A stretch of DNA of 56,939 bases, counting the filler, from Bilabrum cf. latius (lineage: Eukaryota), in NCBI GenBank assembly GCA_965178125.1. It is 2 parts of 2 records of this genome, joined end to end, with 100 filler letters (N's around TTAATTAATTAA, not from the genome) between each part and the next. Parts side by side here need not be neighbours in the genome. Positions count along the whole stretch, not along the records: positions 29,025 to 56,939 come from CBCXTV010000022.1; 1 more part is not named here. One strand, given 5' to 3'. How positions within the stretch are numbered: the stretch's first letter is position 1; each line of letters opens with the position of its first letter. Positions 1-56,939 of the stretch are shown here, one piece after another. The translations under genes and the position numbers were made by a program. The notes below the pieces were generated by a model. The model did not search any database, had not been told where the DNA came from, and saw only the letters and a list, made by a program, of their open reading frames with translations.

Positions 1-122
1 GGGGATCAAGGGGACCGAAGAGGCGATCGACAACCGCGGCACACTACTCCAGAATGACGGTGAGAAACGGGGAGTGAAGGCTGTTGCTGCAGCAACTGGC
101 CAGACGACGTCGCCCACGACTC

Positions 123-321
123 ATACTCAAAGTTGGTCTTTTATCCTTCCGCATTAATAATCCTTCCGGCTCGGGCCCGGGCCCGGCCCGGGCCCGGGCC
201 CGGCCCAAGCCCAGGCCCGGCCCGGGCCCGGGCCCGGCCCGGGCCCGGCCCGGGCCCGGCCCGGGCCCGGGCCGGGGTACCTGCAAGACTTTCGGAAGGA
301 TAAAAGACCAACCTCGTGTAT
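123..321. mobile_element. Small MITE-like foldback with GGGCCC low-complexity core
   Basis: Perfect 20-bp inverted repeat GTTGGTCTTTTATCCTTCCG (132-151) / CGGAAGGATAAAAGACCAAC (293-312), imperfectly extendable to ATAC/GTAT at 123/321. Interior is (GGGCCC/GGCCC)n. Confidence 0.55.
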
Positions 322-745
322 AATCATCGGAAGGTATTACTGTTCAGTCATATTAGGGTGCAGTGTGCGTGCTTTGCAAAGCATGAATCTCGCGCTTTTT
401 CTCTAGGAAAAATAACATCGATGCCCCAAAAGACAAGAAATAGGCCGAACATGGCCCAGATTGGGCGAAAATGGATGAAAATCCGACCAAATTAATGAGA
501 AAAGCACGAGGAATCCGGAAAAAAAACACTCCCGGGGTGCGAAAACGGCCTCCGGGGCGAGTTTTCGAAATTTCGGGTGAAATTTGGAAAAAAATCCGCC
601 CCAAAAAGTTCGAACCCCGGAAAATTAACCCGAAAAAAAATGAAAAAGTCTGCAAAAAATGCAAAAATCTGCAAACATCGGCAAAATTCGGCAAATAGCA
701 CGAGCCGCAACTTACACGCAGTGCACCCCAATATGACCCACCCCC
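322..745 (+). mobile_element. Dispersed non-coding repeat with terminal inverted repeats (MITE-like), copy A
   Basis: Imperfect TIRs GTCATATTAGGGTGCA (347-362) / TGCACCCCAATATGAC (722-737). A close inverted copy lies at ~25802-26233 and a diverged split copy at 3580-3814 + 24804-24933. Confidence 0.75.
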
Positions 746-829
746 AATACCTCCCTATGAAGATTCTCTAGGAACCGCGACGGAGAGGGTGGTCAATTCG
801 GGTGGTTTCAACTCGGCCGAAAAATGCTC

Positions 830-1435
830 GCGAGGGCTTCCCGAGAACAGGCCCCCCAACCCTCCCCAAAACCCTCCAAAAACCCTCCAAAAAGCCTCAC
901 AAACCTCTCCCGGAGCAGTTTTGGAGGTTTCTTCGAGGCTTTTCCGACCGATTTTGGCTCTCTTTTTTTTTCGTGGGGCTTCCCGAGAGAAGGCCCCCCA
1001 AACCCTCCCGAAACCCTCCAAAAACCCTCCAAAAAGCCTCAACCACCTCTCCCGGAGCAGTTTTGGAGGGATTTGGGGGGGGGCTTTTCTGACCGATTTT
1101 GGCATTGTTCGTGAAATTTGGCCGAAATTTGGCCAAATTTCACGAAAAAATGCCAAAAACGGTCAGAAAAGCCTTGAAGAAACCCTCCAAAACTGCTCCG
1201 GGAGGGTTTTTTGAGGCTTTTTGGAGGGTTTTTGGAGGGTTTTGGGGAGGGTTGGGGGGCCTGTTCTCGGGAAAGCAGGGTTTTGGGGAGGGCTTTTTGG
1301 AGGGGTTTGGGGAGGGTTGGGGAGGGTTGGGGAGGGTTGGAGGGGTTTTGGGGAGGGTTTTGGGGAGGGTTGAGGGTTTTGGGGAGGGCTTTTGGAGCAG
1401 TTTTGGAGGGTTTTTTTCGAGGCTTTTCCGACCGA
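830..1435. repeat. Inverted array of CCCTCCAAAA / TTTTGGAGGG minisatellite units
   Basis: C/A-rich units at ~853-1045 are mirrored by G/T-rich units at ~1200-1415. For example, ~838-898 is essentially the reverse complement of ~1213-1273. Confidence 0.75.
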
Positions 1436-1462
1436 GAGGGGAAAATAAACACCTTTGCACAA

Positions 1463-1655
1463 GCCCGGGCCCAAGCGCTGGGCCCGTGCTTCGGGGCCGG
1501 GCCCGGGCTCGGGCTTGGGCCCGGGCCTGGGCTCGGGCCCCGCGGCCGGGCCCGAGCCCGGTCCGCGCCCAAGCCCGGGCCTGGGCCTAGGCCCGGGCCC
1601 GCCCGGCCCCGGGCCCGGCCCTGGCCCTGTGCCTGGCCCCGCCCGGGCCCGGGCA
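1463..1655. repeat. GGGCCC low-complexity tract
   Basis: Direct reading. Same motif as 168-277 and 3300-3451. Confidence 0.85.
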
Positions 1656-1833
1656 CGTGCATGTGGCCATCATACGGGGCCGGTGGGGACTCGGGGGGGG
1701 GGGTCAGGTCTGTAGGGGCGGGGAAAAATCGCGACGGAGGGGGTGGTCAGCTCGGGGGGTTCAACTCGACCGTCAAAAGAGGATCGACCGTCAAAAGAGG
1801 ATCGCTTCTCTCGGGCCGGTAGAAAGCGATCCT

Positions 1834-2250
1834 CTTTTGACGTCCGAGTTGACCCCCCCGAGTTGACCACCCCCTCCGTCGCGGCTCCTATAGAATCTGG
1901 CCGACCAGACCCCTGGGCAGCCAGACGGCGCCGAGACCCCCATAATCAGATTCCTCGCGTCGCGGCATCACCAAAGATGGGATTTTCGTCGAAATCCGAG
2001 CCAAGAGGGCCGTGTTCAGAGCGATTTTCCCGAACATCCATGGATTTTCGGGAAAGTCCGCTCTGAACACGGCCCTCCTGGCTCGGATTTCGACGAAAAT
2101 CCCATCTTTGGTGATGCCGCGATGCAAGGAATCCGATTCTGGGGGTCTCGGCGCCATCTGGCTGCCCAGGGGTCTGGTCGGCCAGATTCTATAGGAACCG
2201 CGACGGAGGGGGGTGGTCAACTCCGGGGTTCAACGCGGCCGTCAAAAGAG
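1834..2250. repeat. ~415-bp near-perfect palindrome (foldback element)
   Basis: Centre ATCCATGGAT at 2036-2045. The arms are reverse complements with few mismatches, and the ORF track shows near-identical peptides on both strands. Further copies of the terminal motif at ~769-820 and ~1730-1805. Confidence 0.9.
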
Positions 2251-2689
2251 CAATTTCTTAAATCCGGCCCCTGGGCCGGCCCCAAGATGTCTTATTCTGG
2301 GCCCCCGAATAAGAAATTTCCAGGGGCTCGCCAGAGAAAAATATTTCTTATAAGAAACCGGGCCCGTAATGCCGCTTTTTTTTCTTTTTTTTTTCCCCGT
2401 AGGCGCCAGCTACCGCTGCGGCTGTTGCCGTCCGCCTTGCTGTGTGTTAAACAAAGGCAATCCGAGAAATAATGCCGCTGCACGCGCCAAGGCGCGCGCA
2501 CAAACGGGTGCGCCCGCCCGTCCGTCCGCCGCCTGCGGCTGCCGACGACATCAACTTGCGCCACTTCGGGGCCCAATGGCGGGTGTCATCCGCTGTGGCG
2601 CCGCCGGCGCCGCCGCCGCCGGCCTGCCGGTTGCGCCGTCGCCCGCCGCCGACTCGGAAGGCGCCTCAAGCGCAGCGGAACCGTGCTCG

Positions 2690-3451
2690 TCCCCGCCCGG
2701 TCCCCGCCCTATCCGCCCCATCCGCCCGTCCCCCATCCGGCCGTCTCCTCGTCGCCCGCGCGCCCCCACCCGCCCGCGCCCGCCCCCATTCGTCCCTGTC
2801 CGTCCCTGTCCGTTCCCCCCCCCCTTCCCCGCCCGCGCGTCTCCCTCCGCCCACGCCCGTCCGTCCCTATCCTTCCCAACCCCCCCGGTCGCCCGTCCGT
2901 CTCCGCCCGTCCCCATCCCCCCCCGCCCACGCTTCCCCGCCCGTCCGCGTCTGTCCGTCCCCGCCCGTCCACACGGGCCCCCCCCCGCCCGCGCGTCCCC
3001 GCCCGTCCATGCCTGTCCGCCTCCACCTGCCCCCATTGGTCCCCCCCCCCCGCCCGCGCATCCGCGCCCGTAGGGTCCGCGCGCGTCCCCCGCCGCCCGT
3101 CTCCGTCCGTCCTGTCCGCCCGTCCCGGTGCGTTCCGCGTGGCCGCGAGCCCGCGGACGACGGTCATGACGTCATGCCCGACCCCGGGGCGTAGGCGCGC
3201 CTTGCGCCCGGGCGGGCGGGCGGGCCGGCGGGCGCGCGCAAGGAGGGGGGGGGCGGATGTGCCCGAGCGGGCGAGCGGGCGCACAGAGCGCGGGCACAGG
3301 CCGGGCCCCAAGCTGGCCCAGATCGGGCGGCTCGGGCTGGGCCCGGGCCGGGCCGGGCCGGGGCCCGGGCCCCGGCCCGGCCCGGGCCCGGGCCCGGGCC
3401 GGGCCCGGGCCCGGGCCCGGGGCGGGCCGGGGCCGGGGCCCGGGCCCGGGC
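2690..3451. repeat. C-rich (CCGTCC/CCCGCC) tract followed by G-rich/GGGCCC low-complexity tract
   Basis: Strong strand-asymmetric composition. The overlapping Pro/Arg/Gly ORFs are compositional artefacts. Confidence 0.8.
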
Positions 3452-3579
3452 AGCTCCACTTCTATTAAAGCTCCACTTCCATGGACCACCCCAACAGACT
3501 TTTCGCTTCAAACTCCAGCGATTGCGCAGAGCCTCATACTCTCGGAGAAGATGGAGTCGGATCATAGGGACATAGTGGG

Positions 3580-3814
3580 GGTGGGTCATATTGGGGTGCA
3601 GTGCATGTGTGTTGCGGCTCGTGCTGTTTGTCCGTTTTTGCCGGCTTTTGCAGTTGTTTTTTCTCAGATTTTTGCATTTGTTGGTAGAACTTTCGGGTTA
3701 ATTTTCCGGGCTTCGAATTTGTTTGGGGGCGTTTTTCACCAAAAACTCGCCCCAGAAGCCGTTTTCGCACCCCGGGCATTTTTGCTCACTAATTTGGCCT
3801 GATTTTCGTCGATG
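3580..3814 (-). mobile_element. MITE-like repeat, diverged copy B, left half (split by LINE)
   Basis: Starts GTGGGTCATATTGGGGTGCA and aligns with ~25804-26072. Similarity stops at CGATG (3810-3814). Confidence 0.7.
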
Positions 3815-3829
3815 GACACCCCGTGCGTC

Positions 3830-6800
3830 CTTTCAACTGACCGCAGCAAGATTTAAATGGAACGGAGTATGGACGGAAGCGCTGAGCACAAGTAAGACCG
3901 GGTTTAGTGGAGGAGTGGCCATACTTGCTAAGGACCCTATATTGGCGGTGAAGGGAAAAGGCTCTTTAGACCACAGATGGGTACAAGCAATTATACCGCA
4001 CACAAAGACTAAGGCGATGCATGTCCGACAACATATACGGCTGGGACAGGACGTATAATGACCAAGCAAGAAATGCAGAATTGCTGGAATTAATACAAGA
4101 ACACGTGGTGAACCACGGACGAATCCCATATGTCATTGAGGGGCGATTGGAACCAGACGCCAGAAGAAGTTGGATTGATGCGGAGGCAAAACAGTTGCCC
4201 AAAAGGTATAAACAAACCTACCGGCCGATTCCTGCGGGAGATAGACTGGTTCCTAGTCAGCCAGAGCCTCGTGGCGGCCGAAGCATATATGAAATTGATG
4301 AGTACCCAACACCAGACCATATCCCGGTGATACTTACGATCCCCGGATGGGGAAACATCAATATGGGGAAAAGAGTCAGAACCGTGAAAGAAATCGACGT
4401 GAAAAAACCCGCACAACCGGTGGAGACACCCAGTGAACGCTTGGTGAGAAACATAACGTGCGACCAGTGGACAAAGATAGCAGAGGATTATCTACTGGCT
4501 AAGTTTGACGCGGGACCGCCAAATCAAGCAAGACGGGGGCAAAGAGCACAATTTCAGACCGTGAGCATAGGCGGACCACAAACAACAGACGGGAAATGCA
4601 TTACTACGGAATACCGGGGTCTAACACGCAAGATACGAAGGGTGGACTGTGCAATGCAGCTTTATATGTTCGGAGGACCGTCAGCTCAGAAGCAAACGGA
4701 TAGGCTATGGGAGACAGCAGGGAAAAAATACTAAGAACGTCCATCAATTGCAGGAGCAAGCGAGAGAAGGAAAGCATCGGATCGACAAGAAGAGAGAAGA
4801 GCTCTATAGAGACTGGGCCACGTTGAAAGCAGGACACAGACCAAGATCGGTGTTCGCGTGGATCAAACGTAATGAAATGTTGGTTCGGGGGGAAGACCTA
4901 AACTGGGGAACAAGACCATGCCCGGCCGATATTGAGACAAGAGTAAACCACGCGATAAAAGAGTGGAGCAGCTATTGGAAAGGAGGCCCAGGCTATCAGG
5001 CGAGAGGCGGACCACCGTTGCGGAAAATTACGGGCGCCCACATCCGGGGAGTGCTTAAACGAAGGTCACCGTACAAGGCTTGGGGGCTAGACCAATGGGG
5101 ACCGGAGGAGCTCTTTTGCCTACCAGATGTGATGTTGGATGGTTTGGCGGACATATTCAACCAGGCCGACGAAGACGGTTTTTGGCCGGAAGCTTTAAGG
5201 CAGTCGCTGGTGGCATGAAACCCTAAACAAGGGGCGACGCACGAAGGGCAACTCAGACCGACCAACCTCCTACCAATAATATGCCGGTTGTGGATGGCGG
5301 TAAGGAAAAGATGGCAAGAAATGGACGACAAGATTACATGGACAACGGAACCAGTCCGCACTGGAACTAGCATGCGAGACGAAGGTTAAGGACGAATTGG
5401 CGTACCGAAAGGGGAACGGCCAGAATGGTCGCCTTCCTTGACTGCTCCAAATGCTACGAGAGAGTCCCGCGCAAGATGGCGGGGGAGATCGCAGTGGCAA
5501 ATGTATGCCCCCGCAAGAATGGCGAACTTAATGGACATGTACGCAGCCCCAAGAAGGGTTAAAGTACATAATGCTGCTAGCGAAAAGGCAGCGGGGGCAA
5601 ATGGACTGGGCCGCGGGATGTGCGTATGCAAAAGACATATTGGAAGGATACCTACAAGATAGCAAGAAGGCCATGCAATACAGCCACATGGGCATATACG
5701 TGGATGATGTAACCTTGGCGAGCGACGAAGATACCATAACTGAGGTGGTGACAAGACTTCACCGGGACCTTGAAGCAGTAAAAGAAACCTGCTGGTCGCA
5801 ACATGGTGTTGAACGATAAAAAAGAGCAGGTGTATGGACCAACGGTAGGAACAAGAAGACGCTGGAAGGAAACACATCCAGAATACCCGGGGAAGCGGTC
5901 GATGTTGCAAAGCGCTTGGCGGTAGCACGCAAGAGATGCCAGGTCAAAAATACCACCCAAAATGAGCGGGTGCAAAAATGTGACCCAATAGCGGATATGA
6001 TATGGAGGACAAAAGGGGAGGCAAGAGAACGGTTGTAACAAAGGAAAAATGGTAATATATGGCAAATTACTTTATGGAACGGAGGTGGAAGAAATGACCG
6101 GGGCAGATCTGGCAATTCTAAGGAGACACATGTGCAAAGCCATATGGGGACAAAATGGGCGAAACCAAATCGCAAGCCTACTGGATATGGGTGAAGATGG
6201 GCTCGCGGAACCTTATGTGAACATGGTGCAACGTGTGTTCAGACACTGCAGTAAGGTGCGCAGATTCCGGGTGATCCCGGAAGAGGAAGCATTGGAACTG
6301 TGGGGGAGAGGGGGCAAGAAGACAAAGGGGAAAAGCAAAGGGACTATACATATGTTGTGCCGGGTGTGTCGGAAATTAAAGACGGAAGATGGTGGAAAAT
6401 CAATGACTATTGGTGGGATGGAATATACGGTGCCGATGCAATAAAAGCGGTTTTGTGAAGCAGCAGTCACCTACCAATGGAAACATTTGAGCAAAACAAG
6501 GGATCACTACCAGGGATTGGAGCAGGGGAGAAACAAGAGGCTCACAAATAAATTTGCGCGATCTTTGAAACACCCGATCAACAAGGGGCGGTGGAGACTC
6601 ATACAAAATGTTGGAGTATATGCGCCATGGAGAAGACACCAGAAACATGGAGGAGACGGATACTGTACAATATGCGGGTGCAGTGTGGGAGACATGGAGC
6701 ATATGGTCTGGGAATGCCCGGAAACACTCAAAGAGGCCACTGACGAACACCGTGAACTAGCGAGGATCCGACAAGAAATGAACAAGGAACCAAGAAGCTT

Positions 6801-8442
6801 ATGGACCAGGGACATATTCCGAGGGATTGGGACCAAGATGTCTCAGAACAACAAGGTTGGCAGAGTAGTTTTAAGGATCAAGAACAATTTAAACCTACGG
6901 GTGCGCCACGATTTGTGGGAACCGACGGGGGTGGAAAAAGAAGCCAGAGGCAAGCCAGTTTCGGGGTCGCACTGGGAGATGGAAGTCCACCTATCGCAGA
7001 ATCAGTGCGGGGCCCCAAGCAGACGGCCCAAAGGGGAGAAGTATGCGCCGTTGCGGCGGCAGTGGCGGCAGCAAAAGGACCGTTGGAAATGGTAACGGAC
7101 AGTTCCTACGTCAAACGAACTCTGGATAGACTTACGACAGAGAAAGAACGCTTTTGGAGCAAGCATGGAGACCTTTGGGGCTTTATACTTGAACGTATTG
7201 GACGTATACGATCAGTGGACAAGATCAAGTCCCACATGACTAAGAAGACGGCACAGGAAAAGGGGGGTACCCATCAAACATTGGGGAAAATTAACAAGGA
7301 AGCCGACCGGCTGGCGACAGAAGGAGGACAGAAACACAAAATGGTGAACGTGGAAGCCAACAGAAACAGAGCAAAATTAGCAGATCGCATACAGAGATGC
7401 CTACTAAGACAGCAAGAACGCATTGCGGCACTAAAACTTACGTATTACGACCCCACGGAAGGGCTACCCGTGAGACGAACAAGAAATGGAGGGGTACATG
7501 CAACAAAAGACCGGAACCTGTGGAAAGAGAAGCATACGATCGTAAATGAAGGACACCACGAGGTATGCTACGGGTGCGGACGGTACGTCAACTAGATAAA
7601 AACGAGGCATGGAAAAGCAGCGTGGTCATGCCGGTGCGAACCAGTGCCTAGTTTTGCTGCGGCGGTTGCCAACCAGCATGAAATGGAATGGACAGGTGCG
7701 GGTTGGGGGTGTCGGAAGTGCAAAGCGCGCGGCCTACACCTGGCCAGAAACGTCTGTAGGCAAGAAAATAAAACACGGAAAGAGAACCCGGAAAACCACC
7801 AGGAGAAACGCAAGAGACGGATAATATGTAACAAGACCCGACCGGAGGAAGTGGAAGGCGAACCCGAATGGGAACAGAAATGACATATAGAACAGATGAA
7901 GCACGAGAAAAACGAAGGAAGACATGGCATTTACAAGTTCAATCACAACGTAGGATGCAAAAGATGTGGCCGATGGACGAGGCACAGGTTTACGGAAACC
8001 GGCAAACTATGTGCCGCATTTGAGCAACCATGTGGACCGCAGAGGCAAACCCCGCATGAGGTGTACATGCGAAAAGAGGGATGGGCATGTAAGACATGCC
8101 CGGCGAAGGGACAAATGGTATTCCAAAAAGATTGCATAAAAGAAGAAGACGAAAATAAGAAGGTTCAAAGGAACAGACCCTGCACGGGGATAATGGAAAA
8201 GAGGGTACCAAGAGACCGCCATTTATACAAGAGACCCGACGGACGCTAGATCCGGATTGGGGCAAGAGGCGACGAACCATGAATATGGACAATAGTGCCA
8301 AACACCAGATCATGCTGAACGGGAAATACGATGTCGGTCAACAACAACAGGAAAGCGCGAGAATCCCGAAGACATGCTCGCGGGCGTGAAAACGCCACGC
8401 AAGGGCGGCTTTTTGCCTTGTTCTGTTTGCCGTGTATTTCCG
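3830..8442 (+). pseudogene. LINE ORF2: AP-endonuclease remnant, reverse transcriptase, CCHC zinc finger, RNase H, CxxC repeats; multiple frameshifts and stops
   Basis: APE-like: SGGVAIL, NIYG, PDHIPV. RT: KAWGLDQW, WPEAL, LRPTNLLP, FLDCSKCYERV, IYVDDVTL (~5694-5717). Zinc finger: CTICGCSVGDMEHMVWEC. RNase H: TDGGG, QTAQRGEV, VTDSSYV, KIKSH, NKEADRLA. Confidence 0.88.
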
Positions 8443-8623
8443 AGTCGAGATGGAGCGTATTGGGCATGAGTTGTGGATCGGGCTAAGGGATGACTCCCTG
8501 CTGGGCTAGCGGTGAGGTGCGAGGGGCGCGACCGAAGGGAGCGCCCCTTTTCCTGCAACGCGAATGCTAAGCTAAGCTCCGGCCGGAGAGCTGCGGGAAG
8601 CACAATGCCCTACCATGCGAGTC
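8443..8623 (-). repeat. 3' LTR of Copia element 1
   Basis: 181-bp direct repeat of 23203-23383 with 3 mismatches seen (8472, 8519, 8523). Confidence 0.92.
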
Positions 8624-11600
8624 GGGTCGGTGGGCTGTGGCTGGCGTCTGTACACTGTAAGCCAGCCAAGCCCGTGCCCCTTCTGTGCCCTTCGGCCTAA
8701 CCTCCAGGCTCAACTGTACCGAGCCTGGATACTGCGCAAAAGAGTCCTGGAGACGTGCCGAACAGGCACTGTCTATCCCAGCGGGCGGCGTGCCAGTCGG
8801 GCACTGCCGCGCACAAAGTCGGACCTACCTGTACTGTCCGACTACCAGCAGGCTCTCTACAGGAAAGCTGCTGGCAGAACCGAGTGCCGTAGATCCGGCA
8901 CTGCGGTGCAAAACACACACGCTGCCTGCCCTCAGAAGTTCTAGCTGTCGCTTCCTGAGTGGCCTCGTCGGTCGCGCATGCACTCGTCGATGTCTCGTAG
9001 CACATCACTCTCGACGCTACGATCAACACTGTAGTCGTCGAGTCCGGCCGCTGCTTGCGGCGGCGTGCTGGGCGCCGGTGCTGATCCGCTCGGCGCCGGG
9101 TCAGCCTGAGGAGCCAGGCTCGGCGTGCCGTGTGAGGCACTGCCGGGACCTAGCAACCTCCTGTGTGGCGGCTCGGTCGCGGGCTTCCTGCTCTTCGTAC
9201 TCTTTCTTCCGGGCCCGCCGAGCCCGCGCGCCGTCTCCGCCACGCCGGGTCTGGCCCTTCTTCTTCTTCTTGCCGGGCGCGTCGCCAGGCGGTTGCGACG
9301 GAGCACTGGCGGCGGCTTGGAATGGGGTCTGTCGACCCGAAGCCACAGGGCCGGTCGGCGGAGGGGGCGTCGGCTCCGGCGCCACGGGCTCCGCAGACTC
9401 GGCCTCTTCCTTGTCGTCGTCGTCTTGTCGACGTCGTCTCTGTCATCGCCGCCGTCCTCCGATGCGCCTCCACGTCCGTGTTGCCGCCAAGTCCACCTCG
9501 CCGGGGTCAAACACCCCTGCGCCGGCGGATGGCGACCACGACGGCATCGATGCGGCGTGAGGAGGCGAAGCTGGCACAGGGCCAACTGGCTCTTCGCCTG
9601 CCGCGGGCTCCTCTTGTGAGTCTGCCACTGCGCCAGACACCGGGGTGCCGTGGCCAGCGCTCCGGCGCCCGGCACTGCTTCTTCCGTGGAGGAGCCAACC
9701 GTGTCCTGCGTAGCAAGGGGAGGAGGCGGAGCCTCGCCGGCCACGAAGTGGCTCTCCTCCGTTCCCCCAGGGATGGGCGTGCCGTGATCGGCACTGCCCA
9801 TATCTCGGTCCGCCGGAGTGGGCGTGCCGCTGTCGGCACAGCCCATTTCGGACGCAGCCGGTGTGTCGGCTGGGGCCCCGACGTGCCCGGGGCCGGCTGG
9901 GCGCCCTAGCAGGTCGGGCACTGCCGGCGGTGCACGGCGGCCCAGCCTCTCCTCCGGCACTCGCTCGTCAAGGTCATCTGGAGGAACGGACTGCATCGAG
10001 TCAACCCGGCGCTGGGGGCCTCAGGCGTCGACTTGGGCGATGGACTTGGCGAAGCACTTCGAGGAGTGTCCGAGTCTGCATCCATCCGGAAGACGCTGGG
10101 GCCTTGAGGCGGTGGCCTCTCCGGTGGCAAGGACAAATCTGTCTGCGTTCCGGTAGTCACGAGAGGCCACCGCGTGCACCTGAGCTGAGGACTGTGGCTC
10201 CGGTGCTGTGGCCTGGGTAGCTGCGCTCGGCCCGAGATGGCGCTACCGGTGTTGATGCATCGGCATCGGGAGGCGTCACCTGGGCCGCGGCATCGGCGCT
10301 GGACGGCACCGCCTGTGCCGCGGCGTCGGCACTGGGCGGAGTCGCCTGGGCCGCGGCATCGGCCTTCGGTGACGGCGCCGAGGCCGCACCGCCGGCGTGG
10401 TCGTCCGTCGCCGATGAGGCCTGGGGCTCAAAGCCCTTAGGCGGAGGCTTCGGCGGCGGCGGCTGCTCAAAGCCCGCGGGTGGTGGCTTCGGCGGCACCG
10501 GCTTGCTCGAAGCCCCTTGGGCGGCGGCTTCGACATCGGCGGTGGCTTGCCGTCGGGAAACCACACGGGCGGCGTCGCCGGGTCATCGACAGCACTCTGT
10601 TTCGCCTTAGCTGTTAGCCAGGGCGGAGGCTCCTTGACCGGCAACGCCGCCCTTCGGCTCGACGGCGATCGAGCTAGGGGAGATCCAGCTCGATGGGGTC
10701 TGGTCCGCCGGGACCTTAACCACCGGCGGAGACCAGACCCAACTTCCGTCCTTGGCCCTGGCCGTGCCCCTGGCTGGGCACTGGCCGACGGGGCCAAGTT
10801 CGCCAGCCGCGACAGGGCACTGCTGTCGGCCCCATTAAAGCTTGTGGGCGGCGGCCCACAGGGGCTTGGCGGCTGGGGCGGCGCCGGGGGCTGCTGTGGT
10901 GCCGACGACAGAGTCGCGGCACTCGCAGCTGCCCCCGTCGCCGCTGCTGCAGCGGCGGCGGCTGCCTCCGCCAAGTACTTGGCACTTGGAGTCAGCCGGA
11001 TCTTATTCGCGCCGGCCCCGCCCGTTCCTCTCGAATCGCTGTCCCGAGTCGTCGTCGGAAGACGGGGGCGGCGGCGGCCGCTTCGGAGCAGGTTCCCGCT
11101 TAGGCGGCGGGGACCTTGTCTTCGGCCTGCTTTTTCCTCTGCGGCGGCGGCTTGGGGCCGAAGCTCGTCGGGTCGCCGCAGGCGGACGGTCCCACCCCGG
11201 GCGTGCCTCGACGGGCACTGCCCGGGGACCGTGACCTGTCCGCAGGCGGCGGCGGCGGCTTCGGTCCCCGGCACGCCTGTCTGGCCCACGGACGGCTCGT
11301 CGGTCGGCGGCGTCTGCTGCCGCACCGGCGGCGGCGCCTTGGCGGCCGCCGGCTTGGGCCGGGGCCGCAACAGCTCCGCCGGGGCTGCCGGGGCTGCCGA
11401 AGACTTGGGCGGCGGCGACTTCACAGGATATGGACACTTCGGCGGCAGAACCCCTCCGCCGCGGATGCGCGCGTACGCCGCTGACCTTTCAGCGCTGAGC
11501 CGGCGGCGTTCGGCGGCGGCAGCTGCCGCTTCGCGAGCGCGTCGCCGGTACTCTTCACCGATCGGGGTCGTCGTCCCGGCCGCAGAGGCTCCACGCCCCG

Positions 11601-11719
11601 ACGCCTGCGCCTCCGTCCGCGCCAGACGCGCCGGGCGTGCCCGAAGGGGCACTGCCCGACGGCCCGGCACCGGGCGTGCCCGAAGGGGCCCTGCCCGGCG
11701 GATCGGTGGGCCGGCGGGG

Positions 11720-11861
11720 GCGGCTGCTTCGTCGGCGGTGGGGTGCCATAACTGGCACTCCCACTCGGCGGCTGCTTCGTTGGCGGTGGGGTGCCGTAAC
11801 TGGCACTCCCACTCGGCGGCTGCTTCGTTGGCGGTGGGGTGCCGTAACTGGCACTCCCACT
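11720..11861. repeat. 48-bp tandem repeat, about 3 copies
   Basis: Unit GGCGGTGGGGTGCCGTAACTGGCACTCCCACTCGGCGGCTGCTTCGTT, encoding SGSASYGTPPPTKQPP on the minus strand. Confidence 0.9.
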
Positions 11862-12145
11862 GGGCCTCTGGGCCCATGGCGATGGAGCAGTGGGGCTGCG
11901 CCGTGGAACTTGGGTGCCGTACCGGAATCTTTCTGGCAGATCTTGATCAAAACCGGACGAACCCGGGGTCCACGGCTGAGGCACATACTCGGTGATGGTT
12001 TCAACCATCTCGTCGGTGGCCTCTTCACGGTGGCCGAGGGTCCTGCCAACCCAGGCCATCCGTCGTGGCCAGCCTGCAGCTGCTCCCGCTGGATCCGCTG
12101 GATCCAGGCCTTGGTCCTCTGCCAGAGGAACTCGGGCGTCACCTG

Positions 12146-12341
12146 CAACAGCATGTCACGCGCTGCGTGGATGTCCGCTGTGCGGGCGGTCGCGTCCCTC
12201 TCGCTGAGGCCATGGCGGCTCGCCCGGTCCGGATGGACCCGGGATAGCCGCCTGCCGAGCGGACCTCTGAATCACGTCATTGGTCGGGAGGTCGGACGGC
12301 TCCCACGGGAAGTCCAACCCCAGCAACCAATACGGGTTGTC
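12146..12341 (-). pseudogene. DnaJ-type J-domain (one 1-bp frameshift near 12240)
   Basis: Joining two frames gives DNPYWLLGL...TNDVIQRSARQAAIRVHPDRASRHGLSERDATARTADIHAARDMLL, with the HPD signature and J-domain helix spacing. Confidence 0.65.
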
Positions 12342-13110
12342 CGCCGGCGAGTGTTGGCCTCCCAGCTGCCGAAGCACTGGAGAGCCATCCTCGTCGACAT
12401 CGGCGGAGAAAAACTCCTCATTTCGCCCGACGCCGGGTCGTAGACCGGGTCGAGCGGCGTGCGCTCCGAAGTCGGCATGTTCCTGCGGCGCGCGTCGACG
12501 AGAGCGAGGCCCACTTTTACAACCGTGGGGGGTGACGAGTGCCGGTTTTACACCGCGGCTGGTGGGGTTGGCTGAGAACAGCTGCGAATGCACACGGATT
12601 TGAAGGCGGGCCTGCGTTGAACTTGGAGCGAATCGCCTGACCTGACTATACGAGGGAGCATCTTCTCCTGCACCATCACTGACCGAGCGATGCACGAGTG
12701 TCTGATCCCGATCTGAAGACGAAGAGCTAACACACGGCTTCGAACTGCAAGTCGATGAACAGAGCGACACAAATGCAAAGCACACTCCCTTAGCGAAACG
12801 ATGGTGCATCCTGTCCTGCACTCGCGGCCTCGCTGCGACCAGGGCCTCCAGGGACCTGCAAGCCCACCGGCGGTGCCCCAGCTGGAGCACTCGCCAACGT
12901 CGAGGGCTCCAACGTGGGCCCCTCGACGGATCCCCAGGTCCCTTGGTCCTCGCAGGAGGTGCCTCGCGGGCACTCTCCAACAACAATCGGAGTCCTCTTC
13001 GGGGGGTGCCCCTGACTGGGCACAACCCCCTTAGGGCCACCTTTGCCTTGTGGCTGGCATTCACGTCTTGTACTCATGACGTCTCACCCAACCACCTGAC
13101 GCCACCTCCA

Positions 13111-13974
13111 TCAGTGCCTCACGGGAAATGCTGCCCTTCGTGTGCCGTCGGCGGTCATGTCGCGTGTGTCAACCCACCGGAACTCCGTGAGCGTCCCACT
13201 GTCAATGAGTTCTCGGAGCCACAGCAGATGACAGAAAAGCGACTTCTCCGACGGGGGTTTCACACGGTCGACAGCCAATGCTGAGTACACTGACATGGCG
13301 TCCACACAGACACGTATTTCTAGTGGTCGACAGCCCCGGTCTCGCATGTCCATTGCCTTGGCGAGGGGTGACCGGGCCATGAACGACCTCGTGCAGCGTG
13401 AGGCCCAGCATCAGGGCCGAGTCAGTGGCTGCTATGGCGGCCTGCAGCTCCGACACAAAGGTGCTGCGCGTAACCGCCTTAATGCTGCCACAATGCCCAC
13501 TCAAGCAGGTGGCATCTCTCCTTGCCGTCGGGAGCAACACCCAGGCGCATGAAGTTGGCGCCCCGGGTGCTGCGTCCAGTTGGCGTTGTCGACATCATCG
13601 GTCCTCCCGCTTGAACCCCGCGTCGGAGTGCACTCCAGAATGGCCGGAAGGCTTCATCCGATCGTATATTGCAGCGGGAGAGGATGACGTTGAGCCCAGC
13701 GCACTACCCCATTCAATCGTCGGATGTGCAGCATCTTGGGGGCCTGGGCATGCCGCTGCAAGGCGTTGACATACACTGCCAGATCCAACCGGGTCTGCAG
13801 CGCATATGCAAGGGCCATGAGTAGAGATAGGAAGAGCTGGGCTGCTGCCGCCGGCGCTGGACTCTCAGCCGGAAGTCCGGTGAGGTCCGCGCCCACAATC
13901 GGCTTAAGAGCGACAAGTACTCGTCTGATCCATCTCATACCCTTGAGGGCGTGAGCTTGTGCCGGATTCCACAA
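13111..13974 (-). pseudogene. Copia RT C-terminus and RNase H (frameshifted)
   Basis: LQTRLDLAVYVNALQ, HSDAGF, STFVSELQAA, CVDAMSVY, LLWLRELID, WVDTRDMTADG. Confidence 0.85.
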
Positions 13975-14004
13975 TTAGTGAAATTGTCCTCCGTGATATC
14001 AAGC

Positions 14005-17000
14005 TCACCCCTTGCCAAACACCTTTTCCAGGGCATTGATGAACTCCTGGCGGACTCCAGGAGAACAGGCCACCTTGATGTCATCCACATGCTTGGTGGC
14101 TATGAAGTCCAAGGAACTGCCGCCCGGTGCCCCTGTGCGGGCACTCGGGCGGCTTCCGGCCCGGCGACCGTGTCGGACGATGAGCTGGTCGTCTGTGGTC
14201 GTCGGCTGAGCCCCGAACAAGTCGTTCGTGGCTTGCGCCAGCTTGATGGCAAAACACCTCGGGGCGTCCTTACATCCGGTGCCGGGCTTCGTACAGTGAA
14301 GGACTCGTGGTTCGGATCGAAGTCCCTCAAAGCCCTGCAGCTGGCGCAGGACTGCCACTGCATCTGCCTTAAGCTCGAAGTTGACTTCCCGTGATGGCTC
14401 GTTGGTCGTACGGGCTAGCTCCTCGTACGTAATGCCCTTCAAGAAGGCCTTCTTCACGTCGATGGTCGTCAGCTTCCAGCCCCGGCATACTGCCTCCGAG
14501 GTAACCACCTTTTGCGAGGTGCGGGAACTGGTGCCCGCGTAGGTGTTGAGTCCTTCTGCCTCAACGTCCTTGAACCCTCGCAGGGTCATCCGCATACGGA
14601 TGATGCGCGTCTTCTGCGAAGGGTCGTTGGCTTTCTTCACCCACTTCCACTTGGCGACCCAACGTACGTCGAGGATGTTGCGAGCGCCTCTGCGGGGGCG
14701 TCGCGTAAAGCAGCCATGATCAATCCAGATCTTAAGCTCCTCTTTCGTGGCCGCTGCCACTTCCTTTGCATGCTTGATGAACTCTGGAGGGGTCAGCAGA
14801 TCCGTATCTCGTTCGACCACGGCTTTCTTCGCACTGGCTGCATAGATCCGTAACCGTGCGCATCCTTCGCCGTCAACCGGGGCATCCATAATGAGCTTGG
14901 CATAGTCACCCGGGAACAACAACTCAACGTATGCGTTCCCTTGGGCGTCGGCATCTGGCTGGAGATACTCGCCCTCCGGCGCCGCACCCGTGACCATAAA
15001 ATGGTAGCACTCGGGAATGTGTGGGGTGACATAGGCGACGGGAAGTGGGACGAAGCTGCCCAGGCCGGTGCTCCTGATTGAGCACTCGGCCAAGGGAACT
15101 GCGGGGATGCTTCGCAGAAGTAGGACCAAGTCTTCTTTCGCCTCGGGCCGCAGCTGCCCGTTGGCAGCAAACAGGTCGGCGTCGGCATCGGCAATGGAGC
15201 CGGCGTCTTCCTGGGAACCCTCGGGGATGGGTGACAACGCATTGTCCCCTTCCCCGGGCTCGGCGACGTCGGGCGTGCCGAAATCGGCACTGCCCAAGAT
15301 GTCGCCGAGCGTGGGGTCATCCCCTCCGGCACTGCTCATGAGGAACTGGGCGTAGCAATGGCTCTGCCAGTCCTCCCCGACCACTTCGCAGGTGCGAAGG
15401 GCGGGGGCGCCGTCGTAGTCATGTACAGTGGCTTCTTCAATAGTCGTGGACCAGCAAATGAGAATGCTGCGATGGGCGTCCGCGCACGATGGGAGTCGCC
15501 GCAGGCCTCTGCCCAATCGAGCAGCGAACACATATTCCAACTGCAACGTGTTGCGGGCCACGAACTCCACGGCGAGCGCAACCTTTTGGTGGGTGCGAGA
15601 CTCGGCGCTCAGTACCCAGGATCGTCCCGACCGGACGTATCCATAGGTGAGCAGCTTGTCGGGGGGCGTGCTGTCAATGGCGCGTTGAAGGACTAGGTGA
15701 GTTTGATTGTGCACCGAAGCCGGGAACACGAAGGCTGCGAAGTCCATGAATCGGCGCACGTCGGCATACCGCACGTTGATCTCGCCCGCCTTGTAGCGAA
15801 TAACCACGATGCCACGAGCGGGCATGTTCCGGACGACACGGGCTGGGCCATGCCACCCGGAAGTGTCTTTGGTGGCCGGCGCGCGCCAGAAATCGACCAA
15901 TTCCCCGGGGAGATAGTTGTGGACTTCGCCCGGAGTGGTCGTCTGGGCGCGCAGCGCGCGGCGCACACGAGCAACGGCGGTGCTCTCCACGATGCGTTGG
16001 AGAGCGACTTCGCGTAGGCGATGCATATCACGGCCGTCCATACTCACGCTGTCGTCGTGCAGCGCATGCACGTCAGGCAGCATGGCCGGCTGGGTCCCAA
16101 AACGGGCGTTATAGGGAGACGCCCCGTTATAGGTAACCAGTGCATTGCCACTGAAGACGGCCTGCGCCAACAGCTGAGCGAACGACACCGTGATGCCCTC
16201 GGACTCCAACTGCTCCTCAATGCAGTGCATCGCGTGCCTCAGAATGGCACCGCGACGCTCCACAAAGCGAGCATGTTGGCCGGGGGCACGTGGGCGGACC
16301 GTGATGCCCTGGGTGTGAAACCAATTCTTGGCTTCATCCGAAAACAGCCCACGCTCGCCATCGACCACCAACACTTTGAATGGCCCAAAAACTTGAAGCC
16401 AGTGCGTGGCGATGGCGTTGCGCAACGTCTGTGTGGTCTTGTCGGGGACCTCACAGGCGACATGCCAACGATCGGCTCTGTCGACCATGTGCCAGACAAT
16501 ATAGTCTTTGTAAAACAACAGGTCGGCTTCCACCTGTTCATTCTGGCGCATGACGAGTTCAACGGCAGGAGTCGGATCCGGACCTGGGGTCTGCCAGGAC
16601 CGACACTGCCGACATGTGTCCACGACGCCGGGGATAAGGCGCAACACTGATTGCGGCACCCCTGCCGCGTCGAGGATCTTTTCCATCTGGCCGCGTCCCG
16701 CATGCCACCACCGAATGTGCAGCTTGCGCAGCTCGCGCGTCACCTGCGCATCGGTGCCATTTCGGAGGGTGCGCATGCTGTGGGTGATATCGAACGCGGT
16801 CCAGTCTTCCGGTGCATCCCCGGCGGCACGGTCGCGTACCTGAGGCTGTGCATCTCGCGGCCGCCGGGGAGCCGGATGCGGCGCAGGAGGCGGAGGAGGA
16901 GGTGGGTCTCCAGAGGAGCCCGATCCGCCGGTGCCTCGGACGGCACTCGCGCGGACCGGTGGCTCACCCTTCTCCGGAATCGGCGCCGCAGGGCCGGGTA

Positions 17001-17230
17001 TGTCCCGGCCACGCAGATCAGCAGTCGATCCTGCGCTGGCTGGCTCTCGTGCCTCTCGGGGATGAGCGGCGCGACGATGTTCTTCGCGGCCGCGGTCCCG
17101 AAAGGGTGCCAGCGCCCAGCGGCACTCCCCCGGGGTATCATTGTGATCGGGGTGACCTCGCGGCTTCGGAGGGCTCGAAGAGCACCCGGGGCATGTCCAC
17201 TCTGGCTCCGGGGCCGTCAACGGCCAGACG
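14005..17230 (-). CDS. Pol segment: integrase (HHCC + DDE) and reverse transcriptase
   Basis: Integrase: LHIRWWH...CRQC, EADLL, VVDGERG, FVERRG. RT: DVRWVAKWK, RMTLRGFKD, IDVKKAFLKG, GCKDAPRCF, HVDDI. Part of ORF 14005..17472; joined to its neighbours only by frameshifts. Confidence 0.9.
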
Positions 17231-19240
17231 GCACTCCCCGGGGGCCCGGGTGTGCTCGCGGCGCGTGCGAGCCATCCGGCCCTTGCAGCCTGGGCACTTC
17301 TTCCAGTCTGCATCGGGATCTGGGGCCTCGGAGGGATCCCCATCCGGGCCCACCCCCACTGCCGGATACTGCAGGCGCGAGGAATCGCAGTCAACGGCCC
17401 ACTCCACTGTGTCTGCTGCAAAGAACGACCAAACGTCGGCCGTTGTGGCACCGCGACCTGGCGGGCACTCATGAACAGTGCATGGTGCCCTGCCAGTCGC
17501 TGTCAGCGCGGTGAACACCACGCGGTCGTTGGTCGCAAGAGCATACTGCTTGGAATTGTGGGAATAGATCTGTGGAGAGCCGCAGAGATCGTGCCACTGG
17601 GACATCTCCGATATCCAAGTGGGGCCCTGCTGCATGAACACAAAAAGACGGCTGCACTCCTTCTGTGCCACTGCTAGGTGAGCCAAGAGCACTGTCCGCC
17701 CTTGGTCGTGCTCATATCTGCCATTGTCCGGAGGGCGAAAATACTCGCCCGTCATCCTGTGAGAGGGGTCTAACACCAGATAGTCCGGAGCTGAGGTGAG
17801 CACTGCTTCCACCAAGGCGGAACGGGCTACGGGTGCAGAAACATTCACCGTAGCGAGAATGTCATGCCGACTTCCTTCCGTGTCCAGCCAACGCGAGAAC
17901 AAGCGTGCTTCGTCATCGCCAACAAAGTGAAGATCCATCACAAGATAGTCTCGTTCGGCTGGGATCGACTCAGTGACCGCCGCGAACGAATCCACCACAT
18001 ACAGTCGAGCCTCGCGGCGTGGGTGACGCCGGCGAGCGAGAACATGTCGGTGGAGTCCTGCGACGAGCGCGCTGTTTGGGGCTGTCCCGTGGACGTTGGC
18101 GTCGTCCATCGCGACGTCGTTCGCGTCGAAGTCGTCGCCAAGGCCACTGACGTCGTCACCCAGGTCGTCGTAGTGCTTCTCCACTTCCTTCTTCCGCTTC
18201 TTAGGCACGTGGCCAGCAGCTTTCTGCTGCTTGGCCCGCTCCCTCGCCTCCGTCGGGTACGCGGGGCTGGCACTGCATTGTGCGTGCCAAATCCCCTGCG
18301 TCCCTGACTCGTCTTCCTCAGAGTCCTCAGCGTCTGCCCAACATGTTGTGCGGGCAGGAACGCCACCTGGAGAGCGAGAGCGGGACCGAGGGCCCACTGC
18401 CGGTGGAGCGGATGACGAAGCTCTAGTTTTCCGCGAGTCCTTTTCAAAGGACTGAGGGCCACTGAGAGTCGTGTCGGGTCGTGAATCGGTACGATGTAAG
18501 TCATTGTGATGCAAACCATTGGGATGCGAGTCGTTGAGATGAGAGTCGGGTCGGCGGGCTGACGCCCGTCCCCTTTGCATCGCCGCCTTGGGCACGAGTA
18601 ACGGCACGACCGTGGCATGAAGACGGGGCACTAACTGGGCCCAAGTCTTCCACCTCGGGGAGCCCGCGAGCATGGCTGCGTGCTGCGAATCAGCACTGCA
18701 GCCGCACTTCACGGACTGAGCAGAGGTCGAAGAATAGACATGTAGGACCTCTGGGCTGGTGGACGACGTTGCAGTGCATGCGGCGTAGCGGACCTCCTGC
18801 ACAATATTGTCCGCTAAAAGTGCCTGCACGTCGGAATGCTGCCACCAGCGACCACGTGGCGCGGCCAGATACGCAGACGAACCGCTATCCACCGCCGCGC
18901 GCACCCATACGGCTAGTTCACGAACTACCGTGTTCCATTTACGGGGCGGCACGGAACTGGCCGAATGGGGAAGATCAAACCACAACACGTCGTACAGGCC
19001 AGCGCGAACCCGCGCAGGCATGTCATGCATTGTGGTGGAGCGTACCATCCTGGGGTGCCAAGTGTCCACAAGGTACCCCAGCTGTGTGAGCTGCGAGGAG
19101 GCAGACGGCTGCTCCTCAATGACGAGCGCACGGGCCGGCGCTCCGGGGCGCGCCCCCAAACGGGCGCTGCCCCGAGCTGCTCCTGGCGACTCGCCCTTCC
19201 GTGGGCGTGCCCCGCTGCGAGCACTGCCCCGGGCGGCCAA
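17138..19240 (-). CDS. Polyprotein segment between protease and integrase; function uncertain (possible degenerate methyltransferase-like folds, CPGC..H..GEC module)
   Basis: 700-aa ORF with globular-looking stretches, lying between the protease and integrase ORFs. Confidence 0.55.
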   Translation of the reverse strand: MAARGSARSGARPRKGESPGAARGSARLGARPGAPARALVIEEQPSASSQLTQLGYLVDTWHPRMVRSTTMHDMPARVRAGLYDVLWFDLPHSASSVPPRKWNTVVRELAVWVRAAVDSGSSAYLAAPRGRWWQHSDVQALLADNIVQEVRYAACTATSSTSPEVLHVYSSTSAQSVKCGCSADSQHAAMLAGSPRWKTWAQLVPRLHATVVPLLVPKAAMQRGRASARRPDSHLNDSHPNGLHHNDLHRTDSRPDTTLSGPQSFEKDSRKTRASSSAPPAVGPRSRSRSPGGVPARTTCWADAEDSEEDESGTQGIWHAQCSASPAYPTEARERAKQQKAAGHVPKKRKKEVEKHYDDLGDDVSGLGDDFDANDVAMDDANVHGTAPNSALVAGLHRHVLARRRHPRREARLYVVDSFAAVTESIPAERDYLVMDLHFVGDDEARLFSRWLDTEGSRHDILATVNVSAPVARSALVEAVLTSAPDYLVLDPSHRMTGEYFRPPDNGRYEHDQGRTVLLAHLAVAQKECSRLFVFMQQGPTWISEMSQWHDLCGSPQIYSHNSKQYALATNDRVVFTALTATGRAPCTVHECPPGRGATTADVWSFFAADTVEWAVDCDSSRLQYPAVGVGPDGDPSEAPDPDADWKKCPGCKGRMARTRREHTRAPGECRLAVDGPGARVDMPRVLFEPSEAARSPRSQ

Positions 19241-19327
19241 CTTGACAGATTGGCCGGGCAGCTCAGCGTACGCCCCAGGTACTGCCTGAGGCGAAGGCTC
19301 TGGAGCGCAAGAGCCCTCGCCTCCCCG

Positions 19328-21808
19328 TCAATGTGCGCCCACCGCTGACGCCAGCGGCGCACTATCGACGGGGGGCGTGGCGTCCGGGACCGGAGAAGAA
19401 TGGAATTGTCGAGACGGGGTGGCCAGCCCTCCCGACTTCGTATGCACTTTGGCATAGTCGTCGAGAACCATCACGAGGTGCCCACTGGGGGCACGCTCGA
19501 GCGGGATCTCGACCGTGCCGGGGGGCATTTTCCATTCAATTTCTCCAGGGCCCGGCAAGATGAGCACCTGCCGATGGGTGTCCAACACGGCTCGGTGCCG
19601 CTGCAGGGACTGGAGACCAAGCAGTCCCGGCAAGTCTGCACCAGCGCCCGTGACGATGGGGGCACTGAATTGGTGCAGCATGGCTCCGTCCCCTGTGGGG
19701 ACTGCGACGGGACAAGTCATCTCCCACTGGCACGCTTGGACGCCGCTACCCACTCCCTGAATCTGGATGGGGTGAGCGAGCTTGTCCTGGCGGGGGGTCT
19801 GTCGGTTGTCCACCGCCTTCTGAGCCAGGGATCGGGCGAGCTTTTCACCGATCAGATTCGTCCAAGCTCCCGAGTCGACGATGACCGAAAGTCGTCCCGC
19901 CGGGAGTTGAGTAGCTGCGTGATACACCGGGGTCTGGGCGTGCCCCGAGGGCACTGTCCAGACCGGCATCGTTGATTCCGCGCTCGAATAGTGTGTGTCG
20001 GGGGTGTCCATGGACGGACGCGGATCCAATGACCGTTCAAACGGACGGGTGCTGGACTGTTCAATCCGCTGTCGGCAACATGGACACCCTGGAACCAGAT
20101 TATGTTCGAGCTGTGTGGCGGCCCACAGATCGATGCACTGCTGATGGAACTCGTGGCCGCAAGCAATGCGCGTAATCGTATCCCCTTCCAGATATTCTTC
20201 CTGGCAAATGACACACGTCGGAGTGTGGGTGGTCGGACGTGGGGTGGAAGGTGCAATCGGAGCTGTGGGACCAAACGCCGCACCGGAACTCATCGCGGCG
20301 AGCCGGCGCACTGCCGCCATCTGGCGTTCGCGGCGTGCGGCCACAGCAAGCTCTGCATTTCTGCTCTGGGCATGGGACACGCTTCTCACAAACCACTCAA
20401 GTTCGCCCGACGCAGCCTGGGCATGCTCGGTCGACGGTGCTGCTTCAGGCGCAAGGGACTGAGGGTTGACGAAGTCTGCGCCGAGTGATTCGACGTGAAG
20501 GCGAGAGCGCTGGCCTCGAGAGGCGCGCTCCAAGCGCTCGTGTCGCAACTCACTCACCCTTCGAAAATCGTTGAGAAGAGGGATGCTCGCCGTTGGATCG
20601 TGCGAGTCCGGATGGATCAACTCGGCCCGGGACTGAGGAACAGAAGTGGCATTCAAGTGCTGAGTATACTGAATCCGATGATCCGGATGGGGCGAAGATC
20701 CAATCCAGGCACTTGGAGGCAAAGTCCACGGAGGGACCTGTTCCTGGGACGAGGACCTTGCAGGGTCGCTGTCTGGCTGATCCATGCGGGCGAACACAAA
20801 TGGCGGCGGCGGCGCCGGAAACTCGGCGCTCGGCTGCGGCGGTGCCGACTGACCGGCACTCGCCGCAGTGTCCCGCCGCTGCAGCGGTGCCGACTGACCG
20901 GCACTCGCCGCAGCGTCTCGCCGCTCGAAGAACGTCTCCCATGCTGTCCGCGGCCTGGAACCCGACGCACTACCTCCTGAGGTGTCTGGGTAGGGCGGAG
21001 GTGGCGACGGCATACCAAGGTCGCCAGGAACCGAGAAATTGCTAGTCGGAACCTGCCAAGATGATCCGAGCGAACTGCCAACAGATGGCGTGTCGGGTCG
21101 AGCGTCTCCAAATAAGTTGTCTCCTGACCCAAACACGGGGTCCTCCGAGGGTGTCTCCGGGGCATCAACCTGCATGGAGGCAGCGGCAGGGCGCCCTGGG
21201 GACGCTGACCGTGGGGGCCTCCTGGGGGCCTGCTGCTGGCCCGAAGAACTGATCATGAAGGCTGACGAGACGATGTCGCCCAAGGGGCCGGTCTCCGAGT
21301 AGCCGGAGAACCCAGAAGGACCGGCGCTTCCGCTCGGCCTACTGGAATTTCTTGGGCACTCGGCTCGGAAGTGGGTCTCACTGCCACATAGAGAGCACTT
21401 CATGACCTGGCCGTCCTTTCCGATGGGGTTACGACGACGGCCTTTGCCTTTACCTGTCGATCTGGACTTACCTTTACCGCCTCCCTTCCGGCCGAAGAAG
21501 ATCTCGTCGAGCTCAGGCTCCGACATCTCGGCCAAGAAGGAGTAGCGGTACTTGCCCTTGCCCTTCGACTTGCCGCCACGGAAGCCTTTTCCTTTCCCCC
21601 TCCGCTTCAGGAACCTTCGGACTCGTCGGACGGGCTTGCCAACATGGCGACGCCAGCGGCTTTTGGCCTGCTGGTAGTTCCAGAAGATTTGTTCGTCCAC
21701 TTGTCCGGGGGTTAGGCCCTGAATATCGGAATCGTCAAACTCGTATTCGCCATCGGAGGACCGAGTGTCCGAGTCCGTGCCGCTGTCATAGTCGGCACTT
21801 GGGGGCAT
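19328..21808 (-). CDS. Gag C-terminus/protease segment: CCHC zinc knuckle, RING-H2 finger, aspartic protease
   Basis: KGKGK-rich stretch. Knuckle CSLCGSETHFRAEC (21356-21397). RING CVIC...CGHEFHQQC...CPCC (20072-20215). Protease VIVDSGAWTNLIG (~19850-19885) and LPGLLGL. Confidence 0.85.
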   Translation of the reverse strand: MPPSADYDSGTDSDTRSSDGEYEFDDSDIQGLTPGQVDEQIFWNYQQAKSRWRRHVGKPVRRVRRFLKRRGKGKGFRGGKSKGKGKYRYSFLAEMSEPELDEIFFGRKGGGKGKSRSTGKGKGRRRNPIGKDGQVMKCSLCGSETHFRAECPRNSSRPSGSAGPSGFSGYSETGPLGDIVSSAFMISSSGQQQAPRRPPRSASPGRPAAASMQVDAPETPSEDPVFGSGDNLFGDARPDTPSVGSSLGSSWQVPTSNFSVPGDLGMPSPPPPYPDTSGGSASGSRPRTAWETFFERRDAAASAGQSAPLQRRDTAASAGQSAPPQPSAEFPAPPPPFVFARMDQPDSDPARSSSQEQVPPWTLPPSAWIGSSPHPDHRIQYTQHLNATSVPQSRAELIHPDSHDPTASIPLLNDFRRVSELRHERLERASRGQRSRLHVESLGADFVNPQSLAPEAAPSTEHAQAASGELEWFVRSVSHAQSRNAELAVAARRERQMAAVRRLAAMSSGAAFGPTAPIAPSTPRPTTHTPTCVICQEEYLEGDTITRIACGHEFHQQCIDLWAATQLEHNLVPGCPCCRQRIEQSSTRPFERSLDPRPSMDTPDTHYSSAESTMPVWTVPSGHAQTPVYHAATQLPAGRLSVIVDSGAWTNLIGEKLARSLAQKAVDNRQTPRQDKLAHPIQIQGVGSGVQACQWEMTCPVAVPTGDGAMLHQFSAPIVTGAGADLPGLLGLQSLQRHRAVLDTHRQVLILPGPGEIEWKMPPGTVEIPLERAPSGHLVMVLDDYAKVHTKSGGLATPSRQFHSSPVPDATPPVDSAPLASAVGAH

Positions 21809-21913
21809 GGTCGGAAAGGCTGCGGCGGCCGTGCCAGAACTGGCACTGGCCGCAGACCACGGGTCGCTTCCTGGAATCTGCCAGGGGTCCGTGCCATCGT
21901 GGGCACTGGAACC

Positions 21914-22651
21914 CTAAGCGGGAAACACTGGCGTGGGCTGGACTTCCGGTTCCGCCGATTCACTTGAAGCGGAAAGCTCATGACCAAAATAGCTGTTCCG
22001 GGAGCGCAACTGGCCGGCGATGTTGAGCGGTGCACGCTCGAGGACGTGGCCCATGCGGCGGAGAGTGAGGCACATCGCGTCGAACTCCGGCTGAGTGTTG
22101 GGAAAACGGCCCTGATAGGGCTGGAGGAGATCGAGCAATTGCCGATGGTCGACACCGCATGCGCGTAGGAGAAGCCAAGCGCACCCTTCCCACGACAGCG
22201 CGAGACCGTTGCCTTGTGCCTGAGCTCGGTGTTTGAGCCGGGTGAAGCGCGTGAGCATGGCATCAACGTTCTCACCGGACTGGCGGTGGAAATTCATGAG
22301 GTCGGTCATGGCGTGGAGGCGCATCTCTTCGCCCAACGGTGCGAACCGGATCGCCAACTGGGCCATGATGAACGTCATGGGGTCCTGCTGCACGCCGTTG
22401 ATCATGCCGCCGTTCTGGAACTCATTAAAACCAAACTCGCGGACCAAGTCGCGAGCGGGGCCTTCGAGCTGTAAAACCACGGCGGCAGCTTGCTGCGACG
22501 GGTCCATGTCCTGTTGCAGGATCGTCCAAGCAAGCATGTCCTGCGCCCAATCACGGAACGGGTAGATCGACTCCCGGTCCGGATTGTACGAGGGCGGAGG
22601 GCGTCCACGGATCCCGCCGGCTCCTCCTCCGCGGCCGCCCCCCGGCATCAT
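21914..22651 (-). CDS. Gag N-terminal (capsid-like) region
   Basis: PPSYNP...FRDWAQDMLAW...QAAAVVLQLEGPARDL...FHRQSGENVDAMLTRF is a typical retrotransposon gag pattern. The open frame extends upstream to 23227, so the start is uncertain. Confidence 0.75.
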   Translation of the reverse strand: MMPGGGRGGGAGGIRGRPPPSYNPDRESIYPFRDWAQDMLAWTILQQDMDPSQQAAAVVLQLEGPARDLVREFGFNEFQNGGMINGVQQDPMTFIMAQLAIRFAPLGEEMRLHAMTDLMNFHRQSGENVDAMLTRFTRLKHRAQAQGNGLALSWEGCAWLLLRACGVDHRQLLDLLQPYQGRFPNTQPEFDAMCLTLRRMGHVLERAPLNIAGQLRSRNSYFGHELSASSESAEPEVQPTPVFPA

Positions 22652-23191
22652 GAGTGAGAGGAGTCCGCCCACAGCTGCACAGAAGGCATACTGCACGAAC
22701 TGCGCAACGCGGTGGAGCGGGGTCCCGTGGGGAGTGGCCTGGCGGAGGCGAGAGGACTTCGGCTGCTCAGGGAGCTCCAGGGGCGTGCCCGGGTGCTCAT
22801 CGGGGAGCACACCGGGCACTGCGGCCTGGAGGCTCGAAAATTGGGGCTCCTTCGTCAACTCGAGACGGCCCGGAAGACTGGCGGCTGAGCTCACAATGTG
22901 GCACATCGCGAAGATGAGGAAGATGGAGAGGAAGCGGCTAGGCTGCCCAACGGCAACCTGGGGGCTACGCAGCGGCGCCGAGGTCGTCGCTTCGGTGCGG
23001 CGGCTAGGCTGCGCATCGGCAGCACGGAGGCTACGCGGCGACGTCGAGGTCGTCGCCACGGCGAGGCTAGGCTGCGCATCGGCAGCGCGAGGGCTACGCG
23101 GCGACGTCGGAGTCGTCGCCACGGCGGGGCTAAGCGCCATGGCTGCAAGGCGCTGTGAGGCTAACCCAGTAGGGAGCTGACCTAGGGCCAG

Positions 23192-23202
23192 CTCCGCTAC
23201 CA
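23192..23202 (-). promoter_or_regulatory. Primer-binding site complementary to the initiator tRNA-Met 3' end
   Basis: Minus strand reads TGGTAGCGGAG immediately after the 5' LTR. The plus strand CTCCGCTACCA resembles the eukaryotic tRNA-iMet acceptor 3' end. Confidence 0.8.
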
Positions 23203-23383
23203 AGTCGAGATGGAGCGTATTGGGCATGAGTCGTGGATCGGGCTAAGGGATGACTCCCTGCTGGGCTAGCGGTGAGGTCCGAAGGGCGCGACCGAAGGGA
23301 GCGCCCCTTTTCCTGCAACGCGAATGCTAAGCTAAGCTCCGGCCGGAGAGCTGCGGGAAGCACAATGCCCTACCATGCGAGTC
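23203..23383 (-). repeat. 5' LTR of Copia element 1
   Basis: Direct repeat of 8443-8623, abutting the PBS. Confidence 0.92.
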
Positions 23384-24803
23384 AGGGGGTAGCGGAACAG
23401 GGACATGACCTGGCATATAAAAGAGGAGGGTGGTATTGCCAGCGATGCCACCGTGTGGGAAAACAATTACATGAACCATGCGAGGAACAAGAAGAGGCCT
23501 ACGTAAGTGTAAGCCAAGAAAATGTGGCGAAGCACCAGATACAGATCTGTGAAGATTAAGAGGTGTGTACAACCTGTGGCGGGTCAACAGTTGTAGCACC
23601 GGGGAGAGGAACCGAAATGTACGGTGGACGCAGCCATGTGTCGAAACAAACATGTTCGCGGCACTAAAGAGGAGTGGTCATACGGCCCGGTTTAGTCAAG
23701 GAAAATGGGGGTGTGAGCACTGCCCACAACACATTCGATCGTTAGTGCGGGTAAGGTGCCAGCACGAAGGGAAGGAACAGAAGCAGGACCAAATACAAGG
23801 AGGAGGAGAAAGAAAAGACAGATGTACCAAAAACGTGCATAAGGAGCGGGAAAAAGAAAAAGTTAATGATGGAAAAGAGAAAGGAGTAGAAAGCAAAAGA
23901 CCGGGAGGACACGCCGATAGAGGAAACAACCAGAATGTGGCCAAACGATACAGAATTAGTGTAGGCGACCAACACCAGCATAAAGGAAGAAAGATGCTGC
24001 AGACCGGCCAACAAGATTATGACGGAAAAAGGGGCAAAGGCCAAGTGCAAGAACCAGACAACAGTGAACACCGGGGAAAAGTCGATATATGACCTTAAGG
24101 CACATGGTGATACCTCCGCGGAAGGGAGTACGGCGGGAGCCCCCAAAGGTGACCCGTCCAAAAGGAATCCGGGAGGGACGCCACGGTTGCGAACCAACAG
24201 ACAGGAAATTGAGCAGAAGATAGCCAGTACTCGTGGCGACACCACAGGACGCCCTAGTACGGCCGGAGACCCAAATGGAGACCGGTCCGAAGAGGCGACC
24301 GCAGGGACGCCACGGATGAACCTGGAAGGGACACAAGAAAAAAGGGCCGGAAAAGACGGCCGAAGACGTAAAGACGAAACTGGCAAGAGTACGGCAGGAC
24401 ACCCAAAGGGTGGCCCCCCGGAAAAGCAAGTTACAGACAAGATATACAAGAAAACAAGGAGACCGAGCAACGGACGAAAACCTGGGCAGAGTACGGCAGC
24501 CTCTCCGAAGGGAGGCCCCCGGAAACTCAGGGATACAAGAAACAAGATCCAAGGAAATGGAACCGGCGGATCAGAGCAAGAGGAAACGATCACCAGATCG
24601 TAACCGAAACCCAAAACGACCCAAGAAGCCGGAAGTGATACAAGAGAGCCAGATGGGCAACCCATCAAGGGGCGCTGCGGCAAGATAGAGAGAGGGTCGG
24701 GACGTCATACGGCGCCCGGCTCCTACGCCGGCGCTGTCCCGCACCGAGGCATGCGGGGAATCGGCGCAAAAACAAAAAAAAGACGAAAAAAAAATAAAAT
24801 AAA
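23384..24803 (+). pseudogene. 3' part of the LINE: CxxC repeats, Lys/Gly-rich repeats, A-rich tail
   Basis: GGWYCQRCH and GKWGCEHC are the same motif type as 7550-8130. Repeated STAGxPKG peptides at 24120-24520. A-rich tail. Confidence 0.7.
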
Positions 24804-24933
24804 CGATGTTCGCCCAACCTGGGCCGTTTTCGGCCGATTTTTTGTCTTCTTTTCGGCGTAGATGTCCTAGTTTCCTCAAAAAAACACAAGATTAATGTTT
24901 TGCAAAGCACGCATACTGCACCTTAATATGACC
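24804..24933 (-). mobile_element. MITE-like repeat, diverged copy B, right half
   Basis: Aligns with ~26080-26206 and ends in TGCACCTTAATATGAC (TIR). Confidence 0.7.
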
Positions 24934-25284
24934 GAGCACTAATATTTTCCTGTGAAAGGCCGCTCGGATCCGGCAATCGGTTCCGCGCCCCGAGCGTCTC
25001 GTGGCGAGGTCTATGGACGAGCTGGCTCAGCCTGACCCCACTCCGCACCTCGCGTGGCACTCCGCGCCCTTTGCGCATCCATCCACCCCCACCCCCCTTT
25101 GTGTCCAATGACCCCTGTGCAAGCGCGCCGCCACTGGCGAGATCCTGGAGCAAACGCGGATGGCGGAAGAAAGACTCCCCGGCATTGCTCTCCCCAAACA
25201 ATGCTTTCGCTGCGGAGTTCTAGCCTTTCTCATTACGCATGGGCCCCCAATCGCCGATTCGAGACGAGTGCCGGGTACCGATGC

Positions 25285-25600
25285 CCACCGGCTTGTCTTA
25301 CACGTCAACGGCGTTGTCTCGTGTGCGCCCGCCTCTTTCGCCTTATGCGGCTACGCGGCGGCCTGTCTGTCTTGTGCGCTCGCCGGCTTGCCTTACGCAA
25401 AGGCCCCCTCGTCCTGCATGGCGAACAGGTTGCCTTCTTCGCCGGCCGGCTTGTTTCATGCGCGGACCGGGTTGACCGGCCGCATGAAACAACCCGTCGG
25501 GCGCGCAAGACAAGCCGCTCCGCGTAGGACAACGCAGCCGCGGCGGAAGACAAGCCAGCCGGCGCGTAAGACAAGCAAGCCGGCGCGGAAGAAAGCGACT
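25285..25600. repeat. Foldback made of ~21-bp degenerate units
   Basis: Left units GGCTTGTCTTACGCG-like, right units CGCGTAAGACAAGC-like, centre near 25470 (TTGTTTCATGCG...CGCATGAAACAA). Confidence 0.6.
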
Positions 25601-25801
25601 GTGCCCACCGCGGGCATCCACCATTCAAACCCAATCACGTGAAACCCACGGTCTGGGATCCATGCGCAGGAATCGTGTCATCGTTTCGGCCCTGGCTCGG
25701 GCCCGAAACTGGGCCGGCCTGGGCTGGGGACCGGGGCCGGCGCAGAGAGTCGCATAGAGAATGCCTCTCAGTCAAAATATTATGCAAGCCTTGCTTCGGT
25801 C

Positions 25802-26233
25802 GGGTGGGTCATATTGGGGTGCACTGCGTGTAAGTTGCGGCTCGTGTTACTTGCCGAATTTTGCCGATGTTTGCCGTTTCTTCATTGTTTGCAGATGTTT
25901 GCAAATTTTGGTATTTTTTTACAGGTTAATTTTCTGGGGTTCAAACTTTTTGGGGCGGATTTTTTCTCCAATTTTCACCCGAAATTTCGAAAACTCGCCC
26001 CGGAGGCCGTTTTCGCACCCCGGGAGTGTTTTTTTCGGATTCCTCGTGCTTTTCTCATTAATTTGGTCGGAGTTTCATCCATTTTTGCCCAATCTGGGCC
26101 ATGTTCGGCCTGTTTCTTGTCTTTTTGGACATCGATGTCCTATCCCCTACAGAAAAAGCGCCAGATTCATGCTTTGCAAAGCACGCACATTGCACCCTAA
26201 TATGACTCAACACTAAAATACCTTCTGATGATT
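25802..26233 (-). mobile_element. MITE-like repeat, copy C (inverted relative to 322-745)
   Basis: Reverse complement of 322-745 with scattered differences; both TIRs present. Confidence 0.78.
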
Positions 26234-26260
26234 CGAGGCTGCCTGGCAAGCTGCGAGACA

Positions 26261-26642
26261 TGAGAGAAGTTGCGATACGGTCGGCGGACGAAACAACGAA
26301 ACTTTTTCGACATGGAGAACGGTGTGGCTAAACTGCGAAGACGCAAAGAACGCCAGAAGGCGGCCCGGATGTGGCGAAAAATCACGATAATCCTGCCAAA
26401 GATGCACAACTTCCGTACTGATCGGGATGAGACGACGACTGCGGGAGGGCACACCGGTTTTCCTCCTGAGCCGGGGGGCCTCGGAATCTTCGGTTCAAGA
26501 GCTGCGCGTCCGAACCACCTCTCGCTGACCCTTCGGTCATGAGCTCCAGACTGTCCCTGGATTTCAACACGCCTCCTCGAAGGAGGCCGCGTCAGCGGGC
26601 TTCTTTGACCGAAATCCCCGCTCGAAGCCATCCGGCCTCTCA
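26261..26642 (-). repeat. Putative 3' LTR of Copia element 2
   Basis: Bounded by TGAGAG (26261) and CTCTCA (26637-26642), i.e. TG...CA with a 6-bp inverted repeat. Preceded on the minus strand by a purine tract. The partner LTR is not visible. Confidence 0.65.
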
Positions 26643-26652
26643 TCCCCCGTCT
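26643..26652 (-). promoter_or_regulatory. Polypurine tract of Copia element 2
   Basis: Minus strand AGACGGGGGA directly followed by the TG of the putative LTR. Confidence 0.55.
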
Positions 26653-26761
26653 CACATGCTCCCCGCTGCGACACTGCAGGCGGGCCGCGGCGAAAGTTCC
26701 TTCGCGCACGGGCCTCGACGAGAGGTCTTAATGAAACTCGGACCGCGTCCTTTCCGGACGC

Positions 26762-28924
26762 TTAAACCGCCCAGCGCCTGGCTGGGTCTTGACGTGAACA
26801 ATACCGGAGGCGCGCCCGCGCACTCACCGCGGACGTCAACGCCTCACCAGCCACGTCGCGACCAGGCCCCTCGCGATGTGCACTTCGTGCAACGCATCCA
26901 AGGGTATCCTGATGCCGGTCGCTTTCCTCATGTCCAACAGCATCCGCGCGCTTACGTCGTCGAGCACCGGGACCTTCCCGCCGTCGACGACCCGACCGAT
27001 GATATCCTCCTTGAGGCCACTCACTCGGTCCCCATACCTGCGCAACACGCTGCGGATCTCGTCGCAGTTCCGCTCCTTCAGCAACTCGTAGACCACGCTC
27101 TTCTGGTCCTTCTTCCCTGGACCGGGCCCCGACCTCCACCGCCGGCTGTGTCAGCTCAGCAGCGGAGTCGAGCCTCGGTCCCTCAAGACATCCTCCGACG
27201 ACTCCGCTCGTCTGAGTCGCCACAAACTCGATCTCACGGTACTTCACCGTCAGCTTTAGCATCTCCTTCACCTTCTTCTCGGCTCGCGACACCCTGAAGC
27301 AAGAGAGGATCAACACGAGGTGCACCGCCAAGAAGTAGAACGCGATCGCCCAACCGAAGTAGAAGGGCTGCTCCCGCGTCTCGACCCGGTACAGCACGAC
27401 CTCCTGCTCCTTCATCTCGACTGCCTCGGCGCTCCCCAACCAAGCCAGCAAGGCGGCGGTCACAATCGCCCCCCCGGTGAACCGCAACCCCATCCTGGCC
27501 AGGAGAGTCTTGATCCTGTCGAGCTCGAGGAACTTCGTGCCTATGTCGGCGATGTTCGTCTCCGTCTCAAGCTTCAGCAAGCTGAAGGCCTTCTTCCTCA
27601 ACTCTTGTTGGACCCACATGTGCCGGATCTCCAAGTGGCGCACGCGTCCCGTGCCGATCCGCGCGCACATGCCGCGCCCGGCGCTCGAGTCGCTCCCTAT
27701 CTCCAGCTCGACATCGTACTGGAACTCCTGGAGCAACCGCTTCAACTGCAACCCCATGGCGGCCGCCCTGCCGATCGCCAGGAACTCCGCCTCACCGGAC
27801 GACAGGGCGACGCAATCCTGCGTCGCCGAGCACGTGTCGATGCAATGCCAGCCGAGCATGAGGATCACGCACGTAGTACTCCGACGCGAGACCTCGCATC
27901 CGGCCCAGTCGGAGTCGGCGCTCGCCCGCAAGACTTGGGCCTTCTCCGTCTGCAACGGGAATCGCCACTCGACGTTGGGGGAACATCGCCACGAACCGGG
28001 CCAAGCGCGTCAGCCTCGCCAACGTCACGTTCGTCGGCCTGGACACGTCCCCCATCACCGTCTTCGCGGCATACTGCAACTCCGGCCGGTCCTGCGCCAA
28101 GTAGATCGCCGTGCCTCCGGCCGACATCACCAAGTGCTTGCCAGCCTCGTCCAACTCGTCCAAGGCGTCCCTGGCGCCATGCCCCGTCGCCTTAGTCCCG
28201 GGGCTCGGCGCGCCCTTGGAATGTTCCAAGCCGAACGTCTGGATCAAGTTGTAGGCATACTTCTCGTCAGCCGACCACGTGAACGCGTTGTCCTCGACGT
28301 CGAACTCGATCCTTCTCTTCAAGTATCGCATCTCCCCCGCGGGCAGCCCCGGCCCGAGCCTCCCCAAGATCTTGATCTCGAAGTTGTTCACCATGACGCC
28401 GTCTATGAAGTCCAGCCCCTTCGCAGTGCCCTGGGCGAGGAAATCGTCTCCGTGACACGTCAGGCTGACGTCGCGCTCGCCGTGGTGAAACGTCGCCGGC
28501 ATGATCTTGCTCGACTCGAAGCCGGCCTTCTCGAACACGTCGACATAGTGCGACTGCCACAACTGGCTCGCCCGTCCGTCCCGTTCACTGCTCGCAGTAG
28601 CCGGAGACAACGGCCAACGGGAGCGATACCGGGTGGAGGCATCATGTAGATCTCCTCGTCGAGCTCGGCATGCAGGAAGGCCACGCTGGCGTCCCACATG
28701 CTCAACTGTCGTGGGCCCTCTCCGGGAGGTGGAGTAACGCGTGGTGCGAGTTCATGTGCTCGACCTCCGTCAACCGACCCTCGCGGACCATTTCCTTGTC
28801 CAGCGGCTCGCCGCTCTTGGCGCCCAAGATCTCGCCCAACTCCGGGACAATGTCCGGCGGCGCTTCCTCAAGCGGGCCGTCCTCCTCGCGGCCGCGGCTA
28901 TCCTACAGCGGCATGACCGCCTCG
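26762..28924 (-). pseudogene. Ty1/Copia element 2 pol remnant: RT and RNase H with C-terminal TM segments and SAP-like motif; frameshifted, truncated by the gap
   Basis: RT: DASVAFLHAELDEEIYM, CHGDDF, YLAQDRPELQYA. RNase H: DSDWAGC..SRRST, ALSSGEAE, SDSSAG, RVRHLEIR, NIADIGTK. Confidence 0.88.
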
Positions 28925-29024
28925 NNNNNNNNNNNNNNNNNNNNNNNNNNNNNNNNNNNNNNNNNNNNTTAATTAATTAANNNNNNNNNNNNNNNNNNNN
29001 NNNNNNNNNNNNNNNNNNNNNNNN
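28925..29024. other. Assembly gap (N run with TTAATTAATTAA spacer)
   Basis: N runs flanking TTAATTAATTAA at 28969-28980. Confidence 0.97.
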
Positions 29025-30150
29025 CGGCGGATCTGGGGAAATCGGTACGCCGGATACTCGTTTTTGCAGTTCTTGCACCACACCCACCACGGCGTCGCGT
29101 TGTCGAACTTGTCGCAACACACCCGGCAAACTGGTTGGATCCAGTCCTTCCACTTCTTGAAGTACGCCGACCGGGGCTTGCAGCACTGGCACGCGTTGCA
29201 AGTCCATGTCGCCTCCTCCGCCGGCTCCGGCGCGACCTGCCGCGGCACGTACGTCTCCCCCCATGACGACTTCGCAGGGGTCTCCCATAGATCCCAGCTA
29301 TCAGCGCCAGAGACCGCCCCGGCAGTGTGCGCAAGATTCACACGCTGCGATGACAATGCCTCTGCCACGCCGCCACCCGCCTTCCAAGCGGCTGCGTCGG
29401 TCCATACGTCGTCATTACCTCCGGGCACCACAGCACGTCCACCGCCGCGAGCATCCTCCTCCTCCGTCTTCTTGCCGCCGTCGTCTTCGGCGTCCTCCTT
29501 CGGCGCTGCCTTGCCGCTCTCCTCTCCGAGCATCCCCGTGGACGCCGCCTCCGCGCCGCCGCTCTCGATGTGGGAGCCGCCCGAATCATCGACGCTTGCC
29601 GCCGCGCCGGCGTGCTCCGCCGGGGCGTCGACCTCGCGCGCCAACATGCCGCCCTCGTTTCCCATATCACCGGCGCCTCGACGCCCACGAAGATTGCGGC
29701 CGTCTCCCAAGGAAACAGCAATGCTCTCGGACGGTTTCTCCTCAGACATCATCGGCAAAGAGACTCGGAGAATGCCGTTCCCGCAGAGTGCGCTGCTGAC
29801 TGCCGAAGCCGAAAGAGGACCCGCGGAGAAGGAATCTCGCACATGCTCCCAGGAAAAGCAACTCCCCGCCCATTCCGAATGCAAGAACGGACTCCCGCCC
29901 TTTCCGAGATCGAGAGCGCATCGCGGGCGCATTTCCCGACTCGCGATCGGCCTCGGAAACCGACCACGAATCGGTAGGAGACGTGCGCCCGCGTTTGAAG
30001 AATACGCGGAGAAATACGAAGCCAAGGACACGAGCATCTCCCGGGCACCTTTCCCGACTCGCAGCCGGTCTCAGAGACGACCACGAATCGGCACGACAAG
30101 TGCGCCCGATTTCGTCCCCCGAAAAAGGACACAACTAGGACCCCGCGGAT
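29025..30150 (-). repeat. Apparently identical duplicate of ~40403-41528 (partial copy of zinc-finger ORF)
   Basis: Same sequence at offset 11,378; the ORF track gives identical peptides. Confidence 0.9.
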
Positions 30151-32005
30151 CTCCGCCGGAAACTCGTTTTTGCAATTCTTGCACCTCACCCACCACGGCG
30201 TCGCGTTGTCGAACTTGTCGCAACACACCCGGCAAACTGGTTGGATCCAGTCCTTCCACTTCTTGAAGTACTCTGACCGGGGCTTAGGCCCTGGCACGCG
30301 TTGCAAGTCCATGTCGCCTCCTCCGCCGGCTCCGGCGCGACCTGCCACGGCACGTACGGCTCCCCCCATGACGACTTCGCAGGCGTCTTCCATGAACCCC
30401 AGGTTCCGACATCCTTCCCGTCTGCCACGCCGCCACCCGCCTTCCAAGCGGCTGCGTCTGACCATACGTCGTACACGACATTCGGCCTGCTGCCGGCCCA
30501 AATGAAATCCTCCGCCACGCGACAACGATGCGACCTCTCGGAGTCCGTCATGCATACGTGGAAGTGCACCAGGTTTCCGGCGTGCTTGCGGTGCAGGGAG
30601 AGCTCCATTTTCGTCCCGCTGCCGCGCAAGGTCTGGGAAGAGCGTCCGCATGGCCGACATCATCCGGAGCAGGGCGTCCGCATGCTCGACATCATCCGGG
30701 GGATGTGCTCGAAGACCTTTTGGAACTCGCGGCTCACGAACGGATTGACGATGCTCTGCGTGCTTTCCGGGGGGATGTGCTCGAAGACCTTCTGGAACTC
30801 GCGGCTCACGAACGGATTGACGACGCTCTGCGTGCTTTCCGGGGGGATGTGCTCGAAGACCTTTTGGAACTCGCGGCTCACGAACGGATTGACGACGCTC
30901 TGCGTGCTTTCCGCGTACTTGATCATGTGCCTCATGGCTGGGCCGCCCGCAACATCGACGCTTGCCGCCGCGCCGGCGTGCTCCGCCGGGGCGTCGACCT
31001 CGCGCGCCAACATGCCGCCCTCGTTTCCCATATTACCGGCGCCTTGACGCCCACGAAGATTGCGGCCGTCTCCCAAGGAAACAGCAATGCTCTCGGACGG
31101 TTTCTCCTCAGACATCATCGGCAAAGAGACTCGGAGAATGCCGTTCCCGCCTGCTTGACCCAACTGCAGGCCTGGCACTTGAGGTTGGTGATCACGGCCG
31201 ACTGCTCCCCACCCAAATACCAGACCGTACGCGAGCGCAGCCTATGAGGAATCCACTGGCCCGACTTCCGGGGCACGACCATCGCCAAGAGCTTCGACTG
31301 CGGCGCGTCGATCTGCAACCTCGACCCGCAATCGCTGAGCGTAATGGCGTCGTCGAAGATCCACGTGCCGCCCCAAGCATGCCGCCTGCGCTGCTGCCGG
31401 GAGCTCGGGTTCGGTACCTAAAAGCCGTACACGACATTCGGCCTGCTGCCGGCCCAAATGAAATCCTCCGCCACGCGACAACGATGCGACCTCTCGGAGT
31501 CCGTCATGCATACGTGGAAGTGCACCAGGTTTCCGGCGTGCTTGCGGTGCAGGGAGAGCTCCATTTTCGTCCCGCTGCCGCGCAAGGTCTGGGAAGAGCG
31601 TCCGCATGGCCGACATCATCCGGAGCAGGGCGTCCGCATGCTCGACATCATCCGGGGGATGTGCTCGAAGACCTTTTGGAACTCGCGGCTCACGAACGGA
31701 TTGACGATGCTCTGCGTGCTTTCCGGGGGATGTGCTCGAAGACCTTTTGGAACTCGCGGCTCACGAACGGATTGACGATGCTCTGCGTGCTTTCCGGGGG
31801 GATGTGCTCGAAGACCTTTTGGAACTCGCGGCTCACGAACGGATTGACGACGCTCTGCGTGCTTTCCGCGTACTTGATCATGTGCCTCATGGCTGGGCCG
31901 CCCGCAACATCGACGCTTGCCGCCGCGCCGGCGTGCTCCGCCGGGGCGTCGACCTCGGAAAGTGTTTCGGTACGCAAAAAGCGGTCACATGGGAGGCCCG
32001 GAAAG
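30150..32005 (-). repeat. Scrambled mosaic of fragments from the Rep, glycosyltransferase and zinc-finger ORFs
   Basis: Patches match ~40435-40790, 44161-44303, 44580-44610, 48572-48690, 40965-41160, 35675-35947 and 41557-41601. Segment ~30470-30996 recurs at ~31427-31956. Confidence 0.85.
30697..30913. repeat. 72-bp tandem repeat x3 (repeated again at ~31654-31870)
   Basis: Unit encodes ESTQSVVNPFVSREFQKVFEHIPP on the minus strand and derives from a single-copy stretch at ~48598-48670. Confidence 0.9.
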
Positions 32006-32994
32006 CATGGCATCACCCTTGCCGTCCACATCACTGCGTCGTGGGATGCTGCTCAAGATAACTCGGCGTCTGTTTAGTCGAGGGCTGTCTTGACTAGGAG
32101 TTTGGCGGTGAAATCCAGGAGTTCCGTCTGCATCGTCAGGCTCTTGCCTTTCTGTACCATATCAAGAGGAGAGGGAAGACATGCAAAACCGACCCGCGAC
32201 TAATTCTATCCTACGGCCAAGCCACCTGCGGCGTCCGCGCGACTGGGCGTGCACGAGAACCGGCGCACTGCACTGCTTGAAATGCCACGCTCCCGAGCGA
32301 AGGGAGTACGTTGTTCTGCAGAACGCTCTAGTCTTGGTGCGCTTGCAGCGGCACTTATCGGTGCGCCGCGGGGAACGGCTCGCGTGGGATTCGGAGGCGT
32401 ACCCGGCCCACGACGGGAGGAGTTCCCCAGTTACGTCTGGAGTGATTGGGGGACAAGGTGGGCATCAAGTCGGCGCCTCCTGAGCGTATCACAGAGGATG
32501 ACGAACCGCCCGCCCCGCTTCGATCCCGACCTCGAAGTGCACTCGAAATCAAGGCGGAACGCTGGAAATCCGCCCCGAAACCCTCCATGTTTGTTGACAA
32601 GGACCCAGGCTGCGCTCCGACAAGCTGACAAACTTCGTCAGCCTCCGAAGGGTCTTCATTAAATATTCAACGCTTCCGGGGTCAATGAGGTAATGCACTA
32701 CCAAAGAGCAGCTGGGCCGTGTGTCGTCCGAGATGACAAAGATCGTGGGCATCATCGATCCAGAGGGCGTCAAAGGCACGGACGACGCGGGCGACATTGA
32801 CCCCGACGGGCTGGAGGTCCTGGACCGCGTCTGGACGCCCCATCCGGAAGTATTCCTAAGCGCTCCCGACGGACGAGACCTTCTCTGTCTGAAATCAGGC
32901 ACCCAACCCTTCCGCACAAGGTGAAGAGAGAACGCCGACGGACAATATCCTCTCTTTTGCACATCGGGCATCCAACCCCTCCGCACAGGTGAGC

Positions 32995-33215
32995 AAGCGA
33001 CGAGTTCCCTTCTCGCGACGTCCGGATCCATTTTGAAGCGTTGGAACAATTCGTGCACGAACTTACCATTGCCGACGAAATCCCGTACGGCTCGGTAGTT
33101 GGTGTTGCAAAGCAGCGCACCAACTTTGGGCATCTGACAATAATGGAGCTCGAAGGCGCGGCGCTCCTGGGCTTTCGCTGCCCAACCGGAGCCGTACACG
33201 ACATTCGGCCTGCTG
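32995..33215 (-). pseudogene. Diverged Rep fragment (motif III region)
   Basis: RPNVVYGSG..KAQER...ELHYCQMPKVGALLC..NYRA.RDFV.NGKFVH.LF.RFKMDPDVARRELVA matches Rep at ~43963-44182 with substitutions. Confidence 0.85.
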
Positions 33216-34876
33216 TCCGGCTCGCACGGTTTGTGGCGCAAAGAGGACGAATGCTCCAACCCGCCGCGCCTGGTAATGGTATGGACGAGCTGGGCGTCAG
33301 TGATCGTTCCTTTTTCCCGGACGCAACGGACCCGATGAAATTTTCGCGCGCTGAGCAGACCCCAAATTTACGATGAAGAAGCCCAAATCCTGCGTCCATG
33401 AAGGCCTTGCGAGGCCGCCTGCTATTGGCAGTCGACGCTCCGGGATCCACTGCGCAATGCAGTTTTGCAGAGCGATGCAGTATGCGCGGGAAGACGGCAA
33501 AATGGATCCGTATCTTTGGGAAGAGGTCTGTGCATCGCACAGCTGCCGCACGGAGAGCTGCTTCCGTTCCACGGCTGGTGAGGGCCCGATGCTGCTCTAC
33601 TCATGCCCCACGGCCACACACTAAGAGGAACGGATTGTGTCAGGATCCCGCCGCAGCATGGGTACGCGGATCTGCCTCCATAGGGACGGACGGGAGGAGC
33701 TGCCGGCGGAGGGCGGGCGGGGGTCCGGCCAAGCCAAGCGGCCAGGTACTTCACGCTCTGCCCTATGGCGCTGGGTTCTGTGAGGCGGGGCCTATCTGTG
33801 ATCCTCGGCTCTGTGAAGGTGCGAAGCGCTATTCACGATTCGACTTCGCCTTACTCCTGGATGAGGCGGCGGAGCTGCGTGCTGGGATCTCTTCCTGTGG
33901 CGTCCGAGCGCGATGGCGAGTGCACGCTTGGCCGTCATAGAGAAAGGCACGGCGAAGTACCACATCTTCGCCACCCACCACATTTCGCCAAGCACCACCT
34001 CGTTGGCAGGCTTCGGGAACGCGAAACGCACAAGTTCTCTTGGTTTCCGCGTTGAGTGTGCCTGACCACGAGCGTCCTTGGCGCCGTCAGCGTGCCTGCT
34101 CTCTGCGTTGATTCGGACGCGTACCCGGCTCGCGTGGGCATGGACCTCCCCAATCCGGCAGAACCGTGAGCTCCTGGCATCCCACCTCTGTCTTAGAAGT
34201 TTTCCGGTTTTTGGCGCAAACCTTCTGGAGCAGACGACAGCAGCGAAAGACCCACCCAAGCTCCGCGGGAAGTGTGATACCTCTACGGTTCCGGCATCTA
34301 CTTGGCCGTGCACATATGCAAGGCGATGCACTACACCTGCGCGTCCGGCTGCACCCGCTTGAACGACAGGTTCCTCTCCATGCAAGTGGTTCCGCGACAA
34401 CAAGGTCGTGGAAGTGACAGACTAGGAGAGTACGCCGGGTTCAGATTCACGCCCATCAGGGACAGGTCCGGGTCCCGCGCTCGCGCTACCGCGTGAGGAG
34501 GCTATGCGCACGTATGAGGAGGGGAGAACTTCGTATAATAGTCTCTCGCAGACTCGAACTTTTGGCTCTCACCGAAGGACGGAATGTTAGCCCTCCGCTA
34601 CTTACGGTGTCTTTAGCTTCCGCCCTACACGTTCCCCGCCCGTGGTCAAGAGGGAGTTTGTCGAGACACGCACCCGCCCGAGAGCTCCGGTCCTCTAAGC
34701 GCTCACGATCTCCCGCCCAGCGCGGTGCGAGCCCGCTTCACCGGGACTTGTCGCGTGCCTACGGAGGTGTCTTTTCCGAACCTGCCACTGAAGACGTTAG
34801 GGAGCGACGGGAAACGGATGCACAACGGTATGCCACCCATGTCCTCGAGGAATCCACCAAGACGTTGTGGCCCGAG

Positions 34877-34940
34877 GTAGTGCGATTTTCGGGAGAAGGA
34901 TTCTTAGTACCTTATAGGGTACCCCCCAGGATCGCACTAC
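34877..34940 (+). promoter_or_regulatory. Stem-loop origin candidate, copy 2
   Basis: GTAGTGCGAT (34877-86) / ATCGCACTAC (34931-40) enclosing TCTTAGTAC (34902-10) and an inner GTACC-N6-GGTAC hairpin. Homologous to 46313-46376. Confidence 0.55.
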
Positions 34941-35261
34941 GTGGGTTTGGGGGGTTGGTCTCCTTTCCTCTTGTTTTCGTGTGCACTCTTCTGCGACCGC
35001 CCCCCCCGGGGAACGGATGCACAACGGTATGCCACCCATGTCCTCGAGAGATCCACCGAGATCCGCACATACCTCTGCGGTGAACAGCACGTTACATGAG
35101 ACCCTGACCGACCCGAGAGTCTCTGCCCTCAGTCTCCACGACTTCCCGCAGGATCCGCCCCGCTCCCACCGACGGCTCCTGCCGTACGTACGACGCACCA
35201 TTTTCAAAAGAGCATTGGCACCCGCTCCTCACCTAAGCGACGATACTGTCGCTGCGGTCCC

Positions 35262-36326
35262 TCACGGCACGCTCTCCGGTCCGCCCGGTGCGAACTCAGA
35301 GTCGTCGTCTGTCGAAACGTGGTCGCTGTGGAAGATGTTGCTCTGGCCGTCTGAGGACACGGCATCCTGCCAGTATCGACGCAACTGCTCCGCCACGTCC
35401 ATGGCCGCATGGGAGCTCAGCGGGATCTGCTCGAAGAGAGCGTTACTGTCGTGCACTGCAAACAGCCTGGCCGCGACGCGATCTTGATGGCAAATTTCGA
35501 GTGTGGCGCGGATCCGGAAACAGTAGCCGTCCGGAAAGTTGCCCTGCATCAACTGGTCCTCCACCGCACACTGCGTGCACCAAATAGACCGCTCGGTACG
35601 TCGTATGTAGCCGGGCCACAGGGAATGCAGCAACGAGTACTGAGCCCGACGCAAGCTCTTCGGGTTGAAGCTGTCCGCCTGCTTGACCCGACTGCAGGCC
35701 TGGCACTTGAGGTTGGTGATCACGGCCGACTGCTCCCCAGCCAAATACCAGATCGTACGCGAGCGCAGCCTACGAGGAATCCACTGGCCCGACTTCCGGG
35801 GCACGACCATCGCCAAGAGCTTCGACTGCGGCGCGTCGATCTGCACCCTCGACCCGCAATCGCTGAGCGTAATGGCGTCGTCGAACACCCACGTGCCGCC
35901 CCAAGCATGACGCCTGCGCTGCTGCCGGGAGCTCGGGTTCGGTACCTCGCGAGGCCTGTCGGAAGGGGGGTCCGTCGGCTGCGGTGGTGTCGGATACCAG
36001 GAGAGAGCGGTCCACGGATTGATGCACGTGGACGTTGCCGCCTCGCGCGTCGCCGGAGTGGCTGAGCTGTCTGGTCGACGAAACGGTGGCGCCCACGCCG
36101 TGCAGGCCGCCACCTGCGCGGGCACATCGGGCAAGAATGCGCCTGCAGGTTCACGTGGCCGAGGTCGGGGAAGCTTCGTCGGGGTCAGGGATCCCATCGA
36201 GGAAGCCGCGTTCGCCGCTGGGATGGTCGTGCTCGAGGTTGACGAAGTCGCGTTCGCCCCTGACATGGTCGTGGTCGAGGTCACGGCATGGCCGCCGAGG
36301 GGTGAGCGCGATCGCGGGGGGTCCAT
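35262..36326 (-). CDS. Hypothetical protein with CxxC...CxxC zinc-finger-like motif
   Basis: 354-aa ATG ORF; CQACSRVKQADSF...WCTQC. Confidence 0.55.
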   Translation of the reverse strand: MDPPRSRSPLGGHAVTSTTTMSGANATSSTSSTTIPAANAASSMGSLTPTKLPRPRPREPAGAFLPDVPAQVAACTAWAPPFRRPDSSATPATREAATSTCINPWTALSWYPTPPQPTDPPSDRPREVPNPSSRQQRRRHAWGGTWVFDDAITLSDCGSRVQIDAPQSKLLAMVVPRKSGQWIPRRLRSRTIWYLAGEQSAVITNLKCQACSRVKQADSFNPKSLRRAQYSLLHSLWPGYIRRTERSIWCTQCAVEDQLMQGNFPDGYCFRIRATLEICHQDRVAARLFAVHDSNALFEQIPLSSHAAMDVAEQLRRYWQDAVSSDGQSNIFHSDHVSTDDDSEFAPGGPESVP

Positions 36327-37885
36327 CCGTTTAGTCTGCGGCCACGAGGCACGCGGCGAGCGTTACCACCGTGGACGCCTCCGTCGACCCCGTGTCCGGA
36401 CGCGACTGGGGCCCTGTTGATGAGCGCATCGTGCGGGAGAGGCTGCTGCGGACTGCTGATGAAGCGGAGCTGGTCGACAGACGGAGCATCGCTGGAGATG
36501 TCCTCCATGTCACACTCAAACAAGCGCCGTAGGGTCGAATGCAAGCGGCGCCTGCCGCTGGTAATGCCTGTCATATCGAAAGCGCCTTGCCACGAGCCAG
36601 ACGAGAGCACTCTCTTCGTGCACTCAGCGACAACCCTGAGATGGCAAGAGACATCGACATGACCCGCTTCATGACGCGAGCGCTCCTGCATCCACGTCTC
36701 CCGAAGGTCGCGCTTAAGAAGCTGAAAGACGAGAACGTCCAACGGCTGAAGCAAGAAGGTGAGTCGACCAGGAATAAACACGAGATCCATGCCAAGGCCG
36801 TGTGCGAAGTTCACAATCTCAGTGGAAATGTGTTGGGGCGCGCAGTCAAGTATCACTATTGGATAGATCTCATGCTGAATGTCCATCCAAGAAGCGAAAA
36901 GCCGACGCAGAATGTCGAACATGAGGGACTGCGTCACCCACGAGCTCTCTCGGGCCCAGACTTCCATTCCGTCCACCATTTGGTTCGACGCCCCACGCAT
37001 CAAGCGCTTGCTCAGCCGCGTGTGCTTCCCGATGAGTATACGCGGGAGTCGTCGCTGGATTTCCGGGCAGTCGCTAATGAAACCCAGAAAGGTGTACGAT
37101 CCTCGATTGCTATTCGAGGCGAGGCGCTCCGTGCGCGAACCAAGCGAAGCGGGCTCCGTTCCTGACCTCGGTGCGATGTACCCGCGCATTCCCGGAAAGG
37201 CAAAGGGCACGCTGGACTCATCGAAGTTCACAAAGACGAGGCGGCGGTTGCGGGGCACTCGCGCTTCTGCGAATTCAATCCACTGATAGAAGACACGACA
37301 CGCGAGTCTGACGTAATCGAGTGTTACCGGGGGCTGCTTCTTCAATCGGCCATGCCGAAGCCGCCAACGACGACGGAAGCGCAGGAGCCACTGCCGTCGA
37401 GCCGAGTCCTTCCCCGCGCGAACGCCCATCCTCGCAAGCATGGCGAAAACCATGCTCCCAGTTGGAGCACACCCACGCTGCTCGTTCACATGGTCGATCC
37501 AAGCAACGACAGAAGCCTCGGCGAGAAAGGTCTCCGCGCGTGCCACGGACTCTCGATGACATGAGCGAAGAGGATTTCGCTGCCACGCCTCAGCTGGGCG
37601 CCTCATGGTGAGCGCGACCTCCTCATCGACCTGCCTTTGAAACTCCTCCTGCGAAGCCGTCCGCGTGGAAACCTGTCGACTCTGCAACTGACGAGAGACA
37701 TAGGTTCGAAGAGCTGCCTCGCCACCTCCGGGGTGATGACGAATAACCTCAGCGACCTGTGCCTCCATGGCGCGCAACCACGGATGGCGCAGCCCATTGC
37801 GCGCCCGTTGTCTCGCGTCTCTGAGACACTTCAGCTCCTTACTGATCCGTGCGAGCTGATCCGGCACCGAAGCAGAGGACATCAT
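36281..37885 (-). CDS. pogo/Tigger/CENP-B-like DDE transposase
   Basis: HTH-like WLLRFRRRWRL. Catalytic-type motifs FVNFDES, VILDCAPQH, FIPGRLTFLLQPLDVLVFQLLK. Uninterrupted frame. Confidence 0.88.
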   Translation of the reverse strand: MMSSASVPDQLARISKELKCLRDARQRARNGLRHPWLRAMEAQVAEVIRHHPGGGEAALRTYVSRQLQSRQVSTRTASQEEFQRQVDEEVALTMRRPAEAWQRNPLRSCHRESVARAETFLAEASVVAWIDHVNEQRGCAPTGSMVFAMLARMGVRAGKDSARRQWLLRFRRRWRLRHGRLKKQPPVTLDYVRLACRVFYQWIEFAEARVPRNRRLVFVNFDESSVPFAFPGMRGYIAPRSGTEPASLGSRTERLASNSNRGSYTFLGFISDCPEIQRRLPRILIGKHTRLSKRLMRGASNQMVDGMEVWARESSWVTQSLMFDILRRLFASWMDIQHEIYPIVILDCAPQHISTEIVNFAHGLGMDLVFIPGRLTFLLQPLDVLVFQLLKRDLRETWMQERSRHEAGHVDVSCHLRVVAECTKRVLSSGSWQGAFDMTGITSGRRRLHSTLRRLFECDMEDISSDAPSVDQLRFISSPQQPLPHDALINRAPVASGHGVDGGVHGGNARRVPRGRRLNGWTPRDRAHPSAAMP

Positions 37886-38456
37886 GACGCGTGAGGAACC
37901 GGGCAGAAGATCGCTCACAGCCGAAACGACGCGGACGGACCCGCTGCCAAGCTTCGCACTGCCTGTGGCCTCTGAAGATACCCGGGAGGGATAGGACGCA
38001 GGCGGGGAGCGAGAGCAAGCGAATGCCTTCCTGTCGCTGGAGGAGTGCTCAAAGCTGAAGACGCGCGGGAAGCACGCGCTCTGCTGCGGTCACACTGGCG
38101 CAAGCGAGACAAAACCAGGGAGAGGGATAGACACGTGCACAGCATTGAATACACCGCGCAGCATTGCGAGCGCGGTTTCTCGCCTGCGCTGAGCTGCCAC
38201 TCTGCTCTCGTGCGGACGACATTGGCAACGGCAGCGCGTAGCTGCCAACTGGCCGTGCACGGGTACTGTATCGGCCACGGCAGCGCTGAGCTGCCAATTT
38301 CGGGTCGAGGAGCTCTCCTGAGGAAGACGAGGCCGGGAACTTTCGGCGAACACGCACACCCACCACCGCCCGGCACATGCGACGGCAAGCAATGTAAGGA
38401 ACGACGTTGCGCGATCGAATCTCGACAGGAGGCTCCGATGCAGGAGCTGCCGAGGA

Positions 38457-39005
38457 CTAGGCACCGCCGGCGCCCGCTGCGCCGCTGGGGAGGACGACGG
38501 TCGGCGGCGGCGAGTCCTCGGAACCCATGTCGTCTGATCCTGAGGAATCCAGCACAGTTGAGGCAGTCTCGGTCATCTCCCAGTCCGTACGCACCTCAAC
38601 GATGAGACGACGCGGAGGAGCAGCGACTGCTGTGTCAGGTCCGTGGATGACGCCTCCGTCCACAAGACGGAAAGACCTACCCGCAACGGAGCCGCTTGCG
38701 CCAGACATCGCACGCCGAATCACGGGATCAAAGTCTGCATGGAACCGAGGAGCCTCATCGCGCAACAGGCCTGAGAGCAGCCTGATCACACTTTGGGCGT
38801 ACTCCAGCTGAGCGCTCAAGCTTTCCGCACGCTGCTGCATGTTCTCGAAGCGCTGCTGCAGGTTCGACACCGCTGTCGAGTGAGGACTCGCTGGCGGGGC
38901 GGGGTTTGGGCGCTGCGGGGTCGCCACCGCGCGACGCGGCGACCTATCGCGGACAAAGGACGTCACCTCGTTCCGCGTCATGCTGCCGCACCTCTCCTTC
39001 CTCAC
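38457..39005 (-). CDS. Hypothetical protein with short coiled coil
   Basis: 182-aa ORF with NLQQRFENMQQRAESLSAQLEYAQ. Start uncertain because it overlaps a local duplication. Confidence 0.4.
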   Translation of the reverse strand: MRKERCGSMTRNEVTSFVRDRSPRRAVATPQRPNPAPPASPHSTAVSNLQQRFENMQQRAESLSAQLEYAQSVIRLLSGLLRDEAPRFHADFDPVIRRAMSGASGSVAGRSFRLVDGGVIHGPDTAVAAPPRRLIVEVRTDWEMTETASTVLDSSGSDDMGSEDSPPPTVVLPSGAAGAGGA

Positions 39006-39880
39006 ATTGACTCGAGCCGAATCGAAACTTGCAGGGACAGACGATCCTTTACCCTAGCGCTCCCCACATCGGGCATGAGTGGAATCCGAACCAGCGCACG
39101 GCATCCCACAGGAGTTCGCACCGGGCTTGCCTCATGAGGAATCTTCCTGCGCGAAGAGGTAAAGCCACGGACAGAAGTCAGAGGTCGCGGGATGACACTC
39201 CAGCATACATGAGCTGCCCGCTGAATCCGCCGCCCCCGAGCCCCAAGCTGACAATCGAGGTAACAAAGTAGGAATGAGCAGGCGGGGGCGATGCCACTAC
39301 GTCTCGCCGAACAGCCTGCCTCGCATGCGCTGTGCTGAAGACCTTATGGGAACCAGGAAGTGTGAACGTCTGTCACGTGAGGCGGAAGGGCTCCCACTGC
39401 ATCACACCCCCTCTCTGGAATGGGATTTGGGCGCTGTGGGGTCGCCACCGCGCGACGCGGCGACCTATCGCGGACAAAGGACTTCACCTCGGTCCGCGTC
39501 ATGCTGCCGCACCTCGCCGAATCGAAACTTGCAGGGACAGACGATCCTTTACCCAGCGCTCCCCACCCCGGGGATGAGTGGAAGCCGCACCAGCGCACGG
39601 CATCCCACGCGAGTTCGGACCGGGCTTGCCTCATGAGGAATCTTCCTGCGCGAAGAGGTAAAGCCACGGACAGAAGTCAGAGGGTCGCGGGATGACACTC
39701 TAGGCACACATGAGCTGCCCGCAGAATCCTCCGCCCCAAGCTCCGAGCTCACAATCGAGGTAACAAAGTAGGAATGAGCAGGCGGATGCTTTGCCACTCC
39801 GTCTCGCCAAACAGCCTGCCGGGGAACCAGGAAGTGTGGACGTCTGCCACGTGAGGCGGAAGCGCTCCCACCGCATCACA
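38900..39880. repeat. Diverged tandem duplication, period ~500 bp
   Basis: GCCGAATCGAAACTTGCAGGGACAGACGATCC at 39016 and 39516, with long flanking similarity. Confidence 0.8.
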
Positions 39881-40083
39881 CCCTTCCCGGGCAAGATATC
39901 TAGAGAGCTGCCCAATCCTGCACGAGAAACTCGGATTTTCACACGCTGCCGACCATATCGTTCCCAATCAAACGACCGTGCTCCTCCGACGTCGCGCTCA
40001 CCTCGGCGCAAGGATGACTCACTCGCGCTCTTCCTTCCGGAGCGCCCTCACAGTACGACGGACCCATTCGGGAAGCTCCCGCG

Positions 40084-41415
40084 TCACGCTGGCATCGTGA
40101 GGAGGAACCTTTCCGCATTCTGGAGAAGCTCCATGGCCCGCTTGATGTCATCCAAGGCCTCGTCACGCGAAGGACTCTGACGCACGGCGTTGCTGCAGGA
40201 GGCGGCGCCTCCTGCAGGAGGCTCGTCGCGTGCGGGAGCACGAGCGTCGTTGTCGCCGTCACCGGTATTCGCGCCAGCTTTTGGCACCCAACGCTTCGCT
40301 TCACCCGCAGAGGAACGGACATCATGGAGACTCCAGCCACGCGCAACCAGGCACTTCGCGCACCAGTCCTCAGGGAAGAAATAGCGCAGGTTCTCCTTCT
40401 TCCGGCGGATCTGGGGAAATCGGTACGCCGGATACTCGTTTTTGCAGTTCTTGCACCACACCCACCACGGCGTCGCGTTGTCGAACTTGTCGCAACACAC
40501 CCGGCAAACTGGTTGGATCCAGTCCTTCCACTTCTTGAAGTACGCCGACCGGGGCTTGCAGCACTGGCACGCGTTGCAAGTCCATGTCGCCTCCTCCGCC
40601 GGCTCCGGCGCGACCTGCCGCGGCACGTACGTCTCCCCCCATGACGACTTCGCAGGGGTCTCCCATAGATCCCAGCTATCAGCGCCAGAGACCGCCCCGG
40701 CAGTGTGCGCAAGATTCACACGCTGCGATGACAATGCCTCTGCCACGCCGCCACCCGCCTTCCAAGCGGCTGCGTCGGTCCATACGTCGTCATTACCTCC
40801 GGGCACCACAGCACGTCCACCGCCGCGAGCATCCTCCTCCTCCGTCTTCTTGCCGCCGTCGTCTTCGGCGTCCTCCTTCGGCGCTGCCTTGCCGCTCTCC
40901 TCTCCGAGCATCCCCGTGGACGCCGCCTCCGCGCCGCCGCTCTCGATGTGGGAGCCGCCCGAATCATCGACGCTTGCCGCCGCGCCGGCGTGCTCCGCCG
41001 GGGCGTCGACCTCGCGCGCCAACATGCCGCCCTCGTTTCCCATATCACCGGCGCCTCGACGCCCACGAAGATTGCGGCCGTCTCCCAAGGAAACAGCAAT
41101 GCTCTCGGACGGTTTCTCCTCAGACATCATCGGCAAAGAGACTCGGAGAATGCCGTTCCCGCAGAGTGCGCTGCTGACTGCCGAAGCCGAAAGAGGACCC
41201 GCGGAGAAGGAATCTCGCACATGCTCCCAGGAAAAGCAACTCCCCGCCCATTCCGAATGCAAGAACGGACTCCCGCCCTTTCCGAGATCGAGAGCGCATC
41301 GCGGGCGCATTTCCCGACTCGCGATCGGCCTCGGAAACCGACCACGAATCGGTAGGAGACGTGCGCCCGCGTTTGAAGAATACGCGGAGAAATACGAAGC
41401 CAAGGACACGAGCAT
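40084..41415 (-). CDS. Hypothetical protein with acidic disordered region and tandem CxxC zinc-finger-like motifs
   Basis: 443-aa ORF; WTCNAC..CKP...F...VCRVC and WCKNCK...F...WCAKC. True start may be the internal MM at ~41130. Confidence 0.6.
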   Translation of the reverse strand: MLVSLASYFSAYSSNAGARLLPIRGRFPRPIASREMRPRCALDLGKGGSPFLHSEWAGSCFSWEHVRDSFSAGPLSASAVSSALCGNGILRVSLPMMSEEKPSESIAVSLGDGRNLRGRRGAGDMGNEGGMLAREVDAPAEHAGAAASVDDSGGSHIESGGAEAASTGMLGEESGKAAPKEDAEDDGGKKTEEEDARGGGRAVVPGGNDDVWTDAAAWKAGGGVAEALSSQRVNLAHTAGAVSGADSWDLWETPAKSSWGETYVPRQVAPEPAEEATWTCNACQCCKPRSAYFKKWKDWIQPVCRVCCDKFDNATPWWVWCKNCKNEYPAYRFPQIRRKKENLRYFFPEDWCAKCLVARGWSLHDVRSSAGEAKRWVPKAGANTGDGDNDARAPARDEPPAGGAASCSNAVRQSPSRDEALDDIKRAMELLQNAERFLLTMPA

Positions 41416-41915
41416 CTCCCGGGCACCTTTCCCGACTCGCAGCCGGTCTCAGAGACGACCACGAATCGGCACGACAAGTGCGCCCGATTTCGTCCCCCGA
41501 AAAAGGACACAACTAGGACCCCGCGGAGATCCGCATCTGCTCCTCACGCGCGGAACGTGTTTCGGTACGCAAAAAGCGGTCACATGGGAGGCCCGGAAAG
41601 CGTCCGGAAAACGGTTCAGAAATACCTTGCGTCACTCCTCCTGCGCGCCAGAAATCACACGACTTTTCGGTGACCGAAACAGGGCCCAAAAAACCAAAGA
41701 TTTGCCCCTTCATGCCCGAAGACACAGCGTCACCGCCAAGCTGCCATCGCGGAGAAAATAAACCAGGTGGTGATGGAAAGTTACGTTACGGTGGAGCTCA
41801 GTGTCATTTGTGTGTTCAACAGTGTGTATGATGCCGCTTCGTCTGGATGTCCGAGTCCGGATTTCACCTGGGGTATGGCCTATTGTGTGGTCACGTTCGC
41901 GTAGCTTTCACGTGT

Positions 41916-42048
41916 CAACAACGCGGAGGCTGCGAAAAGAACCATGCTCACGAACCATGCTCCACCGTAGCTTGATCACAACGCGGAGGCTGCGAAAAGA
42001 ACCATGCTCCACCATAGCTTTCCAACAACGCGGAGGCTGCGAACGAAC
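41916..42048. repeat. Short tandem repeat x3
   Basis: ACAACGCGGAGGCTGCGAA(AAGAACCATGCTC) at ~41918, ~41978 and ~42025. Confidence 0.8.
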
Positions 42049-42249
42049 CGTGCACCACTGACCACCGTACAGCCCAAAAAGTACAAGTTTCTTGAACCCC
42101 AGGAGCAACATACGCGGGATACTGTCGAGCGCCCGTTCGCTCAGGTCACACGCGACAGCAAGCCGAACGCTCAGGTCGCACGCTCAGGCCACACGCGGAA
42201 GCAGCGCCACGCAAGAGGCCAGGTTGAGAGGGAAAACCGTCACGCAAGC

Positions 42250-43101
42250 TCAACGCGGAGACCACGAGTCGTCATCGCTCCAAGCCTCGCGTCCAGACAG
42301 ACGAACAAGCCCGCGCCATGCCTCATCGTAAAGATCCCTCTCGAAAACCCTGTGCTGCTTCATCGTTCCCAATGTCAGAATTTTCTCCGCAGTACAACGC
42401 TGCCCCTTCCGCTCCCCGGTCTCTACAATGAGATCCAACTGCATGCGAAGTGTTCCCGAGATCTTCTTCTTGTTCGCCGCGTTCATAATCGACGTCTTCG
42501 GCGCCGCGTCGCGCGCCTTCTCGCGACAAGCACGACAAGAAATCGCACCCCTGCCGCACGGAGAATCATCGGCATAAAGCGTGCGCTGCACGCGACGTAC
42601 GAGACGATCACGCATACGATGATTCAGGTCCGCCATGACACGATTGCAGCCGCAGGAAGAGCATACAAACTCCGCGAGGTCGAAAGCCTTAGAGTCCGAC
42701 CAAACGACGCACTGTGTGTCCTGGGGTGCCTCACTGCCGAGCGCTGTTATGAGCACCGCCGGATGGGCCGGCGACTTAGGAAGAAGTCGCGAACCGGGAG
42801 GAAACACGCGAGGCCGCTTGAAACCGACATCTCCGGCAAGAGGCGCAAGCATCATCTCCACCTCGCCCTCCGGGGCGTGCTCGGAGGTCGACGCGGCAAC
42901 CACGGCCACATACGGTGCATCGGCGATACCGACGTAGGCCATCAAGCAACGCACCCACCTTCGGCCCGCGAGCGTACACGGCGCGCCTACCGGAAGCAGA
43001 GGCTTCTGAGACCAAGAAATGTCTCGTCGGCGCGCGACGCGGCGACGTAAAAGCAAACGACCCGCCGGGTCCCAACCGCGGCACTGCGGAGACACACACA
43101 C
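42250..43101 (-). CDS. Hypothetical Cys-containing protein downstream of Rep
   Basis: 283-aa ORF co-oriented with Rep; CSSCGC and CRAC motifs. Start uncertain. Confidence 0.4.
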   Translation of the reverse strand: MCVSPQCRGWDPAGRLLLRRRVARRRDISWSQKPLLPVGAPCTLAGRRWVRCLMAYVGIADAPYVAVVAASTSEHAPEGEVEMMLAPLAGDVGFKRPRVFPPGSRLLPKSPAHPAVLITALGSEAPQDTQCVVWSDSKAFDLAEFVCSSCGCNRVMADLNHRMRDRLVRRVQRTLYADDSPCGRGAISCRACREKARDAAPKTSIMNAANKKKISGTLRMQLDLIVETGERKGQRCTAEKILTLGTMKQHRVFERDLYDEAWRGLVRLSGREAWSDDDSWSPR

Positions 43102-43336
43102 ACTTGCAACCCATCAGGCTGGGTGCCACGTGTGTGTGTGTCAGGCAAGCTCCCAATACTAGGCAAGCACTCCCCCGGACGAACGCGACGGACCACATGA
43201 AACTTGCGGAATGCCCCCATGTAGAAACCACAACACGAAACGCATTGAGGACATTAGACCTTCAGGAGCACCGAAGCGGCTGCCGCTGCGGCTCCGGCGC
43301 TCGTGTGAACCGGACTGAAAACCTCAGCGGCCGGCG

Positions 43337-45622
43337 TCAGCTCTTCTGCACATCCGTGAGAGACAACAAGTCCTCGTCGAAGTAGAGCCGATCTTTCACC
43401 TCCACTTTCGTACAGTTGTTGTCAAGCCACTCGCGGTCCACCGACTCCGTCACGTCAGAGCCCCACGAATTCGTGCAGATGATCAGGGCGATACCGTGGA
43501 GCCACACAGAGTATGCGAGGCTGTTCGTCTTGCTCTGGCCGAGCAGGGAGGGGTCAAGGCCAGCCTGAAAGACCTGTTTGTTGTTGACGACCCACAGGGC
43601 ATTTGCCTCGTCGAACACAATGGCCACATGCCGACTTCGATCGAAGCCACGGAGCGGAGGTTCCACACTGCCCTGACAGTTCACAACAAGAGTCCTTTCG
43701 CTCCCGAAGAGATTCCGCGCGTACACTGTCTTCCCGAACCGGGAGTCCCCCACCAAGACAAGGAACTTGAAGCGCATGTGCGCGAACCACTCCTGACGAT
43801 AGCTCTCGCGCCACTTCTCGACTTCGGGCACCACCTTAAAGGGGCGGAGCTTCGTCACTACGTGCACCGCGGCCTGCGCGCACACCTCTCTCCTCTCCGC
43901 GGCATTCTGTATGTGGAAGTCGATGGCGCGCACTAAGTTCTCGGCGTCCCGACACCGATACGCCACGAGTTCCCTTCTCGCGACGTCCGGATCCATTTTG
44001 AAGCGTGCGAACAACGCGTGCACGAACTTACCATTGACGACGAAATCGCGTCCGGCTCGGTAGTTCGTGGCGCAAAGCAGCGCACCGACTTTGGGAGCTT
44101 GACAATAATAGTGTAACTCCGACGCGCCACGTTCCTGCGCTTTCGCTGACCGCCCGGAGCCGTACACGACATTCGGCCTGCTGCCGGCCCACATGAAATC
44201 CTCCGCCACGCGACAACGATGCGACTTCTCGGAATCCGTCATGCATACGTGGAAGTGCACCAAGTTTGCGGCGTGCTTGCGGTGCAGGGAGAGCTCCATT
44301 TTCATGGACAGCTGAGGCCACATCATCCGCCGCGCGATGTCCTGCGCCCATGCCTTGAAGGTGGCCCAAAGCTCCACATAGAACGGAGACGCGAGAACCA
44401 ATCGCCTCAGGACGCCCCTTGCCACGGATGCCGACATGATGTCGCGCACAGGCTCCTTTTCGACACCCCAGCGACCGTGAAAGGTAAGCATCACGGCCCT
44501 TCCCCGCCTCGTGTTCTTGTCGGACGCAGGCACAATCTCGCCCACGGGCACTGAATGCGATCCCGGATTCCTCACAACTTCGTCCCGCTGCCGCGCAAGC
44601 TCCGGGAAGAGCTCCTCGAAACGAAGCTGGCAAGGAGTGTCCTCCGCCCCCGCAGCCCAGTCTTTCAAGATGCACATGCGGTCACCGGGTACATTGCGAA
44701 GCGCCTCCCTGATGAGGCACCGCTTCCGCTGGTGTGACACCGACGCCGGAAACGCCAACTTGAAATCGTCAGGGAAAACCCGCAGGAGACGATAGATGAC
44801 ACTATCAATAGGACGAGTCGAAGGCCTTCCAGTCGAGCGCTGCGGCCCAGACGCTCCGGCCGCGGCACGAGCCGCGGGCGGAGGTCCGAGATGAGCCGCA
44901 AGACTCGATGCTGCATCGCCCTCAGCAGGGTCGCACTTCTGCCGAAGACGCCGCCTCTTCACGGGGGGCACGAAATCGGGAAGCATGAGCATCTGCGGTC
45001 GCCCCCTCGCATCGGGCGCAGAATCCTCGATGGGCAGAACCCCACGGTAACCTTGACTACTCCGCAGAAGCTGCACCGGCAAAAGTACTTCCTCTGACGG
45101 GGGTTCCAAATTGATGACACCCGCGGCGAGCGCTTCGGAGGCAGCAACGCGGCCAGGAATGTCGCCCTCAACGCTGAGGCCCTCATAAAGGACTCGTTCA
45201 CCCACTACGCCGATCTGCCACTGACCGCTCGACTTGCCGTGGGACAACAAGCAGGCTCCCGGATCGCCCTCGCATTCTGCCTCGCATGCGACCTCGCATG
45301 AGGCCTCAATCATGTCGAGACTGGCGTCGAAGTCGTTCTCCGCATCGTCAAAGCCAAAACTCGGGACAGCGGCCGCGCGCGCTGCAGCCACCGAATTGGA
45401 GACACCGAGGCCACACGAGCACGTTGGGGACGCCTCGGACACCCCTAACAAAGCAGAGGTCGCCGTCGTGGACGCTTCTGACTCCTGGCTTGTGGGGAGG
45501 CCATCGCACGGCACGCAGCTCGCGGAAACCCACGCGGGATCCCAGGAGCAGGATGCGACTCGGGACTTCAGCGACTCGGCAACAGACAAACTCATCGTTT
45601 CGCCCTTGAACGGAGCCGACAT
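43337..45622 (-). CDS. rep: CRESS-DNA-virus-like replication initiator Rep (HUH endonuclease + SF3 helicase) with long N-terminal extension
   Basis: Motif I VMLTFH (~44477-94), motif II VHFHV (~44246-60), motif III HYYCQAPK (~44090-114), Walker A GDSRFGKT (~43727-50), Walker B IVFDE, motif C IICTN. Intact 761-aa ATG ORF. Confidence 0.88.
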   Translation of the reverse strand: MSAPFKGETMSLSVAESLKSRVASCSWDPAWVSASCVPCDGLPTSQESEASTTATSALLGVSEASPTCSCGLGVSNSVAAARAAAVPSFGFDDAENDFDASLDMIEASCEVACEAECEGDPGACLLSHGKSSGQWQIGVVGERVLYEGLSVEGDIPGRVAASEALAAGVINLEPPSEEVLLPVQLLRSSQGYRGVLPIEDSAPDARGRPQMLMLPDFVPPVKRRRLRQKCDPAEGDAASSLAAHLGPPPAARAAAGASGPQRSTGRPSTRPIDSVIYRLLRVFPDDFKLAFPASVSHQRKRCLIREALRNVPGDRMCILKDWAAGAEDTPCQLRFEELFPELARQRDEVVRNPGSHSVPVGEIVPASDKNTRRGRAVMLTFHGRWGVEKEPVRDIMSASVARGVLRRLVLASPFYVELWATFKAWAQDIARRMMWPQLSMKMELSLHRKHAANLVHFHVCMTDSEKSHRCRVAEDFMWAGSRPNVVYGSGRSAKAQERGASELHYYCQAPKVGALLCATNYRAGRDFVVNGKFVHALFARFKMDPDVARRELVAYRCRDAENLVRAIDFHIQNAAERREVCAQAAVHVVTKLRPFKVVPEVEKWRESYRQEWFAHMRFKFLVLVGDSRFGKTVYARNLFGSERTLVVNCQGSVEPPLRGFDRSRHVAIVFDEANALWVVNNKQVFQAGLDPSLLGQSKTNSLAYSVWLHGIALIICTNSWGSDVTESVDREWLDNNCTKVEVKDRLYFDEDLLSLTDVQKS

Positions 45623-46130
45623 TATTTGCGCAAATAATCCTTCGACGAATCGCGGAATGCCTCAAGATAGAACACTTGCCTCCGACACGCAATGCCCAGA
45701 ATCCTTGCTGTTCGAAACACCGAAACTGCTGACACGGGACACACATGAGCACCGAGGCAGCTGAGTCTGCAGCTCGTGCCGCCCTGGGCGAGGTAGTACC
45801 GCTTCCGAGGGAAGGATTCTCGAAGCCAACGAAGGAAAGCATGGCGTTGCAATTAGCACGATCACAAACGCACTTCGGAGCCTGCCAGAGAGGATGACCG
45901 ACCGACCGCCTTCTCGAACATAGAAACCGGCGAATACCACATGAGGCACGACGTTCCAGGGCATCCGAACCTGCGACATACGCCAAAAAGGCCTCGCCGA
46001 CAACCTGAAATGCACGCGAAATCGACAACCGAACGCCCAAAATCAGCCATCGGAACCCCCCCTCGAGGCAGCGCCTTCGGAGACATTTTCGGCCAGCGAA
46101 AAAAATGCGAAACACGACTGGAGGAGGCGA

Positions 46131-46376
46131 GGTAGTGCTCGGTAGTGCTCGTTTCGCGCGGTTTTTACATAAAAAAATGCCGTTTTTCTGGAAAAAAAAG
46201 CTCAAAAACCCCCAGTTTTTGACACGTAGTGCTCCGATTTTCCTGTAAAATGCAGGATTTTTTCACGGTAGTGCTCCCCTTTTTTCCGCTTTCCCCGACG
46301 CCAGGGACCGATGTAGTGCGATTTTCGGGGGAAGGATTCTTAGTACCTTAGAGGGTACCCCCGAGGGTCGCACTAC
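46131..46376 (+). promoter_or_regulatory. Iterons plus stem-loop: candidate rolling-circle origin, copy 1
   Basis: GTAGTGCTC at 46132, 46142, 46226 and 46268. Stem GTAGTGCGA (46313-21) / TCGCACTAC (46368-76) enclosing TCTTAGTAC (46338-46). Lies 0.5-0.75 kb upstream of rep. Confidence 0.6.
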
Positions 46377-46798
46377 GTGGGTTTGGGGGGTCTCCTTTCC
46401 TCTTATTCTCGCGTGCACTTTTCTGCGACTGCCCCCCGGACCTTCCGCGCATATCTGCTCGCTCTGATTCTACGGGGGGGCGGGGGTAATCAAGGATTAA
46501 TGCCAAATTTGTCTTCCTTTCGTGCCCCTCCCGTTTTTCAAAGTTGTGCATGTCGAGTCTGCCCCTCCCGTGCTCTTGACGACGGTGCTCGCGGACTGAG
46601 TGATTTCTGCCAGCACGTCCCGTGTATGCTGTCCGAGTGCGCGACTCCGCTGGGCAGCCGCATCCGCTGCTTTGTGCTGCTCGGGCTATCTGTGTCCGTC
46701 AAGACTGCGCTGTACTTGACGCTCTGCCCTCTTGCGATGGCTTCTGTGACGCGGGGTCTATCTGTAATCCTCGGTTCTCTGAACACGGGAAGCGCTTC

Positions 46799-47269
46799 TC
46801 ACAAGGTCGACTTCGCCTGGCTCGTTGAGGAGTTGGCGGAGCTGCGTGCTGCGATCTCTTCTTTTTGCACCAACTGCAAGATCTTCCTGTCTAGCACGAT
46901 TTGGGCGAGCTCGTCGTCTGTGAGTTTTTTGGCGTTCTTCATGGTGCGCCTTTTCTGCCGGATGGTTTTGCGGATGGCCTTCGTTTTAGCCCGCTGCTCG
47001 AGCTTGAGAGCCTTGCGCTCCTCGGTAAGGCGTGTGATCGCTGCCGTCCACTTGTCGACGAACAAGGGTGTGTCGCCAGGTTCGTCCGTCTTGGCGGTCT
47101 TCTCTAGCGCTTCCATGTGTCCGTCTTTCGGGCAGGGCTCCTCGAAGAACTGCTGCGCATGATCTGGTTTCTGTGATCCTGCCTCCGTCGCTTCGGGTGG
47201 CGCCGCTGCATCCGCATCTCTAGGGGAGTCGAGCCGCATTGCGTCCTCCGGTTCTGCGTCGCTCGCCAT
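46799..47269 (-). CDS. Small protein with acidic N-terminus and basic coiled coil
   Basis: ATG at 47269; ITRLTEERKALKLEQRAKTKAIRKTIRQKRRTMKNAKKLTDDELAQIVLDR. A diverged copy of its 3' end and downstream flank lies at ~33755-33895. Confidence 0.6.
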   Translation of the reverse strand: MASDAEPEDAMRLDSPRDADAAAPPEATEAGSQKPDHAQQFFEEPCPKDGHMEALEKTAKTDEPGDTPLFVDKWTAAITRLTEERKALKLEQRAKTKAIRKTIRQKRRTMKNAKKLTDDELAQIVLDRKILQLVQKEEIAARSSANSSTSQAKSTL

Positions 47270-48144
47270 GGGGTGTGCAGTGAGTTTGCTTCCTGAGCGG
47301 GCTGCTTTTCTGTGCGAAGCTTCTGGCAGTTGCTGTATTCCTGGGCCCAAAAAAAACTCAGCGAGAAGTGCTTTCACATGGAGGTGGTGCGGTAAGAAGT
47401 GCGCGGGTCCTTGTAGACTGAAGTGCTTCCTGCGCAGAATGGGAGAAGTTCCACTGCGGGGTCTCTCAGACGCGTCTGCATGAGGAGGTGGGGGGTGCGT
47501 CATGGTTGCATGCGAGAAGGTGAGCTTCGAGGCGGCGCCTGGGAAAGCCTTTCTGGGTCGTCTGGATGCTGCGAAATTTGCGAAAAAGGGGTCCCAATTT
47601 TGGGCCCGTTTTCGGTGACAATTTCAAGCCTCCCGCATCGTGTTTTCCTCTTGTGTACCCCTTTTTGGGCTCAAAACTGGTCCCGGAAAGTGTGACCTCG
47701 AAACTGCGTCCTTCGCGGTCCTCCCTTTGGCTTCTGGGGCCTCAGGTGTTTCCCTTTTTTCTGTGGGCAGCACTCTTTTTTGCGGAAGGGCGTTCCAGAT
47801 TTTTGTCTGACGATGCCGCTTTAAAAAAGGACTTCTGATGTGGTGCGTGCTGGGTCCTGTCATCTCCAGACTTCCTCCGAGGATGCACACATGAGCGGGA
47901 AGAGGACACACATTGGCAGAAGAACTTCTGGACTTGTGACTCTGAAGAGCTTTGCGACTTTGGCACTGCGTGCTGCCAGCGTTCATGCACCGAGAGCATG
48001 CGGATCTCCACGTGCTATGCGACTTCCGGAGAGAATGGGACCGATGGAACTATGTGACCCTCCAACTCCGGCGCTCGGCGGCCTTCTGCTGTTGCCTGCG
48101 GAGCTTTGTCTCCTCGCAACGCGCTGTTCTGCGGCATTTCGTCG

Positions 48145-50886
48145 TCAGGGCTCGTGCTTTACGCCGGGTGCCGGGGTCAGGCGCGCTCTCTTCGAAGGCT
48201 GTGCCTCAGTCCTGTTGGTGGAGGGCGACCTGGAATAGGATGAGGACGATCTGGAGCAGGATCTCGTGTCCTTGAGGCTTGCGCTCCTCGCGAGCTTCAA
48301 CGAATTCCCGTGGAAGGTCCGCGGAAGGCTCACGTACTCCTCCTCGTCCACGTCATACGGCTCACTGCCCTGCTGCTGCCGCCACTGGTTGATCACAAGC
48401 TTGATGAACGTTTTGCCCCAGCTCCATTCGGAATGACTCTGTGCCTGCTCGGTGAGCCACTTGTTGTATGCGATGTTCACCGTTTTGATGCCCTGCACCG
48501 CGGTGTAGAGATGCCCCGCGTTGAAGCGGTAACCTCGGTCGTCGGCATCCTGAAGGTTGTACCGGAGCCGGGCGTCCGCATGGCCGATGTCGTCCGAGGG
48601 GATGTGCTCGAAGACCTTTTGGCACTGGCGGCTCACGAACGGGTCGACGATGCACTGCGTGCTTTCCGCGTACTTGATCATGTGCCACATGGCTTCCTCG
48701 GCAAACCATTTGGAATAACTCAAGAGGTTATAGGTCTTGTCCTTGGCCCTTGAGTAGTTGTTCGCAATGTCCCCGGGCAGTCCCGCGCGCGCTGGAGTCC
48801 AGCACGGCGCGCCTCGTCTGCACAGCGGGCCGTTCTTGAGGAGCTGCTTCCTGTTGCTCTTGTGCGGAGCGTACAGAGTTCGGATGACGTCTGGGATCAC
48901 GGTGTCCGTGGCAGTCCTGCCCTTAAACATGAAGTGGTTCCAGGCCACGGTCCAGCTCATGATGGGATAGTGCACTTGCATCGGAGGTATGAGCGTGAGG
49001 AGGCCCACGGTTTTCGCCAAGGATGCTCCCCAAGTAATCCAATCATCACTCGGGTTCTTCTCGTCGTGCCTCCTTTTGGGGATCATTTTCGGGAGGAGGA
49101 ACGTTGGCGTTATGATGCGCTCCCCGAACTGCTTCGTGAGGTGCTTCATCATGCCCACCCAGACCTGTCCCAGCGGTTTGGTTGTCATGCGGATCACGAC
49201 GAGGCGCGAGCTGCTGTCCCCCTTTAGGATGTCTTCCAACTCGTTCTGCAGCGCCTGCTTTGCCTCAAGGATGTAGTACTGGATGCTGTTGTCCTTCCCG
49301 TCGTTCATCCACTCCTGCTGCTCCTCTTGGCATCTCCCCTCGAGGCTATGCGCCGCCAAGTCCCTGTCGTCGCAGAGGACAAGCGCGTGGGTTGAGGGTG
49401 GCCACTCCAGCCATGAGGGCAGCTCGGCCCCCGGCATCTCCGTGTGGAGTTTATCGATCCACTTCTGCTTGACTTGGATCCATCGAGCGGTCTGCCATTT
49501 CAAGGGAGGCAGGGTGTTCATCTTGGGCCTCTTCATGGCTACCATGTCGAGCATTCTGTCGAGGGTGGGGATGCACATCATCGGCTGCACCACGTGGATG
49601 CGGATGTCTCCGTACCTCAGGAAGTACGAATACGACCCGCCGCGTTTGTCCTGGAGGAGGTGGACGAACGTGTTGGTTTCGCCGGCGTGCTCGTGAACAC
49701 CGCACAAGTCTTCGTAGGAGATGGGCACGCGCTCTGTTTTTTCCCAGACGAGGACAACCCCCCAACTCAGGGCCGCGCACACGGACATCACGACGGACAA
49801 TGTGTTTAATCGCTCGCCAAGAGTCCAGTCGTCACTCGGGTCGATCATTATGTACGGTTTCATACTGTGCCCTGCATCCGCACTTCGTCGTCCCGAGCCC
49901 CCCCACTCCGTGTCCATGCTCTCGGGAGTCGATGCGAGGACCGGGCTGGCTGCCAGCACAGATGTCATGCGGAGGCAATCTTCCCACTTCCATACCGGCC
50001 CTTGGAACGTGTCGAAGAGGCGGCGCCAGACGCAGCGTTCGAAGCTTCGGTTCGGGATCCGCATCTTCAGGAGCGCCTTCCTCCCCTCCGGGCTGATGAG
50101 ATACCACTTTAGGCCCATGCCGACGTGGTAGGGGACCACAAATGTGTTGTCTACCCAGTGCGCCGGATAGGTCCGCACGTCCAAGAGGCGCTCGCAATTG
50201 TGGATGGAGGTGGAGTTTTCGCGCTGGAGGCTGACCATTCTCGGTGCTTCTGACCCCGCTAACATGGCCATCTGCGTCACCTTGGGGTTTTTCGCGATGG
50301 CGTGAAGAACTACGAGTAGCCGATCCACGCATGCTTCGCGAGGTTCGATATCATCTTCGACAACCATGAGCCATTCCGTCGGCGTGTGGTTCTCAGCCCA
50401 CAGCCATGCGTTTCGATGGGATTGGATCGCCCCAACAGTGGCCGGATTGTATTTGCTCCAGTCCGTTATCTTGCCGGAGAAGATATCCAAGAGGGCCTGG
50501 TCTTTGACGATGTCGCGTCCATCTGGGTCCCTGTCGGTCTGCGGAAACACTGGATTGGGGAGCCGAAGGACCGCTCCCATGTGCTCGTGGAGTTCTCGCG
50601 CCCCTTTTTTTTGTCGCCACTCCTCGAAGCGGGACTCTTCCCTGCAGATCAGCAGACATGTCATCTTCCCGAGGTCCTGGCGATGGTGTCCGAATTGCGC
50701 CTGGAAGCCCGACATCTCCAGAGACGGGAAATGGCATGCGCTGTGTGTCCAGCGGCGATCTTGCACTTCTGCTCCCGAAACTCGCGAATGCAGGATCCGG
50801 GAACATGAGCCTTGAAGGCGGCGGATTTTTGGATGGGGACACCCGCGTCCTCTCTTCGCGAGCTTCGTCCTGATCCGATGCCCCAA
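48145..50886 (-). CDS. Putative glycosyltransferase: GT25-like domain followed by a fucosyltransferase-like segment
   Basis: 913-aa intronless ORF. GAIQSHRNAW and MVVEDDI plus WYLISPEGRKALL fit the GT25 pattern; LGERLNTLSVVMSVCAALSWGVVLVW resembles GLGNRL-type starts. Start codon uncertain. Confidence 0.6.
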   Translation of the reverse strand: MGHRIRTKLAKRGRGCPHPKIRRLQGSCSRILHSRVSGAEVQDRRWTHSACHFPSLEMSGFQAQFGHHRQDLGKMTCLLICREESRFEEWRQKKGARELHEHMGAVLRLPNPVFPQTDRDPDGRDIVKDQALLDIFSGKITDWSKYNPATVGAIQSHRNAWLWAENHTPTEWLMVVEDDIEPREACVDRLLVVLHAIAKNPKVTQMAMLAGSEAPRMVSLQRENSTSIHNCERLLDVRTYPAHWVDNTFVVPYHVGMGLKWYLISPEGRKALLKMRIPNRSFERCVWRRLFDTFQGPVWKWEDCLRMTSVLAASPVLASTPESMDTEWGGSGRRSADAGHSMKPYIMIDPSDDWTLGERLNTLSVVMSVCAALSWGVVLVWEKTERVPISYEDLCGVHEHAGETNTFVHLLQDKRGGSYSYFLRYGDIRIHVVQPMMCIPTLDRMLDMVAMKRPKMNTLPPLKWQTARWIQVKQKWIDKLHTEMPGAELPSWLEWPPSTHALVLCDDRDLAAHSLEGRCQEEQQEWMNDGKDNSIQYYILEAKQALQNELEDILKGDSSSRLVVIRMTTKPLGQVWVGMMKHLTKQFGERIITPTFLLPKMIPKRRHDEKNPSDDWITWGASLAKTVGLLTLIPPMQVHYPIMSWTVAWNHFMFKGRTATDTVIPDVIRTLYAPHKSNRKQLLKNGPLCRRGAPCWTPARAGLPGDIANNYSRAKDKTYNLLSYSKWFAEEAMWHMIKYAESTQCIVDPFVSRQCQKVFEHIPSDDIGHADARLRYNLQDADDRGYRFNAGHLYTAVQGIKTVNIAYNKWLTEQAQSHSEWSWGKTFIKLVINQWRQQQGSEPYDVDEEEYVSLPRTFHGNSLKLARSASLKDTRSCSRSSSSYSRSPSTNRTEAQPSKRARLTPAPGVKHEP

Positions 50887-53704
50887 TTGAGCGCTCGACA
50901 GCAGGAACGATGAGGAACCTCAGTTCTGGTTTCGCATGTTTGCATGGCCTCTCGAAGCATGTCGTGTGCAGACCCTCCAAGCGCCTCGATGTCTGAGCAT
51001 CGCTTTCTCTCCGCACGCTTCGTGCAAGGAATGCAACTCGTGCGTACCATCGTGGAGTCCTGAGTCGTTGGCCGCGGACGCACTACGGGTCACAGAGACT
51101 CGGAAAGGGGAGCATGCCCGAATGCACATCGCGGACGGAATTTGTCCCACGCTATTGAAGGTGGTCACCGGACTCAGACTGCTGCGGTGCATGCTTCGCG
51201 CATTGAATGGAGGCGCGTAAAATCTTGCAGAATGCACAGAGGGGGTCATCCGAGCGGGATCTTTGTGTAGCATCTAGAGCGGCAGATCGTGCGCAGGGGA
51301 GAATCCACACGCGGACTCCGAGGAGTGAGTAAGGCCGGCCCTGGAAGTCGTGCCGCGAAAGCGAATGAGCGCAACATGGCGACTGACGGACGTCGCACGC
51401 TACGTACTTGTGGTCGCCCTCGTCCGGTCGCCCATCCCGGCGAATGGTGGCGCTGCAAGATCTGCGATGCCCGTCCGTGCCCGTCCCTCCTGGACGGCTC
51501 TGCCGAGGATCAGGGACGCTCTGGTTGTTTTTCCCTGAGCACCTGCGTTTCGAAAGCGGTCTTCCGCGTTTGCTACTTCCCCTTCGAACTCCCTGCATTT
51601 TTGGCCGGAAAAGGCAACGAAGACAGGCGTGTGCTCCATAGACTGCTCGGACGAGAAGGTGTGTGCAAGAGCCTTTCCCAATCGTCACGGGGGGTGAACT
51701 GCTGGGTCCGGAATGGATTTGACTCCTGGACTTTTGCGTGTGAAGCGTGAGGTGGGCGTGCTTCGTGGGAGGTTTCCGCATGCGGGGGGACGGGAACTTT
51801 CCTGGGTCGCTGGGCCTGGGACCGGGTAGCGGGAACTCGGGGACTTTCCCCGGGAAATGGATTCACAGAGCGTACGGTGATTTCCCGGGTCGCCCTTCTC
51901 GACCCCGAAGTGGAATTTGGCTTTCGGACCCGAATACAAGCTTAGAAGGAACTTTTTGTCTTCCGCGCCTGCGAAGGTGTGCCACGCGGGCGGTTCTTGT
52001 TCACGCTCTTGCGCTGCAAGCAGTGAACGCGAGGCCGTCTGCGGTTTACGGCTACGTGTCATAGCGCGTCGTAGGATGTCGCGTTCCAAAAGAAGTCTAG
52101 CGGCTGGAGGGCGGTGAGTGAAGTGCACACGTAGTGATCGTGACGAACCGGGCGTCGACACTTGTCCTGGGCGACGTCCGAAACATCTACGCTGCGCTAT
52201 TACGGCCAGTCGTGTACGCTTGGTGTCGGAGGGAAGACCCCTACGGTGTATACGGTTGCCGACGAACATAGTGATGTGGTAAGCGCATTCGGAAGGGGGC
52301 GCACGAACGTGCGAGCAATAGCACGCCATTCCGCGTATCATGGTAGCCTGATATTACATGTGCCGCACAGAATTCTCAATCATTCGCGAGAAGTGTGTGC
52401 GGGGAGTACGCTGGGGTGGATAGAAAAGAGATGTCGTCCGCAGGATGTGTGCTCCCAAGGATTTGCTCGGAAGAATGCGGACGATCGTTTGGAATGCTGC
52501 TTTGCACGCAGACTCTATTTCATAGATATGCCTCCATTCGCTGTGACCCTCGTGCGACCGGCTTCGGACGAGTTCCGCAATCTTCGCAATCATGTGCATC
52601 CCATCTCGAGGTCTGCGGCAGCTTCTCCCGCAGAGGAGCCGCCGTGGGAGCCGCTTAGCATCCCCTCGTCGCAGGGACTTCACGGTACGGTGTTGTTTAT
52701 GTCTCTCGGGGTTTTTGTGATGCTCAGGTGCGCGGCCTCTTGCTCTCTTCGTGACCGATTTCGTTGTCGCAGTGCTGTGGGTCTCCGTAACGGGAATGTG
52801 AGGCAGTCTCGACACCTCGACGAGGTGTCATGCGTCATAAGGATCTGCGCGTCTTTGGTCACGGCAAGAGTGGGCGAGAGTCAAACGGGCAGAAATGATC
52901 GTAGCAGCAGCGCTCACGGGCCCGCGGCTCCGCGGTTCACTCCCGCTTGGGAGGGCTGACCAGCGTGTAGTGGGTGGGTCTTCCGGAAAGCGCCTAGAGA
53001 TACTCATCGCATAGCCTTCCCTGGAACGAGTCCAGCATAGCCTTTTTTTTTTTCGGCGGTCGTGGGGAGATACAATTCTCCCGCTGCGGAAGGCTGCACA
53101 CTCCCGCATCGTGAAGTCAATCACGCAACACCGTGCCGACTCATGTACCGAGACCGATGCATCTTACCGTCAGCGGCGCTGGTGGAAGCCGCGCTGCGAA
53201 CAAGCTCCTCTGCACCAGTTACCCCGCCTTTCCAATTCTCGCGCACCTGAACGTGACTCCTGTGGATACGCAGTTTCTTCACCCAGGGCGGGTGCTTCGC
53301 AACGTCGTGCGTGCCCCCTCTTGCCGTCGCGGGTGCTGAGACGCCTTCATGGTCATAAGGCGCCCTGAGCAGACTGCAGCGCGACTTCCAGTGACATTCC
53401 CGGCAAGAACACACTGCAGCTCACATGCAGCGAGCGGAAGGACCCAATCCCGCGCGTGGGGAGGCGCTATCGTGTTGTGTTGTGTGTCGTGTTTGTGGTT
53501 TATGTCGAGCTTTCGGCACTGCGCGGAATCGGGAATTTCGGGGGTCCCTGGGCCCGGAATCGGGGACCGGAAACTGAGGCAATTTTCGCCGCCAGATGGA
53601 GTGACGGAGAGTACCGTCGTTTTCCGGGTCACCTTTTTCGGTCTCGAAATGGGAATCGGATTTGGGACAGGAATTGAAGCGGAGAAGGGCCACTCTAGGG
53701 CCTC

Positions 53705-54615
53705 CCGGGAGCCCTCTTGGGGCCCCCAAACAGCAAAACAAACCCCGGGGCCCGAACTGTGTCGCCGCAACTTAAATTCCTTGTGTGGATCGGCCATTTT
53801 TGGCCAAATCCTGGGGGGGTCCCCTTCCGGGCCCCCCCAAAACGCTCAAAAAAAAACACCACAACGTGGCGTTTTGCGTCTTTTTAGGGCGGTTTAGGGG
53901 CTCTAAAATCCACTACAACGTGGCGTTTTGCGTCTCTTTGGGGCGATTTAGGGGCTCTAAAATCCACCACAACGTGGCGTTTTGCGTCTTTTTTGGGCGA
54001 TTTAGGGGCTCTAAAATCCACCACAACGTGGCGTTTTGCGTCGTTTGGGGGCTGCCTGGGGCCCATTTTTTCCACCACAACCTCGCGTTTTGCCCTTTTT
54101 GGGGCCGGGAGCCCTCTCGGGGCCCCCAAACCGCAAAAACAAACCGGGGCCCGAACTGTGTCGCCGCAACTTAAAGTCCTTGTGTGGATCGGCCATTTTT
54201 GGCCAAATCCTGGGGGGGTCCCCTTCCGAGCCCCCCGAAAACGCTCAAAAAAAACACCACAACGTGGCGTTTTGCGTCTTTTTTGGGCGATTTAGGGGCT
54301 CTAAAATCCACTACAACGTGGCGTTTTGCGTCTTTTTTGGCGATTTAGGGGCTCTAAAATCCACCACCACGTGGCGTTTTGCGTCTTTTTTGGGCGATTT
54401 AGGGGCTCTAAAATCCACCACAACGTGGCGTTTTGCGTCGTTTGGGGGCTCCTTGGGGCCCATTTTTTCCACCACAACCTCGCGTTTTGCCCTTTTTGGG
54501 GCCGGGAGCCCTCTTGGGGCCCCGAAACAGCCAAAAAAAAGCCGGGGTCCGAGCTGTGTCGCCGCAACTTAAATTCCTTGTGCGGATCGGCCATTTTTGG
54601 CGAAATCCTGGGGGG
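53705..54615. repeat. Higher-order satellite: ~400-bp unit x2.3, each with about three 54-bp subunits
   Basis: GGGAGCCCTC.GGGGCCCC at ~53707, 54107 and 54504. ACAACGTGGCGTTTTGCGTC recurs every ~54 bp. Confidence 0.9.
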
Positions 54616-54695
54616 CCGGCGCAAGTGAAATCCTCCTGAGGTACCACTTCAAGCCCATGCCGACGTGGAGGGGGACCACAAATGCGTTGTCTGCT

Positions 54696-54892
54696 CAGTG
54701 CGCTGGGTAGGTCCGCAGGTCAAGGAGGCGTTCGCAGTTATAGACGTAGGTGGAGTTTGCGAGCTGCCGGCCGACATGCTCATGTGGTGACCTCCGGTCA
54801 CCACATGAGCATGTCGGCCGGCAGCTCGCAAACTCCACCTACGTCTATAACTGCGAACGCCTCCTTGACCTGCGGACCTACCCAGCGCACTG
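54696..54892. repeat. Perfect hairpin, 97-bp arms, 3-nt loop
   Basis: 54696-54792 is the reverse complement of 54796-54892; loop TCC. Confidence 0.92.
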
Positions 54893-55415
54893 CACGACGG
54901 ACCCACTCGGGAAGCTCCCGCGCAGGAGCCACTGCCGCCCGCGTTTGAAGAATATGCGGAGAAATACGAAGCCAAGGACACGAGCATCTCGGGCACCTTT
55001 CCCGACTCGCAGCCGGTTTCAGAGACGACCACAAATCGGCACGAGAAGTGCGCCCGATTTCGTCCCCCGAAAAAAGACACAAATAGGACCCCGCGGAGAT
55101 CCGCATCTGCTCCTCACGCGCGGAACGTGTTTCGGTACGCAAAAAGCGGTCACATGGGAGGCCCGGAAAGCGTCCGGAAAACGGTTCAGAAATAAGTACC
55201 GTCGTTTTCCGGGTCACCTTTTTCGGTCTCGAAATGGGAATCGGATTTGGGACAGGAATTGAAGCGGAGAACGGACCCCAAGGTGTTACCTCTTGCCTCC
55301 ATACGATGCTAGGATCTCCAGGTTTCTCAGTTTTAGGCAGCACTCGAAGGGGAAGCTTCCGACGGCGCGCCTATGACATGCTGCCACCCATCACCGTGGT
55401 CATCTGGAGGACTCC

Positions 55416-55573
55416 GCACCATTCGGAAAACGGCTCGCCCGCCGTGAGTGAACCAGCGATCGCCGTGTGCATCAGTAGGACCCCCGCACCATTCGGAAAA
55501 CGGCTCGCCCGCCGTAAGTGAAATGGCGTCCCGAAGGACCCGTGCTCCTTTTGAAAAACGGCTCGCCCGCCGT
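55416..55573. repeat. Short direct repeat x2-3
   Basis: GCACCATTCGGAAAACGGCTCGCCCGCCGT at ~55416 and ~55487, partial copy at ~55554. Confidence 0.75.
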
Positions 55574-56939
55574 GTGTTCCCGAGATCCTCCAGCCACGCC
55601 ACCAGTCAATGTTCTCGCTCGCCGTTACGTCATGGAGCCCCACGAAGTCGTGCAGATGATCAGGGCGATACCGTGAGCATCCTCCTTCTCCGTCTTCTTG
55701 CCGCCGTCGTACAGCCTGGCCGCGACACGATCTTGATGCCAAAACTCGAGGTTTCGCCGGCGTGCTCGTGAACACCGCACAAGTCTTCGTAGGAGATGGG
55801 CACGCGCTCTGTTTTTTCCCAGACGAGGACAACCCCCCAACTCAGGGCCGCGCACACGGACATCACGACGGACAATGTGTTTAATCGCTCGCCAAGAGTC
55901 CAGTCGTCACTCGGGTCGATCATTATGTACGGTTTCATACTGTGCCCTGCATCCGCACTTCGTCGTCCCGAGCCCCCCACTCCGTGTCCATGCTCTCGGG
56001 AGTCGATGCGAGGACCGGGCTGGCTGCCAGCACAGATGTCATGCGGAAGCAATCTTCCCACTTACATACCGGCCCTTGGAACGTGTCGAAGATGCGGCGC
56101 CAGACGCAGCGTTCGAAGCTTCGGTTCGGGATCCGCATCTTCAGGAGCGCCTTCCTCCCCTCCGGGCTGATGAGATACCACTTTAGGCCCATGCCGACGT
56201 GGAAGGGGACCACAAATGTGTTGTCTACCCAGTGCGCCGGATAGGTCCGCACGTCCAAGAGGCGCTCGCAGTTGTGGATGGAGGTGGAGTTTCCGCGCTG
56301 GAGGCTGACCATTCTCGGTGCTTCTGACCCCGCTAACATGGCCATCTGCGTCACCTTGGGGTTTTCGCGATGGCGTGAAGAACTACGAGTAGCCGATCCA
56401 CGCATGCTTCGCGAGGTTCGATATCATCCTCGACAACCATGAGCCATTCCGTCGGCGTGTGGTTCTCAGCCCACAGCCATGCGTTTCGATGGGATTGGAT
56501 CGCCCCAAGAGTGGCCGGATGGTATTTGATCCAGTCCGTTATCTTGCCGGAGAAGATATCCAAGAGGGCCTGGTCTTTGACGATGCCCTGCATCAACTGG
56601 TCCTGCACCGCACACTGCATGCACGATGGCATCGCGGAGATGAATTTCTCCGCATTCCGGAGAAGCTCCATGGCCCGGTTGATGTCATCCAAGGCCTCGT
56701 CACGCGAAGGACTCTGACGCACGGCGTTGCTGCAGGAGGCGGCGCCTCCTGCAGGAGGCTCGTCGCGTGCGGGAGCACGAGCGTCGTTGTCGCCGTCACC
56801 GGTATTCGCGCCAGCTTTTGGCACCCAACGCTTCGCTTCACCCGCAGAGGAACGGACATCATGGAGACTCCAGCCACGCGCAACCAGGCACTTCGCGCAC
56901 CAGTCCTCAGGGAAGAAATAGCGCAGGTTCTCCTTCTTC

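Follow-up and report, generated by a model that had tools for sequence, protein, structure and literature searches.

The window analysed here, a stretch of 56,939 nt (filler included) from Bilabrum cf. latius (GCA_965178125.1), probably contains one integrated unit lying amid its own shuffled fragments. The unit would belong to a family of eukaryotic replicons, so far undescribed, whose genes all run in one direction and whose core is a CRESS-type Rep and a pogo-like DDD transposase. The window joins two records, not necessarily genomic neighbours, with 100 N's; positions are counted along the joined stretch, and positions 29,025-56,939 are from CBCXTV010000022.1. Its features are:

29024-33221, minus strand: lower scrap field, from self-BLAST and tblastn
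34869-35005, minus strand: second copy of the hairpin segment, 89% identity
35262-36326, minus strand: orfA, 354 aa, Cys-cluster, GC3 0.78
36281-37885, minus strand: DDE_1 transposase, pogo-like, 534 aa, catalytic D222, D347 and D383
38457-38981, minus strand: 174-aa ORF with a predicted coiled segment, from the ORF listing
40084-41415, minus strand: 443-aa ORF with CxxC clusters, N-terminal half of low complexity
42250-42942, minus strand: 230-aa Cys-rich ORF (orf230), immediately downstream of Rep
43337-45622, minus strand: Rep, 761 aa, Y1 HUH and SF3
46132-46437, minus strand: origin-like region between bCC and Rep
46799-47503, minus strand: basic coiled-coil ORF (bCC), 234 aa
48145-50715, minus strand: GT protein, 856 aa, with an N-terminal GT-A glycosyltransferase fold
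50716-53700, no strand: stretch without convincing genes
54637-56939, minus strand: upper scrap field, up to the window end, in pieces of 35-840 bp

The eight co-oriented minus-strand genes claimed by an earlier, sequence-only reading of this DNA are confirmed by an ORF listing: all start with ATG, all are intact, and they span 35,262-50,715. GC3 exceeds both GC1 and GC2 in seven of the eight, orf230 being the exception (GC3 0.65, GC1 0.64). Two ORFs at 51152-52341 are without the GC3 pattern of the cluster ORFs. The CxxC proteins of that reading are recovered as CxxC pairs in the translations of the 443-aa and 230-aa ORFs and as the Cys-cluster of orfA. Its boundaries cover the intact unit and leave out the scrambled array around it.

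The HUH + SF3 Rep that had been claimed is confirmed as genuine in the 761-aa ORF. Its N-terminal ~360 aa are disordered and include a KRRRL motif; a Y1 HUH endonuclease and an SF3 helicase follow. Motif I (LTFHGRWG), the HUH histidines (H456, H458) and Y506/K511 are invariant in an alignment of 11 sequences, as are Walker A (G630, K631, T632), Walker B (D671, E672) and motif C (N718). The core motifs, including the H456, H458, Y506 and K511 columns, are also invariant in a 30-sequence alignment, and both alignments contain only one invariant Tyr. The AlphaFold (AF2) model has a pLDDT of 91.3. Its top Foldseek matches in BFVD are Cressdnaviricota Reps (E 1.9e-15 to 1e-10, ~400 columns); in the PDB they are AAV2 Rep68 (8.3e-09) and a Vientovirus Rep (6.2e-07), then E1, NS1 and LTag helicases, and the helicase domain matches those of E1, LTag, NS1 and Rep40. 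The TM-scores stay low (0.2-0.4), since the domains are placed differently relative to each other. By Atlas features, the protein is nearest to Cressdnaviricota Rep clusters (0.96-0.98). A profile search finds 3007 representatives of the Rep family at E<=1e-3, 2112 at <=1e-10 and 941 at <=1e-30.

Among known systems the closest Reps are those of CRESS-DNA viruses and pCRESS plasmids, which likewise consist of a Y1 HUH endonuclease and an SF3 helicase. The window Rep differs from these in its ~360-aa N-terminal extension, in a motif III spaced Y-x4-K, where CRESS Reps have YxxK, and in having no match to a Pfam Rep family. It matches 0 Pfam families at E<=0.1, and Viral_Rep, Gemini_AL1, RNA_helicase and Parvo_NS1 are unmatched by 11 Rep members (E<=1) and by 10 long relatives (E<=0.01). 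Helitrons and Replitrons are likewise eukaryotic mobile DNA built around an HUH Rep. According to the Replitron paper (PMC10288648), the Helitron Rep is of the Y2 type and comes with an SF1B helicase, and that of Replitrons is Y1 and lacks a helicase. The paper ties the Replitron Rep weakly to CRESS Reps and describes neither element with a DDE gene, the term DDE being absent from its text. With an SF3 fold in its helicase and a single invariant Tyr, the window Rep is no Helitron Rep; with a conserved helicase fused to the Y1 domain, it is no Replitron Rep either. The claimed misfit to both groups therefore stands.

Upstream of the Rep gene, four GAGCACTAC words occur at 46132-46276, where 0.16 are expected and 0 of 100 shuffles reach four. 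These iteron words adjoin a hairpin within 46305-46437, whose stem GTAGTGCGA/TCGCACTAC shares the word and whose loop is devoid of the canonical nonanucleotide. The second hairpin segment, 11.4 kb apart and in the same orientation, is flanked by a ~47-bp direct repeat. The stem is predicted in both copies, with unexceptional folding z-scores of -1.3 and -2.2. CRESS replicons likewise carry an origin-like hairpin with iterons beside the rep gene, and a metagenomic relative, L015, contains CATGAT words and a hairpin whose stem measures 16 bp.

An intact pogo/CENP-B-like DDE transposase had also been proposed, and the ORF matches Pfam DDE_1 well above the cut-off (E 1.4e-11, 44.7 bits; cut-off 22). 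The CENP-B/Tc5 HTH (HTH_Tnp_Tc5) is seen below threshold only (E 0.04, 14.3 bits vs a cut-off of 22.2). The DDD triad D222/D347/D383 is invariant in 9/9 sequences of 21-83% identity, with a D347-D383 spacing of 36, and so are N220, E223, H352 and the whole of Q380-P381-L382-D383. A word search finds five homologues at 50-99% identity. The DDE_1 domain, the triad and the 36-residue spacing are shared with pogo/Tc1-mariner elements. Unlike pogo transposons, however, the gene is apparently single-copy, is always co-oriented with the Rep gene in linked loci, has its HTH below threshold, and shows no TIRs or TA duplications: within 35000-40200 there are only chance-level inverted repeats, and the gene has no TIR/TA boundaries of its own. 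Termini of the element as a whole were looked for at the cluster flanks and none was found; there is no match of at least 18 nt between 33000-35300 and 50700-55000, and no TIRs or TSDs were detected. The integration by the DDE enzyme that the sequence-only reading envisaged thus finds no DDE-type ends here. The 3' end of the DDE gene is overlapped by orfA over 46 nt; a likeness of orfA to Stc1 is a weak lead only (Pfam E 0.065, Atlas 0.77).

Rep and DDE are linked at other loci as well. They lie on one strand of one contig in four of 36 metagenomic Rep loci (L002, L015, L029, L032), that is, in 3/3 loci of at least 11 kb and in 1/33 shorter ones. A fifth linkage is inferred from P0002 (Rep, 53%) and P0165 (DDE, 50%), since each is seen on one contig of identical size, 14,535 bp. 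No DDE is seen in the other 32 loci, all of which are shorter than 11 kb; it is missing despite 3.9 kb of upstream flank in L036, 4.3 kb of downstream flank in L035 and 3.0-3.2 kb of downstream flank in L009 and L019. The DDE may therefore not be universal in the Rep family. Of the five loci compared, no two are more alike than L029 and L032, in Rep (52%) as well as in DDE (41%). The window likewise lies close to P0002/P0165 in both genes, and the other pairs share 23-36% in Rep and 24-28% in DDE. The two genes diverge in parallel. DDE-linked Reps fall into at least four separate clades of a quick tree of 30 rows. In L015, all main ORFs are on one strand and a 99-bp exact terminal repeat gives a period of 13,056 bp; the repeat could come from a tandem array instead of a circle.

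The core of the family would be these two genes, and the remainder would be variable "dark" cargo, in the window copy a GT-A glycosyltransferase fusion protein and several Cys-cluster proteins. The 856-aa protein does start with a GT-A fold (residues ~4-265), in agreement with the glycosyltransferase reported earlier; its C-terminal ~590 aa are conserved, have no assigned fold and are predicted at low confidence to be mostly helical. Seven homologues share 35-98% identity over 90-100% of the query. Neither tblastn nor phmmer finds a counterpart of the GT protein in 37 fetched Rep loci, so it is lineage-specific cargo at most; orfA and the 443-aa and 174-aa ORFs are also without counterparts in the fetched loci by the same searches. 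No homologue was found for the 174-aa ORF, whose 5' part is within a ~500-bp tandem duplication (38901-39320 and 39422-39820, 88%). The 443-aa ORF matches no Pfam family and has near-identical partial copies at 29024-30037 and 56624-56938. orf230 has a homologue in the same post-Rep position in L001 (tblastn 9.6e-13, phmmer 1.3e-13). An ORF between DDE and Rep in L015 resembles bCC weakly (26% over 57 aa, pairwise E 0.006), a match of the kind that basic low-complexity helices readily give.

Pieces of the cluster recur on both sides, at 29,024-33,221 and 54,637-56,939. The inserted array is therefore at least ~28 kb long and contains a single intact unit. In each of the two scrap fields, pieces of orfA, the 443-aa ORF, Rep and the GT ORF are shuffled together; tblastn finds no DDE-gene fragment in either. 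In the lower field, 29025-30156 is 99.8% identical to 40403-41534, and there are older pieces of Rep (86%) and of the bCC end (82%). The upper field includes a GT piece (49675-50512, 98.6%) and a perfect palindrome at 54696-54892 with 97-nt arms, built from a GT fragment. It also contains a copy of 53610-53689, and for this reason the gene-poor 50716-53700 may either be part of the element or lie at its junction.

Four sequencing runs from 4 studies, possibly of one strain or species, were compared. The locus is near-identical in all four; the listed contigs of 0.5-3.2 kb differ by 0-11 letters. The lower-field joint 35947>44158 is present in the contigs of 4/4 runs and 48694>40954 in 3/4. Among upper-field joints, 41624>53610, 40862>35462, 43497>40827 and 40083>41364 are seen in 4/4 runs, and 35500>49675 and 35580>40112 in 3/4. 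The stretch 50483-53639 is contiguous with the GT gene in three runs and falls into two contigs in X4 (50061-53052 and 53044-53639). Contig depth, a poor measure of copy number, is about the same over Rep and DDE as over 50.5-53.6 kb in 4/4 runs (207-217 vs 183 in X1, 51-57 vs 55 in X2) and hints neither at an episome nor at multiple copies. The joints listed include no circle-type joint that the scrap fields leave unexplained. Within this genome there seems to be a single, chromosomal copy of the element, and the amplification claimed for it is not visible, as depth equals that of the adjoining stretch.

Two other explanations were weighed. Chance might have brought a CRESS-like Rep EVE, a separate pogo transposon and unrelated host genes together in a transposon-rich region. 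In keeping with this reading are a Copia-like ORF at 14005-17472 with sub-threshold rve and RVT_2 matches, the want of DDE fragments in the scrap fields and the 32 of 36 Rep loci in which no DDE is seen. This is improbable, and already disfavoured, given the same-strand linkage in four loci at 23-36% Rep identity with parallel divergence. Moreover, the DDE is TIR-less and apparently single-copy, it has just five word-search relatives, unlike an autonomous transposon, and orfA, downstream of and overlapping it, is shuffled together with Rep and GT fragments. Alternatively, Rep, DDE and their neighbours could be fixed, immobile host genes derived from an ancient element. The eight intact ORFs and the near-identical locus at single-copy depth in all runs would suit such domestication, but the conservation argument is limited by runs that possibly represent one strain or species. 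The scrambled fragments of 93-100% identity that flank the unit at either end speak for a recent reshuffling of copies, whether extrachromosomal or duplicated, a relative (L015) assembles as a circle, and the iteron/hairpin region is kept beside Rep and duplicated; we regard domestication as very improbable.

An endogenous virus of a new lineage, which would form particles, use the DDE as its integrase and encode a capsid hidden among the dark ORFs, is unlikely, though less so than these two. Its capsid candidates would be orfA, the 443-aa and 230-aa ORFs, the C-terminal 590 aa of the GT protein and the 220-240-aa ORFs of L015. In line with the earlier remark that no capsid ORF is recognisable, Pfam detects no capsid or other virion family in the eight window ORFs, in 20 further ORFs or in 47 of 99 candidate flanking ORFs from Rep loci. 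The window and loci ORFs likewise have no Pfam match to a double jelly-roll capsid, packaging ATPase, pPolB, primase-helicase or RVE/YR integrase. Among 2.9 million IMG/VR contigs, 10 pattern matches gave 0 confirmed relatives. The C-terminal part of the GT protein is predicted, at low confidence, to be mostly helical, and 11-19 kb is far above the genome size of CRESS viruses with single-jelly-roll capsids. The test for a capsid fold is a weak one because structure predictions cover two proteins only. From negative searches of dark ORFs, the element may be without a capsid.

In the integrated-replicon reading that we prefer, Rep would nick the hairpin/iteron origin immediately ahead of the Rep gene and so drive rolling-circle replication in the nucleus, where the element would exist as an extrachromosomal circle of ~11-19 kb. 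This step is suggested by the fold of Rep, by the origin-like repeats and by the circular assembly of a relative. The transposase would mediate entry into or exit from chromosomes, as do the RVE integrase of Polintons and the piggyBac transposase of Teratorn; this role is proposed because the linkage is conserved and the catalytic triad intact. The window copy resembles fragmented and religated DNA. It may have arisen when extrachromosomal DNA was broken and ligated into the chromosome by illegitimate recombination, rather than as a clean transposase product. Both replication and DDE-mediated integration are proposals.

A broader version is more tentative, with somewhat less than an even chance: a widespread and as yet unnamed class of eukaryotic mobile elements, "Rep-DDE replicons". 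These would be capsid-less circular nuclear episomes of ~11-19 kb that use a CRESS-type Rep to replicate and a pogo-like DDD transposase to shuttle in and out of chromosomes, and the transposase would have evolved together with Rep from the root of the family onwards. If so, most of the ~940-3000 Rep clusters would be Rep-DDE replicons, and these would be the rolling-circle counterpart of Polintons and casposons.

A full-text literature search found no published element with a Rep + DDE architecture, so that the cluster does not match a described family there. With this, the four outcomes that the sequence-only reading named as refuting it (unlinked Rep and DDE, a DDE with its own TIR/TA boundaries, an ORF matching a capsid family, an already described family) have all turned out in its favour, and its interpretation as a whole is partly supported. 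Teratorn (a piggyBac-herpesvirus fusion) and Polintons/Mavericks (pPolB and RVE integrase) likewise combine a self-replicating genome with a DDE-type integration enzyme, and are reported to live both in and out of chromosomes (PMC10175614, PMC5601938). The window element differs in its rolling-circle Rep, its pogo-like transposase and its much smaller size; Teratorn and Polintons carry virion genes, whereas none is seen in the window element. CRESS virus genomes are a few kb long, whereas the unit described here is 11-19 kb, has a linked DDE transposase and no recognised capsid gene. Integrated geminivirus-related arrays in plants consist of rearranged, partly tandem CRESS-type fragments that arose through illegitimate recombination. 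To our knowledge these arrays are degenerate and without a transposase; in contrast, the window locus retains a complete unit with eight open ORFs.

With moderate confidence, we assign the intact gene cluster, as an integrated copy, to an undescribed replicon family that is coded unidirectionally and has a CRESS-type Rep and a pogo-like DDD transposase as its conserved core. The cluster and the main features around it are:

35,262-50,715, minus strand: eight ATG ORFs, namely orfA, the transposase gene (DDE), ORFs of 174, 443 and 230 aa (the last being orf230), Rep, a 234-aa basic coiled-coil ORF and an 856-aa ORF with an N-terminal GT-A glycosyltransferase fold (GT)
34,869-35,005, same orientation as the original: copy of a hairpin segment, bracketed by a direct repeat within 34822-35054
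53705-54615: array of a 397-bp unit (2.3 copies) with a 54-bp unit inside it (11.6 copies), bordering the intact unit on its upper side
54696-54892: perfect palindrome with 97-nt arms

The eight co-oriented ORFs noticed in the sequence-only reading are confirmed. They encode 174-856 aa, leave no large ORF-free gaps and include a single overlapping pair, the DDE gene and orfA (46 nt). GC3 exceeds GC1 and GC2 in seven of the eight, the pattern of real genes (window GC ~60%); orf230 is borderline (GC3 0.65 against GC1 0.64), and two more ORFs at 51,152-52,341 do not have the pattern. The surrounding sequence appears to be eukaryotic and to abound in mobile DNA. It includes a Copia-like ORF (rve and RVT_2 matches, both sub-threshold) and a RING-finger ORF (zf-RING_2, 9e-10). 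The window contains no tRNA genes and no match, at up to three mismatches, to the dinoflagellate spliced-leader relic (21-mer query).

Neither Rep (761 aa) nor its relatives match any Pfam family. A word-based search returned 10 relatives with 30-53% identity, a metagenome scan 36 loci, and an exhaustive profile search 3007 representatives at E<=1e-3, of which 2112 remain at <=1e-10 and 941 at <=1e-30; with thousands of profile matches and no Pfam family, the Rep family is therefore both large and uncurated. All expected motifs are kept in the alignments: motif I (LTFHGRWG), the HUH histidines H456 and H458, Y506 and K511, followed by the SF3 motifs Walker A (G630-K631-T632), Walker B (D671-E672) and motif C (N718). 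A structure model of residues 360-761, built from 30 sequences (mean pLDDT 91.3), finds its best BFVD matches over ~400 columns among Cressdnaviricota Reps (E 1.9e-15 to 1e-10), including those of a genomovirus, a geminivirus, a crucivirus, a kirkovirus and uncultured CRESS viruses. Two-domain matches in the PDB are AAV2 Rep68 (8.3e-09) and Vientovirus Rep (6.2e-07), and further matches are the SF3 helicases papillomavirus E1, B19V NS1 and SV40 LTag. Protein-language features agree with this placement. Comparison with solved-structure sequences, using the single sequence, an 11-row profile and a 30-row profile, gave nothing meaningful (30-row best E 0.16, P-loop only). Kept motifs and a confident model thus bear out the proposed HUH plus SF3 architecture, and because of them the helicase is assigned to SF3 and not to the Pif1 type of Helitrons. 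The presence of a helicase also distinguishes the protein from the Reps of Replitrons, which are defined as lacking one in the available text of PMC10288648. Searches of PLSDB plasmids gave no match (tblastn), 10 pattern matches in IMG/VR viral contigs yielded none confirmed, and GTDB genome contigs held a single match, a 1,859-bp contig in a MAG, on which gene context is absent.

The 534-aa DDE protein passes the Pfam DDE_1 threshold (44.7 bits), and its D222, D347 and D383 triad and QPLD motif are invariant in nine aligned sequences with 21-83% identity, as the earlier call of an intact pogo-like transposase would have it. The N-terminal Tc5/CENP-B HTH is a sub-threshold lead only. Inverted repeats flanking the gene do not rise above chance, so it shows no TIR boundaries of its own, and none links the two flanks of the cluster. 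Only five relatives were returned by a word-based search (50-99% identity); the 99% relative and a 98% relative of GT are both on a contig of 25,927 bp. In two metagenomic loci, L015 and L002, the gene consists of two ORFs for which in-frame GT-AG joins exist; the joins are ambiguous and compatible with an intron.

Rep and DDE are also linked outside this window. Tblastn and a DDE profile agree on a DDE relative on the same strand as Rep in 4 of the 36 Rep loci (L002, L015, L029 and L032); all three loci that reach 11 kb are among them, as is one of the 33 shorter loci. The DDE profile found none in the other 32, which have at most 5 kb of total flank each and are mostly uninformative; these include L036 (3.9 kb upstream) and L035 (4.3 kb downstream). 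A Rep relative (P0002, 53% identity) and a DDE relative (P0165, 50%) each occur on just one contig, of 14,535 bp in both cases, presumably the same one and a fifth linkage. The two genes diverge in parallel. Of the loci compared, L029 and L032 resemble each other most in both genes, sharing 52% identity in Rep and 41% in DDE; identities between the remaining pairs run from 23 to 36% (Rep) and from 24 to 28% (DDE). In a 30-row Rep tree, the six rows with a linked DDE are spread over four or more distinct clades; this is a quick tree, in which a row without a DDE label is of unknown status and not a case of DDE absence. Linkage in divergent loci and parallel divergence fit an old association and not a chance insertion of a transposon beside a Rep gene. 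The conserved linkage put up for testing in the sequence-only reading is borne out for these two genes; the one counterpart of the coiled-coil ORF is a weakly similar basic ORF in L015 (26% over 57 aa, pairwise E 0.006).

L015 (13,155 bp) closes on itself: its final 99 bp are identical to its first, so that the period is 13,056 bp and the contig represents a circle or else a tandem array. Its main ORFs all share one strand: Rep is followed by three dark ORFs, then DDE in two parts and a short ORF for a basic coiled-coil protein, after which a non-coding stretch leads back to Rep. The non-coding stretch carries a hairpin with a 16-bp stem and CATGAT words.

An origin-like region is also found in the window. 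The 1.2-kb spacer from the 234-aa ORF to Rep contains four GAGCACTAC words (0.16 expected; 0 of 100 shuffles reach four) and a hairpin with the stem GTAGTGCGA/TCGCACTAC, which shares the core of that word. No canonical nonanucleotide was seen in the region. The hairpin segment recurs 11.4 kb downstream, just past orfA, as a copy of ~135-137 bp with 89% identity; folding energies of the two hairpin copies are unremarkable (z -1.3 and -2.2). Bracketed by a ~47-bp direct repeat (ctcgaggacatgggtggcataccgttgtgcatccgtt...), the second copy looks as if it had been inserted with a long duplication. Geminivirus partial repeats show how a Rep can free a unit circle when two origins point the same way. 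By analogy, the two hairpin copies could act as ori and ter, with Rep releasing a circle of 11.4 kb. Rolling-circle replication would start from the hairpin/iteron region, and the transposase may mediate integration or excision. Among other origin candidates, the 54-bp repeat array (53857-54502) was also weighed, and the 97-nt-arm palindrome was rejected because it consists of a piece of the GT gene duplicated in inverted form.

Self-comparison places the intact unit among its own scraps, at 29.0-33.2 kb and from 54.6 kb to the window end (56.9 kb). These are pieces of 35-1,132 bp in shuffled order, derived from orfA, the 443-aa ORF, Rep, the GT gene and 53,610-53,689, mostly 93-100% identical to the intact unit with a few older ones at 82-89%; they include a 72-bp GT fragment three times and the palindrome, itself built of a GT fragment, and no DDE fragments. 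Contigs of four sequencing runs (four studies, four organism labels) cover 30 of 30 bins of the 20-kb stretch compared, most of them at least 99% alike, and of nine scrap joints listed, six recur in every run and the remaining three in three of the four. Because contigs and joints recur in this way, the arrangement is real, chromosomal and common to the four samples. The samples may be one species, and recurrence in the runs is therefore not evidence of spread. In each run, depth over Rep and DDE is about that over the adjoining 50.5-53.6 kb, and contig depth, a weak measure, gives no sign of an episome or extra copies in the four runs; the suggested amplification is thus not seen in this genome. 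Among the 15 joints listed, every "goes back" joint is a junction already present in the window scrap fields and has no bearing on circles. The architecture resembles fragmented foreign or extrachromosomal DNA ligated into a chromosome, not a clean cut-and-paste insertion.

Outside the core, the cargo is variable. A homologue of the 230-aa ORF directly follows Rep in one locus (L001), and no other cargo is common to the fetched loci; orfA, the 174-, 443- and 234-aa ORFs and GT have no homologue in 37 loci (phmmer, E<=0.01). orfA gives a weak Stc1 zinc-finger lead, and the GT-protein model is of poor quality beyond residue ~265. Of 99 candidate flanking ORFs in the loci (140 aa or longer), 47 were compared with Pfam, and none has a match at E<=0.001. 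We infer that the element lacks a capsid. A true endogenous virus with an unrecognised capsid is an unlikely alternative. Chance juxtaposition of Rep and DDE, the two being neighbours in a neighbourhood that looks rich in mobile DNA, is less probable still, as it does not fit their linkage in divergent loci and their parallel divergence. Least probable in our estimate is a domesticated host locus, against which stand the self-closing relative and the scrambled fragments around the unit.

The favoured reading, a replicon with a Rep and transposase core, groups the element with Rep-encoding replicons and replicon-transposase chimeras; a bolder reading would make it a new class of element. Eukaryotic elements built on a Rep comprise, to our knowledge, CRESS viruses and plasmids, Helitrons and Replitrons, and a DDE transposase is not known from any of these. 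Full-text searches, outside subscription journals, Repbase and supplementary files, found no paper describing an HUH plus SF3 Rep element with a DDE transposase and no already described family that matches. Mriyavirus-like groups have HUH endonucleases with RVE or tyrosine-recombinase integrases (Polinton-like virus preprint, 2026, 10.64898/2026.06.19.733378), and neither "DDE" nor "transposase" occurs in the available text of that preprint. Joining a replication module to an integration module is also the logic of Polintons, casposons and Teratorn (the last reviewed in PMC10175614). A CRESS-type Rep kept together with a pogo-like enzyme would be a new combination of such modules and would supply a concrete intermediate between plasmids, viruses and transposons. 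Since the Rep family is large and invisible to Pfam, it could provide annotations for many genes now called "hypothetical" in eukaryotes and metagenomes, which could allow a new source of endogenous viral-like DNA to be tracked in protist and algal genomes. The window copy is intact, keeps all its ORFs open and includes a candidate origin, and would lend itself to tests of Rep nicking, circle formation and transposase activity.

Several minor features were observed. A 5'-truncated ORF upstream of DDE and Rep (L029:1-759) carries a GGYDE...DVDL..R stretch, which is reminiscent of the C-terminal motif of GT2/GT7-type glycosyltransferases; the ORF has no Pfam match at E<=0.1, and if the motif is real, glycosyltransferase cargo would recur in the family. 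In L015:1-13155, the short imperfect palindromic word GGGAGCTTGCAGCCCC has at least 19 copies, often at ORF starts or ends; L029 has GAGGCGTTGC four times and its core GGCGTTGCCC five times, and L036 has GAGCGTTCAG/GCGTTCAGCC six times. These words could be transcription or processing signals of elements or hosts, and no comparable word was found in the window unit. Of two palindromic pairs sharing TGCCTGTTTGG/CCAAACAGGCA (L015:964-1137), one is centred on a (TA)n run in the non-coding stretch upstream of Rep; the pairs may represent transposon ends that abut in a circle, or else sites bound by proteins.

Within the window, the Copia-like and RING-finger ORFs are enclosed by a 188-bp direct repeat pair (97.3%; 8440-8626 and 23200-23387), itself inside a 435-bp inverted pair 25 kb apart (89.7%; 322-743 and 25802-26233); these may be ends of other large mobile elements beside the cluster. 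At 38901-39820, a ~500-bp tandem duplication (88%) takes in the start of the 174-aa ORF (29 codons) together with the sequence upstream of it. Plus-strand AT skew is positive at 35-46 kb and negative at 46-55 kb, switching at ~46 kb in the origin-like spacer with all genes on both sides on the minus strand, and could reflect separate histories of the two halves or a replication-linked asymmetry. Contigs of all four runs break or diverge in the 53705-54615 repeats (loose ends at 53686, 53745 and 53992). Relative to the window, all four also have 10 extra nt after 43232, where a spacer separates Rep from the 230-aa ORF, and a cluster of small indels in the GT ORF (48773-48819), which represent either a strain difference or a local assembly error in the window.

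Follow-up and report, generated by a model that had tools for sequence, protein, structure and literature searches.

Small genomes are the norm in the Cressdnaviricota, and the origin-binding domains of papillomavirus E1 and large T have no known HUH/Tyr nicking site and are catalytically dead. As the available text of the sources cited in this paragraph presents them, CRESS viruses (Geminiviridae, Circoviridae, Genomoviridae) encode a Rep with a one-Tyr HUH domain and an SF3 helicase, and carry repeats and a stem-loop upstream of rep (PMC8780604); in crystals of CRESS Reps, T-4 pairs with A+1 and A-3 contacts T-1 (Tompkins preprint, 10.1101/2020.09.01.278671). pCRESS and the Pyropia pulchra plasmids are capsid-less replicons with a CRESS-type Rep (Kazlauskas 2019, PMC6668415). 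E1 and large T are SF3 helicases with origins in which repeats in both orientations surround a palindrome, and their replication is two-way (PMC12981564). Helitrons combine two Tyr (Y2 HUH) with an SF1B (Pif1) helicase, and Replitrons have an HUQ Rep without a helicase and short terminal direct repeats (PMC10288648).

The stretch of DNA analyzed here, referred to as the window, comprises 56,939 nucleotides of an assembly labeled Bilabrum cf. latius. Positions 29025-56939 contain about one copy of a 27.2-kb unit that is repeated head to tail. Within it, the repeat and hairpin region 46131-46376, 0.5-0.7 kb upstream of rep, is on sequence evidence very probably the replication origin of the element. 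The first-pass annotation had proposed a Rep binding and nicking site upstream of rep. That the site is the cis-acting origin, beside a true HUH and SF3 Rep, is supported by a layout kept in five diverged lineages and by a skew switch that coincides with it. In the reading preferred as a whole, to which a probability of about 0.6 is given, the element would be double-stranded and plasmid-like, existing as a circle or head-to-tail array, with a Rep that works in two modes. It is a Rep and DDE replicon of 14-27 kb and not a CRESS virus; its layout is CRESS-like and the direction read from its composition papillomavirus-like, but by the features compared below it is a member of neither group, and it is neither a Helitron nor a Replitron. 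No description of such Rep and DDE elements was found in the literature searched (titles and abstract openings, with Repbase and subscription papers outside the search). This study adds a comparison of apices across six lineages, a concerted change of repeats and a two-replichore signature.

Rep and the other genes of the unit

Rep is encoded on the minus strand (43337-45622; about 761 residues from the first Met) and joins an HUH domain to an SF3 helicase. Motif I lies at 44494, the HUH motif at 44260, the catalytic Tyr region (Y-x4-K) at 44113, Walker A at 43750, Walker B at 43621 and motif C at 43483. The HUH His pair, the Tyr and the Lys are invariant in all 26 aligned homologs. The fusion of HUH motifs I-III to SF3 is of the Cressdnaviricota type, whereas the Y-x4-K spacing of motif III differs from the YxxK of CRESS viruses. 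The Rep model (pLDDT 91) has CRESS Reps (E 5e-14) and AAV Rep68 as its best Foldseek matches, with papillomavirus E1 and large T also present; TM-scores of these matches are low, at about 0.2-0.3. Named atlas neighbors are mainly CRESS Reps (0.96-0.97), and searches of Pfam, PHROGs and, by sequence, the PDB gave no match. A Rep profile finds 2061 clusters (50% identity, E<=0.001), some of which may be ordinary CRESS Reps. A quick, unrooted tree, built without known CRESS Reps or lineage E, groups the window Rep with its nearest homologs P0001 and P0002 and with L091, away from sister lineages B, C, D and F.

The units measure 13.7-27.2 kb and, judged by size alone, are not small circular ssDNA genomes; they also exceed pCRESS and the Pyropia plasmids. 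Further differences from CRESS viruses are the DDE gene and cargo, the two-replichore skew described below, and the absence of a capsid family among the unit ORFs scanned (15 in PHROGs; Pfam). Set side by side with pCRESS and the Pyropia pulchra plasmids from descriptions (PMC6668415, available text), the element likewise has a CRESS-type Rep and no capsid gene among the ORFs scanned, but carries a pogo-type DDE protein and has a probable dinoflagellate host. With the origins of papillomavirus E1 and SV40 large T, as far as the accessible text of PMC12981564 describes them, it shares SF3 and repeats with a palindrome, and its composition would fit their two-way copying; unlike them, it retains the HUH motif and Tyr in 26 of 26 Reps, and no capsid was found. 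Helitrons and Replitrons are also eukaryotic HUH elements at high copy number. The single invariant Tyr and SF3 fold differ from the former, and the pairing of HUH with SF3 differs from the latter (PMC10288648, available text); no element ends or insertion sites were found.

The pogo/Tigger-type DDE protein (36281-38089, minus strand; DDE_1 E=1.8e-11) is present in all sister lineages, and its D-D-35-D triad is intact in the window and in all five of lineages B-F. It resembles pogo/Tigger in its DDE_1 domain, a weak Tc5 helix-turn-helix and the intact triad, but always stands beside a Rep; no element ends, terminal inverted repeats or target duplications were identified in the stretches examined, which held no host flank. 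A small basic coiled-coil-like protein (46799-47116, minus strand) has no Pfam match at E<=0.01 and no PHROG match; its C-terminal motif recurs by the origin in lineages B, C, E and F, and in D by eye.

The 924-residue cargo ORF (48145-50919, minus strand) is weakly glycosyltransferase-like (PHROG 854, E=0.0015), and its atlas matches to GT25 and GT11 (0.87-0.89) are a lead only. A tblastn homolog lies beside a Rep in metagenome locus L096 (1697-2266), and ORFs resembling this cargo by eye occur on contigs C58 and C61 (L053:1379-2506; L068:2136-3941). A lineage B cargo ORF (L058:3314-4516, minus strand) has no Pfam match and contains an FHGT...GIY pattern, which we take to recall PARP-like ADP-ribosyltransferases.

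Repeats, hairpin and candidate cut site

GTAGTGCTC starts at 46132, 46142, 46226 and 46268 and occurs nowhere else in the window, where 0.2 copies are expected; none of 100 shuffles reaches four, and no 9-mer occurs four times in any of 2000 local shuffles. Repeats 1 and 2 form a tandem with 10-bp spacing (46132-46150, plus strand), followed on the same strand by repeat 3 (46226-46234) and repeat 4 (46268-46276). A fifth variant, GTAGTGC(G), opens the left stem arm at 46313. Four direct repeats, two of them in tandem, and a variant at the stem base are thus exactly where the first-pass annotation had placed them, and are predicted to be Rep-binding iterons. Comparison covered 49 fetched sequences, with some copies present twice and 21 distinct. 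Repeat 3 is identical in all 21, repeat 1 is the one-base variant GTATTGCTC in 24 of the 49, and one of the 49 has neither repeat 1 nor 2; the exact tandem pair occurs at 30 places in the genome.

The stem is formed on the plus strand by 46313-46331, the first 16 bases of which occur exactly 107 times in the genome, and 46358-46376, which ends with an inverted copy of the repeat. At 19 bp it is longer than the 9-11 bp of CRESS viruses (10.1101/2020.09.01.278671, available text). The hairpin held up when both strands were folded as DNA (z = -3.9 plus, -2.6 minus), and after GC correction it ranks second among 1392 scanning windows of the unit. The strongest hairpin is an approximately 97-bp near-perfect inverted duplication at about 54700-54890, derived from a fragment of the 924-residue ORF. 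The T-G wobble pairs of the stem had been said to work only on the plus strand. Three are present there, but one becomes T-A in three of five alleles, so the wobbles do not fix the strand. Covariation among genome copies failed to appear: none of 23 pairs shows a compensatory change among five lineage A alleles, and three of the 23 are broken in some of them. The loop has 108 genome copies within one mismatch, usually two per unit, and all of the 100 listed are exact. Two alternative inner hairpins can be drawn as proposed, but on unequal terms: the AAGG/CCTT form, which exposes the nonamer, has a pairing probability of 0.07, and the core pairs of GTACC/GGTAC have 0.77-0.85. The outer stem is stable.

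Inside the stem, TCTTAGTAC is found at 46338-46346 (plus strand), with a TANTA core at 46341-46345 and, as had been claimed, one mismatch from the CRESS consensus NANTANTAC. Taken alone this resemblance is weak evidence: NANTANTAC with at most one mismatch matches 160 times in the window, and the chance for a 26-nt loop is about 7%. Compared with the stem-loops of Cressdnaviricota, the hairpin is genuine, the nonamer is one mismatch off and exposed in the minor fold, and the apices of the sister lineages fit better.

The T-4/A+1 and A-3/T-1 contacts imply a core TANT^A, and the apex of the element obeys this geometry (10.1101/2020.09.01.278671, available text). The core is TAGTA in lineage A and TATTA in its sisters; because TANTA is its own reverse complement, both strands qualify (TAGTA/TACTA). 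The cut first predicted, TAGT^AC, keeps the T-4/A+1 pair, but the rule fits either strand and no junction was seen there. A cut on the plus strand, TCTTAGT^AC (46344^46345), is on balance probable: of the six fixed CRESS positions five match, the AAGG/CCTT loop has its 3' end at this cut, and the orientation relative to rep is that of AATATT^AA in lineages B-F. The mirror cut on the minus strand, AGGTACT^AA (46342^46341), is a rather doubtful candidate, favored by a terminal AA as in the sisters and by L092 and C75, where the orientation is reversed. Across 74 loci (477 kb) no recombination breakpoint lies at the proposed cut, and in Logan contigs from four runs no junction at the cut is among the matches listed. 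Arm truncation, considered from 107 left against 101 right exact matches, was rejected, as each of the six fetched sites with a left match only proved to have a full hairpin carrying a two-base variant.

A second hairpin (34869-35005, plus strand) is 89% identical, is without the four free repeats and is flanked by a 55-bp direct repeat; it is the only hairpin in Rep-less 15-kb derivatives. Of the two hairpins per unit, only the rep-proximal one coincides with the skew peak. A decayed third copy of the left arm (45790-45820, plus strand; 24 of 31 bases) ends just before the TANTA core, and the next best match in the unit has 20 of 31.

Sister lineages and base-composition skew

The assembly contains five sister Rep lineages (B-F) with Reps 27-31% identical, the window representing lineage A; units of B, C and D measure 13.7, 14.7 and 15.0 kb. 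All carry, on one strand, a DDE gene, a small coiled-coil gene, an intergenic region and rep. In each of B-F, lineage-specific repeats and a hairpin with the apex AATATTAA occupy the interval from the small gene to rep. Such hairpins occur once per 10 kb, compared with 0.007-0.04 expected, and all 17 occurrences of AATATTAA in 65 loci are at such hairpins. The conservation near other rep genes anticipated in the first-pass annotation therefore extends to the repeat and hairpin layout, but the shared apex is AATATTAA and not TCTTAGTAC.

Contig C59 of lineage B contains three repeat copies, one inverted, all differing from C73 and C89 by the same three substitutions, in flanks about 77% identical. 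This concerted change is an indirect sign bearing on the pairing of Rep with its repeats. In the C59 Rep, differences fall in motif I and immediately ahead of it, a parallel that is suggestive only; the C59 apex, AATATTTA, breaks T-4/A+1. Rep-less units retain a hairpin. In C101 (5,947 bp) it is the lineage C origin, C78 and C99 keep only the second hairpin, and C75 has a AACTATTAA apex with its own repeats. Among metagenome loci, most of them too short, one of 13 has AATATTAA with repeats, and L101 and L102, which span the DDE-to-rep interval, have no strong hairpin with AATATTAA. L102 does contain TTAGTACC, oriented alike and upstream of rep but without a strong stem, and this was treated as possible chance. 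In the metagenome relative L099 (2600-2900), several TGTCGCGAC repeats surround an AT-rich apex without AATATTAA. A motif like ACAATATGGGGGAA, absent from the window, lies near the origins of D, E, F and C75 (L069:2579/2635, L055:1440-1597, L052:6368, L088:4050) and is a possible host-factor site. A lineage C unit on C52 (L082:1-2535) holds lineage E-like DNA, in both units examined. The E|C join was rejected as an array end since it recurs in the next unit, which identifies captured cargo and indicates that lineages recombine in one cell.

Cumulative AT skew, computed over 29025-56939, is maximal at 46214, the putative replichore switch. The full-period test covered four of the six lineages (A, B as C73 and C59, C, D) and Rep-less C75. 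The peak lies 127 bp (A), 176 bp (B, C73), 111 bp (C) and 144 bp (D) from the apex, the trough lies at 0.49, 0.45, 0.50 and 0.54 of the unit, respectively, and mean skew over the period is near zero. With 600 bp either side of the apex and A/T runs masked, the apex falls in the best 0.4% (A), 7.6% (B), 2% (C) and 5% (D) of cut points. In A the skew changes gradually (-0.30 to +0.14); in C it is step-like. Four-fold sites number 102A:185T left and 66A:33T right of the site (p=9e-8), with T above A in the DDE gene, a zinc-finger-like ORF and rep on the left, and A above T in the small gene and 924-residue ORF on the right. All these genes are on the minus strand, and the sign tracks the side, not the gene or coding strand. 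For the DDE gene, lineages A, B, C and F have the sign of the side on which it lies, and D and E have values close to zero.

Theta plasmids have skew shift points and rolling-circle plasmids an unshifted bias (Arakawa 2009, PMC2804667, available text), a criterion stated for GC skew in bacterial plasmids and applied here to AT skew. One-way replication should leave no shift point, whereas four Rep-bearing lineages have shifts at the site and mid-unit. The switch is thus an independent mark of the origin, and as a two-replichore signature it favors copying both ways; as far as skew alone can tell, the composition fits the bidirectional replication of papilloma- and polyomaviruses. Such a pattern could also arise from unseen antisense transcription or from a gradient of one-way exposure with an offset.

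These data contradict the one-way, CRESS-style rolling circle implied by the first annotation. In such an origin, as in geminiviruses, Rep would bind the repeats, a cruciform would extrude, TAGT^AC would be cut and one strand displaced. The intact HUH/Tyr site, closest folds among CRESS Reps, the sister apex NAATATTAA, which equals NANTANTAC save for the last base, the position of the repeats between hairpin and rep start and the head-to-tail concatemers all suit it, and one-way strand displacement could also give the gradient-like skew of lineage A. It is nevertheless unlikely, given a zero-centered skew whose sign flips both here and at mid-unit in four lineages, in C as a step, unlike rolling-circle plasmids (PMC2804667, available text), units of 14-27 kb and no junction at the cut.

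It is also conceivable, though very improbable, that the repeats are an operator or partition site of the small coiled-coil protein (or a site of Rep autorepression), the hairpin a promoter or terminator, and that replication starts elsewhere. In all lineages in which it was located, the small gene adjoins the site, the site is 0.5-0.7 kb upstream of rep and the nonamer match alone is weak, yet the skew switch with its mid-unit trough and the conserved TANTA apex at hairpin tips would both be left unexplained.

In the preferred two-mode mechanism, the element's own Rep would bind lineage-specific repeats through its HUH-fold domain, SF3 helicase rings would open the palindrome, and routine copying would send forks both ways to a terminus about half a unit away, as the composition suggests. 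With its HUH/Tyr site preserved, Rep would probably nick the TANTA core as well, for rolling-circle amplification or multimer resolution that would yield concatemers; the DD35D protein perhaps serves integration. Against this mechanism stand a lineage A apex unlike those of the sisters, the C59 skew peak, which lies 551 bp from the apex, and Rep-less C75, which has no skew switch at its hairpin.

Copies, likely host and wider meaning

Units occur head-to-tail in the fetched parts of contig C44 (361 kb), where 27-kb units are mixed with 14-15-kb deletion variants, and on many other small contigs; the best 40 of 108 candidate copies are 97-100% identical. Rep matches are confined to small contigs C44 and up (88 of 88 candidates scored in one search, 107 of 195 in another), as are those of the DDE gene (103 of 103 scored). 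Several small contigs are exact 1.8-2.5-fold repeats, as assembled circles look. No host flank was found in 12 further lineage A stretches, which are 92-100% element DNA. Window positions 1-28924 are a separate contig (C64), have no sequence in common with the unit and are joined to it across an N gap. The junction is a scaffold gap, so the join is not evidence of integration. This gap (28925-29024) consists of two 44-N runs flanking 12 bases, between the element and retroelement-rich C64, which contains Copia-like ORFs (integrase, RT) and an RNase H-bearing non-LTR-like region (14005-23242, 26762-28751, 3970-7595).

Chromosomal tandem arrays, in which host forks fire both ways at each hairpin and Rep and DDE act only in occasional amplification or transposition, would produce an N-shaped skew between origins. 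The mixture of 27-kb and 14-15-kb units on the 361-kb contig, differences of up to 3% between copies and the intact DD35D triad in all six lineages agree with such arrays. The missing host flank, the unrelated sequence at 1-28924 and the circle-like small contigs speak against them, as do the lineage-specific repeats, which suggest a binder encoded by the element, and this explanation is considered improbable.

Positions 29025-33900 and 53600-56939 are a mosaic of short patches taken from other parts of the unit (rep, zinc-finger-like ORFs and the 924-residue ORF), and the deletion junction of the 15-kb variants is copied there too; the mosaic suggests frequent template switching.

Two 18S types are present in the assembly, on small contig C95 and in the main rDNA array (C12). 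The C95 18S matches two dinoflagellate primers (PMC3248434) with 0 and 1 mismatch, and that of the main array matches neither within 3 mismatches. Many small contigs, including the window, may consequently not belong to the main organism. Our inference is that the element comes from a dinoflagellate sequenced along with the main organism, the assembly having captured mostly its high-copy DNA; a dinoflagellate is the most likely host. Of 24 runs listed, ten, with six organism labels and from six studies, contain 85% or more of the words of 43300-48000; the source sample may be among them, and no RNA run is among the holders listed. Logan run depths are summed contig depths and were not taken as copy number. 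The dinoflagellate spliced leader motif gave 0 matches, which is uninformative, and Rfam gave no match on 12 other contig stretches. In IMG/VR, there was no Rep relative among 12 candidates, and six exact 16-mer matches were without Rep, stem and repeats.

It is tempting to propose, as a tentative generalization, that dinoflagellates carry a large undescribed family of high-copy, 14-27 kb nuclear plasmids with a CRESS-like Rep that retains its nicking site, a papillomavirus-like two-way start and a pogo-type DDE integrase. If true, rolling-circle ssDNA replicons and small dsDNA viruses with theta replication would have a living intermediate in these plasmids. Two-way replication driven by a catalytically intact HUH Rep would open to experiment the passage from the nicking domain of ssDNA-virus Reps to the papilloma- and polyomavirus origin-binding domain. 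Eukaryotes seldom have natural plasmids in the nucleus, and good episomal tools are not known for dinoflagellates. The family would offer a ready-made episomal vector backbone for dinoflagellates, and a vector made of the defined Rep and the 300-bp origin can be tested directly. The finding also flags dinoflagellate high-copy DNA within this assembly. Small contigs C51, C54 and C60 (L081, L083, L085) contain long unidentified ORFs of up to 2896 residues, two of the contigs being alike, and are possibly further high-copy elements.
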